Assembly: GCA_964036045.1 (NCBI GenBank)
Contig: OZ038379.1
Coordinates: forward strand, 17,794,001-17,858,000
Origin: Eutreptiella sp. 'Long Island Sound 2002'
Taxonomy: Eukaryota; Protista; Euglenida
Direction of reading: 5' to 3'
DNA length: 64,000 nt
The translations under genes were made by a program, and so were the position numbers. Numbering within the stretch: position 1 is the first letter of the stretch; each line of letters begins with the position of its first letter. The notes under the pieces were generated by a model, which did not search any database, was not told the DNA's origin, and saw only the letters and a program-made list of their open reading frames with translations. Of this stretch, positions 1-64,000 are shown in pieces.

Positions 1-300
1 GTAGAAACTGAAGTTCAATTCGTTCCCTGGAGCTGCCGTCGATAGTGTGTTTATGCAGCATCTATATGTTCTCTTTCAGCGCTTAGTCGATTTTCGTAAT
101 GGAAACGGAGGGTGCGCCGCATGGATTAGACGCACTGATCAAATTCTCCACAAATCACCAGGAGAAGTGGTCAAAAAATGTAGGCAAAAAGCAGGTGCTG
201 GACATGGCCCATTTGGAGTGGAAAAGGATCAATCAGAGTCACGGTTGGGTGGCTCGGATCCAGCATGCGGTTCAGCAGGTGGTGCCTGCGGGGCATGATG

Positions 301-1080
301 TCAGGGAGTTGTGGTATTTGCAGCCATTGTAGGGGGGGGCTTCTTCAAATCGGAGAGCCCAAGTTTTGCCTTGAGTGCAGCGGACAATGCACTCACGTCA
401 GGGTCTTCATCACCCGCACCCAGGACCCGGGAAAGCAGCTCCATGGTCTCATCGAGACCAAGCTTAGGGGCTGCCATACGTTGGGGCAAACCTCGCTCCA
501 CGCATGAGGGTTCAGGAGCCACCCCCTTTGGGGAGGGTACTGGCTCCAGGCACTCAGGCTCCTTCGGCTCCTTCGAAGGTGTAGGTTCTCTGGAAATCTA
601 GTCAGGTTCCCAGTCTGACGAATGGGCCGACGCCAACGCATCCAATTCGCCGTACGGTATCTCGAATATCTCGTCGCCCCAAGTAGCCCCGAACATCGGT
701 CCCAAAGCTGCATCTTTCCCTTTTCCTTTCATTGTTGTGCTTCTCCAGGCTTTGACCTTGGCATTGGCCACTTCGAACCCTAGAATAGGCGTGGTTTCGG
801 ACGGGGGCAATGAGGACACGACGGAAGCTAAGGCGGTTGCCACGGGGTCCTTGTCCTCGAGGCGCGTGAGATTCGCCCGCATTAAGCCAGGCACCTTAGC
901 GCCCGGCCGGACTTCTTCTGTATATATTTTTGTATTCTCTTCCGCCCCTCTTGGTTCTGCATGTCCTCCGAGAGGACCAGTATCACGGGGTACACCACTT
1001 GTAGATGAAGGTCCAGCCTTCACATCATCAGTTTTTGATCTGGTGCTTGTGATCGGTACGGTTTTGGCAGACATCTCCAC
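301..1080 (-). pseudogene. 5' part of a gag-like ORF of LTR element 1 (frameshifted, truncated)
   Basis: ORF 598-1080 starts just downstream of a PBS and LTR on the minus strand. The 301-522 frame (LLSRVLGA...LSAALKAKLGL) resembles LLAKLLSGALSEAVRAKLGI in the gag of element 2. Confidence 0.6.
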
Positions 1081-1142
1081 AGTTCAGAATACAAGTGTTT
1101 CTTGGTGTTCTTCGTGTTTTGCTTTAGTCTTCTAGGGCCCGT

Positions 1143-1153
1143 CTCTGCTACCA
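1143..1153 (-). promoter_or_regulatory. Primer-binding site complementary to initiator tRNA-Met
   Basis: Minus strand reads TGGTAGCAGAG, the complement of the eukaryotic tRNAi-Met 3' end (CUCUGCUACCA). It directly abuts the LTR. Confidence 0.85.
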
Positions 1154-1894
1154 GAAAAGGTTTCTGGTTTGCCCACACTTGTGCTTGTTCCTTGTATTTG
1201 TTTTAGAAAACCTTGCTGATTTTCACCAAGTCAAAATAAGGTCCACACAGAGATAAAGTAGAGCAAGTCCAGGCACCGGATCGATGAAATCAGGATAAAT
1301 CCTTCCACAATCAAAACATGTGCAACAAAGAGGGGCTGCACAAAGACAATGCAGGCTCAAATACAATGCTTCAGTCACATACGGACAAAACAAATGATTC
1401 TGTAGAGAAAACTGACATAAGTCTGGCCACAAAGATAGACCCAAGCACCTCATGTGCATGCAATGGAGTTGGTTAGGAATCTGGGGCAAGTAGGTTGGGC
1501 CAGACACACGATATGGCTTGGCCAGCATGGCCAAGCAACTGAATTCAGAATCCGTTAAAAGGTAGCCCCACAATAAGTAGGTGAAACAATTGAGTATAGG
1601 GGTCCTGAGGTGGGAGACCACTAGGCTTAACTTGCAAGGCCCAAGGCGTGAGGTGCCTATTTTATTTCGGTATAACCTCCATGAAGGAAGATACCTCCGC
1701 CCACTTAAGTGGTAGGGGTGAATTTCATGGGGGGCTAGGGTTATAACCCTAGTTACTTTGAAAAATGTTCTTAAAACTTCAAAAAGAGTGATAAAAATGA
1801 TTAAGTGTTAGCCTACACAACTTCCCAAGGTTTAGGGGGGGCTTCGCCTGGATCACGTACCCCAAGAAAGACATGGTAGTGACTTTTTCTTACT
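1154..1894 (-). repeat. LTR copy 1 (5' LTR of element 1)
   Basis: Collinear homology with 3625-4356 and 62399-63107. All three share the boundary ...TTCTTACT, and this copy is followed by a PBS. Confidence 0.85.
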
Positions 1895-3574
1895 TTTTGG
1901 ACCCTCGCGACTCACCACTATTAGGGGTGGGGTTGGCACCTCTCCCCAAGTGCCTCTTGAGGAATTTTTCCATATGGGAGTCGTTCTCCCTCTCCACAGC
2001 CAGCTCAATGAGCAGGTCCACCACGTCATCGTACGTATGAGTACGCCGCTTCCTCTCGGAAGTAGCCCTGCAATCCTCCCACGTACGAGGGGGGATTTTA
2101 CCCACAAGCCACAGGTGAGGTTCAGCCGGTCCCCCACGTTCATCCTGGAGAACAAATACTCCAGGTTGCCCACATAATCAGAGATACGCGCAGCGGGAGG
2201 GAATTCAAGGAGCATAGGAAGCTCTGCAATCTGTGTGCGAACACTGAGATCCGTCTCATAGACGGGGAATGTTTTCTCCAATCGTTGGAGAACCTCAGCC
2301 CAAGTCAAACAGGTTTTTACAATTTCTTTAACCTGTTTTTGCAGAAATTTCTTTTTACATGAACGCTTCAGAAGCGAACATTTAGTGGTCACATCCACGT
2401 GAGATTGGCCAGTCAGTAGAAGAAATTCAGCAAATTCCTCTGCCCATTCTGGCAGTTTTTTTGGATCGAACTCCGGCAGTTCTAGCTGGATATTCGCTGG
2501 GGCAATAGGTTTCACTCTTCACTCTCCCCACCCCCTGAGGTTGGATCCGAAGGGAGGGGAAACTTGCCAGCGAGTGGTGCCAAAGCCGTTAGTCCCCTCT
2601 TCTCGGCCTCGGTCACTAGGACATCCTGTAGCTCAGCGATGGGAACTGTTCGGGAACGAGGGTGAAAGGGACTTGGGGCAAGTGACCTTGGGTAGGAGCC
2701 TGGAAACCCTTGCTCTCTTGACATCGTCGGCGAGTGAGGTCAGACCTGGAGAAGGTGAGGCCATCGCCGGTTTTGCTAAGGGTTCAGTGATACCCAACTT
2801 GGCTCTTACAGCCTCAGACAGGGCTCCAGATAACAGTTTGGCCAGCAGTTCTGCCGTACAGTTGAGAGCACCATCAGCTGGCCCTGGGGTACGAGAACCC
2901 CTGACTGTGGGGTATGGGTATTCGTAGGCTTGGCACGCTTCTGGTGTTCTCGTTGCTGTGGGAGGTTCTAGTCGCCACGTAGGCTCTTCGCATAGTGGCA
3001 CAGTGAACCTCGAGCGTCTAGGCAGGGAGGCTGCGTCCGCCACGTCGGTCGGGGGACCCGAGTAGTAGTACCAGTCCATGTCAGTCTGGGGAGGAGACCC
3101 TATTGCGTCGATGGGCTCTTCGCCATCCTCTCCTCGTAGTGACTGGTGATATTCCCTGTGTAGCATGTACTGATCCATGCGCCTCTTCAGGTCATCGTGC
3201 TCTTCAACGCTAGTGGACGACGAGGCAGGACATACCGAACGGGTGAGGGAGACTGCAACGCGCCTGCGAAGGTGCTCCAAACTGTCACCATGGGCCGCAA
3301 AGGCCTCAGTGGTTAATGGTACTCCGGGCGCTCCTAGTGCAGGTCTAGGCGCCACTGTTTCAAGTTCTCTGGGCGCTTCTTTGTCCGCCCTTCTCTGATG
3401 TCGTGGATCTTCTTGAGACCCAAATGCGACCCCAACTCTGAGTCTAGGCTGAGTGAGGTTGAGCCCAGTCGCCAGCTGTACATTCCTGATGGGATATGTT
3501 CTTGGTGACATTGTCACCGATGGGAGGGACATGTTCTTCAGCTGGTTTTCCATTTTGGATTGTGTATTGCTCAT
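1895..3574 (-). pseudogene. gag-like polyprotein of LTR element 2, frameshifted and cut by LTR copy 1
   Basis: Consecutive frames 2633-3574, 2512-2724, 1853-2515 and 1890-2105. The helical capsid-like core reads ELPEFDPKKLPEWAEEFAEFLLLTGQ...YETDLSVRTQIAELP...THTYDDVVDLLIELA. No pol motifs are seen. Confidence 0.75.
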
Positions 3575-3613
3575 TTTTGTTCAGGGTCGGTTCGAAAGGT
3601 ACTCAAGGGAAGC

Positions 3614-3624
3614 TTCTGCTACCG
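3614..3624 (-). promoter_or_regulatory. Degenerate tRNAi-Met primer-binding site of element 2
   Basis: Minus strand reads CGGTAGCAGAA (9/11 match to the first PBS), at the same position relative to its LTR. Confidence 0.7.
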
Positions 3625-4356
3625 GAAAGAATATCCTCAATTATTGCCCTAAAGGTTTTGATGAAATCCTGCAGGTTTTGTAGTTGAAAAATAGGACCAC
3701 AACAGCAAGTAGAGCATGAAAAGGATAAGGATCGAGTCACCGAATAGTTTTGAAATCCAATGTATCACACAAGGGTTGCAGATAACAACAAGTGTAGTGT
3801 ATAGACAGAAGCAAGTCTAAATACAATGCATTCAACAAAATAGATGATTTTAAAAGAGAAAACTGACATAGGTCTGGCCTCAAAGATAGTCCCAAGCACC
3901 TCATGTGCACCTTTTGACATGCAATGCAGTTAGTTAGGCATCTGGGGCAGGTAGGTTGGGCCAGACACACGATATGGCTTGGCTAGCATGGCCAAGCAAC
4001 TGAATTCAGAATCAGTTAAAAGGTAGGCCCACAATCAGTAGGTGAAACAATTGAGTATAGGGGTCCTGAAGTGGGAGACCACTAGGCTTAACCTGCAAGG
4101 CCCAAGGCATGAAATGCCTATTTTATTTCGGTATAACCTCCATGAAGGAAGATACCTCCGCTCACTTGAGTGGTAGGGGTGAACTTCATGGGGGGGCTAG
4201 GGTTATAACCCTAGTTACCTCGAAAAATGTACTTAGAGCTTCAAAAAGAGTGATAAAAATGATTAAGTGTTAGTCTTCATTACTTCCCAAGGATTAGGGG
4301 CGGCTTGGCCTGGATCAAGTACCCCAAGAAAGACATGGTAGTGACTTTTTCTTACT
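3625..4356 (-). repeat. LTR copy 2 (5' LTR of element 2)
   Basis: Homologous to 1154-1894 and followed on the minus strand by a PBS and gag ORF. Confidence 0.85.
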
Positions 4357-4952
4357 ACGGGTGCAGCGTCTAATTGCGTCGACGAGAGAACACTTCCAAG
4401 TAGCTTCCAAGGTGCCCAAGGCGGTGAAGGCTGCCAAGCGACATATTTGGCGTAGTTGCTGGGATTTCTTGGGGCCGAGAACTAAAAACAATGAGAGACG
4501 CCATAGATGGATACAGAAGTCGACATGGCGGAGACGGCAAGGCATTGCGGCTGAACATGCCTTGTTTCGCATTTATTTCCATGAGGCTAACTTCCGCTTA
4601 GGGGAGAAATATGGGCAGATCCTGTTGCACCGCATGCCAACCCATGCTGGGAATGCCGGTTGGACCCCACCCCCAAATGTGCCTCATTTTGGGGCATCTA
4701 AATTGTGCACGCACAACAGAGGGCAAGAGCACGCTTCTAGTAACGAGCCTACCATGGGAAAGAGCACAGCAGCAAGCACGTGTGCATCTCCGTGACCAAA
4801 CCCAAAAGGGACTCATTACTACTAACGTACAACTTGCCCACTACTCCGCCACTGGTAACCAAAGGGCGTGGACACCGGAGGAGTTTCATACCATAAGAGT
4901 GCTCATGCAAAGGTGCCAAGAACTAGGCAGGAGGCCGAACCAATACTTGTAG
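4357..4952 (+). pseudogene. 5'-truncated ORF remnant, possibly the C-terminal part of a retroelement protein, interrupted by LTR copy 2
   Basis: Protein-like frames 4361-4795 and 4611-4952 begin right at the LTR boundary. No diagnostic motif recognised. Confidence 0.35.
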
Positions 4953-5999
4953 CGGTGCCAACGTGAATTGTATGTTTTATGTTCCAACAATGGTGTACGT
5001 CATCACATGGATGCAATTCCCCCACTTTGCCGCTTTTAAATTGCCGTTGTTTGTCATTGTGTGTGTCTTCCTTCCGTTGCGCCGAAGGCGCGAAAGACAA
5101 TTTTTTATGATACGGTTAAGGCTAAGGTTATGCTCCCCCCTTAGTGTTTGACTCACCAAGACCCTTTGCAGAAAAAGCCGAAGGTGGGCTTTTGCCGAAA
5201 AGGGCCGAAGATGGTGGAGGCCGTGCCGTTAGACCATTAACTGTGATAGGGGTCCTAAATGTACTAGTACACTGCCAACCCAATGTGCCACTCAAAGTGA
5301 CACTAATCTAATCAAACCATTTCAACCAGTTCTTCTGTACCTTCAACATGGGACAAATCCTCGAGATGCAAGGAAAAGCGCTGTTGACCAAGTTAAGTTT
5401 GCACAACAGGTACCCTATCACATTTAGGCAATAGGGTGGTATATCACCCTATCCGCGCCTGTGATAGATTGTGCTTGACAATTTTTTTTGCTTCCCTTTC
5501 TTACGAGCAGGTGTGAATGCTTTTGTCGGCTGCGAAGCATTGGTGGAACACAGCTTGTTGTGCCCATGTTTCCGGCGGCACGGTCAACACCAATTATTTT
5601 TGGGTCCTCTTCCAAAATCCGGGGCTGGTTGCAGCCACAGGTGCTTGGCAAGGCACAGTTGCGGGTTCCCGGACCGGTTATACTAAACGCCACAAGTAAC
5701 AGAGGCTAACCATGTACTCATTCTTCAACCGATCATTCAATGCTCAACACACAGCAAGAAATCAAGGCACTGCACCTCCTAGCATCAACATGTTGCCTCC
5801 ACCGCCGTCATTCCTGACCGTCGAGTCCACTGACGCTCACATTAGTGTAATAGCACAGCCTGGAGACAACCGAGCGACGACAGCGACAGACAAAAGCACA
5901 TGCAAACGACAGAACCGCTTTAACATCACAACAGTGAAGTAATATATGTGCACAGATTTCGAAAGCATCCGGACACCAGAATAACAAACAACACTGTAG

Positions 6000-7005
6000 A
6001 GGGCAATCTTCAAGCCGCTGTCATCAGTCACCTCACGCAACGGATCAATACCTAGTTTGTCATAGCTCCTCCTGTTGTTCCTTGCCTTCTTTCCATAGGC
6101 GCCCCCGCTCCTTCTACTTCTCTTTCTACTCCCGCGGCTATTGCCGCTCACACCTCGCGACTAGCCTAGTGGAGCGCCAACCCTCGTGTTGCAGTACGGC
6201 GCCACCAGCCACAACCAGCACCCCAGCAAAACGAGGAAGGTGGCCCACAGACCGCACTCAGCCAGCTCCGCCCCACTAGGCGGCGCCACTGGGAACCGCC
6301 GTGTGTCTTGGACCTTTGAAAGCACCCAGTGCCCAACGCCCAAGACACTATGAGCTCCTTGCAGGCTGTAGAGGACAATCTTCAGGCCAATGTCATCAGT
6401 CATCCAACGGATGTGTACCTAGTCTGTCTTAGCTCCTCCTGTTGTTCCTTGCCTTCTTTCCACAACCGCCCCCGCTCCTCTTGTCTCTCCTTCTATCTCG
6501 GCGGCTACTGCCGCAACCCAGGGCAAGGCTCACATAGCGCAACCAGCCTGGCCGAGCCGCCAACCTTTGTGTTGCAGTAGGGCGCCAGCAACACAAGGAC
6601 GACGGCCCGCAGGCCGCACTCAACCAGCCGAGCCCCACTAGGCGGCACCACTTGGAAACCCCGTACGTCTTGGACCATTGAAGCCACACGCCGCCCAACG
6701 CCCATGACACTACTAGCTCCATGCGGACTGTACGGGACAATCTTCAGGCCAGTGTCATGGGTCACCTCACACAACCAGATCAATGAGTGGTCTGCCGTAG
6801 CTCCTCTTTTTGTTGCTTCACTTCTTTCCGCAGCCGCTCCCGCTCCTCCTGCTTGTCCTTCTGCTCCCGCGGCTGCTGCCGCGGTTGAAGGCAAGGCTCA
6901 CCTAGCGCAACCAGCCTAGCCAAGCCGCCAATCTTCATGGTGCAGTAACGCGCCACCAGCCACAGCAAGTAGCCCAGCAGCACAAGGAAGGCGGCCCACG
7001 GGCCA
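6000..7005 (-). repeat. Diverged tandem repeat, about 370-bp unit, about 2.7 copies, coding-like
   Basis: The motif GGRCAATCTTCARGCC recurs at about 6001, 6372 and 6734, with collinear internal blocks. Minus-strand frames give a hydrophobic stretch followed by an E/K/R-rich stretch. Confidence 0.85.
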
Positions 7006-7739
7006 CACGGCTCTTCAACATAGGAACTCAAGCTGCATGTGGAGCCTACCAACCACGTGTGGCAATTTTGAATAGGTTGCAAACCTGTTTTGGGCAAGGA
7101 CAAAAGCTGGCTGTTTTTGGCCCAATAAGGAGGTGAAGAATTAGAAGTGCACCAACTGGTGCCTATGCCCCACGCCAGCATCGGGGATTTTTTGGCTCAA
7201 AACTTGGATTGGGCAAGGCTACCAGCTCAGCTCTAGTATGGCTAGAGTATAGTGTATACCATGAAGCGCTAGGAAGGAATAGTGACCAAAACAGAAAGGT
7301 GACGTGGTTGCTTGCTAGTAATATTACCATACCCCTCTCCCCTTAAACCTAGCTAACAACAAGCAACAACAAGCGAGCAACAAGCAACACTTCTCCGTTC
7401 TATTTTGGCCATTACTCCATCCCCACACATCACGCTCTATTGTACTGTAGCCATTTTCTACATTGACACATGGCCTGCCCGGAACCAAAGGTGGAGCCCA
7501 AAACTCACCAGTGGCGGCCCGGGGTGTAGGCACCAAGTAGGGAGGTGCCATCCCAAATCTGCACATTTTAGGGCCCAAATCAGGCGTTTTTTTTGCCCAA
7601 ATCAGCCCCAAAGTGCATTCTAAAACAACCAAAGGCTTGCTTTCCCCGCCAGCGATGCATTCATTGGTGCAACACCACACACGTGTACCTCAGCAAGGGA
7701 CGTGGTACCCGAGCAGTGGCACAGCCAACTGGTGAAGGA

Positions 7740-8043
7740 CTCCGGCAGATTAAAGGAAGGGCGGCAATCATCAAGCACATCTGTTGCTGATGTGCACACC
7801 TGTTGCTCATGTGCATGGTTCAACGCAATGAATACAATGCCAAATATGGCAGGCCTGCAATCCACAACGGGATGGGCTTGTGAATCCAATTGAACCATGG
7901 ACTGATATGCAGAGTTGGTGAGGGAGGTCAAATGCGACTCTCCTTCAGCTGACAGAATGGTTGGGTCCAAGTTGAAGACCTTGCCCTGGACAATGAACTG
8001 CAGCACCTTTGCATCTTCACAGACACATGCGACATCAACTCCC
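7740..8043 (-). pseudogene. T1-type (KCTD-like) BTB/POZ domain exon or remnant
   Basis: VLQFIVQGKVFNLDPTILSAEGESHLTSL...PVVDCRPAIFGIVFIALNH follows the BTB_2 pattern (V.lNVgG..F.t...tL....S.L...fiDRdp..F..il.yL). A TTGCAG acceptor lies just upstream. Confidence 0.55.
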
Positions 8044-8929
8044 CTGCAAGGACGTAAAAGCTGCCGCTGGAGGGCTGTGCATAGCACAGGGCGCACAAAG
8101 CAGGTTTGGCACGCACGCACAACGAATATCCAGCAGCTGCCTAGCAGCCAAGCATAGCGACTTTCCGCATGGTAGGCACAACACCGCATGCTAATAGGGA
8201 AACAAAACAGGGAACAAATTAATGGATCACATGACACAAGACGCATGACACCACACAGAGTCTGATGGATCCAAATCCTTATCTTCTTGGTCATATCTTG
8301 TGGTGCAACGTATGCAGTGACATGTGGGGTTGTTCCCATGCTATGTGCATTTTCTCTCTGAAAGACGATGATAGTCCCATGATAACCCTAGACAACTACC
8401 CCGAAGCCTGGAGCGTAAACCCCTACCAGGTCAACCCCCCCTCTCCCTCCTGCGCCGCCTATGAGAGGCAAAAACTTATTTGGGGGGACGGTAAATAATA
8501 GGCCCGGTTCATGATTTACCCGTTGAGAACACTCCATATGATTATAGATTCGCTGCAAACTGTACCACAGGTCCATAGCACAAAAAAAGGAGCCCACCCA
8601 ATTCTTCGAGGAAGGCTTTCCACTTCGCTGGCTGCTACTAGCCATGAGGGCTACGCCCAACCACATTAGGCTCGGGTCCCTCGACAACACTTTCTCGCCG
8701 GTACACGTTTCCGGGGTCGAACCTGGGTGTCACTGCCCCCCGAGTCGCTTGCGCTGCACCCCCCGCCATTATTACTATCTTCGTTGTCGCTGAGAACGTC
8801 GCTGGGGAACAATCCTGTCGGCCATATATTGCGGACTTCCAGTCTTGAAGACTTCTTGGCATACATGTCCTTGCTGATGGGATTTGGGGCTCTTGGCTAG
8901 TAGCTCTAGGAGTGCCTTCTTCCGGACAT

Positions 8930-9400
8930 TCAGTGTATCCCCGTGCCGTTTGGGTTGATCTCCATCGCCACCATGATTTGATGCTTGGCATCGGGGTTCC
9001 CGCCTGGTACAGCGTCGCTGCGCAGAGTCTGTGCCATCTGTGCCAGCGGACATTCTGCCACTTTGACCCTGCGAGCAGCTTCGCCATGACTCTTTCCAAC
9101 TGTTGTGGCCCACTGAAGATGGTGTCGTGCGGGCTGCGTCCCATTTAGCGGATTGCCCACCAATGTAAAAACCACACCTAGCGGAGCGCCTAGGGTCCCA
9201 CTCTTCTAGAGTACGCCCGGTGGTTGACCTTTTCGTCCCACAACGTGATCGTGCCTCGTATTCCATCAAGTCTTCGGACTTTGATACCCGCCATTTCCCC
9301 GACTTGAAACCCCGCCACCGTAGACGAGACCATTGTTGCCACCACCGCCCATTCGGTTGGGTTTTGGGCTTGGGAAGCTGTCTGCAGGGCCGCAACCAAT
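8930..9400 (-). pseudogene. Tyrosine recombinase catalytic domain (inactivated)
   Basis: AGFQVGEM (GxRxxE box with R to Q), WDEKV (catalytic Lys), WHRWHRLCAATL (HxxR with R to H), SWWRWRS and ARGY (Tyr at 8935-8937), with in-frame stops. Confidence 0.8.
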
Positions 9401-10041
9401 CCCCGCAGGACTTTGCTATCGTCCTAGGCGTTCTGCGGTCCCTTGACATATTTCCAGAAAAAACTTTGCACTGCATGCTCTGCGATGCCCATGGAGACCG
9501 CCCAGGTTGCTGCCGAGAGCACCGCTTTGTTGGTGCTAGGGCTTCTCCGCAGTGCCATTTCGTCCGGCTACTGCTCTTCAAGGATATTCCATTCGGGTAC
9601 ACTAGGAGCTACCGTGTGCCGCCTGTGCAGTTTTTGGAGCCAAAACGCGAACGTCCCTAGGGAGAATGTTTTCCAAGCGAGGGCCAACAACGTTCTTTTG
9701 TCTGGAGGTTCGCCAGATCTGCGATGCTGTAGGATGCCTCCCAGGACCGCTGCTGCCGTCTGGTAGGTTGGCCATGACGTTGGGAAACCCCACTGATTGT
9801 CCTCCTCTTCAGGGCGGGATCTGTCGCTCTCACCTCCCCCGGTGCCCTCCTCAACGTGTAGTGCGGCTTGGGTATCGTATGGGACCCCACCTGATTCTAT
9901 CCCAGCGTCAGGACGCCAGGATGGCTCTGGCCCCCTGCGGCACGACGCAGGGGATTTTCTCTCCAAGGCCCGGTCCTCTCCTGGGTCAGCCCCCGAGACA
10001 TGCGACCCCAGTCCTCCTTCGCCGCCCGGGATCTCGCCCCG

Positions 10042-10326
10042 TCAAACCAAGTCGCAGGTCCATACCCAGTGTCCTTTGCCACACTTGCACGCCTTCGGGA
10101 ATGGCGACACCCCCTCCCCCCGCGGGCCCATAGGCCCCAAGTGGACGGGGGTTGCGGGGTCATGCAAAGGCGCGACAGAGAACCGTGCAGTCGGCGCACC
10201 GAGAGACACAATGCACCCCCGCGTCCGTGGGCGGAGGTAACTGCGCCAGCTTGGCCTGCAGGTCCCGCAGGTCCCCCTCCAACTTGGCATTGTCCCTGCA
10301 CTTTTCCGGCAGATCATTCTGCACAT
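10042..10326 (-). pseudogene. gag-like zinc-knuckle fragment of the YR element
   Basis: CKCGKGHWVWTC resembles a CCHC knuckle and is preceded by a coiled-coil frame (AKLEGDLRDLQAKLAQL). Confidence 0.5.
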
Positions 10327-11317
10327 TGTACGCGTCTCCAGCCTTTGTCATGTAGAACTTGTATCCCTCATACTCCACAAACCAGAAGTACCACGCTTTG
10401 ATTTTCTTGCGGTACTTTCTTCTGCCTCTGCCAACATCTGCTCAACGGAAAGGTTGTGCTTTTTTCTCGGTTTGGACCCTTGCGATTGTGAGCTCCTGCC
10501 TCTATTGTCTTGGCATTCCGTGGACGTATGGTGGTATTTGTTCGCGCACGACTCTTTCATGCCCCACATGGTGGCCCAAACGTCGTTGCTCCGGAACTGG
10601 ATGGGCTTCATGCCTTCCGGCGCCTCCAGATCTTGAAAAAGCTGCACGAGGGCGGCTCCCAACTTACCGATCCACTTTGGCACACCCTTTTCCAAGAGCA
10701 CGGTTTCCACCGCCTCTCCGGACAGTTTTGGGCGCACTTTTTCTTTTTCTTGTCCTCCCCGCTTGGATTCCAGCTCTTTTATCCATCTGCTCAGTTCTTC
10801 AACCACGGAGTCGGGATTTTTTTTCGCCCTCCACCTGTTTGGTGCCTCGTACGAACGTCACACTTGCCCTGGACCCCACCACTCGGATTTCAAATCCTTT
10901 ATCCGTGTACCGACCAAACAGTGAATTTTTGGGAACAGTGAATTTTTGCATGTGAAAAAAGAATTAACATTTTGTCAAAAAATTTGCGTGAAAGGGCAGA
11001 ATGCCAAAAAATGGTTTTTTGCTATTTATTTTTTGGAATTAGTGTTTTGCGACCAAAATAACACCGAGCCGGGCAAATATTTATTACAATTTAGCGATTA
11101 TTTTTGTTACACTGACAATTTTGCGAAGTGTTCTTGAGGCTACTACCATGTTTGCTGTTCTGCTTCCCAAGGACCTAGATTTCTGCCCCCATCTCCAAAC
11201 ACACCTTTCTTTTGGTTGTTTCGCAATTAGAGTCACAAGGAACCCACATTCCGTGATTTAAAGAAAAAAGTCACCATCCGGCTTGTACGTAGTCCTTGAT
11301 CAAGGTACGGGAACGAA

Positions 11318-11389
11318 GCTCAGTGACCTAGTGGTTATAGCATGGGACAACTCAAACTGGAGCCCTTAGTTCAAACCACAACCGGGGCA
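11318..11389 (+). other. Possible tRNA-derived relic (pseudo-tRNA or SINE head)
   Basis: 72 nt with an A-box-like CTAGTGGTTATAG, a B-box-like GTTCAAAC and a partial acceptor stem. The T and anticodon stems do not pair. Confidence 0.3.
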
Positions 11390-13679
11390 ATTTTGGCAAC
11401 CGCCCAAATACCATCAGCTTCCTGGAGAAATTGTTTTTCATGCACAAACAGAGCGTGTCACAATGATGGGGCGGTACTGCGAGCTGTGCGCAGGCTGTGC
11501 ACAAAGTTTTTACAGGGCCATACCCAAGCTGCGTAGCAGTGCCTGGTACCAGTAACAATGAGCTGTGTTATGCATTTATTTCCCATGCATGTCCATCCTG
11601 GGATTCACTAACCAAGACATCTTGAGAACACTGGCAGTGTATGCCCTGTACCGTAGAACCGTTGAAATTTCATGAGGGTAGGTTATTCTGGGATTCGTTT
11701 GCCTTGTAAAGGTGCCGTTTGCAAAAAAAAAAAAACGCAACAAAAATTAATGAATTATCTTGCGGTGCCTCGGCAAATTCCCCGCAAATTTAGAAAAATA
11801 ATGAATTATTGGCCTTGTGCTTCCCCATGCAGGTTTTTGTTGGCTGTTTCCACTTGACAGATGTTCACTTTGCAATCATATTTTTCTTCTTTGCCCCCGG
11901 AAGATGCCATTGCGCAGCGTTCAACGCGTCTTGAGCGGGCAGATGTTGAACAGTTCTGCCGCACTATTGTGATGGGAATGGTTGGCAGATGAGATTGTTG
12001 TGTGTACTCGTCTTGTTTGTGGGTGATGGCTCCCAAAAAATCTAACTGGGTTGCATATAGGCCTCTGCAGGGTGCAAGGTATGCTTAGTGGAGCACAGGA
12101 GCACAAATGACCATCTTGATGGGGCATCTGGGGGTGCTCTTGGTTGGCGTGTCCCATTTTTGGGGTTGCACCACGGCCATGACGCACCCAGATGTCATGT
12201 CATTCTTAGGCTAGCTCCCATTTGACTTGCTGCCAAATGTAACCCCCCTTGAGTACCTACCTGTGTGTGGCGGTATCCCCACATCCCTAGGGAAACATAG
12301 CCAAAGTGGCTGCCCCCCAACCACGGGGGAAAACAACAGAGCCGTGATGCGACGCAAGACAAGCAAACACGAGGGTGTATGATCTAGTAAATGACTAGGG
12401 ATCTACCTGTTGGGATGCACGTCCAGCTCTACTGAGAGATAGGCACTGTGTGCCACTTTTTCTGGCTTGAGTATTTCACTTTGAAGAGCTGCCTGCACAT
12501 GCTCAGCAGGGGGCCACTGGGATGCACTCTCTAGTTGTAGGCTTGGCTGCACTCTTGGCCGAGGGAGCAAGAACCTTCAAGAACACAACACTGCGATACT
12601 ACTAGTAGACACACAGGAGAAGCTCAGTATCCAACCTTCCAAGTAAAATTGGAAAAATCAAAGTGACACCCCTCCCCCGGGCACCAATCAAGGGTGGGTA
12701 GTGATAAGGGGGAGGCGGGGAGGTACTCTTGGTCTAGCATATCCATTAGGCACCATCACATGATACTGTGGGCAAAATCATCCAGAGAGAGGGGGGGTGT
12801 TTGCCCTGCGCACTACTGTTACTATGACGTTCCCATATTCAGTCCCCCAATTCACCATTACCCAATGAAGCCTCTCAGAATGTATCACCATGTGCCCAGC
12901 TTAGCATGCCTGTTTCACAATACACAAAGATGCACCTTGTAGCCCTGAAACACATTACACTGCGTGAACTGGGGGGACAACAGTTGAGGGAAAGGGGCTA
13001 GTGCATATCCCCATTTGGAAAGGGGTCGGTCCATATCCCCAACCGGAAAGGGGCAAGTCCACGACGAGAAATCATACCAAACTGCCCATCCCACCGACCC
13101 ACCCACCCACTCACCCATCCGAGGGGTGGAATCCACCCAAAAAACAAGAAATGTTCATGAGTACTCAAGATAGTTCTTGGAAAACAGGCGACTCAAGTGT
13201 ATGGTACACCCAATCCCCGTTAGACAAGGCACAAGGCGCAGACACATAGCTCATATACAAGGAAAGAGTGCGGCGGGCAACCGCCGCACCTTAATGGCAA
13301 AAGCCTGTCCGGAGGTACAATGGTAATCAAATGTGGGTACTTGGACCCTTCATTGTCGACTGGCGCTTTCCCAAAGGATGCGCATGGCCATGTCGTCACT
13401 TTGGTGCTGCTTGGCGCACTCATATGTGTCGACGCAGGGGCGCTTCCGCAACACACCTAGACGATGGCCACATGCTTTCTTGGCGCTGGGACAATGTTTG
13501 CAGATGTGTTTGGCCTGCAATCTTCCACAGCTTTCTACAACACCCAACAAACCCCCGCACACAAATCACGGAGGCAATACAGTTCAGAGTCCTGATGATG
13601 GGAAGCAGTCGGGAATCAGACGCTGCACCCCATTATCACTCCCAATCTGCGCCTTTGGGTGTGTGATGCATGGACGCAC

Positions 13680-13832
13680 CTCCAAAGCCGTAGCCGCATC
13701 AGCACCACCTTCGACCTTGTCTGCCTCCTCTGCCGCAACTGTGCTGGATTCCTGTGAAGCGGCTGAGACAGGCGGTTCGCTGGCCGCCTCAGGGTCAGGT
13801 TTCTTCCTTTGTCGCTTTTTCGCCGGCGATGC
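13680..13832 (-). CDS. Phase 0-0 exon candidate with NLS-like ASPAKKRQRKK and an acidic/Ala tract
   Basis: GACGCAG/GCATCG acceptor, GAG/GTGCGT donor, 153 nt open. Paralogous to 14647-14763. Confidence 0.5.
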
Positions 13833-14646
13833 CTGCGTCACAACAGTCGGGCTGCAACACCTGTGGATGCCCCCCACAGCCACGCCACTAGTTAGTAACC
13901 CGACCAAACCTTTGGTGTGGTGTGGTGTGGTGTGGTTTTAGGTATGGGGCGCACCGGCCCACCCCCTCCACCGTTCCGCTCGTCCGTGAAGAGGAGGGCG
14001 TATGCAAAATCGTTCCCATAGGAGAGTCTTGGGCTCCAGTTTCCTCCCTGCATTCACTGGACCGGAGCTCCGCCTTGCCCCTCCGCCATCCGCTCATGTG
14101 GGAGCTGGGGTTCAAGCAGGCGAACTTTCAACAACACGCCATAAACTATACCTCCATACCTCCAGGCCACCACCCACGGTCCCAAGAAAGGGGGGTTAGG
14201 TCGCTTGAAACCTCACTTAGCCACCAACGGACCAATGAGAAATGACAAACCCATCCCCTCCTCCTCCACAGGGGGCCGGCATACTACCACCACCCGAGTA
14301 GCACGTACACACATGCATCGGCGGGTCGAACCAGGAAAATAGCTGAACACAGCGCGATCACAAACTACAGCCAACACATCACATGCACCATTTTACTGGC
14401 CCTTAGTCCCAAGCCCCAAAACGAAGCAGCCGCAACAACAAAAAGCCACCCCCATCGCCAGTTGGCGGCGGGGGGGGGGTTCCCAAATGATTTGAAAAAT
14501 ATGGATGTGCGGGGCGTCCCGTAGCCGTTCACCTTCCAATGCGGAGGTGTTGGTTCAGGTGTCCACGGACAAAACTGCGGCGGCACCGCCATGAAGGCAA
14601 GCAGCCCTGCACATTGGTGTCGATGGGGCTTGGAGGGGGGGGCTAC

Positions 14647-14763
14647 CTCTGCCGCTGCATCCCCCGAGCCACCCTCAGCATCCTCCTCCATGGCAGTCTC
14701 CGAATCAGTCGGGCCGGCCGCTGGGTCGTCCTGCTTCTTCTGCCGCTTCTTCGCTGGCGATGC
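14647..14763 (-). CDS. Phase 0-0 exon candidate with NLS-like ASPAKKRQKK and an acidic tract
   Basis: CCCACAG/GCATCG acceptor, GAG/GTAGCC donor, 117 nt open. Confidence 0.5.
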
Positions 14764-14845
14764 CTGTGGGACAACACCAACACCTCCGGGACCCCTTGCA
14801 CTGCTCGAAGGGGGCATCGGGGCCGGTGGACGAGGAGTTGTTGAG

Positions 14846-17800
14846 TAGGTTGTTGAGGCGTCTGCGTTTTCATGTGCACTCCTCGTGTAACTGTTTTTGC
14901 GACCCATGTATGTTGGTAAACTAGGTCACCGCCTCCCCATCATTTGCACCGTGTGCTGCTTGAAGCTATAGCTCAGCGTCAACTATTATAGTTGTTGTCG
15001 TCCCCGCCTTGCGCTTCCGGTTCCGTGCCACGTACCGCACTGGTGCTCCTACTAGGTCACGCAGGTTCCGTGCGGTTTCCCGTGGTGGTCGGGGCTGTGC
15101 AATAAACCTATTTAGCCATAGGGGGGGCGGGGGTTGCTTTGGTGTGGGGTCGGCTAGCTTCTCTCTCAAGGCTTGAACGGCCTGGATTATCTGAAACTGG
15201 AAGAGGCCCAACTCGGCCCGTAGTTTGTGTCTTTATACATCGGATATGAACGGCGAAATGGTGGGCCTGCACGCTCCGATGCCCATCTTGGGGTCATTTT
15301 GAGCCCCAGCCAACACCCATGTTGTGCCCAAATCCGCGTTTTTTGCCACTTGGCACGCACAGGGGGTCTCAAGGCGGTAAAAGGCACGATCTGATATGTG
15401 CACCACTCGTAGCGCATTAGAATTTTTTTCATTTTTTGTAATTGTCTTATAATGTAGGCCAAGTGCAAGGGGTTGTGGTGCGCTGTACGTGAAATTTTTG
15501 GGCAATAGCACTGTCGACAAAAGGGGCCTCAATATATGAAAACATGTTGAACCGGCGAGGATCACATCCTCAATTCTAATTGCATGCACTATTGTGCGTC
15601 GGCATCTTGCATGCGCGCCGCCCGGCAATCAAAGAACGCAAACTGAGAAGTTCGACTCCAAACTATGCGCTGATTAGCATAAATACCGGTTCATTGCTCG
15701 TTGATGCTTCGCAAAAAGGCCCAATGGCCACCATGAAGAACAGTCTCACAACCTTGGTGCTTAGTTTGCACGCACTGTTAGATTTCTCCCATGGCAGTCC
15801 ATGAATTATATCTCTCTTGACAAACGATGACACATCTAAGAAGCAGTTCGTGCCTTGGCAGGATTGGCAGAGATACGAGAATTTTCACAATTAACGAATG
15901 TACAGCGATAGATAGTTGCTTTGGACCACTTTGTGGCAGAATGGGTTGCATGTGTTGTGTTTGGCGTTGTGTGTCCTTCATTGTACCGCTTGTTGTCAAA
16001 CCACTTCGTATACATTTTCCTCTCTCTGCCATAGTCAGCCCAAATGGTGGAGGGCGTTGCTGACCACGAGTGGGAGGAGACAGAGGCCACAATGGTGCAG
16101 GTGGCAGTGCAGCTAAGCGGTCTTCAGAAATCTGTCTTCAGAAAATCATCATCATCGTGACCCTCGGCTGAACGATCAGGAGCATCCTCTTGATCCCCGG
16201 GCTTCTTCTGCTGCTGCAACTTCTTCTCCTCCTCGACCTTCTCCTTCCAATGCTCCTTCAGGAGCTTTTGGTGAATTCGCGGGTCACTACATACGTTTGG
16301 GGTTGCAGTACCGCTAGCATGGTAGCTTGTCTAATGGTAGCATGCATGGTCTTCATTTGTGTCATTGTGGAGGGAGAGAGAGGCGGGGGGGGGGGGGATT
16401 TCGGCATGCAAGTCATGCAACCCCGAGACGGCATGCGTTATGTAGCCATCCAACCCGCATTCGGGCTCCCGAGAAGGCAATTGTTAGGTTGCCCCTCTTG
16501 ATTTTGTCCCCGCTGTAAGTGCTGGGAACCCCCAACAACGTAGGGTTGTTTTGTCAGTCTACCCATGTTTGGGCCCCGGAGACGGCAGGGGTTAAGTCGC
16601 CCTTTGGGCTCATCATCTGCACGTCTTTCAGATTTTTCCAGGAAAGGCACATTGTCCTACACAGTTGTGTGGTGGCTCAAGGCGCTAGCCCTGCACTTTC
16701 CCTCGGCCCTGGTGGTGCTCCGGACCTTGTAATTTGAATGTTGGTGTTGATCTTCCGAGCCATTAATGACACAATCCCATGTTTCATTGGACCATCGCAC
16801 AATTGCTCTGTACCCCCTACTGTAGCTTATAGGACCTTTGAGGCTAGGGCACCCGCTGGTTCCGGCCCCAAATGCGGCCAACGACCTCAATTCCACCTGC
16901 CATGTTGCCCTTTTGATATTCATGGCCTTCCTATTGGCCACTGGGTTTACGCTCCTTGTCCCCCCCCCCCCTCACAAATTGCACTTGTCCGCTTCCTGAA
17001 TCACGAAACAAGCACAACGCAGGAGAGCAAAAAACAAACACAACAGTATGTGAGGACACCGAAGAATGTGGACCAATATGTGGAACAGAATGTTTTTGCA
17101 TTGGTCCACGGCCCGGATTATCGGTTTATTACTTCCCCATTTGTATCCAACAACCATTCAGCTTTCAACAACCATCTAGCCACTGCACGTGTATTCATTT
17201 TCAAACCCCAAATACGCAAACCCAAAAGCCACAAGGAAGAATAGGTCCTACCCAATCCTTCTTGGATATCAAACAGCAGCTTAGCTATTCAGTGCTATCA
17301 CTAGGATTGTGATGATGGATTAACTTTTGAATGACAGAGACTTTTGCTCAATTTTTATGTATGGCACAATACACCAGCACTCTCAATGAATCACAAACCA
17401 CAAGCGACACAAATTCGTTGCCTTTGTGCGCCCTCGAATAGGGCTTCTAAGTTGTTGTTGGCCAGGGGCTCGGTTCAGGTTCAGGTTGGATGCACAGTGA
17501 GCTGCTACAGCGGTCACTGGCAAACTTGCTCCAGGAAAAAACCGTGGCACCCAATGATATTAGGATGCTCCAACTTCAAAAGTGCCTGCGACTTGGCCTT
17601 TGGGCAAACAAGAGGGAGAGGAACAGAAAGAACAAGATGAGCGGAGAACGACAAGGTATAAAGACTGCACGAGGTTTTCATTCAACCTCCCGGGTGTCAA
17701 ATTGAAACGCATTTGATATGCACTCTCACCTTGTTGAATCATTTGCCAGGGTTAATACTCAACCCAACCGTCCAAACTTTTTGGCATCTCTTGCTGCCAA

Positions 17801-19079
17801 TGAGCAACGCGCAGTACCCAATGCACAGTGCTTTGTAGTTTCCCTTGCTATCCTTTAGTTTACCGCTAAACACCTTGGTTGGCGCAAAAAAAAAACAGGC
17901 AATTAGTGCGCCATTCCAGGTTGTATTCTCGGATGCATTCATAAATTGTCAACAAGCTGCCCACTTTGGTGGCAGCCAGAGGAATGGTGGGCACCTTCAG
18001 GGCCTGATACAAAGCGACACCGAACCTCTTAGCACTCACACATCGCACAAACGTACATGTGCACACCCAAGATGCAACTCATACCTCCACTAATGCAATT
18101 GTTCCCTTCTGCCAGTAATCGCAAACTATCTTCTTCAATGCCACTATGGAGGTGCCCCACTTCACCAACCATACTTGGCCATACACTCCGGCACCAAGCT
18201 TCGTAACCACTTCATAGCATGGCTACACGCAAGGTGCAAAGAGTTGCACACAAAGACTTGCGAATGAAATACCCTTGGAGCCCAGGCCAATTCCAAGGCA
18301 AAAGACACATGACTGGAATGACAGGCTGAAAATCCTACCAACACCCTTGCTTCTTCTTTTCTTTCATTTTCACCCCTATCAAGGGCTTTGGCAGGCGTTG
18401 TTGAATCCCCCTGCAACCTCTTGCCCCGTCAACCGCGACTCTTCAACCCCCCTCCCCCGGCCCCACAAACACCTGCAGCCTGAGCCCTGCCCCGCCACCG
18501 CATGGCACGCATACCCTGCTCCAACACAATGGCCCCCTTTTCCGGAAACGCGGAGAGAAGCAGCTGGTGCTTCACCTCCGGACCGAGCGGACCGGGGCCC
18601 CCGACGGACGTCTGCTGGCGGGCGGGGGCGTGGGACACGCCGTCGCTGGGGCGGGGGCGCTTCGCAGGGACGGCGTGGGCGGTCATCGCAGTCCCCGGCC
18701 GCTTGCGAGGCCCAACCGGCGGTTGTGGAGCGGTTGCGGGACGGTTTGGCGGTTGGGCGGAGCAGCCGGCGCGAGAGGCGGTGCCCGTGCCGGACCCATC
18801 GCCCGAGGCGGTGCGGAATGCCGGACCCATGCTGGGCCGGTACCGTGAGGCCGGGCTGTGGGGCGGGGGCATCGCCGGGGCGTCGCGCGCGGCGGATCGT
18901 TGCCGGCTGCGGGGCCCGGAGGCGGCGCCGGGGGTACCGGGGGCAGCGGCCACGGCGGAGGGGCGGGCCACCACCTCGTGCCAACACATGCCGGCGCAGT
19001 AGACCACGCAAGCGGCGTCTTCGGGGAAGAGGGAGCGCGCGACGGACTCCCCGGGGCACTGGACGGTGGGGCGGCTCTG
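14846..19079 (-). repeat. Segment A (4234 bp), the in-context counterpart of the inverted A' copies
   Basis: Its reverse complement matches 28322-32614 and 37870-42163, and the ORF track mirrors it (for example 15778-16092 versus 31368-31682 and 40917-41231). Confidence 0.97.
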
Positions 19080-20033
19080 CACATGCACCGACGCGGGGGC
19101 GTCCTCTGGGGAGGGACCGAGCAGCCCGCACAACCGCTGAAGAAGCGTCTCCCGATTGGGCTCCCCCTCCGCCTCCCCATCTCCCCCGGCCTCCGGCACC
19201 GCCCGAGCGCTGGAGCGAGCGGTCGAAGTGGAGGATGATGATGATGATGATGATGATGAGGAGGAGGAGGAGGAGGAGGAGGAGGAGGGGGACACAGATA
19301 CGGCGTCGTCCGCTGCCTCCTCCTCCGCAGTCAAATCAACGGCCTCCAGGACTTCAGAGCCGCGGGCCTTCCTTGGACTTGCAGGTCTCTTTGTCCGGTC
19401 GCTCACCCCGCTGAGTCCATGCTGTGGCCCCTGTGTACCTGGTTGCTTCGACTTCACAGCCTGGCCGCCTTGATCCGCCCCCGGCTCATCATCAAACAAC
19501 CCCGATGGCACGAATTGGGTGAAGGCACGCTTACGCTTACCTTGACCTTGACCCTTCACCTGATCCTTCATATCGTAGCAATCAGATTTGTTCGTTGCAA
19601 ACGTGGGGATTCCTACAGATGTAAGGGGGTGGGGAGAGGCATACCCAAAAACAAGCTGGAATCCATGCCGTCTGCAACTGCATCTACTCTCATCCACACC
19701 TAAACCCCCACCCCAGGCCACACCATCACCCACACTCGCACCCACACCGACATGTCCAGCGCGGTAATGAGTTGCACCGCAGGTCGGCCACACTAGGCAT
19801 CCACCAGGGACATCATGGACCAGCTGATGCAGATGCCATGCCTCAAGACGACTGCAGACATTCGGCCGAAGTGCAACACCCACAACACCCTGGTAATGCA
19901 TGGTTTGTGGGCACCTTTTCACGGGTACCACATTCACACCCACATCCACACCCACACCCACACCCACAGCGCCAAATCCACACCCACACCCATACCCACA
20001 CCACATCCACAGCCATTCCCAAGCCTGCAACAA
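18429..20033 (-). CDS. Long open frame with a GC-rich, low-complexity Ser/Pro/Ala region, probably an exon of the LIM gene; true boundaries unknown
   Basis: 534-codon open frame with poly-Ser, a basic KRKR cluster and a G/GTATGC donor near 18514. The N-terminal part is microsatellite-derived. It is in frame with the LIM ORF across a single TGA (20037-20039). Confidence 0.5.
   Translation of the reverse strand: MLQAWEWLWMWCGYGCGCGFGAVGVGVGVDVGVNVVPVKRCPQTMHYQGVVGVALRPNVCSRLEAWHLHQLVHDVPGGCLVWPTCGATHYRAGHVGVGASVGDGVAWGGGLGVDESRCSCRRHGFQLVFGYASPHPLTSVGIPTFATNKSDCYDMKDQVKGQGQGKRKRAFTQFVPSGLFDDEPGADQGGQAVKSKQPGTQGPQHGLSGVSDRTKRPASPRKARGSEVLEAVDLTAEEEAADDAVSVSPSSSSSSSSSSSSSSSSSSSTSTARSSARAVPEAGGDGEAEGEPNRETLLQRLCGLLGPSPEDAPASVHVQSRPTVQCPGESVARSLFPEDAACVVYCAGMCWHEVVARPSAVAAAPGTPGAASGPRSRQRSAARDAPAMPPPHSPASRYRPSMGPAFRTASGDGSGTGTASRAGCSAQPPNRPATAPQPPVGPRKRPGTAMTAHAVPAKRPRPSDGVSHAPARQQTSVGGPGPLGPEVKHQLLLSAFPEKGAIVLEQGMRAMRWRGRAQAAGVCGAGGGGLKSRG
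19231..19287 (+). repeat. Compound microsatellite (GAT)n(GAG)n
   Basis: Read directly. It encodes poly-Ser in the minus-strand 534-aa frame. Confidence 0.95.
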
Positions 20034-20393
20034 TGCTCATACCGATCCCATACCAATACCAAAACCCACAAACGCACCAACACCCATGTCCACATCCATG
20101 CCCGCAACCACCGAGGTCACACCCCACTTTCGAACACTGACTTGTTCAAGCTGAATCTGAGTGGATGCTGCTGCTGCTGCTGTTGTGGTGACTCGGAGTG
20201 GCAAAGAGAGGGGCGTCGGGTTCAAAGTTGCTCCTGGAGCACTTAGAATGCCAAAACATGGGGTTTTCACCCATTTGGAGACTGTGATGGCGCATTTAGA
20301 TGCCTCGGAAAACCACAAAAAGCCTTGAAAATGCTCTGAAAATATCCCTTGTGCTATCCCGATACACTCCCTTGCTCCAATACCAGTTGGTCC

Positions 20394-20560
20394 GCAGTCA
20401 TCACAAACGAGACCACCGCGTACACCGTTGTTACGAAATTTGCCGTCCACAAAGGCTGTTCCGCATATGACGCACTTGCAACATGGGAGGTGATAATACT
20501 TGCCAGCCACCTTCACCATGTCCCGAGCCAGCGAGAATTTAAGGCAGACACGACACAACT
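20394..20560 (-). CDS. LIM-domain exon
   Basis: CRVC-x17-H-x2-C-x2-C-x2-C-x19-C-x2-C fits the LIM consensus exactly. It is preceded by the pyrimidine-rich acceptor CTTTCTCATCACAG, and the frame stays open to 20037. Confidence 0.85.
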
Positions 20561-22095
20561 CTGTGATGAGAAAGATACAGTGGAACCCAACACCACTTTT
20601 GTCCCAGTTTTGGACCCCTCAACCTTCCTCTTCTCCATTGATAGTGGCACATGTTCCGCTGTTGCTGGTGCTCATGTGCCCTCGCCAGTTCCTTACACTG
20701 AAAAGCATGAAACCGTGTGGTGATGGCATATATTGCACTGATGCAGCTACTCGTCTTTTCATTACGTTTTGAAGGGGTCTGTAAAAAGTCCAAAAAAATG
20801 GAGGGTTGAACGGTACAAGTGTTTGAGAGGAAAATTTTACATTTGGGGGGGAGAGGGGTCCTCCTAATTCTGCCCCCCCCCCCCCGCGCGGGACAGGGGT
20901 GATAGGTGTGCGTGTACGCGTTTTTTACGGCTAGCTTTTTCATTCCGAAACTTAGTAGAAGAATGTTGTTCTTCTCTTCTAAGGTGGTACAAGTTTTCTT
21001 GTATCAAATTTTGGACCTTAGCAGAAAGAAAACCCACCCACGGAAGAAAAACTTAGTACCAAAAATGTTTTCTTCCTAACTTTTAAAAGTTAGCAAACAT
21101 TTTCTTCCAATTCTTGGGGCATAAGAATAACAGGGAAAATCATCCTCCGGGTCCATGTACTGTAATATTTGCATATGCCTGAATGTGGTGCGCCAAGCAA
21201 CAAACGTAGCCTCTTACTTTATCTTCCGCCAATTGCTCTGCAGCTCCTTGCTTCCTTACCTCATATTCATGGCTCATAGGGATGTTGGATGTGTTTCAAT
21301 GGCTCTTCGTCTGCAGCAACAAGCCCCTGACCCTTAGAGCCCTTTTCTTTACGTTTAGACTAGAGAAACAAGTAGTGGTCCGTGGAGTGCCTGTCTCAAC
21401 ACCCCCTAAAAGGGTTCTGGCCAGATCTGATCTTTCCAACCACACACAAACGAATTAACTTTCACACTTTCACCAACTCAACAACCTCCAACAACCACCA
21501 TCGAAAACTACAATCAACAACGACAACACCCCCCCCTCCCGCCCAGAGGGACCGTCAATATGTAGGCTGCCCTTGTGGTGGGTCTGGGCATGCTGCACCG
21601 CTGTTTTCTGTCTGCTTGCTAGCAGCAGCTGCCCATAGGTCACTGCCTTGCCTCTAGAGAGGGGGCGGGGGGCAGCTGGGGCATTGCCCCCATTTCAACA
21701 CCATGCATTCTATGGTGCAACAATGTGAATGTGAATGGCCGGCATGCAAATGGCCCATCCCCTGTTCCTTGACAGCACGTGCACAATCTACTGCCGTTTG
21801 CTGTGGTGCCGGTCACAAGGGTTTGTGTGGGAGGAGGGGCAGGAGTTGGTACCGCTCCTCAGTCGCATCCCACCCCACCCCCCACCCCACCCAACCCCTG
21901 GGGGAGGGGGCCGATTCCCCTTCCCGCGGAAAGGCATAGGGTGTGCACACCTGGCACTCGTTTGCCCATGAAAGGAAGTGCCCTGTTGCCCTTCTTCCTG
22001 TCCTGTGTTTTTGTGGAGCTTGTCGAGGCTTCCATTAAGGTGGTAGTTACCAGCAGTGCGTACGCCATTGGAAAGTGTGACGTCAGAAAATGTGC

Positions 22096-22100
<5 letters not shown>

Positions 22101-22170
<70 letters not shown>
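22101..22170 (+). repeat. (CT)35 microsatellite
   Basis: Read directly. Confidence 0.98.
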
Positions 22171-22173
<3 letters not shown>

Positions 22174-22197
22174 GGAGTGTTAGTGCGCGAGGCGCGC

Positions 22198-22880
22198 ATG
22201 GGGCAATTTTTTGGGCTACTAGTGCTTCCTACCCCTATTTTACCGAGATGTCCGTTATGTCACGTGCACGATGGCACAACAGTGCACCATCGCCTAATGC
22301 ACCGCTTACGGTGGAAGGTGGCCTTCCGCACCATGTGGATCTCTACATGGGGCCCATGGTAGGATTATATGACCGAGTGGTGGTCACGCGCAATGACAGA
22401 AGATCTTCACCACGCGTCCTGTCTTCGTATCCCGGACCCGCTTTGTCGCAACTTGCCCCCCGGGTGCGGCGCAGAGTTTTGAGAGTGCGTGGCATGGCAC
22501 CAATACCATGCTCTCCATGGTGTGTGCCAACTACGGCGACAACTTACCATGCCCCCACGCGAGTCGCACTCACTGGCACACCAGTCCACATCGGTGCCAG
22601 CATGGTATACCAAGCTAAGACCCACCGACTCTGTACTCTGGGACTAGGTGTGATTTGTCCGCAGGGCACATAAGTGGCTGCAGCCCAGGGAACACGATCA
22701 AGAGTCCCTTTGCCTCCATCGGCGGACGTCACGCACCCTGCAGCAGTGCCGCCTATCACACCCACCTGTGGGCCGCGTGTTACCTTGACCACCGTGCCCC
22801 CAATGCCTCGCTGCAACATGAAGCGCGGTTGGCGGCATGGTACTTGGTTGAGCCCTTGCACCAATGACGCCACCATGATT
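22198..22880 (+). pseudogene. Probable 3' fragment of a non-LTR retrotransposon ORF2 (C-terminal Cys/His knuckle)
   Basis: CPLCHVHDGTTVHHRLMH resembles the LINE C-terminal C-x2-C...H-x4-C knuckle and is followed by a Trp-rich stretch. Stops and frameshifts are present, and no RT motif is seen. Confidence 0.45.
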
Positions 22881-25482
22881 TGATGCACATTACACTCACC
22901 TCACGAGTTGATCTTGGCAACGGCCTGCTTGGTAGTAGGCATGCGTGCCTCACAACCACGTGACGAGCGATGGCTTGGCTCCGGCCGCTCCAAACAGCAC
23001 GCGAACTCCACCTCGGTCAAGCCGAACGGTTTTCTCTCATGTACTACCTGTGGATAGCTGAACGGAGCCCACCGGTGGAAGCACTTCCTCTCCTTCTGTG
23101 ACAAACTGGCTGTACAGCCCGCCCACTGTGCGTTAGACACTTACCGACATGCCCAAGTCACTGAAACCGCACTACAACACGTGAGGGGTTTTACCAGATT
23201 ACCATCTGTCGGTGGAAAACTTAAAAAAAGGAACACATAGAGACGCAGCATCGTACAATCGCATACACAGCACTGTGTCTGGAACATCGACAATGGTACG
23301 AACAAGCAAAACACTACACCATGCAACATCATGCAAACTCAAAAACGTCCCTCCTCTCGCATGAGATGTTCACGCGTCTTTGCGCAGACACAACACTGCT
23401 CCTCACAGACCACAGTCGAAAAGCCCGTTACGCCTTGCTTGAACAAGGAGGTCTCATTCAATTGGCGCAAGACACACCAAAAGCATACCGACTAAAGACA
23501 GCCCTCTACTGGGACGTATCTCGAACGGGCAGGACAAGCAGTTTTCTTCGCACGAAAACGGACACGGGAGCGGTGGGACCCCACCTGGCGGGAAGTCCCG
23601 CTGCAGCCACTACCTAAACGACAAAAAGGGCACCGGGATCCAAACGAATGGGGAATGCCCCTAATATGACGACACCAACACCAACGGAAAACCATGGGGG
23701 CTCAACCATGGGGGAAGCCATGGCTCAGCCCGTATGTTCACCCTGGCACTGCCAATATCTGTACTTATCGGTGAACTTTGCCCTTCGCGGCACATGGCAC
23801 ATTCCGTACTGGCCTCTTTGAATAAAAAAAAAGCTGCCCTTCTTTGGGGCGTTGTGACCCGTAGGTTGGCGCACTTACGGGACAAGTGGTGAAAATTTTT
23901 TGTCACCATTCCCTTGTAAGCCCCTGCCCCATGCCCCTTCCAATCACCGACGTTTGCTAAGGCAGCAGTTTGAGTTAATAGTGGCCACAAAGCTTATGCA
24001 TTTTTTGCACATGTCTCCTTTTGTGTCATAGAGGTACCAATGCAGGGAGGAACCAATGCAATTTTCGGAAAGTTGCAAACACCCCACTTTACCCACGACA
24101 TCATCTTCCGTTGTCCCACCTTAGGGTCCAACCTCTCTGCAATAGACCCGCCAAGCTGCTCAACACTATTTCGAACCTCATTGCTAGCTACGTGTCCCAG
24201 ATCCTTCGACCTAGCCTCCGATGCTTTGCTCATGCATCATTCTCGGTGCCGCTGAAACATGTTGCAACACAGGCATGCTTGGGCCGAATTCGTGTTGTTT
24301 TTGACCATTCTCCCCTCTGTTTGAGCCTGTCTTCCGTGGTACCGGCATGTTTTATGCATCACACTACTATCGGAGACGGCTCGACTTTAGGCTCATATGG
24401 GTTCCTTAGGTGGCAATGGCCAAACTGCTGTTGTCCAACCACTGGGGGCCTCTTGGCAAATGGAAACAATTTAGTAATTTGGTTTCATCGACACAAGGGT
24501 CATCTTCATGGAGTCAATATGCATCGGTGCGTATCGGAAGCCGGCTTTTAACATCACAAAACCCAGCGACATCGCACATGTACGTTCTCCAACTCCATCT
24601 TCTTCGGGAGCGGCGGCGCTGCGGGCAGACTGGCCGGCGTCGTAAAGGGGATGACAGAAGCGGCAGGGCCATGAGGGGGGCTGCTGAGGCCTCATGCCGA
24701 AGATGAGGGCTTCGGGCAATGGATGGCCCCAGTGGATGGCGTTGACGTTGCTGCAGTCCACTGTACATGCTACACAAGAAAGAAAAGACGTTTCGGGGAG
24801 ATTCTTTCAAGAATGCAGCTTTCTTTCATCTTTTTTGCGCAAAATACCCCTCCGCCGCCAACCCTTGTTATTTAGTTATTCTAAAGACGCCATGACGTGT
24901 CCCCATGCATAGGCTGCTCAAATAAGCACGGGAAAGACTACTTTAAAGGCTTTCAAAGAACATCAAGCACAATGCATAGCTCTCTATTTGCTGTCTCAAG
25001 GTCGACTTTGGATTTTTTCCGTTGACGCTCCGTGGAAGTTTCAGATGACTCATTGCGACTTCTTTTGCTGCAACAAGGAGAGCCTCCCATGTGCACGGCA
25101 GCGGGACCAAACGTACACGTATTGTGGTTGTACATTGTCCTCGTCCATGCTTCTATCCATTGGACCGAAGAGGTCAAAGTTTGGATAAAGTTGGTGTAAA
25201 TGTGTGTGGTGGTGACCAAACTCGCTTCAAACTATGTATGTGTGTGTGTATGCATGTCACATGCAAATTCTAAAAAAAAGCATCGAATGCCAAACCAGCT
25301 AATGTGATAGTCTATGGATGTGTGGGTATTCTATTGCCTTCAACAAGGCATCTCGAAGAGAGAGGAGAGATGAGACGAGAACACAAGGGGAGTGTTCTCT
25401 TGGGTGCTATTATTGCCGTGGCTGCGCATTGTGGCTAAATTGGTGGTTTCTGCACAACAACTGAGAAATAAATCAATCGCAG

Positions 25483-28156
25483 AACATTTTATCAACATGG
25501 GGTATAAAAACACTCCATGGCATCGTCTAAGACTCCACTCCCCAGGTATGACTGATGATAGAGCCCGAGCCATTGAGTACAAGTCAGAAATCCCATACCA
25601 ACGACTCAGCACGATCTACAAAGATGATGATGGGTGGTATGCGGTGCAAGTGGACCCCACTGAAGTGGACAAGTTCAGAGTAGAGGTGTGTGTTCGCTGT
25701 TTTTGCTTGCTCACAAGTCCACGTGCCACGCAACAGGGACGCTTAGCACATCGCACCGCGGCATCAAATTGTGATAGAATACCACCGCATTGGTGCACAC
25801 TGCACCGCAGGATTGTGTCCATTTTGTATGGGCTGGCGCAGTATGTTGTTTCCTTCTATCCCTAGGAGGCAGCCCTCTGTAATTCGATCTAGTGAGGCAT
25901 TCCGGAGGGAGGTAGCAAAATGAGATGCTCTGTTTCATAGTGGTAAGTTTTATCCACCATGGCGTGTTGTCTGATTGGGCCTCTATTCACCCCACGGTGC
26001 AAGCCGCAAAATTTAAGCCCACATAACAACCGCCTGATTGCAGTGCTGCACTAGCTAAATCCACTAAGGAGAAAATTGCTGCTCGCAATGATCTTTTGCG
26101 GCGTCAGCCAGAAGGCAAGAGATGGCTTTTCCAAATTGCCTCATCATGCTCATCCCAAAATCCCATTCTCATTTTTTCTCCTAATTTGGGGTCCGCGTTA
26201 GCTCCAGGCCATCTCAGTATGACTTTTGGGTCCAGCCCGTTGAGGCCCAAACTGCCCCCGCTCCCCAGCCTGGAGTTAAACGGCCGCCCCTCCCATGCCA
26301 CCTCCAAAGGACCAACATTGGTCAGCTCATCTATAGGAATGTTGCCCCTCCACAGGGAGCGTCAGTTCCGCTGACTTGCTGCGGTTAGATTAGCAAGGCT
26401 GGGGATCGGAACCAAAAGAAGGAAGGGGAGCCTTTAGGGGGCACCACAACATAAACCAATAGGCATATATGAAGAGCAGGGAGTGTGGCATCGTAAGGTG
26501 TGGTGTGGCAAATGCTAGTGTGTGTGGATCAGGGCGCAGAAAAGCGGCACTCCTTCGGCCAAACCTTGAATGCTGTGGGTTGTGCAAGGTGTGTGTGTTT
26601 GTCACTTTTTGCCCTAACCCTAACCCTAGGGCAAGAAAAACAATATGATCGCACAATATGATAGTAGCAGCAGCAATTCGAACCGCCGCAGATGTGTGAA
26701 TCATTGTTGTGCCCCCTCCCAAGGACAGTCCTGGGTAATGTGAAACCACATAGGTACCGTGCGTGGTTGGATGGATAAGTGCAGGGCTCTCAAAAGCCGG
26801 AATCAAAACGAAACAGAACAGAACAGAACAGAACAAACACAACAGAACAGAAACGGAAAAGAACAGAGCAGAACAAAACAGAACAGAACAAAACACAACT
26901 AAACACAATAGAACAGAACTAAACAAAACTAAACAGAAAGAAACACAACACAACAGAACAGAACAAAACAAATCAGATAAGAACAAAACCGAACCAAACC
27001 GAACCACACCGAACCGAACCGAACAGAACAGAATAGAACGGAACAAAACAGAACAAAACAGAACAGAACAGAACAGAGGTCCATTTTTATGGACCACCTA
27101 CCCCAAATGTGTCGCTTGGAGGTTCTTATGTTTCACATTGATCAACAATTTGCGGCAGCAGATGGCAAAAAACAGGATGCACCATTCTTGCGAAAGCCAA
27201 AGTGAAGGAGGCGGTTGTTACACAGGTTCTCATTGAAGATTGGACATTTCATAACGGCCATGTGTGAATGTGCAACGATTTAATTTTGGTTCCGGAGTGC
27301 AGCTGACGAGTGGGGGCAGCATGCATGTTGTCACGTTCTTGCTTCCTACGAAATACCATTTTTAGTTGTGCTTTGTGGGGATTGCATGACGTACTAGGCA
27401 TCCTCTTGAAGAGTGCACTTCCCAAACACTTGCACACTTGCCGTCAAGAATTGCACCCACTCAACTTAAACATGCGCTGGGAGCTGGGTCGGGCTTGGGT
27501 TTGATTTGTGCGTTAAACAAGGTTAGTCTTCTGCGGGCTCCATTCACTCTTATTCAGGTTAACAAGCAGCCCGATGCGAAAACGGCCGATCATCCTTGTC
27601 CACAATGTGGCGAACATGTCCGGAGCAGCTGGGTGAAGAATGAGGTGCATTGTTGGCAGCATGCGCCACAGCAAACACAAACAAGGAAGCGTGAACGCAA
27701 AGAAGATGATCAGGAGGATGATGCCAAATCCCCAAAAGTATTGTCTCGGTGCAATCAGGCATTGCTCGCTTTTTAGCAATTGAAACAAGGCTATTTCGTT
27801 GCATCACTTCATTGCAGCGTAGAACCGCAAGCTTTATGTTCTCCTCACCTATGAAGCCGTTCGACCGTAACGATTTGGAGCACTGGGGGGCACAAGCACC
27901 AAATCATTTGGTAGTGATGGCGAAGTCCGACACAATGGCTGTGGTAGGGCTGGAGGTGTATTTCGACAGCCCTCCAAAGGGCAAGGTGGCAGGACTTGAC
28001 CCAGTTGAGAATGTTCTTGCAAAGGTCTGCTTCATTAGGTATAAAGGACAACTAGCAAGTATAGGTGCGAGAAAAGCGATGGCCGCATTTGCTGTTTCTG
28101 ATAATGCCTATGCAATTCATGCAATTCAAAGTTGCAATCAAAGTGGCATTTCTTGA
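25483..28156 (+). CDS. Multi-exon gene model inside B, unknown function; candidate exons 25483-25685, 27558-27737 and 27818-28024 (or to 28156)
   Basis: TCGCAG...GAG/GTGTGT exon; CTTATTCAG/...AAA/GTATTG exon encoding CPQC-x14-C-x2-H and RKRERK; an 80-nt intron to CATTGCAG joins the next exon in phase 0. These frames are open in all three B copies (add 9548 and 19098). Confidence 0.5.
26804..27077 (+). repeat. Degenerate (GAACA)n pentanucleotide tract (also about 36352-36625 and 45902-46175)
   Basis: Read directly; one tract per B copy. Confidence 0.95.
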
Positions 28157-28321
28157 GCTTGGTCCCTTTGTCGATGCCTTCTGGGAGACAGAGCAGCATG
28201 AGAGTACCAACCATTGGTCAATTACATTTCGGACAGCGCCTGCGCAAGAGACCCTAAAAAAGTCTTGGACAAGCCCAGTCCGAGCATAGGACACCAATTG
28301 ACAAATAGAAGTCAGGTAAGA

Positions 28322-31300
28322 CAGAGCCGCCCCACCGCCCAGTGCCCCGGGTAGTCCGTCGCGCGCTCCCTCTTCCCCGAAGACGCCGCTTGCGTGGTCT
28401 ACTGCGCCGGCATGTGTTGGCACGAGGTGGTGGCCCGCCCCTCCGCCGTGGCCGCTGCCCCCGGTACCCCCGGCGCCGCCTCCGGGCCCCGCAGTCGGCA
28501 ACGATCCGCTGCGCGCGACGCCACGGCGATGCCCCCGCCCCACAGCCCGGCCTCACGGTACCGGCCCAGCATGGATCCGGCATTCCGCACCGCCTCGGGC
28601 GATGGGTCCGGCACGGGCACCGCCTCTCGCACCGGCTGCTCCGCCCAACCGCCCAACCGTCCCGCAACCGCTCCACAACCGCCGGTTGGGCCTCGCAAGC
28701 GGCCGGGGACTGCGATGACCGCCCACGCCGTCCCTGCGAAGCGCCCCCGCCCCAGCGACGGCGTGTCCCACGCCCCCGCCCGCCAGCAGACGTCCGTCGG
28801 GGGCCCCGGTCCGCTCGGTCCGGAGGTGAAGCACCAGCTGCTTCTCTCCGCGTTTCCGGAAAAGGGGGCCATTGTGTTGGAGCAGCTCCGACAGGGGCAT
28901 GTGACGGGGGCTGTGTACATCTTCAAGACGCGGCTTCTTGCGGGTATGCGTGCCATGCGGTGGCGGGGCAGGGCTCAGGCTGCAGGTGTTTGTGGGGCCG
29001 GGGGAGGGGGGTTGAAGAGTCGCGGTTGACGGGGCAAGAGGTTGCAGGGGGATTCAACAACGCCTGCCAAAGCCCTTGATAGGGGTGAAAATGAAAGAAA
29101 AGAAGAAGCAAGGGTGTTGGTAGGATTTTCAGCCTGTCATTCCAGTCATGTGTCTTTTGCCTTGGAATTGGCCTGGGCTCCAAGGGTATTTCATTCGCAA
29201 GTCTTTGTGTGCAACTCTTTGCACCTTGCGTGTAGCCATGCTATGAAGTGGTTACGAAGCTTGGTGCCGGAGTGTATGGCCAAGTATGGTTGGTGAAGTG
29301 GGGCACCTCCATAGTGGCATTGAAGAAGATAGTTTGCGATTATCGGCAGAAGGGAACAATTGCATTAGTGGAGGTATGAGTTGCATCTTGGGTGTGCACA
29401 TGTACGTTTGTGCAATGTCGGAGTGCTAAGAGGTTCGGTGTCGCTTTGTATCAGGCCCTGAAGGTGCCCACCATTCCTCTGGCTGCCACCAAAGTGGGCA
29501 GCTTGTTGACAATTTATGAATGCATCCGAGAATACAACCTGGAATGGCGCACCAATTGCCTGTTTTTTTTTTGCGCCAACCAAGCTGTTTAGCTGTAACC
29601 TAAAGGATAGCAAGGGAAACTACAAAGCACTGTGCATTGGGTACTGCGCGTTGCTCATTGGCAGCAAGAGATGCCAAAAAGTTTGGACGGTTGGGTTGAG
29701 TATTAACCCTGGCAAATGATTCAACAAGGTGAGAGTGCATATCAAATGCGTTTCAATTTGACACCCGGGAGGTTGATTGAAAACCTCGTGCAGTCTTTAT
29801 ACCTTGTCGTTCTCCGCTCATCTTGTCTTTTCTGTTCCTCTCCCTCTTGTTTGCCCAAAGGCCAAGGCGCAGGCACTTTTGAAGTTGGAGCATCCTAATA
29901 TCATTGGGTGCCACGGTTTTTTCCTGGAGCAAGTTTGCCAGTGACCGCTGTAGCAGCTCACTGTGCATCCAACCTGAACGTGAACCGAGCCCCTGGCCAA
30001 CAACAACTTAGAAGCCCTATTCGAGGGCGCACAAAGGCAACGAATTTGTGTCGCTTGTGGTTTGTGATTCATTGAGAGTGCTGGTGTATTGTGCCATACA
30101 TAAAAATTGAGCCAAAGTCTCTGTCATTCAAAAGTTAATCCATCATCACAATCCTAGTGATAGCACTGAATAGCTAAGCTGCTGTTTGATATCCAAGAAG
30201 GATTGGGTAGGACCTATTCTTCCTTGTGGCTTTTGGGTTTGCGTATTTGGGGTGTGAAAATGAATACACGTGCAGTGGCTAGATGGTTGTTGAAAGCTGA
30301 GTGGTTGTTGGATACAAATGGGGAAGTAATAAACCGATAATCCGGGCCGTGGACCAATGCAAAAACATCCTGTTCCACATATTGGTCCACATTCTTCGGT
30401 GTCCTCACATACTGTTGTGTTTGTTTTTTGCTCTCCTGCGTTGTGCTTGTTTCGTGATTCAGGAAGCGGACAAGTGCAATTTGTGAGGGGGGGGGGGACA
30501 AGGAGCGTAAACCCAGTGGCCAATAGGAAGGCCATGAATATCAAAAGGGCAACATGGCAGGTGGAATTGAGGTCGTTGGCCGCATTTGGGGCCGGAACCA
30601 GCGGGTGCCCTAGCCTCAAAGGTCCTATAAGCTACAGTAGGGGGTACAGAGCAATTGTGCGATGGTCCAATGAAACATGGGATTGTGTCATTAATGGCTC
30701 GGAAGATCAACACCAACATTCAAATTACAAGGTCCGGAGCACCACCAGGGCCGAGGGAAAGTGCAGGGCTAGCGCCTTGAGCCACCACACAACTGTGTAG
30801 GACAATGTGCCTTTCCTCGAAAAATCTGAAAGACGTGCAGATGATGAGCCCAAAGGGCGACTTAACCCCTGCCGTCTCCGGGGCCCAAACATGGGTAGAC
30901 TGACAAAACAACCCTACGTTGTTGGGGGTTCCCAGCACTTACAGCGGGGACAAAATCAAGAGGGGCAACCTAACAATTGCCTTCTCGGGAGCCCGAATGC
31001 GGGTTGGATGGCTACATAACGCATGCCGTCTCGGGGTCGCATGACTTGCATGCCGAAATCCCCCCCCCCCCCCCCGCCTCTCTCTCCCTCCACAATGACA
31101 CAAATGAAGACCATGCATGCTACCATTAGACAAGCTACCATGCTAGCGGTACTGCAACCCCAAACGTATGTAGTGACCCGCGAATTCACCAAAAGCTCCT
31201 GAAGGAGCATTGGAAGGAGAAGGTCGAGGAGGAGAAGAAGTTGCAGCAGCAGAAGAAGCCCGGGGATCAAGAGGATGCTCCTGATCGTTCAGCAGAGGGT

Positions 31301-32614
31301 CACGATGATGATGATTTTCTGAAGACAGATTTCTGAAGACCGCTTAGCTGCACTGCCACCTGCACCATTGTGGCCTCTGTCTCCTCCCACTCGTGGTCAG
31401 CAACGCCCTCCACCATTTGGGCTGACTATGGCAGAGAGAGGAAAATGTATACGAAGTGGTTTGACAACAAGCGGTACAGTGAAGGACACACAACGCCAAA
31501 CACAACACGTGCAACCCATTCTGCCACAAAGTGGTCCAAAGCAACTATCTATCGCTGTACATTCGTTAATTGTGAAAATTCTCGTATCTCTGCCAATCCT
31601 GCCAAGGCACGAACTGCTTCTTAGATGTGTCATCGTTTGTCAAGAGAGATATAATTCATGGACTGCCATGGGAGAATTCTAACAGTGCGTGCAAACTAAG
31701 CACCAAGGTTGTGAGACTGTTCTTCATGGTGGCCATTGGGCCTTTTTGCGAAGCATCAACGAGCAATGAACCGGTATTTATGCTAATCAGCGCATAGTTT
31801 GGAGTCGAACTTCTCAGTTTGCGTTCTTTGATTGCCGGGCGGCGCGCATGCAAGATGCCGACACACAATAGTGCATGCAATTAGAATTGAGGATGTGATC
31901 CTCGCAGGTTCAACATGTTTTCATATATTGAGGCCCCTTTTGTCGACAGTGCTATTGCCCAAAAATTTCACGTGCAGCGCACCACAACCCCTTGCACTTG
32001 GCCTACATTATAAGACAATTACGAAAAATGAAAAAAATTCTAATGCGCTACGAGTGGTGCACATATCAGATCGTGCCTTTTACCGCCTTGAGACCCCCTG
32101 TGGGTGCCAAGTGGCAAAAAACGCGGATTTGGGCACAACATGGGTGTTGTCTGGGGCTCAAAATGACCCCAAGATGGGCATCGGAGCGTGCAGGCCCACC
32201 ATTTCGCCGTTCATATCCGATGTATAAAGACACAAACTACGGGCCGAGCTGGGCCTCTTCCAGTTTCAGATAATCCAGGCCGTTCAAGCCTTGAGAGAGA
32301 AGCTAGCCGACCCCACACCAAAGCAACACCCGCCCCCCCTATGGCTAAATAGGTTTATTGCACAGCCCCGACCACCACGGGAAACCGCACGGAACCTGCG
32401 TGACCTAGTAGGAGCACCAGTGCGGTACGTGGCACGGAACCGGAAGCGCAAGGCGGGGACGACAACAACTATAATAGTTGACGCTGAGCTATGGCTTCAA
32501 GCAGCACACGGTGCAAATGATGGGGAGGCGGTGACCTAGTTTACCAACATACATGGGTCGCAAAAACAGTTACACGAGGAGTGCACATGAAAACGCAGAC
32601 GCCTCAACAACCTA
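28322..32614 (+). repeat. A' copy 1 (inverted copy of segment A)
   Basis: Reverse complement of 14846-19079, with an extra 57 bp at 28885-28941. Confidence 0.97.
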
Positions 32615-35600
32615 GCCCAGCGGTGGAAGCACTTCCTCTCCTTCTGTGACAAACTGGCTGTACAGCCCGCCCACTGTGCGTTAGACACTTACCGACATGC
32701 CCAAGTCACTAAAACCGCACTACAACACGTGAGGGGTTTTACCAGATTACCATCTGTTGGTGGAAAACTTAAAAAAAGGAACACATAGAGACGCAGCATC
32801 GTACAATCGCATACACAGCACTGTGTCTGGAACATCGACAATGGTACGAACAAGCAAAACACTACACCATGCAACATCATGCAAACTCAAAAACGTCCCT
32901 CCTCTCGCATGAGATGTTCACGCGTCTTTGCGCAGACACAACACTGCTCCTCACAGACCACAGTCGAAAAGCCCGTTACGCCTTGCTTGAACAAGGAGGT
33001 CTCATTCAATTGGCGCAAGACACACCAAAAGCATACCGACTAAAGACAGCCCTCTACTGGGACGTATCTCGAACGGGCAGGACAAGCAGTTTTCTTCGCA
33101 CGAAAACGGACACGGGAGCGGTGGGACCCCACCTTGCGGGAAGTCCCGCTGCAGCCACTACCTAAACGACAAAAAGGGCACCGGGATCCAAACGAATGGG
33201 GAATGCCCCTAATATGACGACACCAACACCAACGGAAAACCATGGGGGCTCAACCATGGGGGAAGCCATGGCTCAGCCCGTATGTTCACCCTGGCACTGC
33301 CGATATCTGTACTTATCGGTGAACTTTGCCCTTCGCGGCACATGGCACATTCCGTACTGGCCTCTTTGAATAAAAAAAAAGCTGCCCTTCTTTGGGGCGT
33401 TGTGACCCGTAGGTTGGCGCACTTACGGGACAAGTGGTGAAGATTTTTTGTCACCATTCCCTTGTAAGCCCCTGCCCCATGCCCCTTCCAATCACCGACG
33501 TTTGCTAAGGCAGCAGTTTGAGTTAATAGTGGCCACAAAGCTTATGCATTTTTTGCACATGTCTCCTTTTGTGTCATAGAGGTACCAATGCAGGGAGGAA
33601 CCAATGCAATTTTCGGAAAGTTGCAAACACCCCACTTTACCCACGACATCATCTTCCGTTGTCCCACCTTAGGGTCCAACCTCTTTGCAATAGACCCGCC
33701 AAGCTGCTCAACACTATTTCGAACCTCATTGCTAGCTACGTGTCCCAGATCCTTCGACCTAGCCTCCGATGCTTTGTTCATGCATCATTCTCGGTGCCGC
33801 TGAAACATGTTGCAACACAGGCATGCTTGGGCCGAATTCGTGTTGTTTTTGACCATTCTCCCCTCTGTTTGAGCCTGTCTTCCGTGGTACCGACATGTTT
33901 TATGCATCACACTACTATCGGAGACGGCTCGACTTTAGGCTCATATGGGTTCCTTAGGTGGCAATGGCCAAACTGCTGTTGTCCAACCACGGGGGGCCTC
34001 TTGGCAAATGGAAACAATTTAGTAATTTGGTTTCATCGACACAAGGGTCATCTTCATGGAGTCAATATGCATCGGTGCGTATCGGAATCCGGCTTTTAAC
34101 ATCACAAAACCCAGCGGCATCGCACATGTACGTTCTCCAACTCCATCTTCTTCGGGAGCGGCGGCGCTGCGGGCAGACTGGCCGGCGTCGTAAAGGCGAT
34201 GACAGAAGCGGCAGGGCCATGAGGGGGGCTGCTGAGGCCTCATGCCGAAGATGAGGGCTTCGGGCAATGGATGGCCCCAGTGGATGGTGTTGACGTTGCT
34301 GCAGTCCACTGTACATGCTACACAAGAAAGAAAAGACGTTTCGGGGAGATTCTTTCAAGAATGCAGCTTTCTTTCATCTTTTTTGCGCAAAATACCCCTC
34401 CGCCGCCAACCCTTGTTATTTAGTTATTCTAAAGACGCCATGACATGTCCCCATGCATAGGCTGCTCAAATAAGCACGGGAAAGACTACTTTAAAGGCTT
34501 TCAAAGAACATCAAGCACAATGCATAGCTCTCTATTTGCTGTCTCGAGGTCGACTTTGGATTTTTTCCGTTGACGCTCCGTGGAAGTTTCAGATGACTCA
34601 TTGCGACTTCTTTTACTGCAACAAGGAGAGCCTCCCATGTGCACGGCAGCGGGACCAAACGTACACGTATTGTGGTTGTACATTGTCCTCGTCCATGCTT
34701 CTATCCATTGGACCGAAGAGGTCAAAGTTTGGATAAAGTTGGTTTTAATGTGTGTGGTGGTGACCAAACTCGCTTCAAACTATGTATGTGTGTGTGTATG
34801 CATGTCACATGCAAATTCTAAAAAAAAGCATCGAATGCCAAACCAGCTAATGTGATAGTCTATGGATGTGTGGGTATTCTATTGCCTTCAACAAGGCATC
34901 TCGAAGAGAGAGGAGAGATGAGACGAGAACACAAGGGGAGTGTTCTCTTGGGTGCTATTATTGCCGTGGCTGCGCATTGTGGCTAAATTGGTGGTTTCTG
35001 CACAACAACTGATAAATCAATCAATCGCAGAACATTTTATCAACATGGGGTATAAAAACACTCCATGGCATCGTCTAAGACTCCATTCCCCAGGTATGAC
35101 TGATGATAGAGCCCGAGCCATTGAGTACAAGTCAGAAATCCCATACCAACGACTCAGCACGATCTACAAAGATGATGATGGGTGGTATGCGGTGCAAGTG
35201 GACCCCACTGAAGTGGACAAGTTCAGAGTAGAGGTGTGTGTTCGCTGTTTTTGCTTGCTCACAAGTCCACGTGCCACGCAACAGGGACGCTTAGCACATC
35301 GCACCGCGGCATCAAATTGTGATAGAATACCACCGCATTGGTGCACACTGCACCGCAGGATTGTGTCCATTTTGTATGGGCTGGCGCAGTATGTTGTTTC
35401 CTTCTATCCCTAGGAGGCAGCCCTCTGTAATTCGATCTAGTGAGGCATTCCGGAGGGAGGTAGCAAAATGAGATGCTCTGTTTCATAGTGGTAAGTTTTA
35501 TCCACCATGGCGTGTTGTCTGATTGGGCCTCTATTCACCCCACGGTGCAAGCCGCAAAATTTAAGCCCACATAACAACCGCCTGATTGCAGTGCTGCACT

Positions 35601-37867
35601 AGCTAAATCCACTAAGGAGAAAATTGCTGCTCGCAATGATCTTTTGCGGCGTCAGCCAGAAGGCAAGAGATGGCTTTATCAAATTGCCTCATCATGCTCA
35701 TCCCAAAATCCCATTCTCATTTTTTCTCCTAATTTGGGGTCAGCGTTAGCTCCAGGCCATCTCAGTATGACTTTTGGGTCCAGCCCGTTGAGGCCCAAAC
35801 TGCCCCCGCTCCCCACCCTGGAGTTAAACGGCCGCCCCTCCCATGCCACCTCCAAAGGACCAACATTGGTCAGCTCATCTATAGGAATGTTGCCCCTCCA
35901 CAGGGAGCGTCAGTTCCGCTGACTTGCTGCGGTTAGATTAGGAAGGCTGGGGATCGGAACCAAAAGAAGGGAGGGGAGCCTTTAGGGGGCACCACAACAT
36001 AAACCAATAGGCATATATGAAGAGCAGGGAGTGTGGCATCGTAAGGTGTGGTGTGGCAAATGCTAGTGTGTGTGGATCAGGGCGCAGAAAAGCGGCACTC
36101 CTTCAGCCAAACCTTGAATGCCGTGGGTTGTGCAAGGTGTGTGTGTTTGTCACTTTTTGCCCTAACCCTAACCCTAGGGCAAGAAAAACAATATGATCGC
36201 ACAATATGATAGTAGCAGCAGCAATTCGAACCGCCGCAGATGTGTGAATCATTGTTGTGCCCCCTCCCAAGGACAGTCCTGGGTAATGTGAAACCACATA
36301 GGTACCGTGCGTGGTGGGATGGATAAGTGCAGGGCTCTCAAAAGCCGGAGTCAAAACGAAACAGAACAGAACAGAACAGAACAAACACAACAGAACAGAA
36401 ACGGAAAAGAACAGAGCAGAACAAAACAGAACAGAACAAAACACAACTAAACACAATAGAACAGAACTAAACAAAACTAAACAGAAAGAAACACAACACA
36501 ACAGAACAGAACAGAACAAATCAGATAAGAACAAAACCGAACCAAACCGAACCACACCGAACCGAACCGAACAGAACAGAATAGGACGGAACGGAACAGA
36601 ACAAAACAGAACAGAACAGAACAGAGGTCCATTTTTATGGACCACCTACCCCAAATGTGTCGCTTGGAGGTTCTTATGTTTCACATTGATCAACAATTTG
36701 CGGCAGCAGATGGCAAAAAACACGATGCACCATTCTTGCGAAAGCCAAAGTGAAGGAGGCGGTTGTTACACAGGTTCTCATTGAAGATTGGACATTTCAT
36801 AACGGCCATGTGTGAATGTGCAACGATTTAATTTTGGTTCCGGAGTGCAGCTGACGAGTGGGGGCAGCATGCATGTTGTCACGTTCTTGCTTCCTACGAA
36901 ATACCATTTTTAGTTGTGCTGTGTGGGGATTGCATGACGTACTAGGCATCCTCTTGAAGAGTGCACTTCCCAAACACTTGCACACTTGCCGTCAAGAATT
37001 GCACCCACTCAACTTAAACATGCGTTGGGAGCTGGGTCGGGCTTGGGTTTGATTTGTGCGTTAAACAAGGTTAGTCTTCTGCGGGCTCCATTCACTCTTA
37101 TTCAGGTTAACAAGCAGCCCGATGCGAAAACGGCCGATCATCCTTGTCCACAATGTGGCGAACATGTCCGGAGCCGCTGGGTGAAGAATGAGGTGCATTG
37201 TTGGCAGCATGCGCCACAGCAAACACAAACAAGGAAGCGTGCACGCAAAGAAGATGATCAGGAGGATGATGCCAAATCCCCAAAAGTATTGTCTCGTTGC
37301 AATCAGGCATTGCTCGCTTTTTAGCAATTGAAACAAGGCTATTTCGTTGCATCACTTCATTGCAGCGTAGAACCGCAAGCTTTATGTTCTCCTCACCTAT
37401 GAAGCCGTTCGACCGTAACGATTTGGAGCACTGGGGGGCACAAGCACCAAATCATTTGGTAGTGATGGCGAAGTCCGACACAATGGCTGTGGTAGGGCTG
37501 GAGGTGTATTTCGACAGCCCTCCAAAGGGCAAGGTGGCAGGACTTGACCCAGTTGAGAATGTTCTTGCAAAGGTCTGCTTCATTAAGTATAAAGGACAAC
37601 TAGCAAGTATAGGTGCGAGAAAAGCGATGGCCGCATTTGCTGTTTCTGATAATGCCTATGCAATTCATGCAATTCAAAGTTGCAATCAAAGTGGCGTTTC
37701 TTGAGGTTGGTCCCTTTGTCGATGCCTTCTGGGAGACAGAGCAGCATGAGAGTACCAACCATTGGTCAATTACATTTCGGACAGCGCCTGCGCAAGAGAC
37801 CCTAAAAAAGTCTTGAACAAGCCCAGTCCGAGCATAGGACACCAATTGACAAATAGAAGTCAGGTAA
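32614..37867 (+). repeat. Segment B copy 2
   Basis: About 99% identical to copy 1 in a manual comparison of the first 2 kb or so. Confidence 0.97.
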
Positions 37868-38577
37868 GACAGGGCCGCCCCACCGCCCAGTGCCCCGGGG
37901 AGTCCGTCGCGCGCTCCCTTCTCCCCGAAGACGCCGCTTGCCTGGTCTACTGCGCCGGCATGTGTTGGCACGAGGTGGTGGTCCGCCCCTCCGCCGTGGC
38001 CGCTGCCCCCGGTACCCCCGGCGCCGCCTCCGGGCCCCGCAGCCGGCAACGATCCGCCGCGCGCGACGCCCCGGCGATGCCCCCGCCCCACAGCCCGGCC
38101 TCACGGTACCGGCCCAGCATGGGTCCGGCATTCCGCACCGCCTCGGGCGATGGGTCCGGCACGGGCACCGCCTCTCGCACCGGCTGCTCCGCCCAACCGC
38201 CCAACAGTCCCGCAACCGCTCCACAACCGCCGGTTGGGCCTCGCAAGCGGCCGGGGACTGCGATGACCGCCCACGCCGTCCCTGCGAAGCGCCCCCGCCC
38301 CAGCGACGGCGTGTCCCACGCCCCCGCCCGCCAGCAGACGTCCGTCGGGGGCCCCGGTCCGCTCGGTCCGGAGGTGAAGCACCAGCTGCTTCTCTCCGCG
38401 TTTCCGGAAAAGGGGGCCATTGTGTTGGAGCAGCTGCGACAGGGGCATGTGACGGGGGCTGTGTACATCTTCAAGACGCGGCTTCTTGCGGGTATGCGTG
38501 CCATGCGGTGGCGGGGCAGGGCTCAGGCTGCAGGTGTTTGTGGGGCCGGGGGAGGGGGGTTGAAGAGTCGCGGTTGA
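37762..38577 (+). CDS. Chimeric ORF spanning the B/A' junction (271 aa)
   Basis: B-derived ...PSPSIGHQLTNRSQ is joined in frame to A-derived RPTAQCPGESVARS... The equivalent in copy 1 has a TAG at 28352-28354. Confidence 0.4.
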   Translation: MVNYISDSACARDPKKVLNKPSPSIGHQLTNRSQVRQGRPTAQCPGESVARSLLPEDAACLVYCAGMCWHEVVVRPSAVAAAPGTPGAASGPRSRQRSAARDAPAMPPPHSPASRYRPSMGPAFRTASGDGSGTGTASRTGCSAQPPNSPATAPQPPVGPRKRPGTAMTAHAVPAKRPRPSDGVSHAPARQQTSVGGPGPLGPEVKHQLLLSAFPEKGAIVLEQLRQGHVTGAVYIFKTRLLAGMRAMRWRGRAQAAGVCGAGGGGLKSRG

Positions 38578-41500
38578 CGGGGCAAGAGGTTGCAGGGGGA
38601 TTCAACAACGCCTGCCAAAGCCCTTGATCGGGGTGAAAATGAAAGAAAAGAAGAAGCAAGGGTGTTGGTAGGATTTTCAGCCTGTCATTCCAGTCATGTG
38701 TGTTTTGCCTTGGAATTGGCCTGGGCTCCAAGGGTATTTCATTCGCAAGTCTTTGTGTGCGACTCTTTGCACCTTGCGTGTAGCCATGCTATGAAGTGGT
38801 TACGAAGCTTGGTGCCGGAGTGTATGGCCAAGTATGGTTGGTGAAGTGGGGTACCTCCATAGTGGCATTGAAGAAGATAGTTTGCGATTACTGGCAGAAG
38901 GGAACAATTGCATTAGTGGAGGTATGAGTTGCATCTTGGGTGTGCACATGTACGTTTGTGCAATGTGTGAGTGCTAAGAGGTTCGGTGTCGCTTTGTATC
39001 AGGCCCTGAAGGTGCCCACCATTCCTCTGGCTGCCACCAAAGTGGGCAGCTTGTTGACAATTTATGAATGCATCCGAGAATACAACCTGGAATGGCGCAC
39101 TAATTGCCTGTTCTTTTTTTTTGCGCCAACCAAGGTGTTTAGCTGTAACCTAAAGGATAGCAAGGGAAACTACAAAGCACTGTGCATTGGGTACTGCGCG
39201 TTGCTCATTGGCAGCAAGAGATGCCAAAAAGTTTGGACGGTTGGGTTGAGTATTAACCCTGGCAAATGATTCAACAAGGTGAGAGTGCATATCAAATGCG
39301 TTTCAATTTGACACCCGGGAGGTTGATTGAAAACCTCGTGCAGTCTTTATACCTTGTCGTTCTCCGCTCATCTTGTTCTTTCTGTTCCTCTCCCTCTTGT
39401 TTGCCCAAAGGCCAAGGCGCAGGCACTTTTGAAGTTGGAGCATCCTAATATCATTGGGTGCCACGGTTTTTTCCTGGAGCAAGTTTGCCAGTGACCGCTG
39501 TAGCAGCTCACTGTGCATCCAACCTGAACCTGAACCGAGCCCCTGGCCAACAACAACTTAGAAGCCCTATTCGAGGGCGCACAAAGGCAACGAATTTGTG
39601 TCGCTTGTGGTTTGTGATTCATTGAGAGTGCTGGTGTATTGTGCCATACATAAAAATTGAGCAAAAGTCTCTGTCATTCAAAAGTTAATCCATCATCACA
39701 ATCCTAGTGATAGCACTGAATAGCTAAGCTGCTGTTTGATATCCAAGAAGGATTGGGTAGGACCTATTCTTCCTTGTGGCTTTTGGGTTTGCGTATTTGG
39801 GGTGTGAAAATGAATACACGTGCAGTGGCTAGATGGTTGTTGAAAGCTGAGTGGTTGTTGGATACAAATGGGGAAGTAATAAACCGATAATCCGGGCCGT
39901 GGACCAATGCAAAAACATCCTGTTCCACATATTGGTCCACATTCTTCGGTGTCCTCACATACTGTTGTGTTTGTTTTTTGCTCTCCTGCGTTGTGCTTGT
40001 TTCGTGATTCAGGAAGCGGACAAGTGCAATTTGTGAGGGGGGGGGGACAAGGAGCGTAAACCCAGTGGCCAATAGGAAGGCCATGAATATCAAAAGGGCA
40101 ACATGGCAGGTGGAATTGAGGTCGTTGGCCGCATTTGGGGCCGGAACCAGCGGGTGCCCTAGCCTCAAAGGTCCTATAAGCTACAGTAGGGGGTACAGAG
40201 CAATTGTGCGATGGTCCAATGAAACATGGGATTGTGTCATTAATGGCTCGGAAGATCAACACCAACATTCAAATTACAAGGTCCGGAGCACCACCAGGGC
40301 CGAGGGAAAGTGCAGGGCTAGCGCCTTGAGCCACCACACAACTGTGTAGGACAATGTGCCTTTCCTGGAAAAATCTGAAAGACGTGCAGATGATGAGCCC
40401 AAAGGGCGACTTAACCCCTGCCGTCTCCGGGGCCCAAACATGGGTAGACTGACAAAACAACCCTACGTTGTTGGGGGTTCCCAGCACTTACAGCGGGGAC
40501 AAAATCAAGAGGGGCAACCTAACAATTGCCTTCTCGGGAGCCCGAATGCGGGTTGGATGGCTACATAACGCATGCCGTCTCGGGGTTGCATGACTTGCAT
40601 GCCGAAATCCCCCCCCCCCGCCCCGCCTCTCTCTCCCTCCACAATGACACAAATGAAGACCATGCATGCTACCATTAGACAAGCTACCATGCTAGCGGTA
40701 CTGCAACCCCAAACGTATGTAGTGACCCGCGAATTCACCAAAAGCTCCTGAAGGAGCATTGGAAGGAGAAGGTCGAGGAGGAGCAGAAGTTGCAGCAGCA
40801 GAAGAAGCCCGGGGATCAAGAGGATGCTCCTGATCGTTCAGCAGAGGGTCACGATGATGATGATTTTCTGAAGACAGATTTCTGAAGACCGCTTAGCTGC
40901 ACTGCCACCTGCACCATTGTGGCCTCTGTCTCCTCCCACTCGTGGTCAGCAACGCCCTCCACCATTTGGGCTGACTATGGCAGAGAGAGGAAAATGTATA
41001 CGAAGTGGTTTGACAACAAGCGGTACAGTGAAGGACACACAACGCCAAACACAACACATGCAACCCATTCTGCCACAAAGTGGTCCAAAGCAACTATCTA
41101 TCGCTGTACATTCGTTAATTGTGAAAATTCTCGTATCTCTGCCAATCCTGCCAAGGCACAAACTGCTTCTTAGATGTGTCATCGTTTGTCAAGAGAGATA
41201 TAATTCATGGACTGCCATGGGAGAATTCTAACAGTGCGTGCAAACTAAGCACCAAGGTTGTGAGACTGTTCTTCATGGTGGCCATTGGGCCTTTTTGCGA
41301 AGCATCAACGAGCAATGAACCGGTATTTATGCTAATCAGCGCATAGTTTGGAGTCGAACTTCTCAGTTTGCGTTCTTTGATTGCCGGGCGGCGCGCATGC
41401 AAGATGCCGACACACAATAGTGCATGCAATTAGAATTGAGGATGTGATCCTCGCAGGTTCAACATGTTTTCATATATTGAGGCCCCTTTTGTCGACAGTG

Positions 41501-42163
41501 CTATTGCCCAAAAATTTCACGTGCAGCGCACCACAACCCCTTGCACTTGGCCTACATTATAAGACAATTACGAAAAATGAAAAAAATTCTAATGCGCTAC
41601 GAGTGGTGCACATATCAGATCGTGCCTTTTACCGCCTTGAGACCCCCTGTGGGTGCCAAGTGGCAAAAAACGCGGATTTGGGCACAACATGGGTGTTGTC
41701 TGGGGCTCAAAATGACCCCAAGATGGGCATCGGAGCGTGCAGGCCCACCATTTCGCCGTTCATATCCGATGTATAAAGACACAAACTACGGGCCGAGTTG
41801 GCCCTCTTCCAGTTTCAGATAATCCAGGCCGTTCAAGCCTTGAGAGAGAAGCTAGCCGACCCCACACCAAAGCAACCCCCGCCCCCCCTATGGCTAAATA
41901 GGTTTATTGCACAGCCCCGACCACCACGGGAAACCGCACGGAACCTGCGTGACCTAGTAGGAGCACCAGTGCGGTACGTGGCACGGAACCGGAAGCGCAA
42001 GGCGGGGACGACAACAACTATAATAGTTGACGCTGAGCTATGGCTTCAAGCAGCACACGGTGCAAATGATGGGGAGGCGGTGACCTAGTTTACCAACATA
42101 CATGGGTCGCAAAAACAGTTACACGAGGAGTGCACATGAAAACGCAGACGCCTCAACAACCTA
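37870..42163 (+). repeat. A' copy 2
   Basis: Direct repeat of 28322-32614 with the same two junction sequences. Confidence 0.97.
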
Positions 42164-45100
42164 GCCCACCGGTGGAAGCACTTCCTCTCCTTCTGTGACA
42201 AACTGGCTGTACAGCCCGCCCACTGTGCGTTAGACACTTACCGACATGCCCAAATCACTGAAACCGCACTACAACACGTGAGGGGTTTTACCAGATTACC
42301 ATCTGTCGGTGGAAAACTTAAAAAAAGGAACACATAGAGACGCAGCATCGTACAATCGCATACACAGCACTGTGTCTGGAACATCGACAATGGTACGAAC
42401 AAGCAAAACACTACACCATGCAACATCATGCAAACTCAAAAACGTCCCTCCTCTCGCATGAGATGTTCACGCGTCTTTGCGCAGACACAACACTGCTCCT
42501 CACAGACCACAGTCGAAAAGCCCGTTACGCCTTGCTTGAACAAGGAGGTCTCATTCAATTGGCGCAAGACACACCAAAAGCATACCGACTAAAGACAGCC
42601 CTCTACTGGGACGTATCTCGAACGGGCAGGACAAGCAGTTTTCTTCGCACGAAAACGGACACGGGAGCGGTGGGACCCCACCTTGCGGGAAGTCCCGCTG
42701 CAGCCACTACCTAAACGACAAAAAGGGCACCGGGATCCAAACCAATGGGGAATGCCCCTAATATGACGACACCAACACCAACGGAAAACCATGGGGGCTC
42801 AACCATGGGGGAAGCCATGGCTCAGCCCGTATGTTCACCCTGGCACTGCCAATATCTGTACTTATCGGTGAACTTTGCCCTTCGCGGCACATGGCACATT
42901 CCGTACTGGCCTCTTTGAATAAAAAAAAAAGCTGCCCTTCTTTGGGGCGTTGTGACCCGTAGGTTGGCGCACTTACGGGACAAGTGGTGAAAATTTTTTG
43001 TCACCATTCCCTTGTAAGCCCCTGCCCCATGCCCCTTCCAATCACCGACGTTTGCTAAGGCAGCAGTTTGAGTTAATAGTGGCCACAAAGCTTATGCATT
43101 TTTTGCACATGTCTCCTTTTGTGTCATAGAGGTACCAATGCAGGGAGGAACCAATGCAATTTTCGGAAAGTTGCAAACACCCCACTTTACCCACGACATC
43201 ATCTTCCGTTGTCCCACCTTAGGGTCCAACCTCTCTGCAATAGACCCGCCAAGCTGCTCAACACTATTTCGAACCTCATTGCTAGCTACGTGTCCCAGAT
43301 CCTTCGACCTAGCCTCCGATGCTTTGCTCATGCATCAATCTCGGTGCCGCTGAAACATGTTGCAACACAGGCATGCTTGGGCCGAATTCGTGTTGTTTTT
43401 GACCATTCTCCCCTCTGTTTGAGCCTGTCTTCCGTGGTACCGACATGTTTTATGCATCACACTACTATCGGAGACGGCTCGACTTTAGGCTCATATGGGT
43501 TCCTTAGGTGGCAATGGCCAAACTGCTGTTGTCCAACCACTGGGGGCCTCTTGGCAAATGGAAACAATTTAGTAATTTGGTTTCATCGACACAAGGGTCA
43601 TCTTCATGGAGTCAATATGCATCGGTGCGTATCGGAAGCCGGCTTTTAACATCACAAAACCCAGCGGCATCGCACATGTACGTTCTCCAACTCCATCTTC
43701 TTCGGGAGCGGCGGCGCTGCGGGCAGACTGGCCGGCGTCGTAAAGGGGATGACAGAAGCGGCAGGGCCATGAGGGGGGCTGCTGAGGCCTCATGCCGAAG
43801 ATGAGGGCTTCGGGCAATGGATGGCCCCAGTGGATGGCGTTGACGTTGCTGCAGTCCACTGTACATGCTACACAAGAAAGAAAAGACGTTTCGGGGAGAT
43901 TCTTTCAAGAATGCAGCTTTCTTTCATCTTTTTTGCGCAAAATACCCCTCCGCCGCCAACCCTTGTTATTTAGTTATTCTAAAGACGCCATGACGTGTCC
44001 CCATGCATAGGCTGCTCAAATAAGCACGGGAAAGACTACTTTAAAGGCTTTCAAAGAACATCAAGCACAATGCATAGCTCTCTATTTGCTGTCTCAAGGT
44101 CGACTTTGGATTTTTTCCGTTGACGCTCCGTGGAAGTTTCAGATGACTCATTGCGACTCCTTTTGCTGCAACAAGGAGAGCCTCCCATGTGCACGGCAGC
44201 GGGACCAAACGTACACGTATTGTGGTTGTACATTGTCCTCGTCCATGCTTCTATCCATTGGACCGAAGAGGTCAAAGTTTGGATAAAGTTGGTGTTAATG
44301 TGTGTGGTGGTGACCAAACTCGCTTCAAACTATGTATGTGTGTGTGTATGCATGTCACATGCAAATTCCAAAAAAAAGCATCGAATGCCAAACCAGCTAA
44401 TGTGATAGTCTATGGATGTGTGGGTATTCTATTGCCTTCAACAAGGCATCTCGAAGAGAGAGGAGAGATGAGACGAGAACACAAGGGGAGTGTTCTCTTG
44501 GGTGCTATTATTGCCGTGGCTGCGCATTGTGGCTAAATTGGTGGTTTCTGCACAACAACTGAGAAATAAATCAATCGCAGAACATTTTATCAACATGGGG
44601 TATAAAAACACTCCATGGCATCGTCTAAGACTTCACTCCCCAGGTATGACTGATGATAGAGCCCGAGCCATTGAGTACAAGTCAGAAATCCCATACCAAC
44701 GACTCAGCACGATCTACAAAGATGATGATGGGTGGTATGCGGTGCAAGTGGACCCCACTGAAGTGGACAAGTTCAGAGTAGAGGTGTGTGTTCGCTGTTT
44801 TTGCTTGCTCACAAGTCCACGTGCCACGCAACAGGGACGCTTAGCACATCGCACCGCGGCATCAAATTGTGATAGAATACCACCGCATTGGTGCACACTG
44901 CACCGCAGGATTGTGTCCATTTTGTATGGGCTGGCGCAGTATGTTGTTTCCTTCTATCCCTAGGAGGCAGCCCTCTGTAATTCGATCTAGTGAGGCATTC
45001 CGGAGGGAGGTAGCAAAATGAGATGCTCTGTTTCATAGTGGTAAGTTTTATCCACCATGGCGTGTTGTCTGATTGGGCCTCTATTCACCCCACGGTGCAA

Positions 45101-47417
45101 GCCGCAAAATTTAAGCCAACATAACAACCGCCTGATTGCGGTGCTGCACTAGCTAAATCCACTAAGGAGAAAATTGCTGCTCGCAATGATCTTTTTAGGC
45201 GTCAGCCAGAAGGCAAGAGATGGCTTTTCCAAATTGCCTCATCATGCTCATCCCAAAATCCCATTCTCATTTTTTCTCCTAATTTGGGGTCCGCGTTAGC
45301 TCCAGGCCATCTCAGTATGACTTTTGGGTCCAGCCCGTTGAGGCCCAAACTGCCCCCGCTCCCCACCCCGGAGTTAAACGGCCGCCCCTCCCATGCCACC
45401 TCCAAAGGACCAACATTGGTCAGCTCATCTATAGGAATGTTGCCCCTCCACAGGGAGCGTCAGTTCCGCTGACTTGCTGCGGTTAGATTAGGAAGGCTGG
45501 GGATCGGAACCAAAAGAAGGGAGGGGAGCCTTTAGGGGGCACCACAACATAAACCAATAGGCATATATGAAGAGCAGGGAGTGTGGCATCGTAAGGTGTG
45601 GTGTGGCAAATGCTAGTGTGTGTGGATCAGGGCGCAGAAAAGCGGCACTCCTTCGGCCAAACCTTGAATGCTGTGGGTTGTGCAAGGTGTGTGTGTTTGT
45701 CACTTTTTGCCCTAACCCTAACCCTAGGGCAAGAAAAACAATATGATCGCACAATATGATATTAGCAGCAGCAATTCGAACCGCCGCAGATGTGTGAATC
45801 ATTGTTGTGCCCCCTCCCAAGGACAGTCCTGGGTAATGTGAAACCACATAGGTACCGTGCGTGGTGGGATGGATAAGTGCAGGGCTCTCAAAAGCCGGAG
45901 TCAAAACGAAACAGAACATAACAGAACAGAACAAACACAACAGAACACAAACGGAAAAGAACAGAGCAGAACAAAACAGAACAGAACAAAACACAACTAA
46001 ACACAATAGAACAGAACTAAACAAAACTAAACAGAAAGAAACACAACACAGCAGAACAGAACAGAACAAATCAGATAAGAACAAAACCGAACCAAACCGA
46101 ACCACACCGAACCGAACCGAACAGAACAGAATAGAACGGAACAGAACAGAACAGAACAAAACAGAACAGAACAGAGGTCCATTTTTATGGACCACCTACC
46201 CCAAATGTGTCGCTTGGAGGTTCTTATGTTTCACATTGATCAACAATTTGCGGCAGCAGATGGCAAAAAACAGGATGCACCATTCTTGCGAAAGCCAAAG
46301 TGAAGGAGGCGGTTGTTACACAGGTTCTCATTGAAGATTGGACATTTCATAACGGCCATGTGTGAATGTGCAACGATTTAATTTTGGTTCCGGAGTGCAG
46401 CTGACGAGTGGGGGCAGCATGCATGTTGTCACGTTCTTGCTTCCTACGAAATACCATTTTTAGTTGTGCTGTGTGGGGATTGCATGACGTACTAGGCATC
46501 CTCTTGAAGAGTGCACTTCCCAAACACTTGCACACTTGCCGTCAAGAATTGCACCCACTCAACTTAAACATGCGTTGGGAGCTGGGTCGGGCTTGGGTTT
46601 GATTTGTGCGTTAAACAAGGTTAGTCTTCTGCGGGCTCCATTCACTCTTATTCAGGTTAACAAGCAGCCCGATGCGAAAACGGCCGATCATCCTTGTCCA
46701 CAATGTGGCAAACATGTCCGGAGCCGCTGGGTGAAGAATGAGGTGCATTGTTGGCAGCATGCGCCACAGCAAACACAAACAAGGAAGCGTGAACGCAAAG
46801 AAGATGATCAGGAGGATGATGCCAAATCCCCAAAAGTATTGTCTCGTTGCAATCAGGCATTGCTCGCTTTTTAGCAATTGAAACAAGGCTATTTCGTTGC
46901 ATCACTTCATTGCAGCATAGAAACGCAAGCTTTATGTTCTCCTCACCTATGAAGCCGTTCGACCGTAACGATTTGGAGCACTGGGGGGCACAAGCACCAA
47001 ATCATTTGGTAGTGATGGCGAAGTCCGACACAATGGCTGTGGTAGGGCTGGAGGTGTATTTCGACAGCCCTCCAAAGGGCAAGGTGGCAGGACTTGACCC
47101 AGTTGAGAATGTTCTTGCAAAGGTCTGCTTCATTAAGTATAAAGGACAACTAGCAAGTATAGGTGCGAGAAAAGCGATGGCCGCATTTGCTGTTTCCGAT
47201 AATGCCTATGCAATTCATGCAATTCAAAGTTGCAATCAAAGTGGCGTTTCTTGAGCTTGGTCCCTTTGTCGATGCCTTCTGGGAGACAGAGCAGCATGAG
47301 AGTACCAACCATTGGTCAATTACATTTCGGACAGCGCCTGCGCAAGGGACCCTAAAAAAGTCTTGGACAAGCCCAGTCCGAGCATAGGACACCAATTGAC
47401 AAATAGAAGTCAGGTAA
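42163..47417 (+). repeat. Segment B copy 3, running into unique sequence
   Basis: Matches B up to ...GAAGTCAGGTAA, then continues CTTGTTATC instead of GACAG. Confidence 0.97.
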
Positions 47418-50400
47418 CTTGTTATCTTTTGTTAGATGTTGTTGTTTGCCAGCCTTGTGATGCATGCCCACTGAATTTAGTTTGAGTGCAGCAACCACCA
47501 AGAGCTCTGGGCTGCAGGATCGCCTCTGAAAGAGGTGCACGGTAGCTGTCAGTACTGCTATACCGCTGCCGCTGCCGCCAATACACAATATGGCTGGGTG
47601 CACTGTATGCAGAAGTCTGCGGTAACCTGCAAACAGGAGGCACCTTGGGCTCGGCATTTTTGATTTTGATGCATGCACAACACCTGTTTGACATGGTGAC
47701 CCGGCCGGTTGCCATATATTAAAGTTTCAGTCGCTGCTTTCACTCTATCTGGCCCTCAAGTAGGAAAAAGGGGGTGTTTGAGATGACCGGTGAATAGCTG
47801 CACACACTAGGACTACATAGATTACCTGTGACCAAATGGTTCCAAGGGACATGTCTTTGGGTGACGACATCATGTTTTGCCGCCACTTGACCCATCCAAC
47901 GACCACCAGGATTGGCTTTCTTCTAAAAGGTGCCGAACCCTGGCGTGGAAAGTTTCGCATGGGGTGGCAAGTGGCCTCAAGGTGTCTCGCTCGGAGGCCT
48001 TTCGGGCGGTGCAGCTCATCTTACTTAGAGCGCGCAAAAGACTCTATGAGTATCACACGAAGGGACTGTGTATGACGTAGAATATTGCTAGTTGTAGCAA
48101 AACCTCCCAATTTCCCCCCGACACGTGCACACTGCACACACGCTGTGCCAACACCCCCCCTATGTTTCAAAATGAAAATGCTAGGTTGCTGTCTAAATCT
48201 GCTGTTTTTGCTTTGTGGCTGTATGCTTCCCCGGTGGTGGGTGGGTTTCACGGGTGTCACAGAAAGCTGATTTACCAATCGGCGCTTTGCCTACGCCATG
48301 CCCGCGCTGTGTGTGTTGTGCAGAAACACCCCCTCGGCCCTGCTTTGACTCAAAGGGCTCACCAGATACTGTCTTTCAACAAAAAAAATGGTTCCCGGTT
48401 TGGACTTGGACAAAAGGGAGGGAGTTGTACACCGGCAGCTGCCGCACCATTATGCCACATCAATGGATGCACACGTCACTAGCAAAGAGCGACCCCGGAC
48501 TTAGACCCTGCGTATTTGGCGGCATACATCCATGCAAGGACGGTGGAAAAAACATTTCAGGGGGGGGTGGCGTCTAGGGCCCCGTAAAGGAGCAACAACC
48601 AAACGGAATGTCACACACTGGGGGGGGGGGGGGGGGCAAAACGGGGGAGTTGCAAAAAGGGGCTCTTTGGGCCGACCTATAGAAAATTGTCCTTTTTTCA
48701 AGTTTAGAGCCTAGCAAAAGCAAAAAAACACTAAATTTCCAATGGTATCAAGCATTTTATGGATGTATGGGGGGAAGGGGGGTTCGTCAGGGGACAATTT
48801 CGCGGGAACATTTCACCTTTCAGATTGGTGGCAGAGTTTTCCCGGCAAAATATCTTTGCGCAATTTAGCCCAAAAAAGTGGATTTCTAACTGTAGTAGCA
48901 AAGAGAGACATTTGCTTGCTAGTGTGCCTGTTTGCTTTGCCCTATCCTTGTATCCCCCCTTTGACCTGTGTCCTCTTTCTTTCTTTGCCCCCCCCCCCCC
49001 TTTGTCCAGCCCGTGTATAGCTGTGCATGAAAGTGCATCATTAAGAGTGGTCCCCCCTTCAGTGTGGGGGACCCAGTCTCTCCGATGTCTCCCGTCTACT
49101 GTCCACCCCCTTCACCACGCTCTTGGCTCTTCCCCTCTTTTTTTTCAACCAAACGGGGGCTTGCAGCAATGTCTCTTCTGCCAAAAAACAACTTTTTGTC
49201 GGTGCTCCTGCAATTTTCCTGATGGCATTTTCTTTGGTTAAGTTGAACAACACGGTATGTAGGGCTGGTGCGTGGGTGGGGTACGAGGGGTTCTTCGCCA
49301 GGTGTGGGGGGGGGCGAGAGGGCGCTTAGGCACCAAAAGAGTCAAGGAGAGCAAGGCTGAGGGGTACATTGTCATACTTCAAATTGAAGGCACCCCTACG
49401 AGCCTCTCGATCCCTCCCCTGCTGGCAACCCCGCCTGCTTCGGCTTGCGAAAAGATTGGTTAGGGCAAAACCTCAGAATACAATGCAGAGGACAGAATCA
49501 CTGAGAAGGAGAATTGTCCCACCCCCGCTCCCCCATAATTGGATAGTTGTCTGTGTTGTGCCTTCCTGCCTTCCTGTGTGTTCTTGATTTGCTGTGGACT
49601 TGCTCTGCACCACACGCCCATGGAGAAGTATGTGACGCGTGCCATTGTCTGCTTCACAGGAGACCGTAACAAAAGACTTATGCATGGGTAGGGCCAACTC
49701 GAGGGAGTGACAGCAACCATCCACAGCTCCCAGATGCCACCACGAATAAGCAGGAACCATCCATATGCCACCAGATTGGCTAAAAATGTTGTGCCATACC
49801 CTTGAAAAGGCAACATGCAGGGAAGTTTGCATGTGATTCCAATGGCACCCCATGTCCATTTTCACCAATGTACACCTCCAATACCCCTCGGGCATCACAA
49901 GAAGCTTGGTTTCCCCCTATTTACTGTGTTGGCAAAATTGTCGCACCTCGTACTTCTGCACGGAAAAAGTTCAAAAATTGATCACGTCATCAGTTTACCC
50001 CCCCCCCCCCCTCCCGGAGTTTTATTTGAAAGGTTCCACACCACCAGCCAAAATAGCCCTACTTGGGGTGGGGGGCGGGGGGCTGGAAAGGAGGCACCTT
50101 TCACCCCCAGCCCAAAGAGCCTCCTGCTTGGGGGGGGGGGGGCGGGTCTGAGAATGGGGCTCTTTGCCCCGCCACCCCTCCCCGGGAAAACGTTTTTTCG
50201 TCGAGCCCAGGCACTCACCAAAATCGCCAGCCGACTGTTGCAAGAGGGCTGGTCCTTTAGAAAGGATCTTTACAGAGCTGCCGCTGCCACTGTGCACCAG
50301 CTTCGAAAATGCTCCAGTACAAGTCTGTTTGATCCAAAGCGAATGCGCGCGCAGCCTACCTCAGCAGAGGGACCTGCTACATGCGAGCCCCCCGACACCG

Positions 50401-50984
50401 CCACCCAGTGATTTCTGCATTCCTGGCCCCCTGACACGAGATGCATGTCCACTGCCCCCCCTGTTCTGAAGACTTAATGCCCACTCAACTGTGTTTTGCA
50501 CTCCACTGTCTTTTTCAGGCCACAGTATTTGTGCCTCATGCACACTGGGCAGCCGCCGCACGTGGCAGCCTCCCACTGCATAACCTGGTTTTATGCTCAG
50601 CCAATCCTCACTGCGAGTCAGATCCGATACCACCGTCATTTACGGGATCATCATAGAACTGGACAGCTCTGAACCTTGATTCTGAGAGGCTATCATACGG
50701 TAAGTACCGTACGGTGAGCGGGCTACGCCCGCTCATCTTTGTCTGGACCAAAAGGGATGGCGTTGTACACCGTTTGTACAATGTTTTTAGTGCTTTTGCG
50801 ATGCAACGCTCCCTTCTTCCTTCCTGCACAAACTGTGGCTTGTCCAACCCCCTGAGGGGCAGGGACCACAATTTTTTTTGAACATTCGACTTCTCTTTCG
50901 CAGTGTTTTTTGGCAACAAATGACCCACTGCCGCCGATGTGGCTAGACCAACATCTCAGTCGTCATGGCGTAGACAATTAGGCA

Positions 50985-53900
50985 ATGCCGGACCAAACGC
51001 ACAAAGGCAGGGAGCGCCCCGGCAGTGCTGGCAGACCCAGCAGCGCCCAAAGAGCGGGCAGCCGCCCCCAGAGCGCCCGGACGGTCGGTACCGCCCGGTC
51101 GCAGAACAGCGTCTCCGACTTCTTGAGCAAACAGGCCACGGACTACCAGCCCGGAGAACAGGAGCAGCACTTCTTCACGACGGCGCTGGAGTCGGTGTCC
51201 AAATGCATGACCCTCATGCGGACGGTGCATGGGGCGCTCAACGCTTTGGTGGAGAAGATGCTGCAGGAGTTCGACCCGCCGCACCTGCAGGCGGTGCGAT
51301 CCATCACGGGGGACGCCTGGAGTGCGCTGAACACCATCACAAAAGGGCACGCCACAGCGAAGGAGGCGTACGCCCAGTGGCACGTGGATGGGGGGGAGAG
51401 GGGGGGCTTCCAGAAGCAGATTCAGGACTTGGAGCAGGAGAACCGAGACCTCTCTGAACGGATCGACAGACTGCAGCGGGACAATCTGCTGATGCAGATG
51501 GTCTTGGCGCTGCACCGGCACAGCGGTGCTCGCAAGAAGTACGGGATCCGCCCGTCCCCGGACCATCCCGTGTCGTTGGTGGTGGCCACAGTGGTGGGTC
51601 TGGGGGGTTTTTGGGCCGCCCAGCCGGCGCTGGCGCGGGCCGCGGTCGGGCAGTACATGCGGGTGCTCCGCCGGGAACTGACGCGGTGCCAGGGCTACGA
51701 GGCGTGCTGCGTGGGGGAGCACTACATGGCCGCCTTCAAGTCCACGAGGAAGGCCATGAGCTGGTGCTGCGGTGTGCAGCGGGCGCTCCTGCAGGTGGAC
51801 TGGCACGACGACCTGCTGGAGTTCCCGGAGTTTGGGGTGCAGGTGAGCCTGGACAACACCGACAAGCTGCTGTTCTGCGGCTTCCGCGTGGCCATGGGGA
51901 TGGACCAGGGCGCGCCCGACGTCCTGCCGAGCCACTGCACCGGGCGACTGGAGTACACGGGGCAGTTCCCGCAGCACGTTGCCGCGCTCTGCGAGGCGGC
52001 GGAGGGGGGGCAGATCTGTGTGGGGCCTGCGGCGGCGAAGGAGCTGCAGTACCTGCAGGTCCCCGGCGTCAAGTGGAACGACCCGTACCTGCAGACGCTC
52101 CTGCAGGAGGGCAATTCGGTGCCCATCGCTGTGGCGCTCCCCGTTGAGTTAGCGAAGCGCCGCTTTGGGGCCCGCCCTGTGGAGGCGGATGAGGTCATTG
52201 AGGCGGGCAATTGGTGGGGCACCAAAGAGGCCCTGGCGGAGGCCGCGGCAGAGGGTGGGCCAGAGCGAGGCCCCCGGAGCCCCAGGGGCTTGGCCGTGAG
52301 GCATTTTTGGAGGAAACCCTCCGGTGCCATGTCGGACCGCATGCGCCATCACATGCCCCGACAGCATGTGCCTTTGGCCTCCGACCCGTACCGGTCGCTG
52401 GAGGGCTCCGTGTCGATTCCCAAAAGGGGCTCTGTGAACCCCCTCGACCACCGCCCTTCAGGAGCGGTGCCCCTGGACCACCGCCCTCCAGGAGTGGTGG
52501 TGGAGGGGGCAACGGCACTGGATGCCAACGCTCTGCGGGAGATCAAGGACATAGCCCTGGACCTGAGGCAGGTCAAGGAGCGAATCCTCGCTGACCCCTT
52601 GGCTGAGTGGGGCAGCTCCGCCCCATTGCGGAGCCGAGACAAGGGCAGGAATACAGGCGCCGGCAAGGGCGCCGACAAGGACAAGGACAAGAACAAGGAC
52701 AAGAACAAGGACAAGGACAAGGACAAGGACAAGGACAAGGATGACACAGACACAGACAGAGGGAAGGAGAATGACAACGATGATCAGGAGGCGCCCAACG
52801 CCCCAATCCGGAAGAATCTGCTGCCTCCCACTGTCCTGGAAGGCACCAAAGGGCAGCTGCTGAACCAGATCCTGGAATTGAATGACATGGTCTGGGACTT
52901 GCAGCAGACCTGCAGCTCGAAGGAGAAACTGATCGCAGACCTGAGGACGGAGCTGGGAACGAACATCAAGAAGGATCGGGATGATAAGCAGCCGGCGCCC
53001 TCGGTGACACCGCCGACCATGAATGCAATGCCGAACATGAACATGAACAACATGAACGACATGGACCCCATGGACGTGCAGCGGATGTTGTACCAACAGC
53101 AGCAGCAATTCTTCGACCCAATGCAAACGCAGGCCGGCGGCATGTACGGCTGGCCCTACGGGGGAATGGATGGGCAGAACTGGTTTCAGCAGCAGCAAAT
53201 GGGCATGGGCATGGGCAACGGCATGGGCGACGGCATGGGCATGGGCATGGGCAACGGCATGGGCATGGGCAACGGCATGGGCATGGGCAACGGCATGGGC
53301 ATGGGCATGGGCAACGGCATGGGCAACGGCATGGGCAACGGCATGGGCAACGGCATGGGCAACGGCATGGGCAACGGCATGGGCATGGGCATGCCCATGG
53401 ACCCCCATGCACAAACACAGGGTGCGGGTGCTGCAAGGGTCTCTGCCCGGCCCCCCGGCCCGACGCCGGGGGATGCTGCCGATGGGGACGCTGCGGCCAA
53501 CAAGGCCTCGGCGTGGGTGCAGGAACAGACCTCCTCCGGCAGACTAAGCCCCGCGTTTGGCGGCGATGTGGTGCCCCCTGCAGACCAGAAGCCCCCCGTG
53601 GCCGACAGTCCTGGGGGGGCGCCTCCGATGTACGGCGGGGCAGCGCCTGGCACTAGTGGTGCCCACAGCGCACCCCCCGGTACAAACGGTGCCCCCGGTG
53701 CACACCCACACCAACCGCCGGGGGCCCCCGCATTGCCCAGCCCGTCGGTGGGGGTGCAGGGCCATCAGGCCGGATGGGGCGCCCCACTGATGCAGGCCGG
53801 CCCCCTCGGTTCGGGACGGCTCGCTTCCCCCTTGGGCTCCATGAACCCTCCGGGCCCGCACATGCCCGTGCCAAGCGGCTCCCAGCCCCCGGCCCATCCA

Positions 53901-54185
53901 TCGGGCATGAGTGGGTATGGCGCCAGACCCGGTTCGGCCGGCCCCCCTGCCAAACCTCGTCCGCTGGGCACACTGTCCAATGAGGTGAACTTGCAAGAAC
54001 CCGCGTCGGCGACCTCAGCGAGTAAGCCTGCACTTCCGATGGTGCAGATTGGGATGGAGTTTGACGAGAACGCCACACCGCACCTGACCGGCAAAAGGAA
54101 GGAGCTCGGGTCCATCGTGTCCCAGAAAGGCAAGCCCCACCCGAAGAGCGAGCGCAAGCGCAGGGCTGCGCCCAAGGCGGTGTGA
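50985..54185 (+). CDS. 1066-aa protein: coiled coil, degenerate class III adenylyl/guanylyl-cyclase domain (aa about 192-352), second coiled coil, Met/Gly/Asn repeat and Pro/Gly-rich tail
   Basis: Uninterrupted 3.2-kb ORF with strong GC3 bias. VSLVVATVVG...RRELTRCQGYEACCVGEHYMAAF...WCCGVQRALLQVDW...GFRVAMGMDQG...LEYTGQ...AEGGQICVG is collinear with fungal/kinetoplastid-type cyclase domains. Confidence 0.9.
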   Translation: MPDQTHKGRERPGSAGRPSSAQRAGSRPQSARTVGTARSQNSVSDFLSKQATDYQPGEQEQHFFTTALESVSKCMTLMRTVHGALNALVEKMLQEFDPPHLQAVRSITGDAWSALNTITKGHATAKEAYAQWHVDGGERGGFQKQIQDLEQENRDLSERIDRLQRDNLLMQMVLALHRHSGARKKYGIRPSPDHPVSLVVATVVGLGGFWAAQPALARAAVGQYMRVLRRELTRCQGYEACCVGEHYMAAFKSTRKAMSWCCGVQRALLQVDWHDDLLEFPEFGVQVSLDNTDKLLFCGFRVAMGMDQGAPDVLPSHCTGRLEYTGQFPQHVAALCEAAEGGQICVGPAAAKELQYLQVPGVKWNDPYLQTLLQEGNSVPIAVALPVELAKRRFGARPVEADEVIEAGNWWGTKEALAEAAAEGGPERGPRSPRGLAVRHFWRKPSGAMSDRMRHHMPRQHVPLASDPYRSLEGSVSIPKRGSVNPLDHRPSGAVPLDHRPPGVVVEGATALDANALREIKDIALDLRQVKERILADPLAEWGSSAPLRSRDKGRNTGAGKGADKDKDKNKDKNKDKDKDKDKDKDDTDTDRGKENDNDDQEAPNAPIRKNLLPPTVLEGTKGQLLNQILELNDMVWDLQQTCSSKEKLIADLRTELGTNIKKDRDDKQPAPSVTPPTMNAMPNMNMNNMNDMDPMDVQRMLYQQQQQFFDPMQTQAGGMYGWPYGGMDGQNWFQQQQMGMGMGNGMGDGMGMGMGNGMGMGNGMGMGNGMGMGMGNGMGNGMGNGMGNGMGNGMGNGMGMGMPMDPHAQTQGAGAARVSARPPGPTPGDAADGDAAANKASAWVQEQTSSGRLSPAFGGDVVPPADQKPPVADSPGGAPPMYGGAAPGTSGAHSAPPGTNGAPGAHPHQPPGAPALPSPSVGVQGHQAGWGAPLMQAGPLGSGRLASPLGSMNPPGPHMPVPSGSQPPAHPSGMSGYGARPGSAGPPAKPRPLGTLSNEVNLQEPASATSASKPALPMVQIGMEFDENATPHLTGKRKELGSIVSQKGKPHPKSERKRRAAPKAV
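52675..52745 (+). repeat. (GACAAG)n coding repeat, poly-(DK)
   Basis: Read directly within the 1066-aa ORF. Confidence 0.9.
53199..53393 (+). repeat. ATGGGC/AACGGC coding repeat giving (MG)/(MGNG)n
   Basis: About 65 codons of M, G and N (one D) within the 1066-aa ORF. Confidence 0.95.
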
Positions 54186-54329
54186 GGGCTGTCGTCGCGC
54201 ACCCGGGGACGCATGTGTGGCGGCCCTTGGCGCTACTGGCATGCACCTGCCCCTCGGACCTGCATCTGCAGCGGGTGTACAGCGATGGAGGGGAGTACCG
54301 TGTGGTATGCGTGGCATGCAGGCAGGTTG

Positions 54330-55210
54330 GAGGCAGCAGACACCCTGTTCCTCGACATCGAGCGCACTGAGCGCTCCCCTATCTGTTCTTGCCTCCGAAC
54401 CATGACTGCCCTGGCAGCTCAAACACCGCAGCCCCTGTACGTCGATCCAGACCGACTGCCTGGGCCAACTTTTTGCTTTTCTCTGCCACCCCCCCCCCAA
54501 ACCAACCAAATGGCAGGGTTCCTGTCGACGATCTCCAGGCCTCCAGACCCCTTTACCGGCCCCCAGGCGTGACCCACTGACCCAGCTGTACATATCAAGA
54601 GAACATGAAGCCGAGAACTGCCGAACATTGCTGCGCATGCATACAAGGACGTGCATGCGTAGAGCGCTTGAAAGACCTGCCTGCGGCCCCAGTCGTGAGG
54701 ACGTGAGCGGTTTCAGGCCGACATGGTCGGCTGAAATCAGTGTCGGATGACCTGTGCAACCTCCGGGAGGGGCTTGGAACACATTTGGGTGATCGTCTGG
54801 TGACACTGTGCGTGCGTTTCATCCCATGGGGTCCCACTTGGCACCCTGTGCAGCCCCCCGTAGCTGCTCCTAGTCATCCCACAGGGGCCACTCTGAGCCT
54901 GTGAAGTTCCTCTGCAGAGGTGGACCTGCCAACAGCAATACCAGAGTTGGAGTTTTTCGATTTCGGGCCGAAAACGCTGCTTTCAGAGCCAATCCTGTTC
55001 AGGGGCACAGGGTGCCGGATTGCAGTGTTTTGCCGTTGTAGGCTGAAAAGTGCCAAGGTGGTATTTGGCATTTTGGGGGGACCCATCACCTCTCCCTCGG
55101 TCTGCGTTTATGCCCCCACTCCCACGGAAGGGGTTGTTTATGTATCTGAGCATTGCGGCAACCCGCCCCCCGGCGATGGGGTAAAGATGTATTGGTATGT
55201 GCAAAAAGTA
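54330..55210 (+). pseudogene. Possible exon remnants downstream of the cyclase gene (weak BTB-like and MATH-like phrases)
   Basis: DTLFLDIERTERSPICSCLRT and LLSEPILFRGTGCRIAVFC give only an impressionistic resemblance. Confidence 0.2.
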
Positions 55211-56909
55211 TGCACATGTCCAACCATATGTATTTCGGGTACGGATGTGATGCTATACCCCTTGCCAGGTACACCTCTAACCCTGCCTAGGGCCGCGGCT
55301 GTGGCAGCATATTTGAACGCCTTGACCTTCCGGTTTGCACTATTTTGCTGAGGAGAACTGGCGAGATGCGAAGCTCCATTTTCACCCGTCTCTGAGGGGC
55401 CGTGTTGTGTGCTGTGCGTGTGCTCTGCTGCGTGTGTGCTGTGCGTGAAGTCACCCTCCTACCACAAGTGGGGCTAGATAAACAGTAAACATCACAAATA
55501 CAGAGCGACATCCCGTCAAAGGGCCTATCATGATATTCATGGGTATTTTGTTGGCACAAGTTGGTTCCACCACCATCACCCTAATGAAGGGTGCTGTACC
55601 TGCAGTCTGCAGCAGCTGGATGGGGGACACTGTGATGGTGTAGGCATGGTAGTATGCAAAAGGGCAGGGGCTGGGGTCGGCTACGGCGACCCAGGGCAGC
55701 GGCGATGGTGGCCCACAGGGACACGGGCCGGCAGAGGGGGAAGACACCTGACCTGCGGCAGCCCAGTCCTTCTGTCGCATCATGGTGGTACGCAAAAGGG
55801 CACCGTTCGTGCCGTCTAGCACTGCCCAGAGCCGGCCCACTTGAAAGCGCCAAATTCACTGTGCACCCAAACTGCATCAGCGGTGTTCAGCCTCCGGGGC
55901 TTTCTTGAGACGCCCTTGCAGGCAATGCAAAGTTTTTGTACTACCCGAAGTACTGGGACCATGTTTGAAGGCTCACTCTGCTCTGGGTATACACCAGCAT
56001 CATGGGTGATGGGCAGATGAGGGTGCCTCTGGGGAAGATGATGACGATAATTAGTTGTGTTTTGGTGCATTTTTTTTGCCTCTCAGGGGGTCACGGGTTT
56101 CAGGGGTGCATAATGCAGGTCCCAGTGACAAACTTTTGTGCAGTGCCCACGCAGTGCCCAAGCAGTGCAGTCCCCTCTGAAATGCTTTATGTTGGGCATT
56201 GACTACACACATCACTAATCGCTCATAGTAATAGGGGCATGTCTCTGCCCCTACGGTTCCTCCTTCACCCGACCCCAGAGTGGCCAGCATGCCCCCCATA
56301 TTAATGCGCCCAAATTTGCGGGGCCACCGACTGGCGGCTCATGACCTGGCTTTTCCCCTTGCCCCTCTCCACCCGGCCCAGGGCAGCCTCGCCCCAACCC
56401 CCGGGTGTACAGTGTCCGGATGTTGGGACGTTCACATGGAGGACGGTCGCCCACGAAGGACCATGAAGAAAGTCAGCATAGAAACCAACTTTTGGGTGGT
56501 CAGTCGGGCAGCTGGTGGAGGATTCACACACGATGTGGCAGGGATCCCCCGTCCCCTCCCCACTGCCCCCTTCTGCCCTGCGCCCCCAACCTCATGCCTC
56601 TCCGATGCATTTGCGCGGTGCGTGCGGAGGGGGGCCAGGCCGGCTGTGCCAGTGGGGGCCCCACATGCCACGAGCGTCCGGCAGGGCCACGGGTGCGTAG
56701 TGGCGATTGACCCTGTACCCAAGGCCCCTCAGTAATACCCCCCCGCACCACCAGAACTCAGTAGGAATGTGCTGTGTCCGGTGTGCAGCTCAGTAGGAAC
56801 ATGCTCCATCTGAACATGTTTGAGATGGCAGACGATAGTTGCAAGTCTGGTGGGGCCCCGATACACTGGATCTTGGGGTCCCCCCCCCCCCCCAATGAAC
56901 TGTGGACTG

Positions 56910-58460
56910 TTGGGGACGGCATGGGTCATGTAACCAACCTGCCCACTTGCGGGCTACTGCCGAATTTGTCCCCCGCTCTGAAGCATAGGCGCCCCCCCAA
57001 ACAACAGGGGTTATGTAGCCAATCCACCCACTTTTGGGCCAATGGTGATTTTGTCCCCCACTTTGAAGTGTATGAGACCAGAGATGGCAGGGGTTATGTA
57101 GCCAATCCGCCCGCTTGTGGGCATCTGCTGATTTTGTGATTTTGTGCCCAGCTCTGAAGTGCAGACATCCCCCAGAGGTCGTGTCGGCAATCCGCCCACT
57201 TGTGGGGCATTGTTGATTTTGTCCCCCGCTTCAAAGTGTAGCCAGATGGCAGGGGTGGTGTAGCCAATCCGCCCACTTGTGGGCCACTTTTGATTTTCTT
57301 CCCCTCTCCAAAGCCTAGGAGACCCCCAAGACGGCAAGGGTTGTCAATCCGTCCACTTGTGGGCCACTGCTGACTTTGTCCCCCGCTCTGAGGCACAGGG
57401 GAACCCCCAAATGACAGGGGTTATGTCGACAATCTGCCCATCCGTGGCCTCTTCTAGTTCTCTTTTGAAGTGTTTTTTTTATATTCATATGCTAATGTAT
57501 ATCGAGGTGCTCTTGCACGCCAAGCCCCTAACCTCCCATTCACACTAGTGTCCAAGACTTGAAAAAGAGTTTGCCCGCTTTGAACTGTTGGGGAGCTCCA
57601 AAATGGCAAGGGGTTAAGGAGCCGATGTGCGCACTTCCAGGGCGCTGCTGATTTTTTCTGCCGCTTTGAAGCGTTCGGGACCTCCTAGATAGCATGGGTC
57701 ATTTAGTCAATGCGCCCACATGTGGGCCACTTCTGATTTTCATCCCCGCCTTGAAGTGTTGCCCCCCCCCCCCCCCAAACGGCTTTGGTCAAGTGGCCAA
57801 TCCCCCCATTTGTGGGCCTGTGCGGATTTTCTGGGCCACTCTGAAGCGTTGCGACAAAATCAGTAGTGGCTTGCAAGTGGGCGCATTGGCTGCATAACCC
57901 TTGCCGCTTGGGGGGGCCGATCATGCTTCAGCCGAGGGACAAATTCAGCAGTGGCCCACAAGTGGGCAGGTTGGCCCCTCTTTGAAGCGCAGGGGACCCC
58001 CAAGACGGTAGGGGTTATGTAGCCAAAGTGCCCACTTGTGGGGCACTTCTGATTTTGTTGCCCTCTTTGAAGCGTAGGGGACTCCGAAATGGTAGGGGGC
58101 AAGTAGCCAGTTTGCCCACTTGTGGGCCACGTTTGAGGTTGTCCCAGCCAATCTGCCCACTTGTGGGCCCATCCCGTTTTTGTTCCCGTGCGTGACGTGT
58201 AGGAGACCCCTACGACGGAAGGGGTTTTGCAGCCTATCCGTCCACTTGTGGACCACTTCTGATTTTCTCCCCCTGCTCTAAAGCATTGGAGACTCCTCAA
58301 ACGGCAGGGGATATGTAGCTGATCCGCCCAGTTGCGGGCCACTGCTGATTTTGTCCCCTGCTTTGAAGTGCGAGAACCTCCAAGATGGCAGGCGTCATGT
58401 AGCCAATCCACCCACTTACCAGCCACTTTTGATTTTGTCTCCCCCAAACGGCAAGGTATA
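56910..58460. repeat. Diverged satellite-like array, about 85-bp unit, roughly 17-19 copies, core GCCCACTTGTGGGCCAC...TGATTTT
   Basis: The core recurs at about 56941, 57025, 57110, 57195, 57272, 57352 and onward to 58411. Two units near 57846-57975 are inverted. Confidence 0.9.
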
Positions 58461-58859
58461 TTTAGGTGTAGCGTACTTTGTATTGCATGCAAGGACACTG
58501 ATTCAGTAAACAAGCTTTTTGATGCCTCTATAAAACAATCAACGTTTCATAATAAAACTATGCGATAAGAATTAGGTTGTGCCACTCAAATCATCCCATT
58601 AACAATCTGCATGTGCACTTGCGCGACGCACAATGCAAGCAGTATATTTGTCTGCTGCACACCCCTCCCAAGTCAGTCCAAGGGGACCTGGGGCTGGTAG
58701 ACACATAGAGATAGTGGAAGCCAGTGCTATGCACACCAAAACAAATGTACAAAATAAAAGGGAGGTGACAAAAATACAAAACTCAAAAACATTTTCGGAA
58801 CACCCGTGTGCCCTACAATGACAATCATTAGGTGTTAGGGGCTTCGTGCTTGCTCTGTA

Positions 58860-59160
58860 TTCATTCTCGGGGTTCCCCAACGCCAAGCGCGGGGAGCAAA
58901 ATCAGAAGTGGGTACATCACCCCTGCCTTCTCGGGGCCCAAAAGAGGGCATCAATGCTATGTCACCCTTGCATTCTCGGGGGTCGCCAACGCCATGGGCG
59001 CTGAGCAAAATCAGAAGTGGTCCCCAACAAAGGGGAAAAAAATTAGAACTGACCGCCTCACCCCTGCCTTCTTGAGGGCCAAAAAGAGGGCGTAAATGCT
59101 ACATCACCCCTGCATTCTCGGGGGTCCCTAAAACCAAGCGCGGGGAGCAAAATCCAATAC
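58860..59160. repeat. Related diverged units in the opposite orientation (AAAATCAGAAGTGG; ACCCCTGCMTTCTCGGGG)
   Basis: AAAATCAGAAGTGG is the reverse complement of the array motif CCACTTCTGATTTT; 3-4 units. Confidence 0.8.
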
Positions 59161-59726
59161 GGGTTATAAACGGGGTCACGGCCTGCTCAGATTCCCACTG
59201 CATATGGACAACAATTCATCATTTATGAAGGACAGAGCCCACGTTGGTCAGCCGCAAAACAGGAGAAGTGGCAGTAGCTCAGTCGCCCGAGACAAGCCAT
59301 ACAAACAACGGCCACGTGGTGACCCGACCTGCTGTGCACAAGGATTATGAGGGTCTGCAAAGGACCACTCCAAGGATCGCAGGTCAGGGGTATTGCCCTG
59401 GGGAGGACCGGGACGGGTCAACCGGGAAACAAAAATAGACACACTGTTGCAGATGAGATAAAACACGCACAAATTCTGATCAATAGGATAAACGATGTGC
59501 TGGCGTTTCTTGGGAAGGGATGAAAAATAGCTGTAATTTGGCTGCATGAATTGCACAAACTACGAAACAACAGACAAAAGCCATCAAGATGCATGAACCC
59601 CATGAAGACATGCTGCAGGATGGTTGTCCCTCCCCCCCCTTGTCCAGTAAGCAGCTGCATGTGACAGTTCCCTCACACCCCTGCAGGAACGCACCCCAAG
59701 TGACGGTTCCCTCAGCCCCCCCATTA

Positions 59727-60050
59727 CTACACAAGAGATGCACGACAAAAAACAAGAGAGCGGAAACAAGTGCATCTGAACCACAAAATGACCAGGAAAC
59801 TGGCGGGGATGCATGTCAGGTCTACTGAGCAACAGGCTCGGTGCCACTTTTTTTGACGCGAGTATTTCACCTTAAAGAGCTGCACATGCTCAACATGGGC
59901 CACAGGAATGGCCGCCCCAGCTGCAGGCTTGGCTGCAGGCTTGGCTGCCACCCGGGCGACAGGTTTGGCTGCACGCTTGGAGGGTATGGCACGAGGTTTG
60001 GCAGCTTTGGGGGCAGGCTTGGCAGCAGGTTCGGCAGGGGGCTCCAGCCC
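59727..60050 (-). CDS. Ala/Lys/Pro-rich (histone H1-tail-like) coding remnant
   Basis: The frame reads EPAAKPAPKAAKPRAIPSKRAAKPVARVAAKPAAKPAAG followed by VQLFKVKYSRQKKWHRAC. Confidence 0.35.
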   Translation of the reverse strand, partial: GLEPPAEPAAKPAPKAAKPRAIPSKRAAKPVARVAAKPAAKPAAGAAIPVAHVEHVQLFKVKYSRQKKWHRACCSVDLTCIPASFLVILWFRCTCFRSLVFCRASLV

Positions 60051-62398
60051 CTAGCCCTTGTGGCATGCAGTTTGCCTCAGGAACATTGCGGGTGAAATAC
60101 AATTTTCCGCTCGCAAAGACATTTGCCAAACCCCATACACCATGAGCACCCTTTGCCCACACAATTTCAGTGTCAGACGCACTGTCACTGTATTCTTCAA
60201 CACCACTTGGGAGATCACTATCAACAGATGTCAGCGATGACACATCAGAATCTGGTACAGTCTGTGAGGCATGGGATGTCAGCCCTGGCCCTGACCTCGC
60301 AGTACCAACACAATCACTATCACTTTCCGATGAACCTGCCCAAGATGATAAAGGAGGGTTGGAAGGAGGGTTAGATGATTGTAAACCCGAAGAACCAGCC
60401 GTCTGAACGTTGGAAATTGACAACAGCACCAGCAGAGCACGTGTCAATGTCATCGACATTCATGGCTGAATTGCAAAAACTAAATGTTCTGCGTGATCCA
60501 GGGTGCGGAGCAGTGCCTTCCATGCAAGAAATTTGAAGTATACATCCAACACTTTATGTGTTTTTCACACTATTTGGGTTTTTTTTGGGAATGGGGGTGG
60601 CTCCCAAGGGGTGTAGGGCACAACTTGCTTATGCGGTTCTCCAGCCTTGCCAGCTCAAAAATGGAAATTTCCGAAACTGATTTTTTTTTGATATTCTGAC
60701 CATCCAAAATGATCAAATATCCTATACGTTACCGTTATCCCTGGAATTTATCAGATATATTATAAACGGGTTTATAAGACCCGTTTATCCGCGGTCTGAC
60801 GTGTTACGGTGAAGGCAACTATCGCTAACAGCAAGCACTTGGTGCTGCACAAGCATCAAGGGGAACCAATGCAGGGCGCAAGCCAATGAAAATGGCGCCG
60901 GGACCAGACATGGTACCCCCACGCCTACTTCCGAGGCCCCCCAACTATCTGCAGGGGGACCTCAACCAAACGCACCGTCAACTTATGGGAGTCACGTCAG
61001 ATCCCTGGGCAATGGCTCTAAAACCGGACCCATCTGACATCTGAGCCGCTGATCACGAAAGGGTGGGGAAGTGTTGATATATAACACTGCACAATCGCGG
61101 CTGTTTTGTTGTTGTTTTTTCCATGTGTGCACTTGCACTTGCATGTGCACTGTGCAATCTTTTACAGAGCATCAGAACACACTCGAGCCGTGATTTCCCA
61201 TTGGTATTGTTGTGTCTGTGTTGTTGCCACGTTTTTTTTTCCGGGTTTATCCACCAAGCAGTGTGGTATTTCGATAATAGAAGATGAACTCCCCAATGCG
61301 GCGCGTCTTTCGTTCAATGCCCCCCCCCATCACAACAAATGGAATCCTCAGCCCAGCACATGTGGTTTCAATCCCTTCCACCTATTTTGATCATAAAAGA
61401 TGAGACCTCTGCTGTGGCCCGTCTTGTTTCAATGCCCAGCCCCTGGCTTGATCACAACAGATGGAATCCCCAATTTAGCGCATATACCTTGTAATCTGCC
61501 CCCCAATGTTGTGGCGGTTCCCCCCCAAAGGGGGGGGGGGGGGGGTCACGACGTCCCTCTCTCAGTCAGTTTTTAGTTTAGATGGCATTTGTCAGTTTGG
61601 TCGGCATGGCACGCAGCCCAGCCACCAAGCCTACCCGAAAGTGTACGATGATGAAATGCGACTTTCAGTGCAGAATTTGCGTGCAGGGCAGGTCAAGGAC
61701 AAGTGCAGGTAGGGGATGGAGCAAGAGGGCATGCAGCAACAGGATCCCAATTTAAAGTTCTGCTTGCGATTAGGGAGGGAGGGCAGTGGCAGGGAGTGAC
61801 AGTGAGGTAGGTGCGGATGCAGCGAGCGAGAGGGGGGGGGGGGGAGACACGGCACACCCTAAACATCACACTTCAAAACGGCAGCTGTGCACGCACAACA
61901 CTAGGACTAGGACTAGGACACTAGGACGATAACACTAGCACAACACTAGGATTCACTAGAGTAATCACATTGAAACATGATATTACTTCTGTGTGCGTGC
62001 CCTTTCCACAGACACTGTGTGACAACCTTGAACTCCTGGACATGCTCAGTGGGCAACTCAGGTGTAGGCTGAGGATTGGAACACGAGGTAGGCTGTCCAG
62101 CCCTTTTGGAGAGCACAGTACAACCAACCATGTCCGAAGAAATGCCAAAGTGACGTTTCTCCCCCTGGGGGGGGGGGGTGCAACGGGGGCGTTGATTACA
62201 AGGGGGGCGCACTTAGCGTGGTGCGCGCGCCGTGCAACTATTTGGGCGCCTGGCCGTACTAGAGACCCAAACTTGGAGATACTAGGGGCATCATTGTTGC
62301 CCCTAGCGTACATTTTGACTTCTGATTGTGTCGCCTTTGTACCCTTCGTGAAGCGGTTGTTTGAATGGAGGATTCGCGGAGGCGCAAATTTGACATCA

Positions 62399-63107
62399 GA
62401 AAGATGTCCTTGAATTATGCCCTAGGTCTTTTGATGTATTCCTGCAGGTTTTGTAGTTGAAAACCCCAAACCAAAGCAGCAAGTAGAGCAAGGACTGAAT
62501 GTGGATCGAATCAATGATTGGTTTTGTAATCCAGTATAACACAGAAGGGCTGCAGATAGACAAAGCAGGTTTATGAACATAGATTCAATCACAAATGGAT
62601 AATGCAAAGGTTTTAAATGAAAATTGGTCAGACTCTAGCCTCAGAGGTTGCAATAGGCACTTCATGTGCACTCTTTTGGGTGAAATGGTGCTGGTTAGGA
62701 CTGAGGGGCATAGATGTCAGGACCACACAGAAAATGACTTGGCCAAGCAACTGAATTCAGAAACAGTTACAAAGTAGGACCACAATAAGTGGTAGAAACA
62801 ATTGAGTATAGGGGTCTTGGGGTGGGAGACCACTTAGGCTTAGCCTCCAAGGCCAACAAGCATGTAATGCCTGATTTATTTTGGTATGACCTCCATGAAG
62901 GAAGGTACCTCCGCTCAGTTGAGTGGTAGGGGTGAACTTCATGGGGGGGCTAGGGTCACAACCCTAGTTACTTTGAGAAAGTGTACTTTAGGCAACAAAA
63001 GAGAGATAAAAACACTTAAGTTTGTCTCAGCATCAACAAAGGGTTTTAAGGGGGCTTAGCCTGGATCAAGCCCTCCAAGAAAGACATGGCAGTGACGTTT
63101 TCTTACT
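62399..63107 (-). repeat. LTR copy 3 (same family as copies 1 and 2, more diverged)
   Basis: Collinear homology (CCTGCAGGTTTTGTAGTTGAAAA, CCATGAAGGAAG, TTCTTACT boundary). The PBS position is decayed (TGATGTCAAA), and no target-site duplication is seen. Confidence 0.85.
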
Positions 63108-63342
63108 CCCCCCTGGAGTACTAGTTGATCAAGCTAGTAGGACCAAGGAAAAAGGCTCAAATATTCCCAAAATTACCTCAAAAAATGCATTAAACTTACC
63201 AAAAACATTCTCATCACTTCATAGATGCCTATCACACTGTAGGGACCCTTGAAAAACAGTGTAATGTACCGTGAATGATGTCTCTTCGAAGGGGCATTCC
63301 TCAAAAGTCGCCGGCGTGCGGCGAAAACTTTTGGAAAAAGTG

Positions 63343-63407
63343 TGGGGGCAGTGGGAATTGAACCCAGGACTCCCTGTCCAGAGCACATGTGTCTGTCCAC
63401 TAGGGTA
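63343..63407 (-). other. tRNA-derived relic (pseudo-tRNA or SINE head), 5' end lost
   Basis: Minus strand has CTAGTGGACAG (A-box-like), the B box GGTTCAATTCC in a TGGG/CCCA stem, and a 3' arm TGCCCCC. Confidence 0.5.
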
Positions 63408-63440
63408 CAGTCGAACGCTCTAATGCGGACGGTTATCGCC
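63408..63440 (+). mobile_element. Possible left end of a Tc1/mariner-pogo-like DNA element
   Basis: TA followed by CAGTCGAAC, a typical pogo/Tigger-like terminus, at the point where the tRNA-like relic breaks off. The matching inverted end is not in the window. Confidence 0.3.
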
Positions 63441-64000
63441 GTATAAACAGCGTTTTAGTAAACGTCCTGACCAAGGGCCAGGGCGGAGCAATACTCCCAA
63501 TGGAGGACACAAACCCCCAGGAGCTGGAAAAAATAGAAAATGGAACCAGCAGGGAGTGATTCCTGCGGTTTTGCGGAAGGGGTTGCGATTTAGCAAGTGA
63601 AATCGTTGAAAATCGACGAAACCACGGGGAAATCGTCATTTTTACACATAACTTAAAGTCGCAGACAAGCGCAAAGGAAGCGGACACCAAGAAAAGGGTT
63701 GCGCAAGCGAAAACGGCTTTTGGAAAAGAAGGTATGAGCCGTAGTTTTTAAAGTTTTAAAGAAAATTTTTGCACAGTTGCATCAAAATTTTTATAAACTT
63801 CAGAGTAAAGCATTCAAAATCAGCCCACACCACAGAGCAGTTCAACAACCCGTCTCTCAGGTATGTCTGTGTCACTTCACACTCACGCATTGCGTTCGTG
63901 TTGCTTGTTCGTCAAAACGTTAGGGTTGTCAACGCTGTGCTCGTTGGGGGGTCGGGTGTTCATCTCTCGTGCTCCTACAGGTGAAAGCAGGAGTGAAAGG

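Follow-up and report, generated by a model that had tools for sequence, protein, structure and literature searches.

How did a single inverted module come to lie beside a set of direct repeats? The window (the whole stretch of DNA that was analysed, 64,000 nt, without Ns) was compared with itself by self-BLAST and a repeat search, which place modules A and B1 on its left and then GA, A' and B twice, ending at 47417, with a period of 9548–9550 nt (Table 1). These module coordinates bear out an earlier reading of the letters made without database searches (the sequence-only reading), and its rough count of 1% difference between B copies is in line with the 0.74–0.97% divergence between copies in pairwise comparison. 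That reading explained the layout by a template-switch loop in which replication passed from the B end back through a native A and on to the start of B, creating two novel junctions, J1 and J2, with unequal crossover adding a further unit. Patterns detected here point to another history: very probably, a non-coding unit of 9.55 kb (A'B) was triplicated head to tail, and the array was later altered by two nested non-homologous inversions, the inner called inv2 and the outer inv1.

Table 1. Features of the array and its surroundings, in window coordinates.
Feature	Position	Strand	Remarks
16.6-kb tandem duplication, part of second copy in window	1-15594	+	window -17636..-1048 = -1054..15594, 99.5%
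X, left flank	675-8606	+	colinear with C2:14313351-14321279, 98.3%
inv1 left breakpoint X|Y	8606/8607		about 41 nt of paralogues absent here
Y	8607-13518	+	segment apparently flipped by inv1
TE3 half at start of Y	8607 to at least 9300
TE2 other half, end of Y	from at least 13200 to 13518
Filler	13519-14845	+	left junction of inv2
A	14846-19079	-	probably A' module of first unit, now inverted
TE1 split, 5' half	14846-15234		inside inverted A
S	19080-23065	-	probable original left flank of array, flipped with A
LIM-domain ORF	20037-20558	-	in S; orphan
TE2 half within S	22242-23065
inv2 right breakpoint S|B	23065/23066		separates TE2 from 13518 partner, TE1 from 14846 partner
B1	23066-28319	+	self-BLAST; start is 3' half of split TE1
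TE1 split, 3' half	23066-23832		start of B1; ends in poly(A) of element
J1a GA filler	28320-28321	+	tandem-duplication junction, B end to A' start
A'1 (second unit)	28322-32614	+	self-BLAST
TE1 fragment, intact	32226-33380	+	1155 nt, 5'-truncated, poly(A) tail, spans J2
B2	32614-37867	+	self-BLAST
J1b GA filler	37868-37869	+	junction sequence
A'2 (third unit)	37870-42163	+	self-BLAST
TE1 fragment, second copy	41775-42929
B3	42163-47417	+	self-BLAST
R, probable original right flank of B	47418-47889	+	ends at inv1 right breakpoint
Z start, other TE3 half	47890-48077	+	at least 15 dispersed copies have it next to Y 8607

The two junctions within the array differ in what they reveal. J1 (...GTCAGGTAA + GA + CAGAGCC..., with the core …GGTAA GA CAGAGCC…) is the same at 28319/28322 and 37867/37870, and J2 reads ...CAACAACCTA|GCCCA... 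at 32614 and 42163, sequences and positions both as previously read. J1 was said to occur twice; searched genome-wide it occurs five times, twice in the window and three times at C2:14.33-14.344 Mb, and is confined to these two related arrays. J2 at 32614 falls within one copy of a retroposon, TE1, that has poly(A) at its 3' end. The TE1 family (about 1.7 kb, with a poly(A) tail) gave 1776 candidate matches in a genome search, and dispersed copies have 78–90% identity. TE1 copies on C5, C15, C17, C8, C10 and C22 align across window positions 32226-32730 without any break at J2 and, elsewhere, with no more than a few short gaps. Since dispersed copies are uninterrupted at J2, the order A'-B is ancestral, and J1 is the sole junction made by the duplication, J2 not being new. 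The array has units joined by one identical junction, a unit interior that was ancestrally contiguous, with the TE1 fragment spanning the A'|B join, and outer ends that run into the original flanks of the unit. A scan of the 5' region of dispersed TE1 copies for reverse transcriptase gave no match, and a spliced-leader match in L026 proved not to be part of the TE1 copy present there.

The template-switch loop is compatible with the layout inside the window, and the 2-nt filler at J1 and 1-nt overlap at J2 do resemble junctions made by template switching. It would, however, have to place J2 by chance in the middle of an element that other copies read straight through, and base-perfect rejoining of two halves in this way is not credible; an origin of the dispersed TE1 copies from this locus after the event is excluded by their divergence and by the roughly 1,800 candidate matches. 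Moreover, the supposedly native ends of A and B, described as continuing seamlessly into flanking DNA, each cut a dispersed repeat in two, and an uninverted paralogous array carries A'-B units only. The continuity of TE1 across J2 refutes the loop; J2 is older than the array and the inverted A probably the first unit's own module.

The cut repeats also suggest what happened instead of the loop. Flipping 14846-23065 re-pairs the halves of a repeat at both of its ends, TE1 (14846|23066) and TE2 (13518|23065). The end of S and the reverse complement of Y up to 13518 abut within -4 to +1 nt in at least 10 dispersed TE2 copies, one at C12:13556431-13557262(+)|13557263-13557578(-) and others on C24, C11, C19, C1 and C4. 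Farther out, X is followed in all paralogues by about 41 nt and then by the reverse complements of R and B, an order kept in seven paralogues; R runs on directly from B in every older paralogue; and at least 15 dispersed TE3 copies have the reverse complement of Z 47886/47890-48077 directly adjoining Y 8606/8607-9300. Support from TE2 and TE3 consists of abutting coordinates and strands from the genome search. On this sequence evidence inv2 is an 8.2-kb inversion (14846-23065) splitting TE1 and TE2, and inv1 a 39.3-kb inversion (8607-47889) that encloses it and splits a third dispersed repeat, TE3, as indicated also by the adjacency of X and R' in paralogues. When both are reversed in silico, the long matches to the uninverted paralogue (X, R and the array) are all +/+ and contiguous. 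The count of only two novel junctions given earlier accordingly needs revision: J2 is to be removed, and five further rearrangement junctions, taken there for seamless DNA, lie in the window (8606/8607, 13518/13519, 14845/14846, 23065/23066 and 47889/47890).

Homology at the breakpoints did not exceed a shuffled null. Within 40 nt on either side, no inverted match was longer than 5 nt, compared with a shuffled mean of about 6 nt, and on this basis non-allelic homologous recombination between inverted repeats, or a role of short inverted repeats at the breakpoints, was rejected. Captured DNA is present at the junctions, namely GA at J1 and, at the left junction of inv2, a 1.3-kb patch (13516-14837, 99% identical to C8:11605140-11606462(-)) followed by eight nucleotides (14838-14845, TTGTTGAG) that are a direct copy of 14850-14857. 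The patch was probably copied from C8 into the window, to judge only by match ends that coincide with the breakpoints. Such patches and fillers are compatible with replicative repair or with end joining that captured DNA. In this respect the sequence-only reading was partly right, as non-homologous and partly templated junctions do exist at this locus, although not where it proposed them.

The uninverted paralogous array shares a chromosome with the window, at a distance of 3.5 Mb (C2:14.32-14.354 Mb). There C2:14321788-14353470 contains three copies of the unit and a further one with an internal deletion, together with three occurrences of J1 and no inversion; X/R adjoins it at one end and A-S at the other. 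A and S are contiguous in the window and also at this second locus, there with a 1.4-kb deletion. Because the second locus is without distal S, Y and Z, the order S-Y'-Z is taken from the split repeats only. Both loci have three A and three B modules, which indicates that the inverted A is not an additional copy. The two A' copies were said to share differences from A; these come to two substitutions and a deletion private to A, of a 56/57-nt stretch at 18516 that is present in A', and A matches A'1 at four informative sites. Copies group by locus and not by position in the array, in a nearly star-like tree, so that three units may have preceded the segmental duplication or each locus may have expanded from two. 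Among 169 singleton substitutions between copies, 94 were transitions and 75 transversions, with 28 at CpG, a spectrum on which RIP-like or other biased mutation was rejected.

An alternative explanation could be that the array is real and that misplaced or mis-oriented contigs, or uncollapsed haplotypes, produced the second locus or at least one of the two inversions. Each of the junctions S|B and R|Z was found only once, as an artefact would predict, and the divergence of 1–1.5% between loci could be allelic if the genome is heterozygous or polyploid. This would not account for scars at the junctions (the loss of 41 nt, the 1.3-kb foreign patch, the 8-nt local copy) in a window free of Ns, nor for further differences between the loci, comprising the internally deleted unit, the 1.4-kb deletion and a 7.4-kb duplication. 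In addition, the X|Y and Y|filler|A junctions both lie within the 16.6-kb duplicated segment on the left and so were each found in two copies, at 99.5% identity, which a single faulty join in the assembly would not produce. We judge an artefact unlikely; the locus is a real, well-resolved and ordinary complex segmental duplication.

A second alternative is that the 9.55-kb unit, or B-A'-B, is a mobile or rolling-circle element, whether giant and LTR-like, Helitron-like or a reintegrated circle. The single junction type J1 with its constant period could be read in this way, older partial paralogues do exist at 87–93% identity on C11, C22, C17 and two other C2 sites, and the sequence by itself is compatible with a circular intermediate. 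Against it, J1 occurs only in the two related arrays, and the older paralogues have X and R beside them as well, which marks them as segmental duplications of a larger region and not as insertions of the unit. Whole units were not found at unrelated sites, other matches being sub-fragments (repeats) or older segmental copies sharing flanks; dispersed B-A'-B copies with target-site duplications, which the sequence-only reading had named as one finding that would overturn it, were likewise not found, and no target-site duplication was seen at the array ends. That reading had also seen no transposon machinery. In agreement, a Pfam screen at 8600-28320, covering the 112 ORFs with 75 codons or more, returned no transposon or viral domain (none for reverse transcriptase, integrase, transposase or helicase), only LIM and low-complexity matches. 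A mobile or circular origin is therefore highly improbable. A search for relatives of the LIM ORF returned only the ORF itself, none were found for a GC-rich ORF of 534 aa at 18429-20033(-), and nothing was recognised in ORF 27749-28156; Pfam on the flanks and Rfam on the window gave no match. As far as the sequence can tell, the region is gene-poor and the unit non-coding, with no recognisable gene besides the orphan LIM ORF.

The duplications at the locus are layered in age (76–99.5% identity), and the triplication with later inversions probably unfolded as follows, the event order and the mechanism (end joining or replicative repair) being inferred. Written in the same direction as the uninverted paralogue, the ancestral single copy would have been X-41nt-R'-B'-A-S-Y'-Z. 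Tandem duplication of B'A would create J1, in which GA links the B end to the right end of A, as its one new junction. A third copy would follow, most simply through unequal crossover, the part of the earlier proposal for tandem amplification that stays plausible. The copy 3.5 Mb away would then stem from a segmental duplication spanning 60 kb or more. At the window locus inv1 would flip R' through Y' with a loss of about 41 nt, and inv2 would turn A-S back and capture the C8-copied patch and the 8-nt local copy; the two may have occurred in either order or as one four-break event. Finally, the 16.6-kb tandem duplication would have copied the left part.

This has two implications. First is that the locus needs no exotic template-switch loop, as duplication followed by inversion explains the inverted module. 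Secondly, it provides a worked example: with three repeats that were cut and a paralogue that kept its orientation, a complex segmental duplication could be resolved to the base. It is possible, although doubtful, that the locus reflects a lineage-specific habit whereby this nuclear genome gains in-place non-homologous inversions of 0.2–40 kb much faster than other eukaryotes. Such a habit, sometimes leaving templated patches, would point to an unusual pathway of double-strand-break or replication-restart repair, and, if such inversions were common genome-wide, would bear on the evolution of a very large, repeat-rich genome and on the reliability of its gene models. In its favor are at least five orientation switches among the older unit paralogues, including one 432-nt flip that is real given its presence in two of them, and an in-place flip of about 180 nt in one TE2 copy. 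Against it, no in-place flip occurred among the best 40 TE1-family copies, a sample biased to intact copies, and the region was chosen for being rearranged. Our search found no literature on inversions or segmental duplications in Euglena.

Template-switch rearrangements (DUP-TRP/INV-DUP, FoSTeS/MMBIR) are known from human genomic-disorder loci, and in DUP-TRP/INV-DUP an additional copy lies inverted between two new junctions. The present locus is similar in having an inverted module between direct repeats, and short fillers and a long templated insertion at junctions. It differs in that the inverted A is not an added copy (three A to three B), that the flanking junctions are not both novel, J2 being ancestral, and that the inversion is balanced. 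A parallel may also be drawn with tandem segmental duplications (CNV arrays), which expand by unequal crossover in clusters of segmental duplications such as primate low-copy-repeat hubs. As in those arrays, units are of kilobase scale with one founding junction, and copy number varies between paralogous loci; as in those hubs, duplications of layered ages and inversions occur together. The low-copy repeats of 22q11.2 (PMC13103302) serve as our comparison for such hubs. Unlike them, the window has inversions that are not mediated by inverted low-copy repeats, in DNA without a recognisable gene but for the LIM ORF. Split transposable elements, finally, are classic evidence for balanced non-homologous inversions in the comparative genomics of Drosophila and primates. 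There, as here, breakpoints interrupt dispersed repeats whose halves re-pair on reversal, with small deletions or duplications, whereas the present locus combines two nested inversions around a tandem array and has at one junction 1.3 kb from another chromosome.

Repeat finding and self-BLAST of the window, which contains 0 Ns and is C2:17794001-17858000 of a 2.28-Gb assembly (sampled DNA 50–57% G+C, CpG observed/expected about 0.65, unlike a vertebrate genome), confirmed the module coordinates of the sequence-only reading, and its junction sequences match the window. The array repeats are real and far above chance, with pairwise substitution differences of 0.80–0.97% among A copies and 0.74–0.97% among B copies, an ordinary substitution spectrum between unit copies, and 266 nt of degenerate (AACAG)n in each of the three B copies (26812-27077, 36360-36625 and 45910-46175). 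That reading had also proposed that a replication template switch copied A backwards between copies of B, creating two novel junctions, J1 (B end, GA, A' start) and J2 (A' to B); this central mechanism is refuted. Searching the whole genome with the two modules showed the reverse complement (rc) of A 1-389 adjoining B 1-767 on many other chromosomes, and nine such loci align to 32226-33380 across 32614, several wholly gap-free. When copies from C5, C15 and C17 were aligned with both J2 sites, all read ...CAACAACCTAGCCCACCGG..., and the supposedly native ends of A and B each matched one half only. The sequence involved is a dispersed repeat, TE1, of about 1.7 kb, with 1,776 candidate matches and a 3' end of AATAAAAAAAAA; the copy in the array is 5'-truncated at 1,155 nt, and none of the 40 best TE1 copies has an internal inversion. 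Because TE1 copies run continuously over 32614, J2 is not novel, A'-B contiguity is ancestral and the repeated unit is A'B, of 9.55 kb. J1, with a 2-nt filler and no microhomology, is the sole junction made by duplication.

Array modules, dispersed-repeat copies and paralogues (unprefixed positions refer to the window)
Feature	Coordinates	Remark
A	14846-19079	
S	19080-23065	spacer, single-copy
B1	23066-28319	GA directly after
A'1	28322-32614	reverse complement of A
B2	32614-37867	GA directly after
A'2	37870-42163	
B3	42163-47417	
TE2 copy	C12:13556431-13557262(+), 13557263-13557578(-)	abutting matches
TE2 copy	C24:29414411-29414698(+), 29414695-29415522(-)	abutting matches
TE2 copy	C11:27901080-27901924, 27901921-27902233	abutting matches
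Further TE2 copies	C19, C1, C4	abutting halves
TE3 copy	C14:53293036-53293223(-), 53293224-53293911(+)	
TE3 copy	C14:56052703-56053398, 56053394-56053579	
TE3 copy	C4:39964208-39964913, 39964916-39965121	
TE3 copy	C1:2474257-2474443, 2474447-2475121	
Paralogues with B, R, ~41 nt, rc(X)	locus 2 (twice); 20 kb upstream of window; C2:122.3 Mb; C2:13.13 Mb; C11:31.18 Mb; C17:25.27 Mb	
In-place inversions in older paralogues	A'688..1+B1..2262; B2263-2456; B2552-3834; B4565-4996	B2552-3834 in C11

The outer ends of A and B, taken in the earlier reading as continuing into native flanks, are both rearranged, each breaking dispersed repeats. The final 824 nt of S (22242-23065) are part of a second repeat, TE2, in which, in at least 10 copies elsewhere, the S end is followed by rc(window ...13518), the two matches abutting within -4 to +1 nt as judged by coordinates and strands. 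Reversing 14846-23065 (the inner inversion, inv2) thus re-pairs TE1 (14846 with 23066) and TE2 (23065 with 13518). A filler occupies the interval between 13518 and 14846: by match coordinates, 13516-14837 is 99% identical to C8:11605140-11606462, the homology stopping at 13516/14837 although the query extended further 5', and the final 8 nt (TTGTTGAG) repeat 14850-14857. A TE2 copy at C24:1595867-1596700, whose flanks are colinear but whose middle ~180 nt (query 936-1116) match in reverse, looks on match coordinates like a small in-place inversion at an unrelated locus.

An outer inversion (inv1) encloses the inner one. In every other paralogue the B end is followed by R (the right flank of B, ~0.47 kb), ~41 nt and then rc(X ...8606), X being the leftmost segment, whereas the window joins X to Y (8607...) and R to Z (47890...). 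A third dispersed repeat, TE3, is split between the starts of Y and Z: judged by match coordinates, rc(Z 47886/47890-48077) abuts Y 8606/8607-9300 in at least 15 of its copies. Paralogue order and the split TE3 thus indicate that 8607-47889 (39.3 kb) was inverted with loss of ~41 nt.

An uninverted counterpart (locus 2) was found on C2 itself, where a genome-wide search located three additional occurrences of J1 at 14321788-14353470. Read in reverse it is S(part)'-A'-B-[A' 4234..2764 + B 3747..5254]-A'-B-A'-B-R-X', i.e. three full units and one with an internal 6.5-kb deletion joined by 5 nt, with X and R as one flank and A-S as the opposite one. Where A meets S, locus 2 (C2:14321788-14354556) has a 1.4-kb deletion (window 19061-20439). 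After in-silico reversal of inv2 (filler dropped) and inv1, matches to locus 2 are all +/+: X 675-8606 with 14313351-14321279, then directly a 21.1-kb match with 14321318-14342396. The region common to both loci continues upstream for ~16 kb at 98.5%, and with the array this makes the window array (locus 1) and locus 2 the two copies of one segmental duplication that spans 60 kb or more.

Informative sites cluster units by locus, three in A and three in B splitting locus 1 from locus 2; only one site each in A and B pairs units across loci, and most differences are singletons. At least two units, hence one J1, would be older than the segmental duplication; the third may be older too, or each locus may have separately expanded or homogenised. 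Nor does A stand apart as the source of the A' copies, as had been claimed: it has four sites in common with A'1 and three with all locus-1 copies, making it an ordinary array member. A stretch in both A' copies (28886-28941 and 38434-38489) is missing from A at 18516, and since every locus-2 copy has it the loss is a deletion private to A, of 57 nt counting a 1-nt overlap. It removes 19 codons and leaves a long GC-rich ORF over the A|S border (18429-20033(-)) in frame, possibly by chance, this ORF having no relatives found. A 16.6-kb tandem duplication (-17636..-1048 matching -1054..15594 at 99.5% identity, 7-nt overlap at its junction) ends within A (A 1-749) and so places a third, incomplete copy of A 16.6 kb upstream of the one in the window; because it includes the joins X|Y and Y|filler|A, both inversions predate it and these two joins are seen twice.

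Non-allelic homologous recombination could be an alternative origin of the inversions but was rejected because inverted repeats are absent at the breakpoints; neither inverted nor direct homology exceeded shuffled expectation at those of inv1 or inv2. The scars (41-nt loss, 1-nt duplication, 1.3-kb foreign patch, 8-nt local copy) suggest double-strand-break end joining or replicative repair, and the four breaks may have been a single event. Several in-place inversions, their breakpoints abutting within 0–36 nt, distinguish the unit from its older paralogues (C11:31.18 Mb, C22:28.64 Mb, C2:122.32 Mb and C2:13.13 Mb), which are 87–94% identical to it. The 432-nt flip of B4565-4996 is common to both C2 paralogues and is therefore real. 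These small inversions, tallied among paralogues of one region rather than as a genome-wide excess, are the only less ordinary aspect of the locus.

In content the unit is a repeat mosaic that includes TE1. Its 16973-18382 (A 2128-3537; 1.4 kb) is 82% identical to arrays of ~5.25-kb spacing on C22 (24.38-24.40 and 26.18-26.20 Mb) and C182. With its B2 and B3 copies, 27487-27882 (B 4422-4817; 396 nt) is 98–99% identical to 1,789-bp satellite units at C2:6196065-6207194, a near-identity that would imply recent exchange between array and satellite. A Pfam scan of 8600-28320, which has 112 stop-to-stop ORFs with 75 or more codons, recognised one LIM domain and otherwise low-complexity matches, with no reverse transcriptase, integrase or transposase; a mobile element was rejected on the tests for one. 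The LIM ORF, 20037-20558(-) in S and mostly deleted at locus 2, has a complete zinc-finger pattern (E=3e-5) and a 160-aa gene product on record, and matched only itself in a word search among relatives of 0.55–1.75 times its length. A second protein-like ORF, in B, was not recognised, the flanks have no Pfam matches and the window no Rfam matches. Near the right edge, 62399-63107 recurs beyond the window at 72759-73467 as a 709-nt direct repeat (99.7%, 10.4 kb apart); the repeats at 1385-1894 and 3835-4356 are related to it at 77–84%. Genome-wide there are 4,728 occurrences of the 26-nt Euglena spliced-leader sequence, dispersed and on both strands (reversed control 0), in keeping with a Euglena genome; they suggest copies of SL-RNA genes or pseudogenes, or else numerous retroposed transcripts with an SL cap.

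Interest of the locus is modest, its structure being otherwise ordinary. It is not a template-switch inverted triplication, there being no additional inverted copy and J2 being ancestral. Rather, it is a tandem segmental duplication within a duplication hub, later struck by balanced non-homologous inversions; the locus not only works like a tandem segmental duplication but is one.
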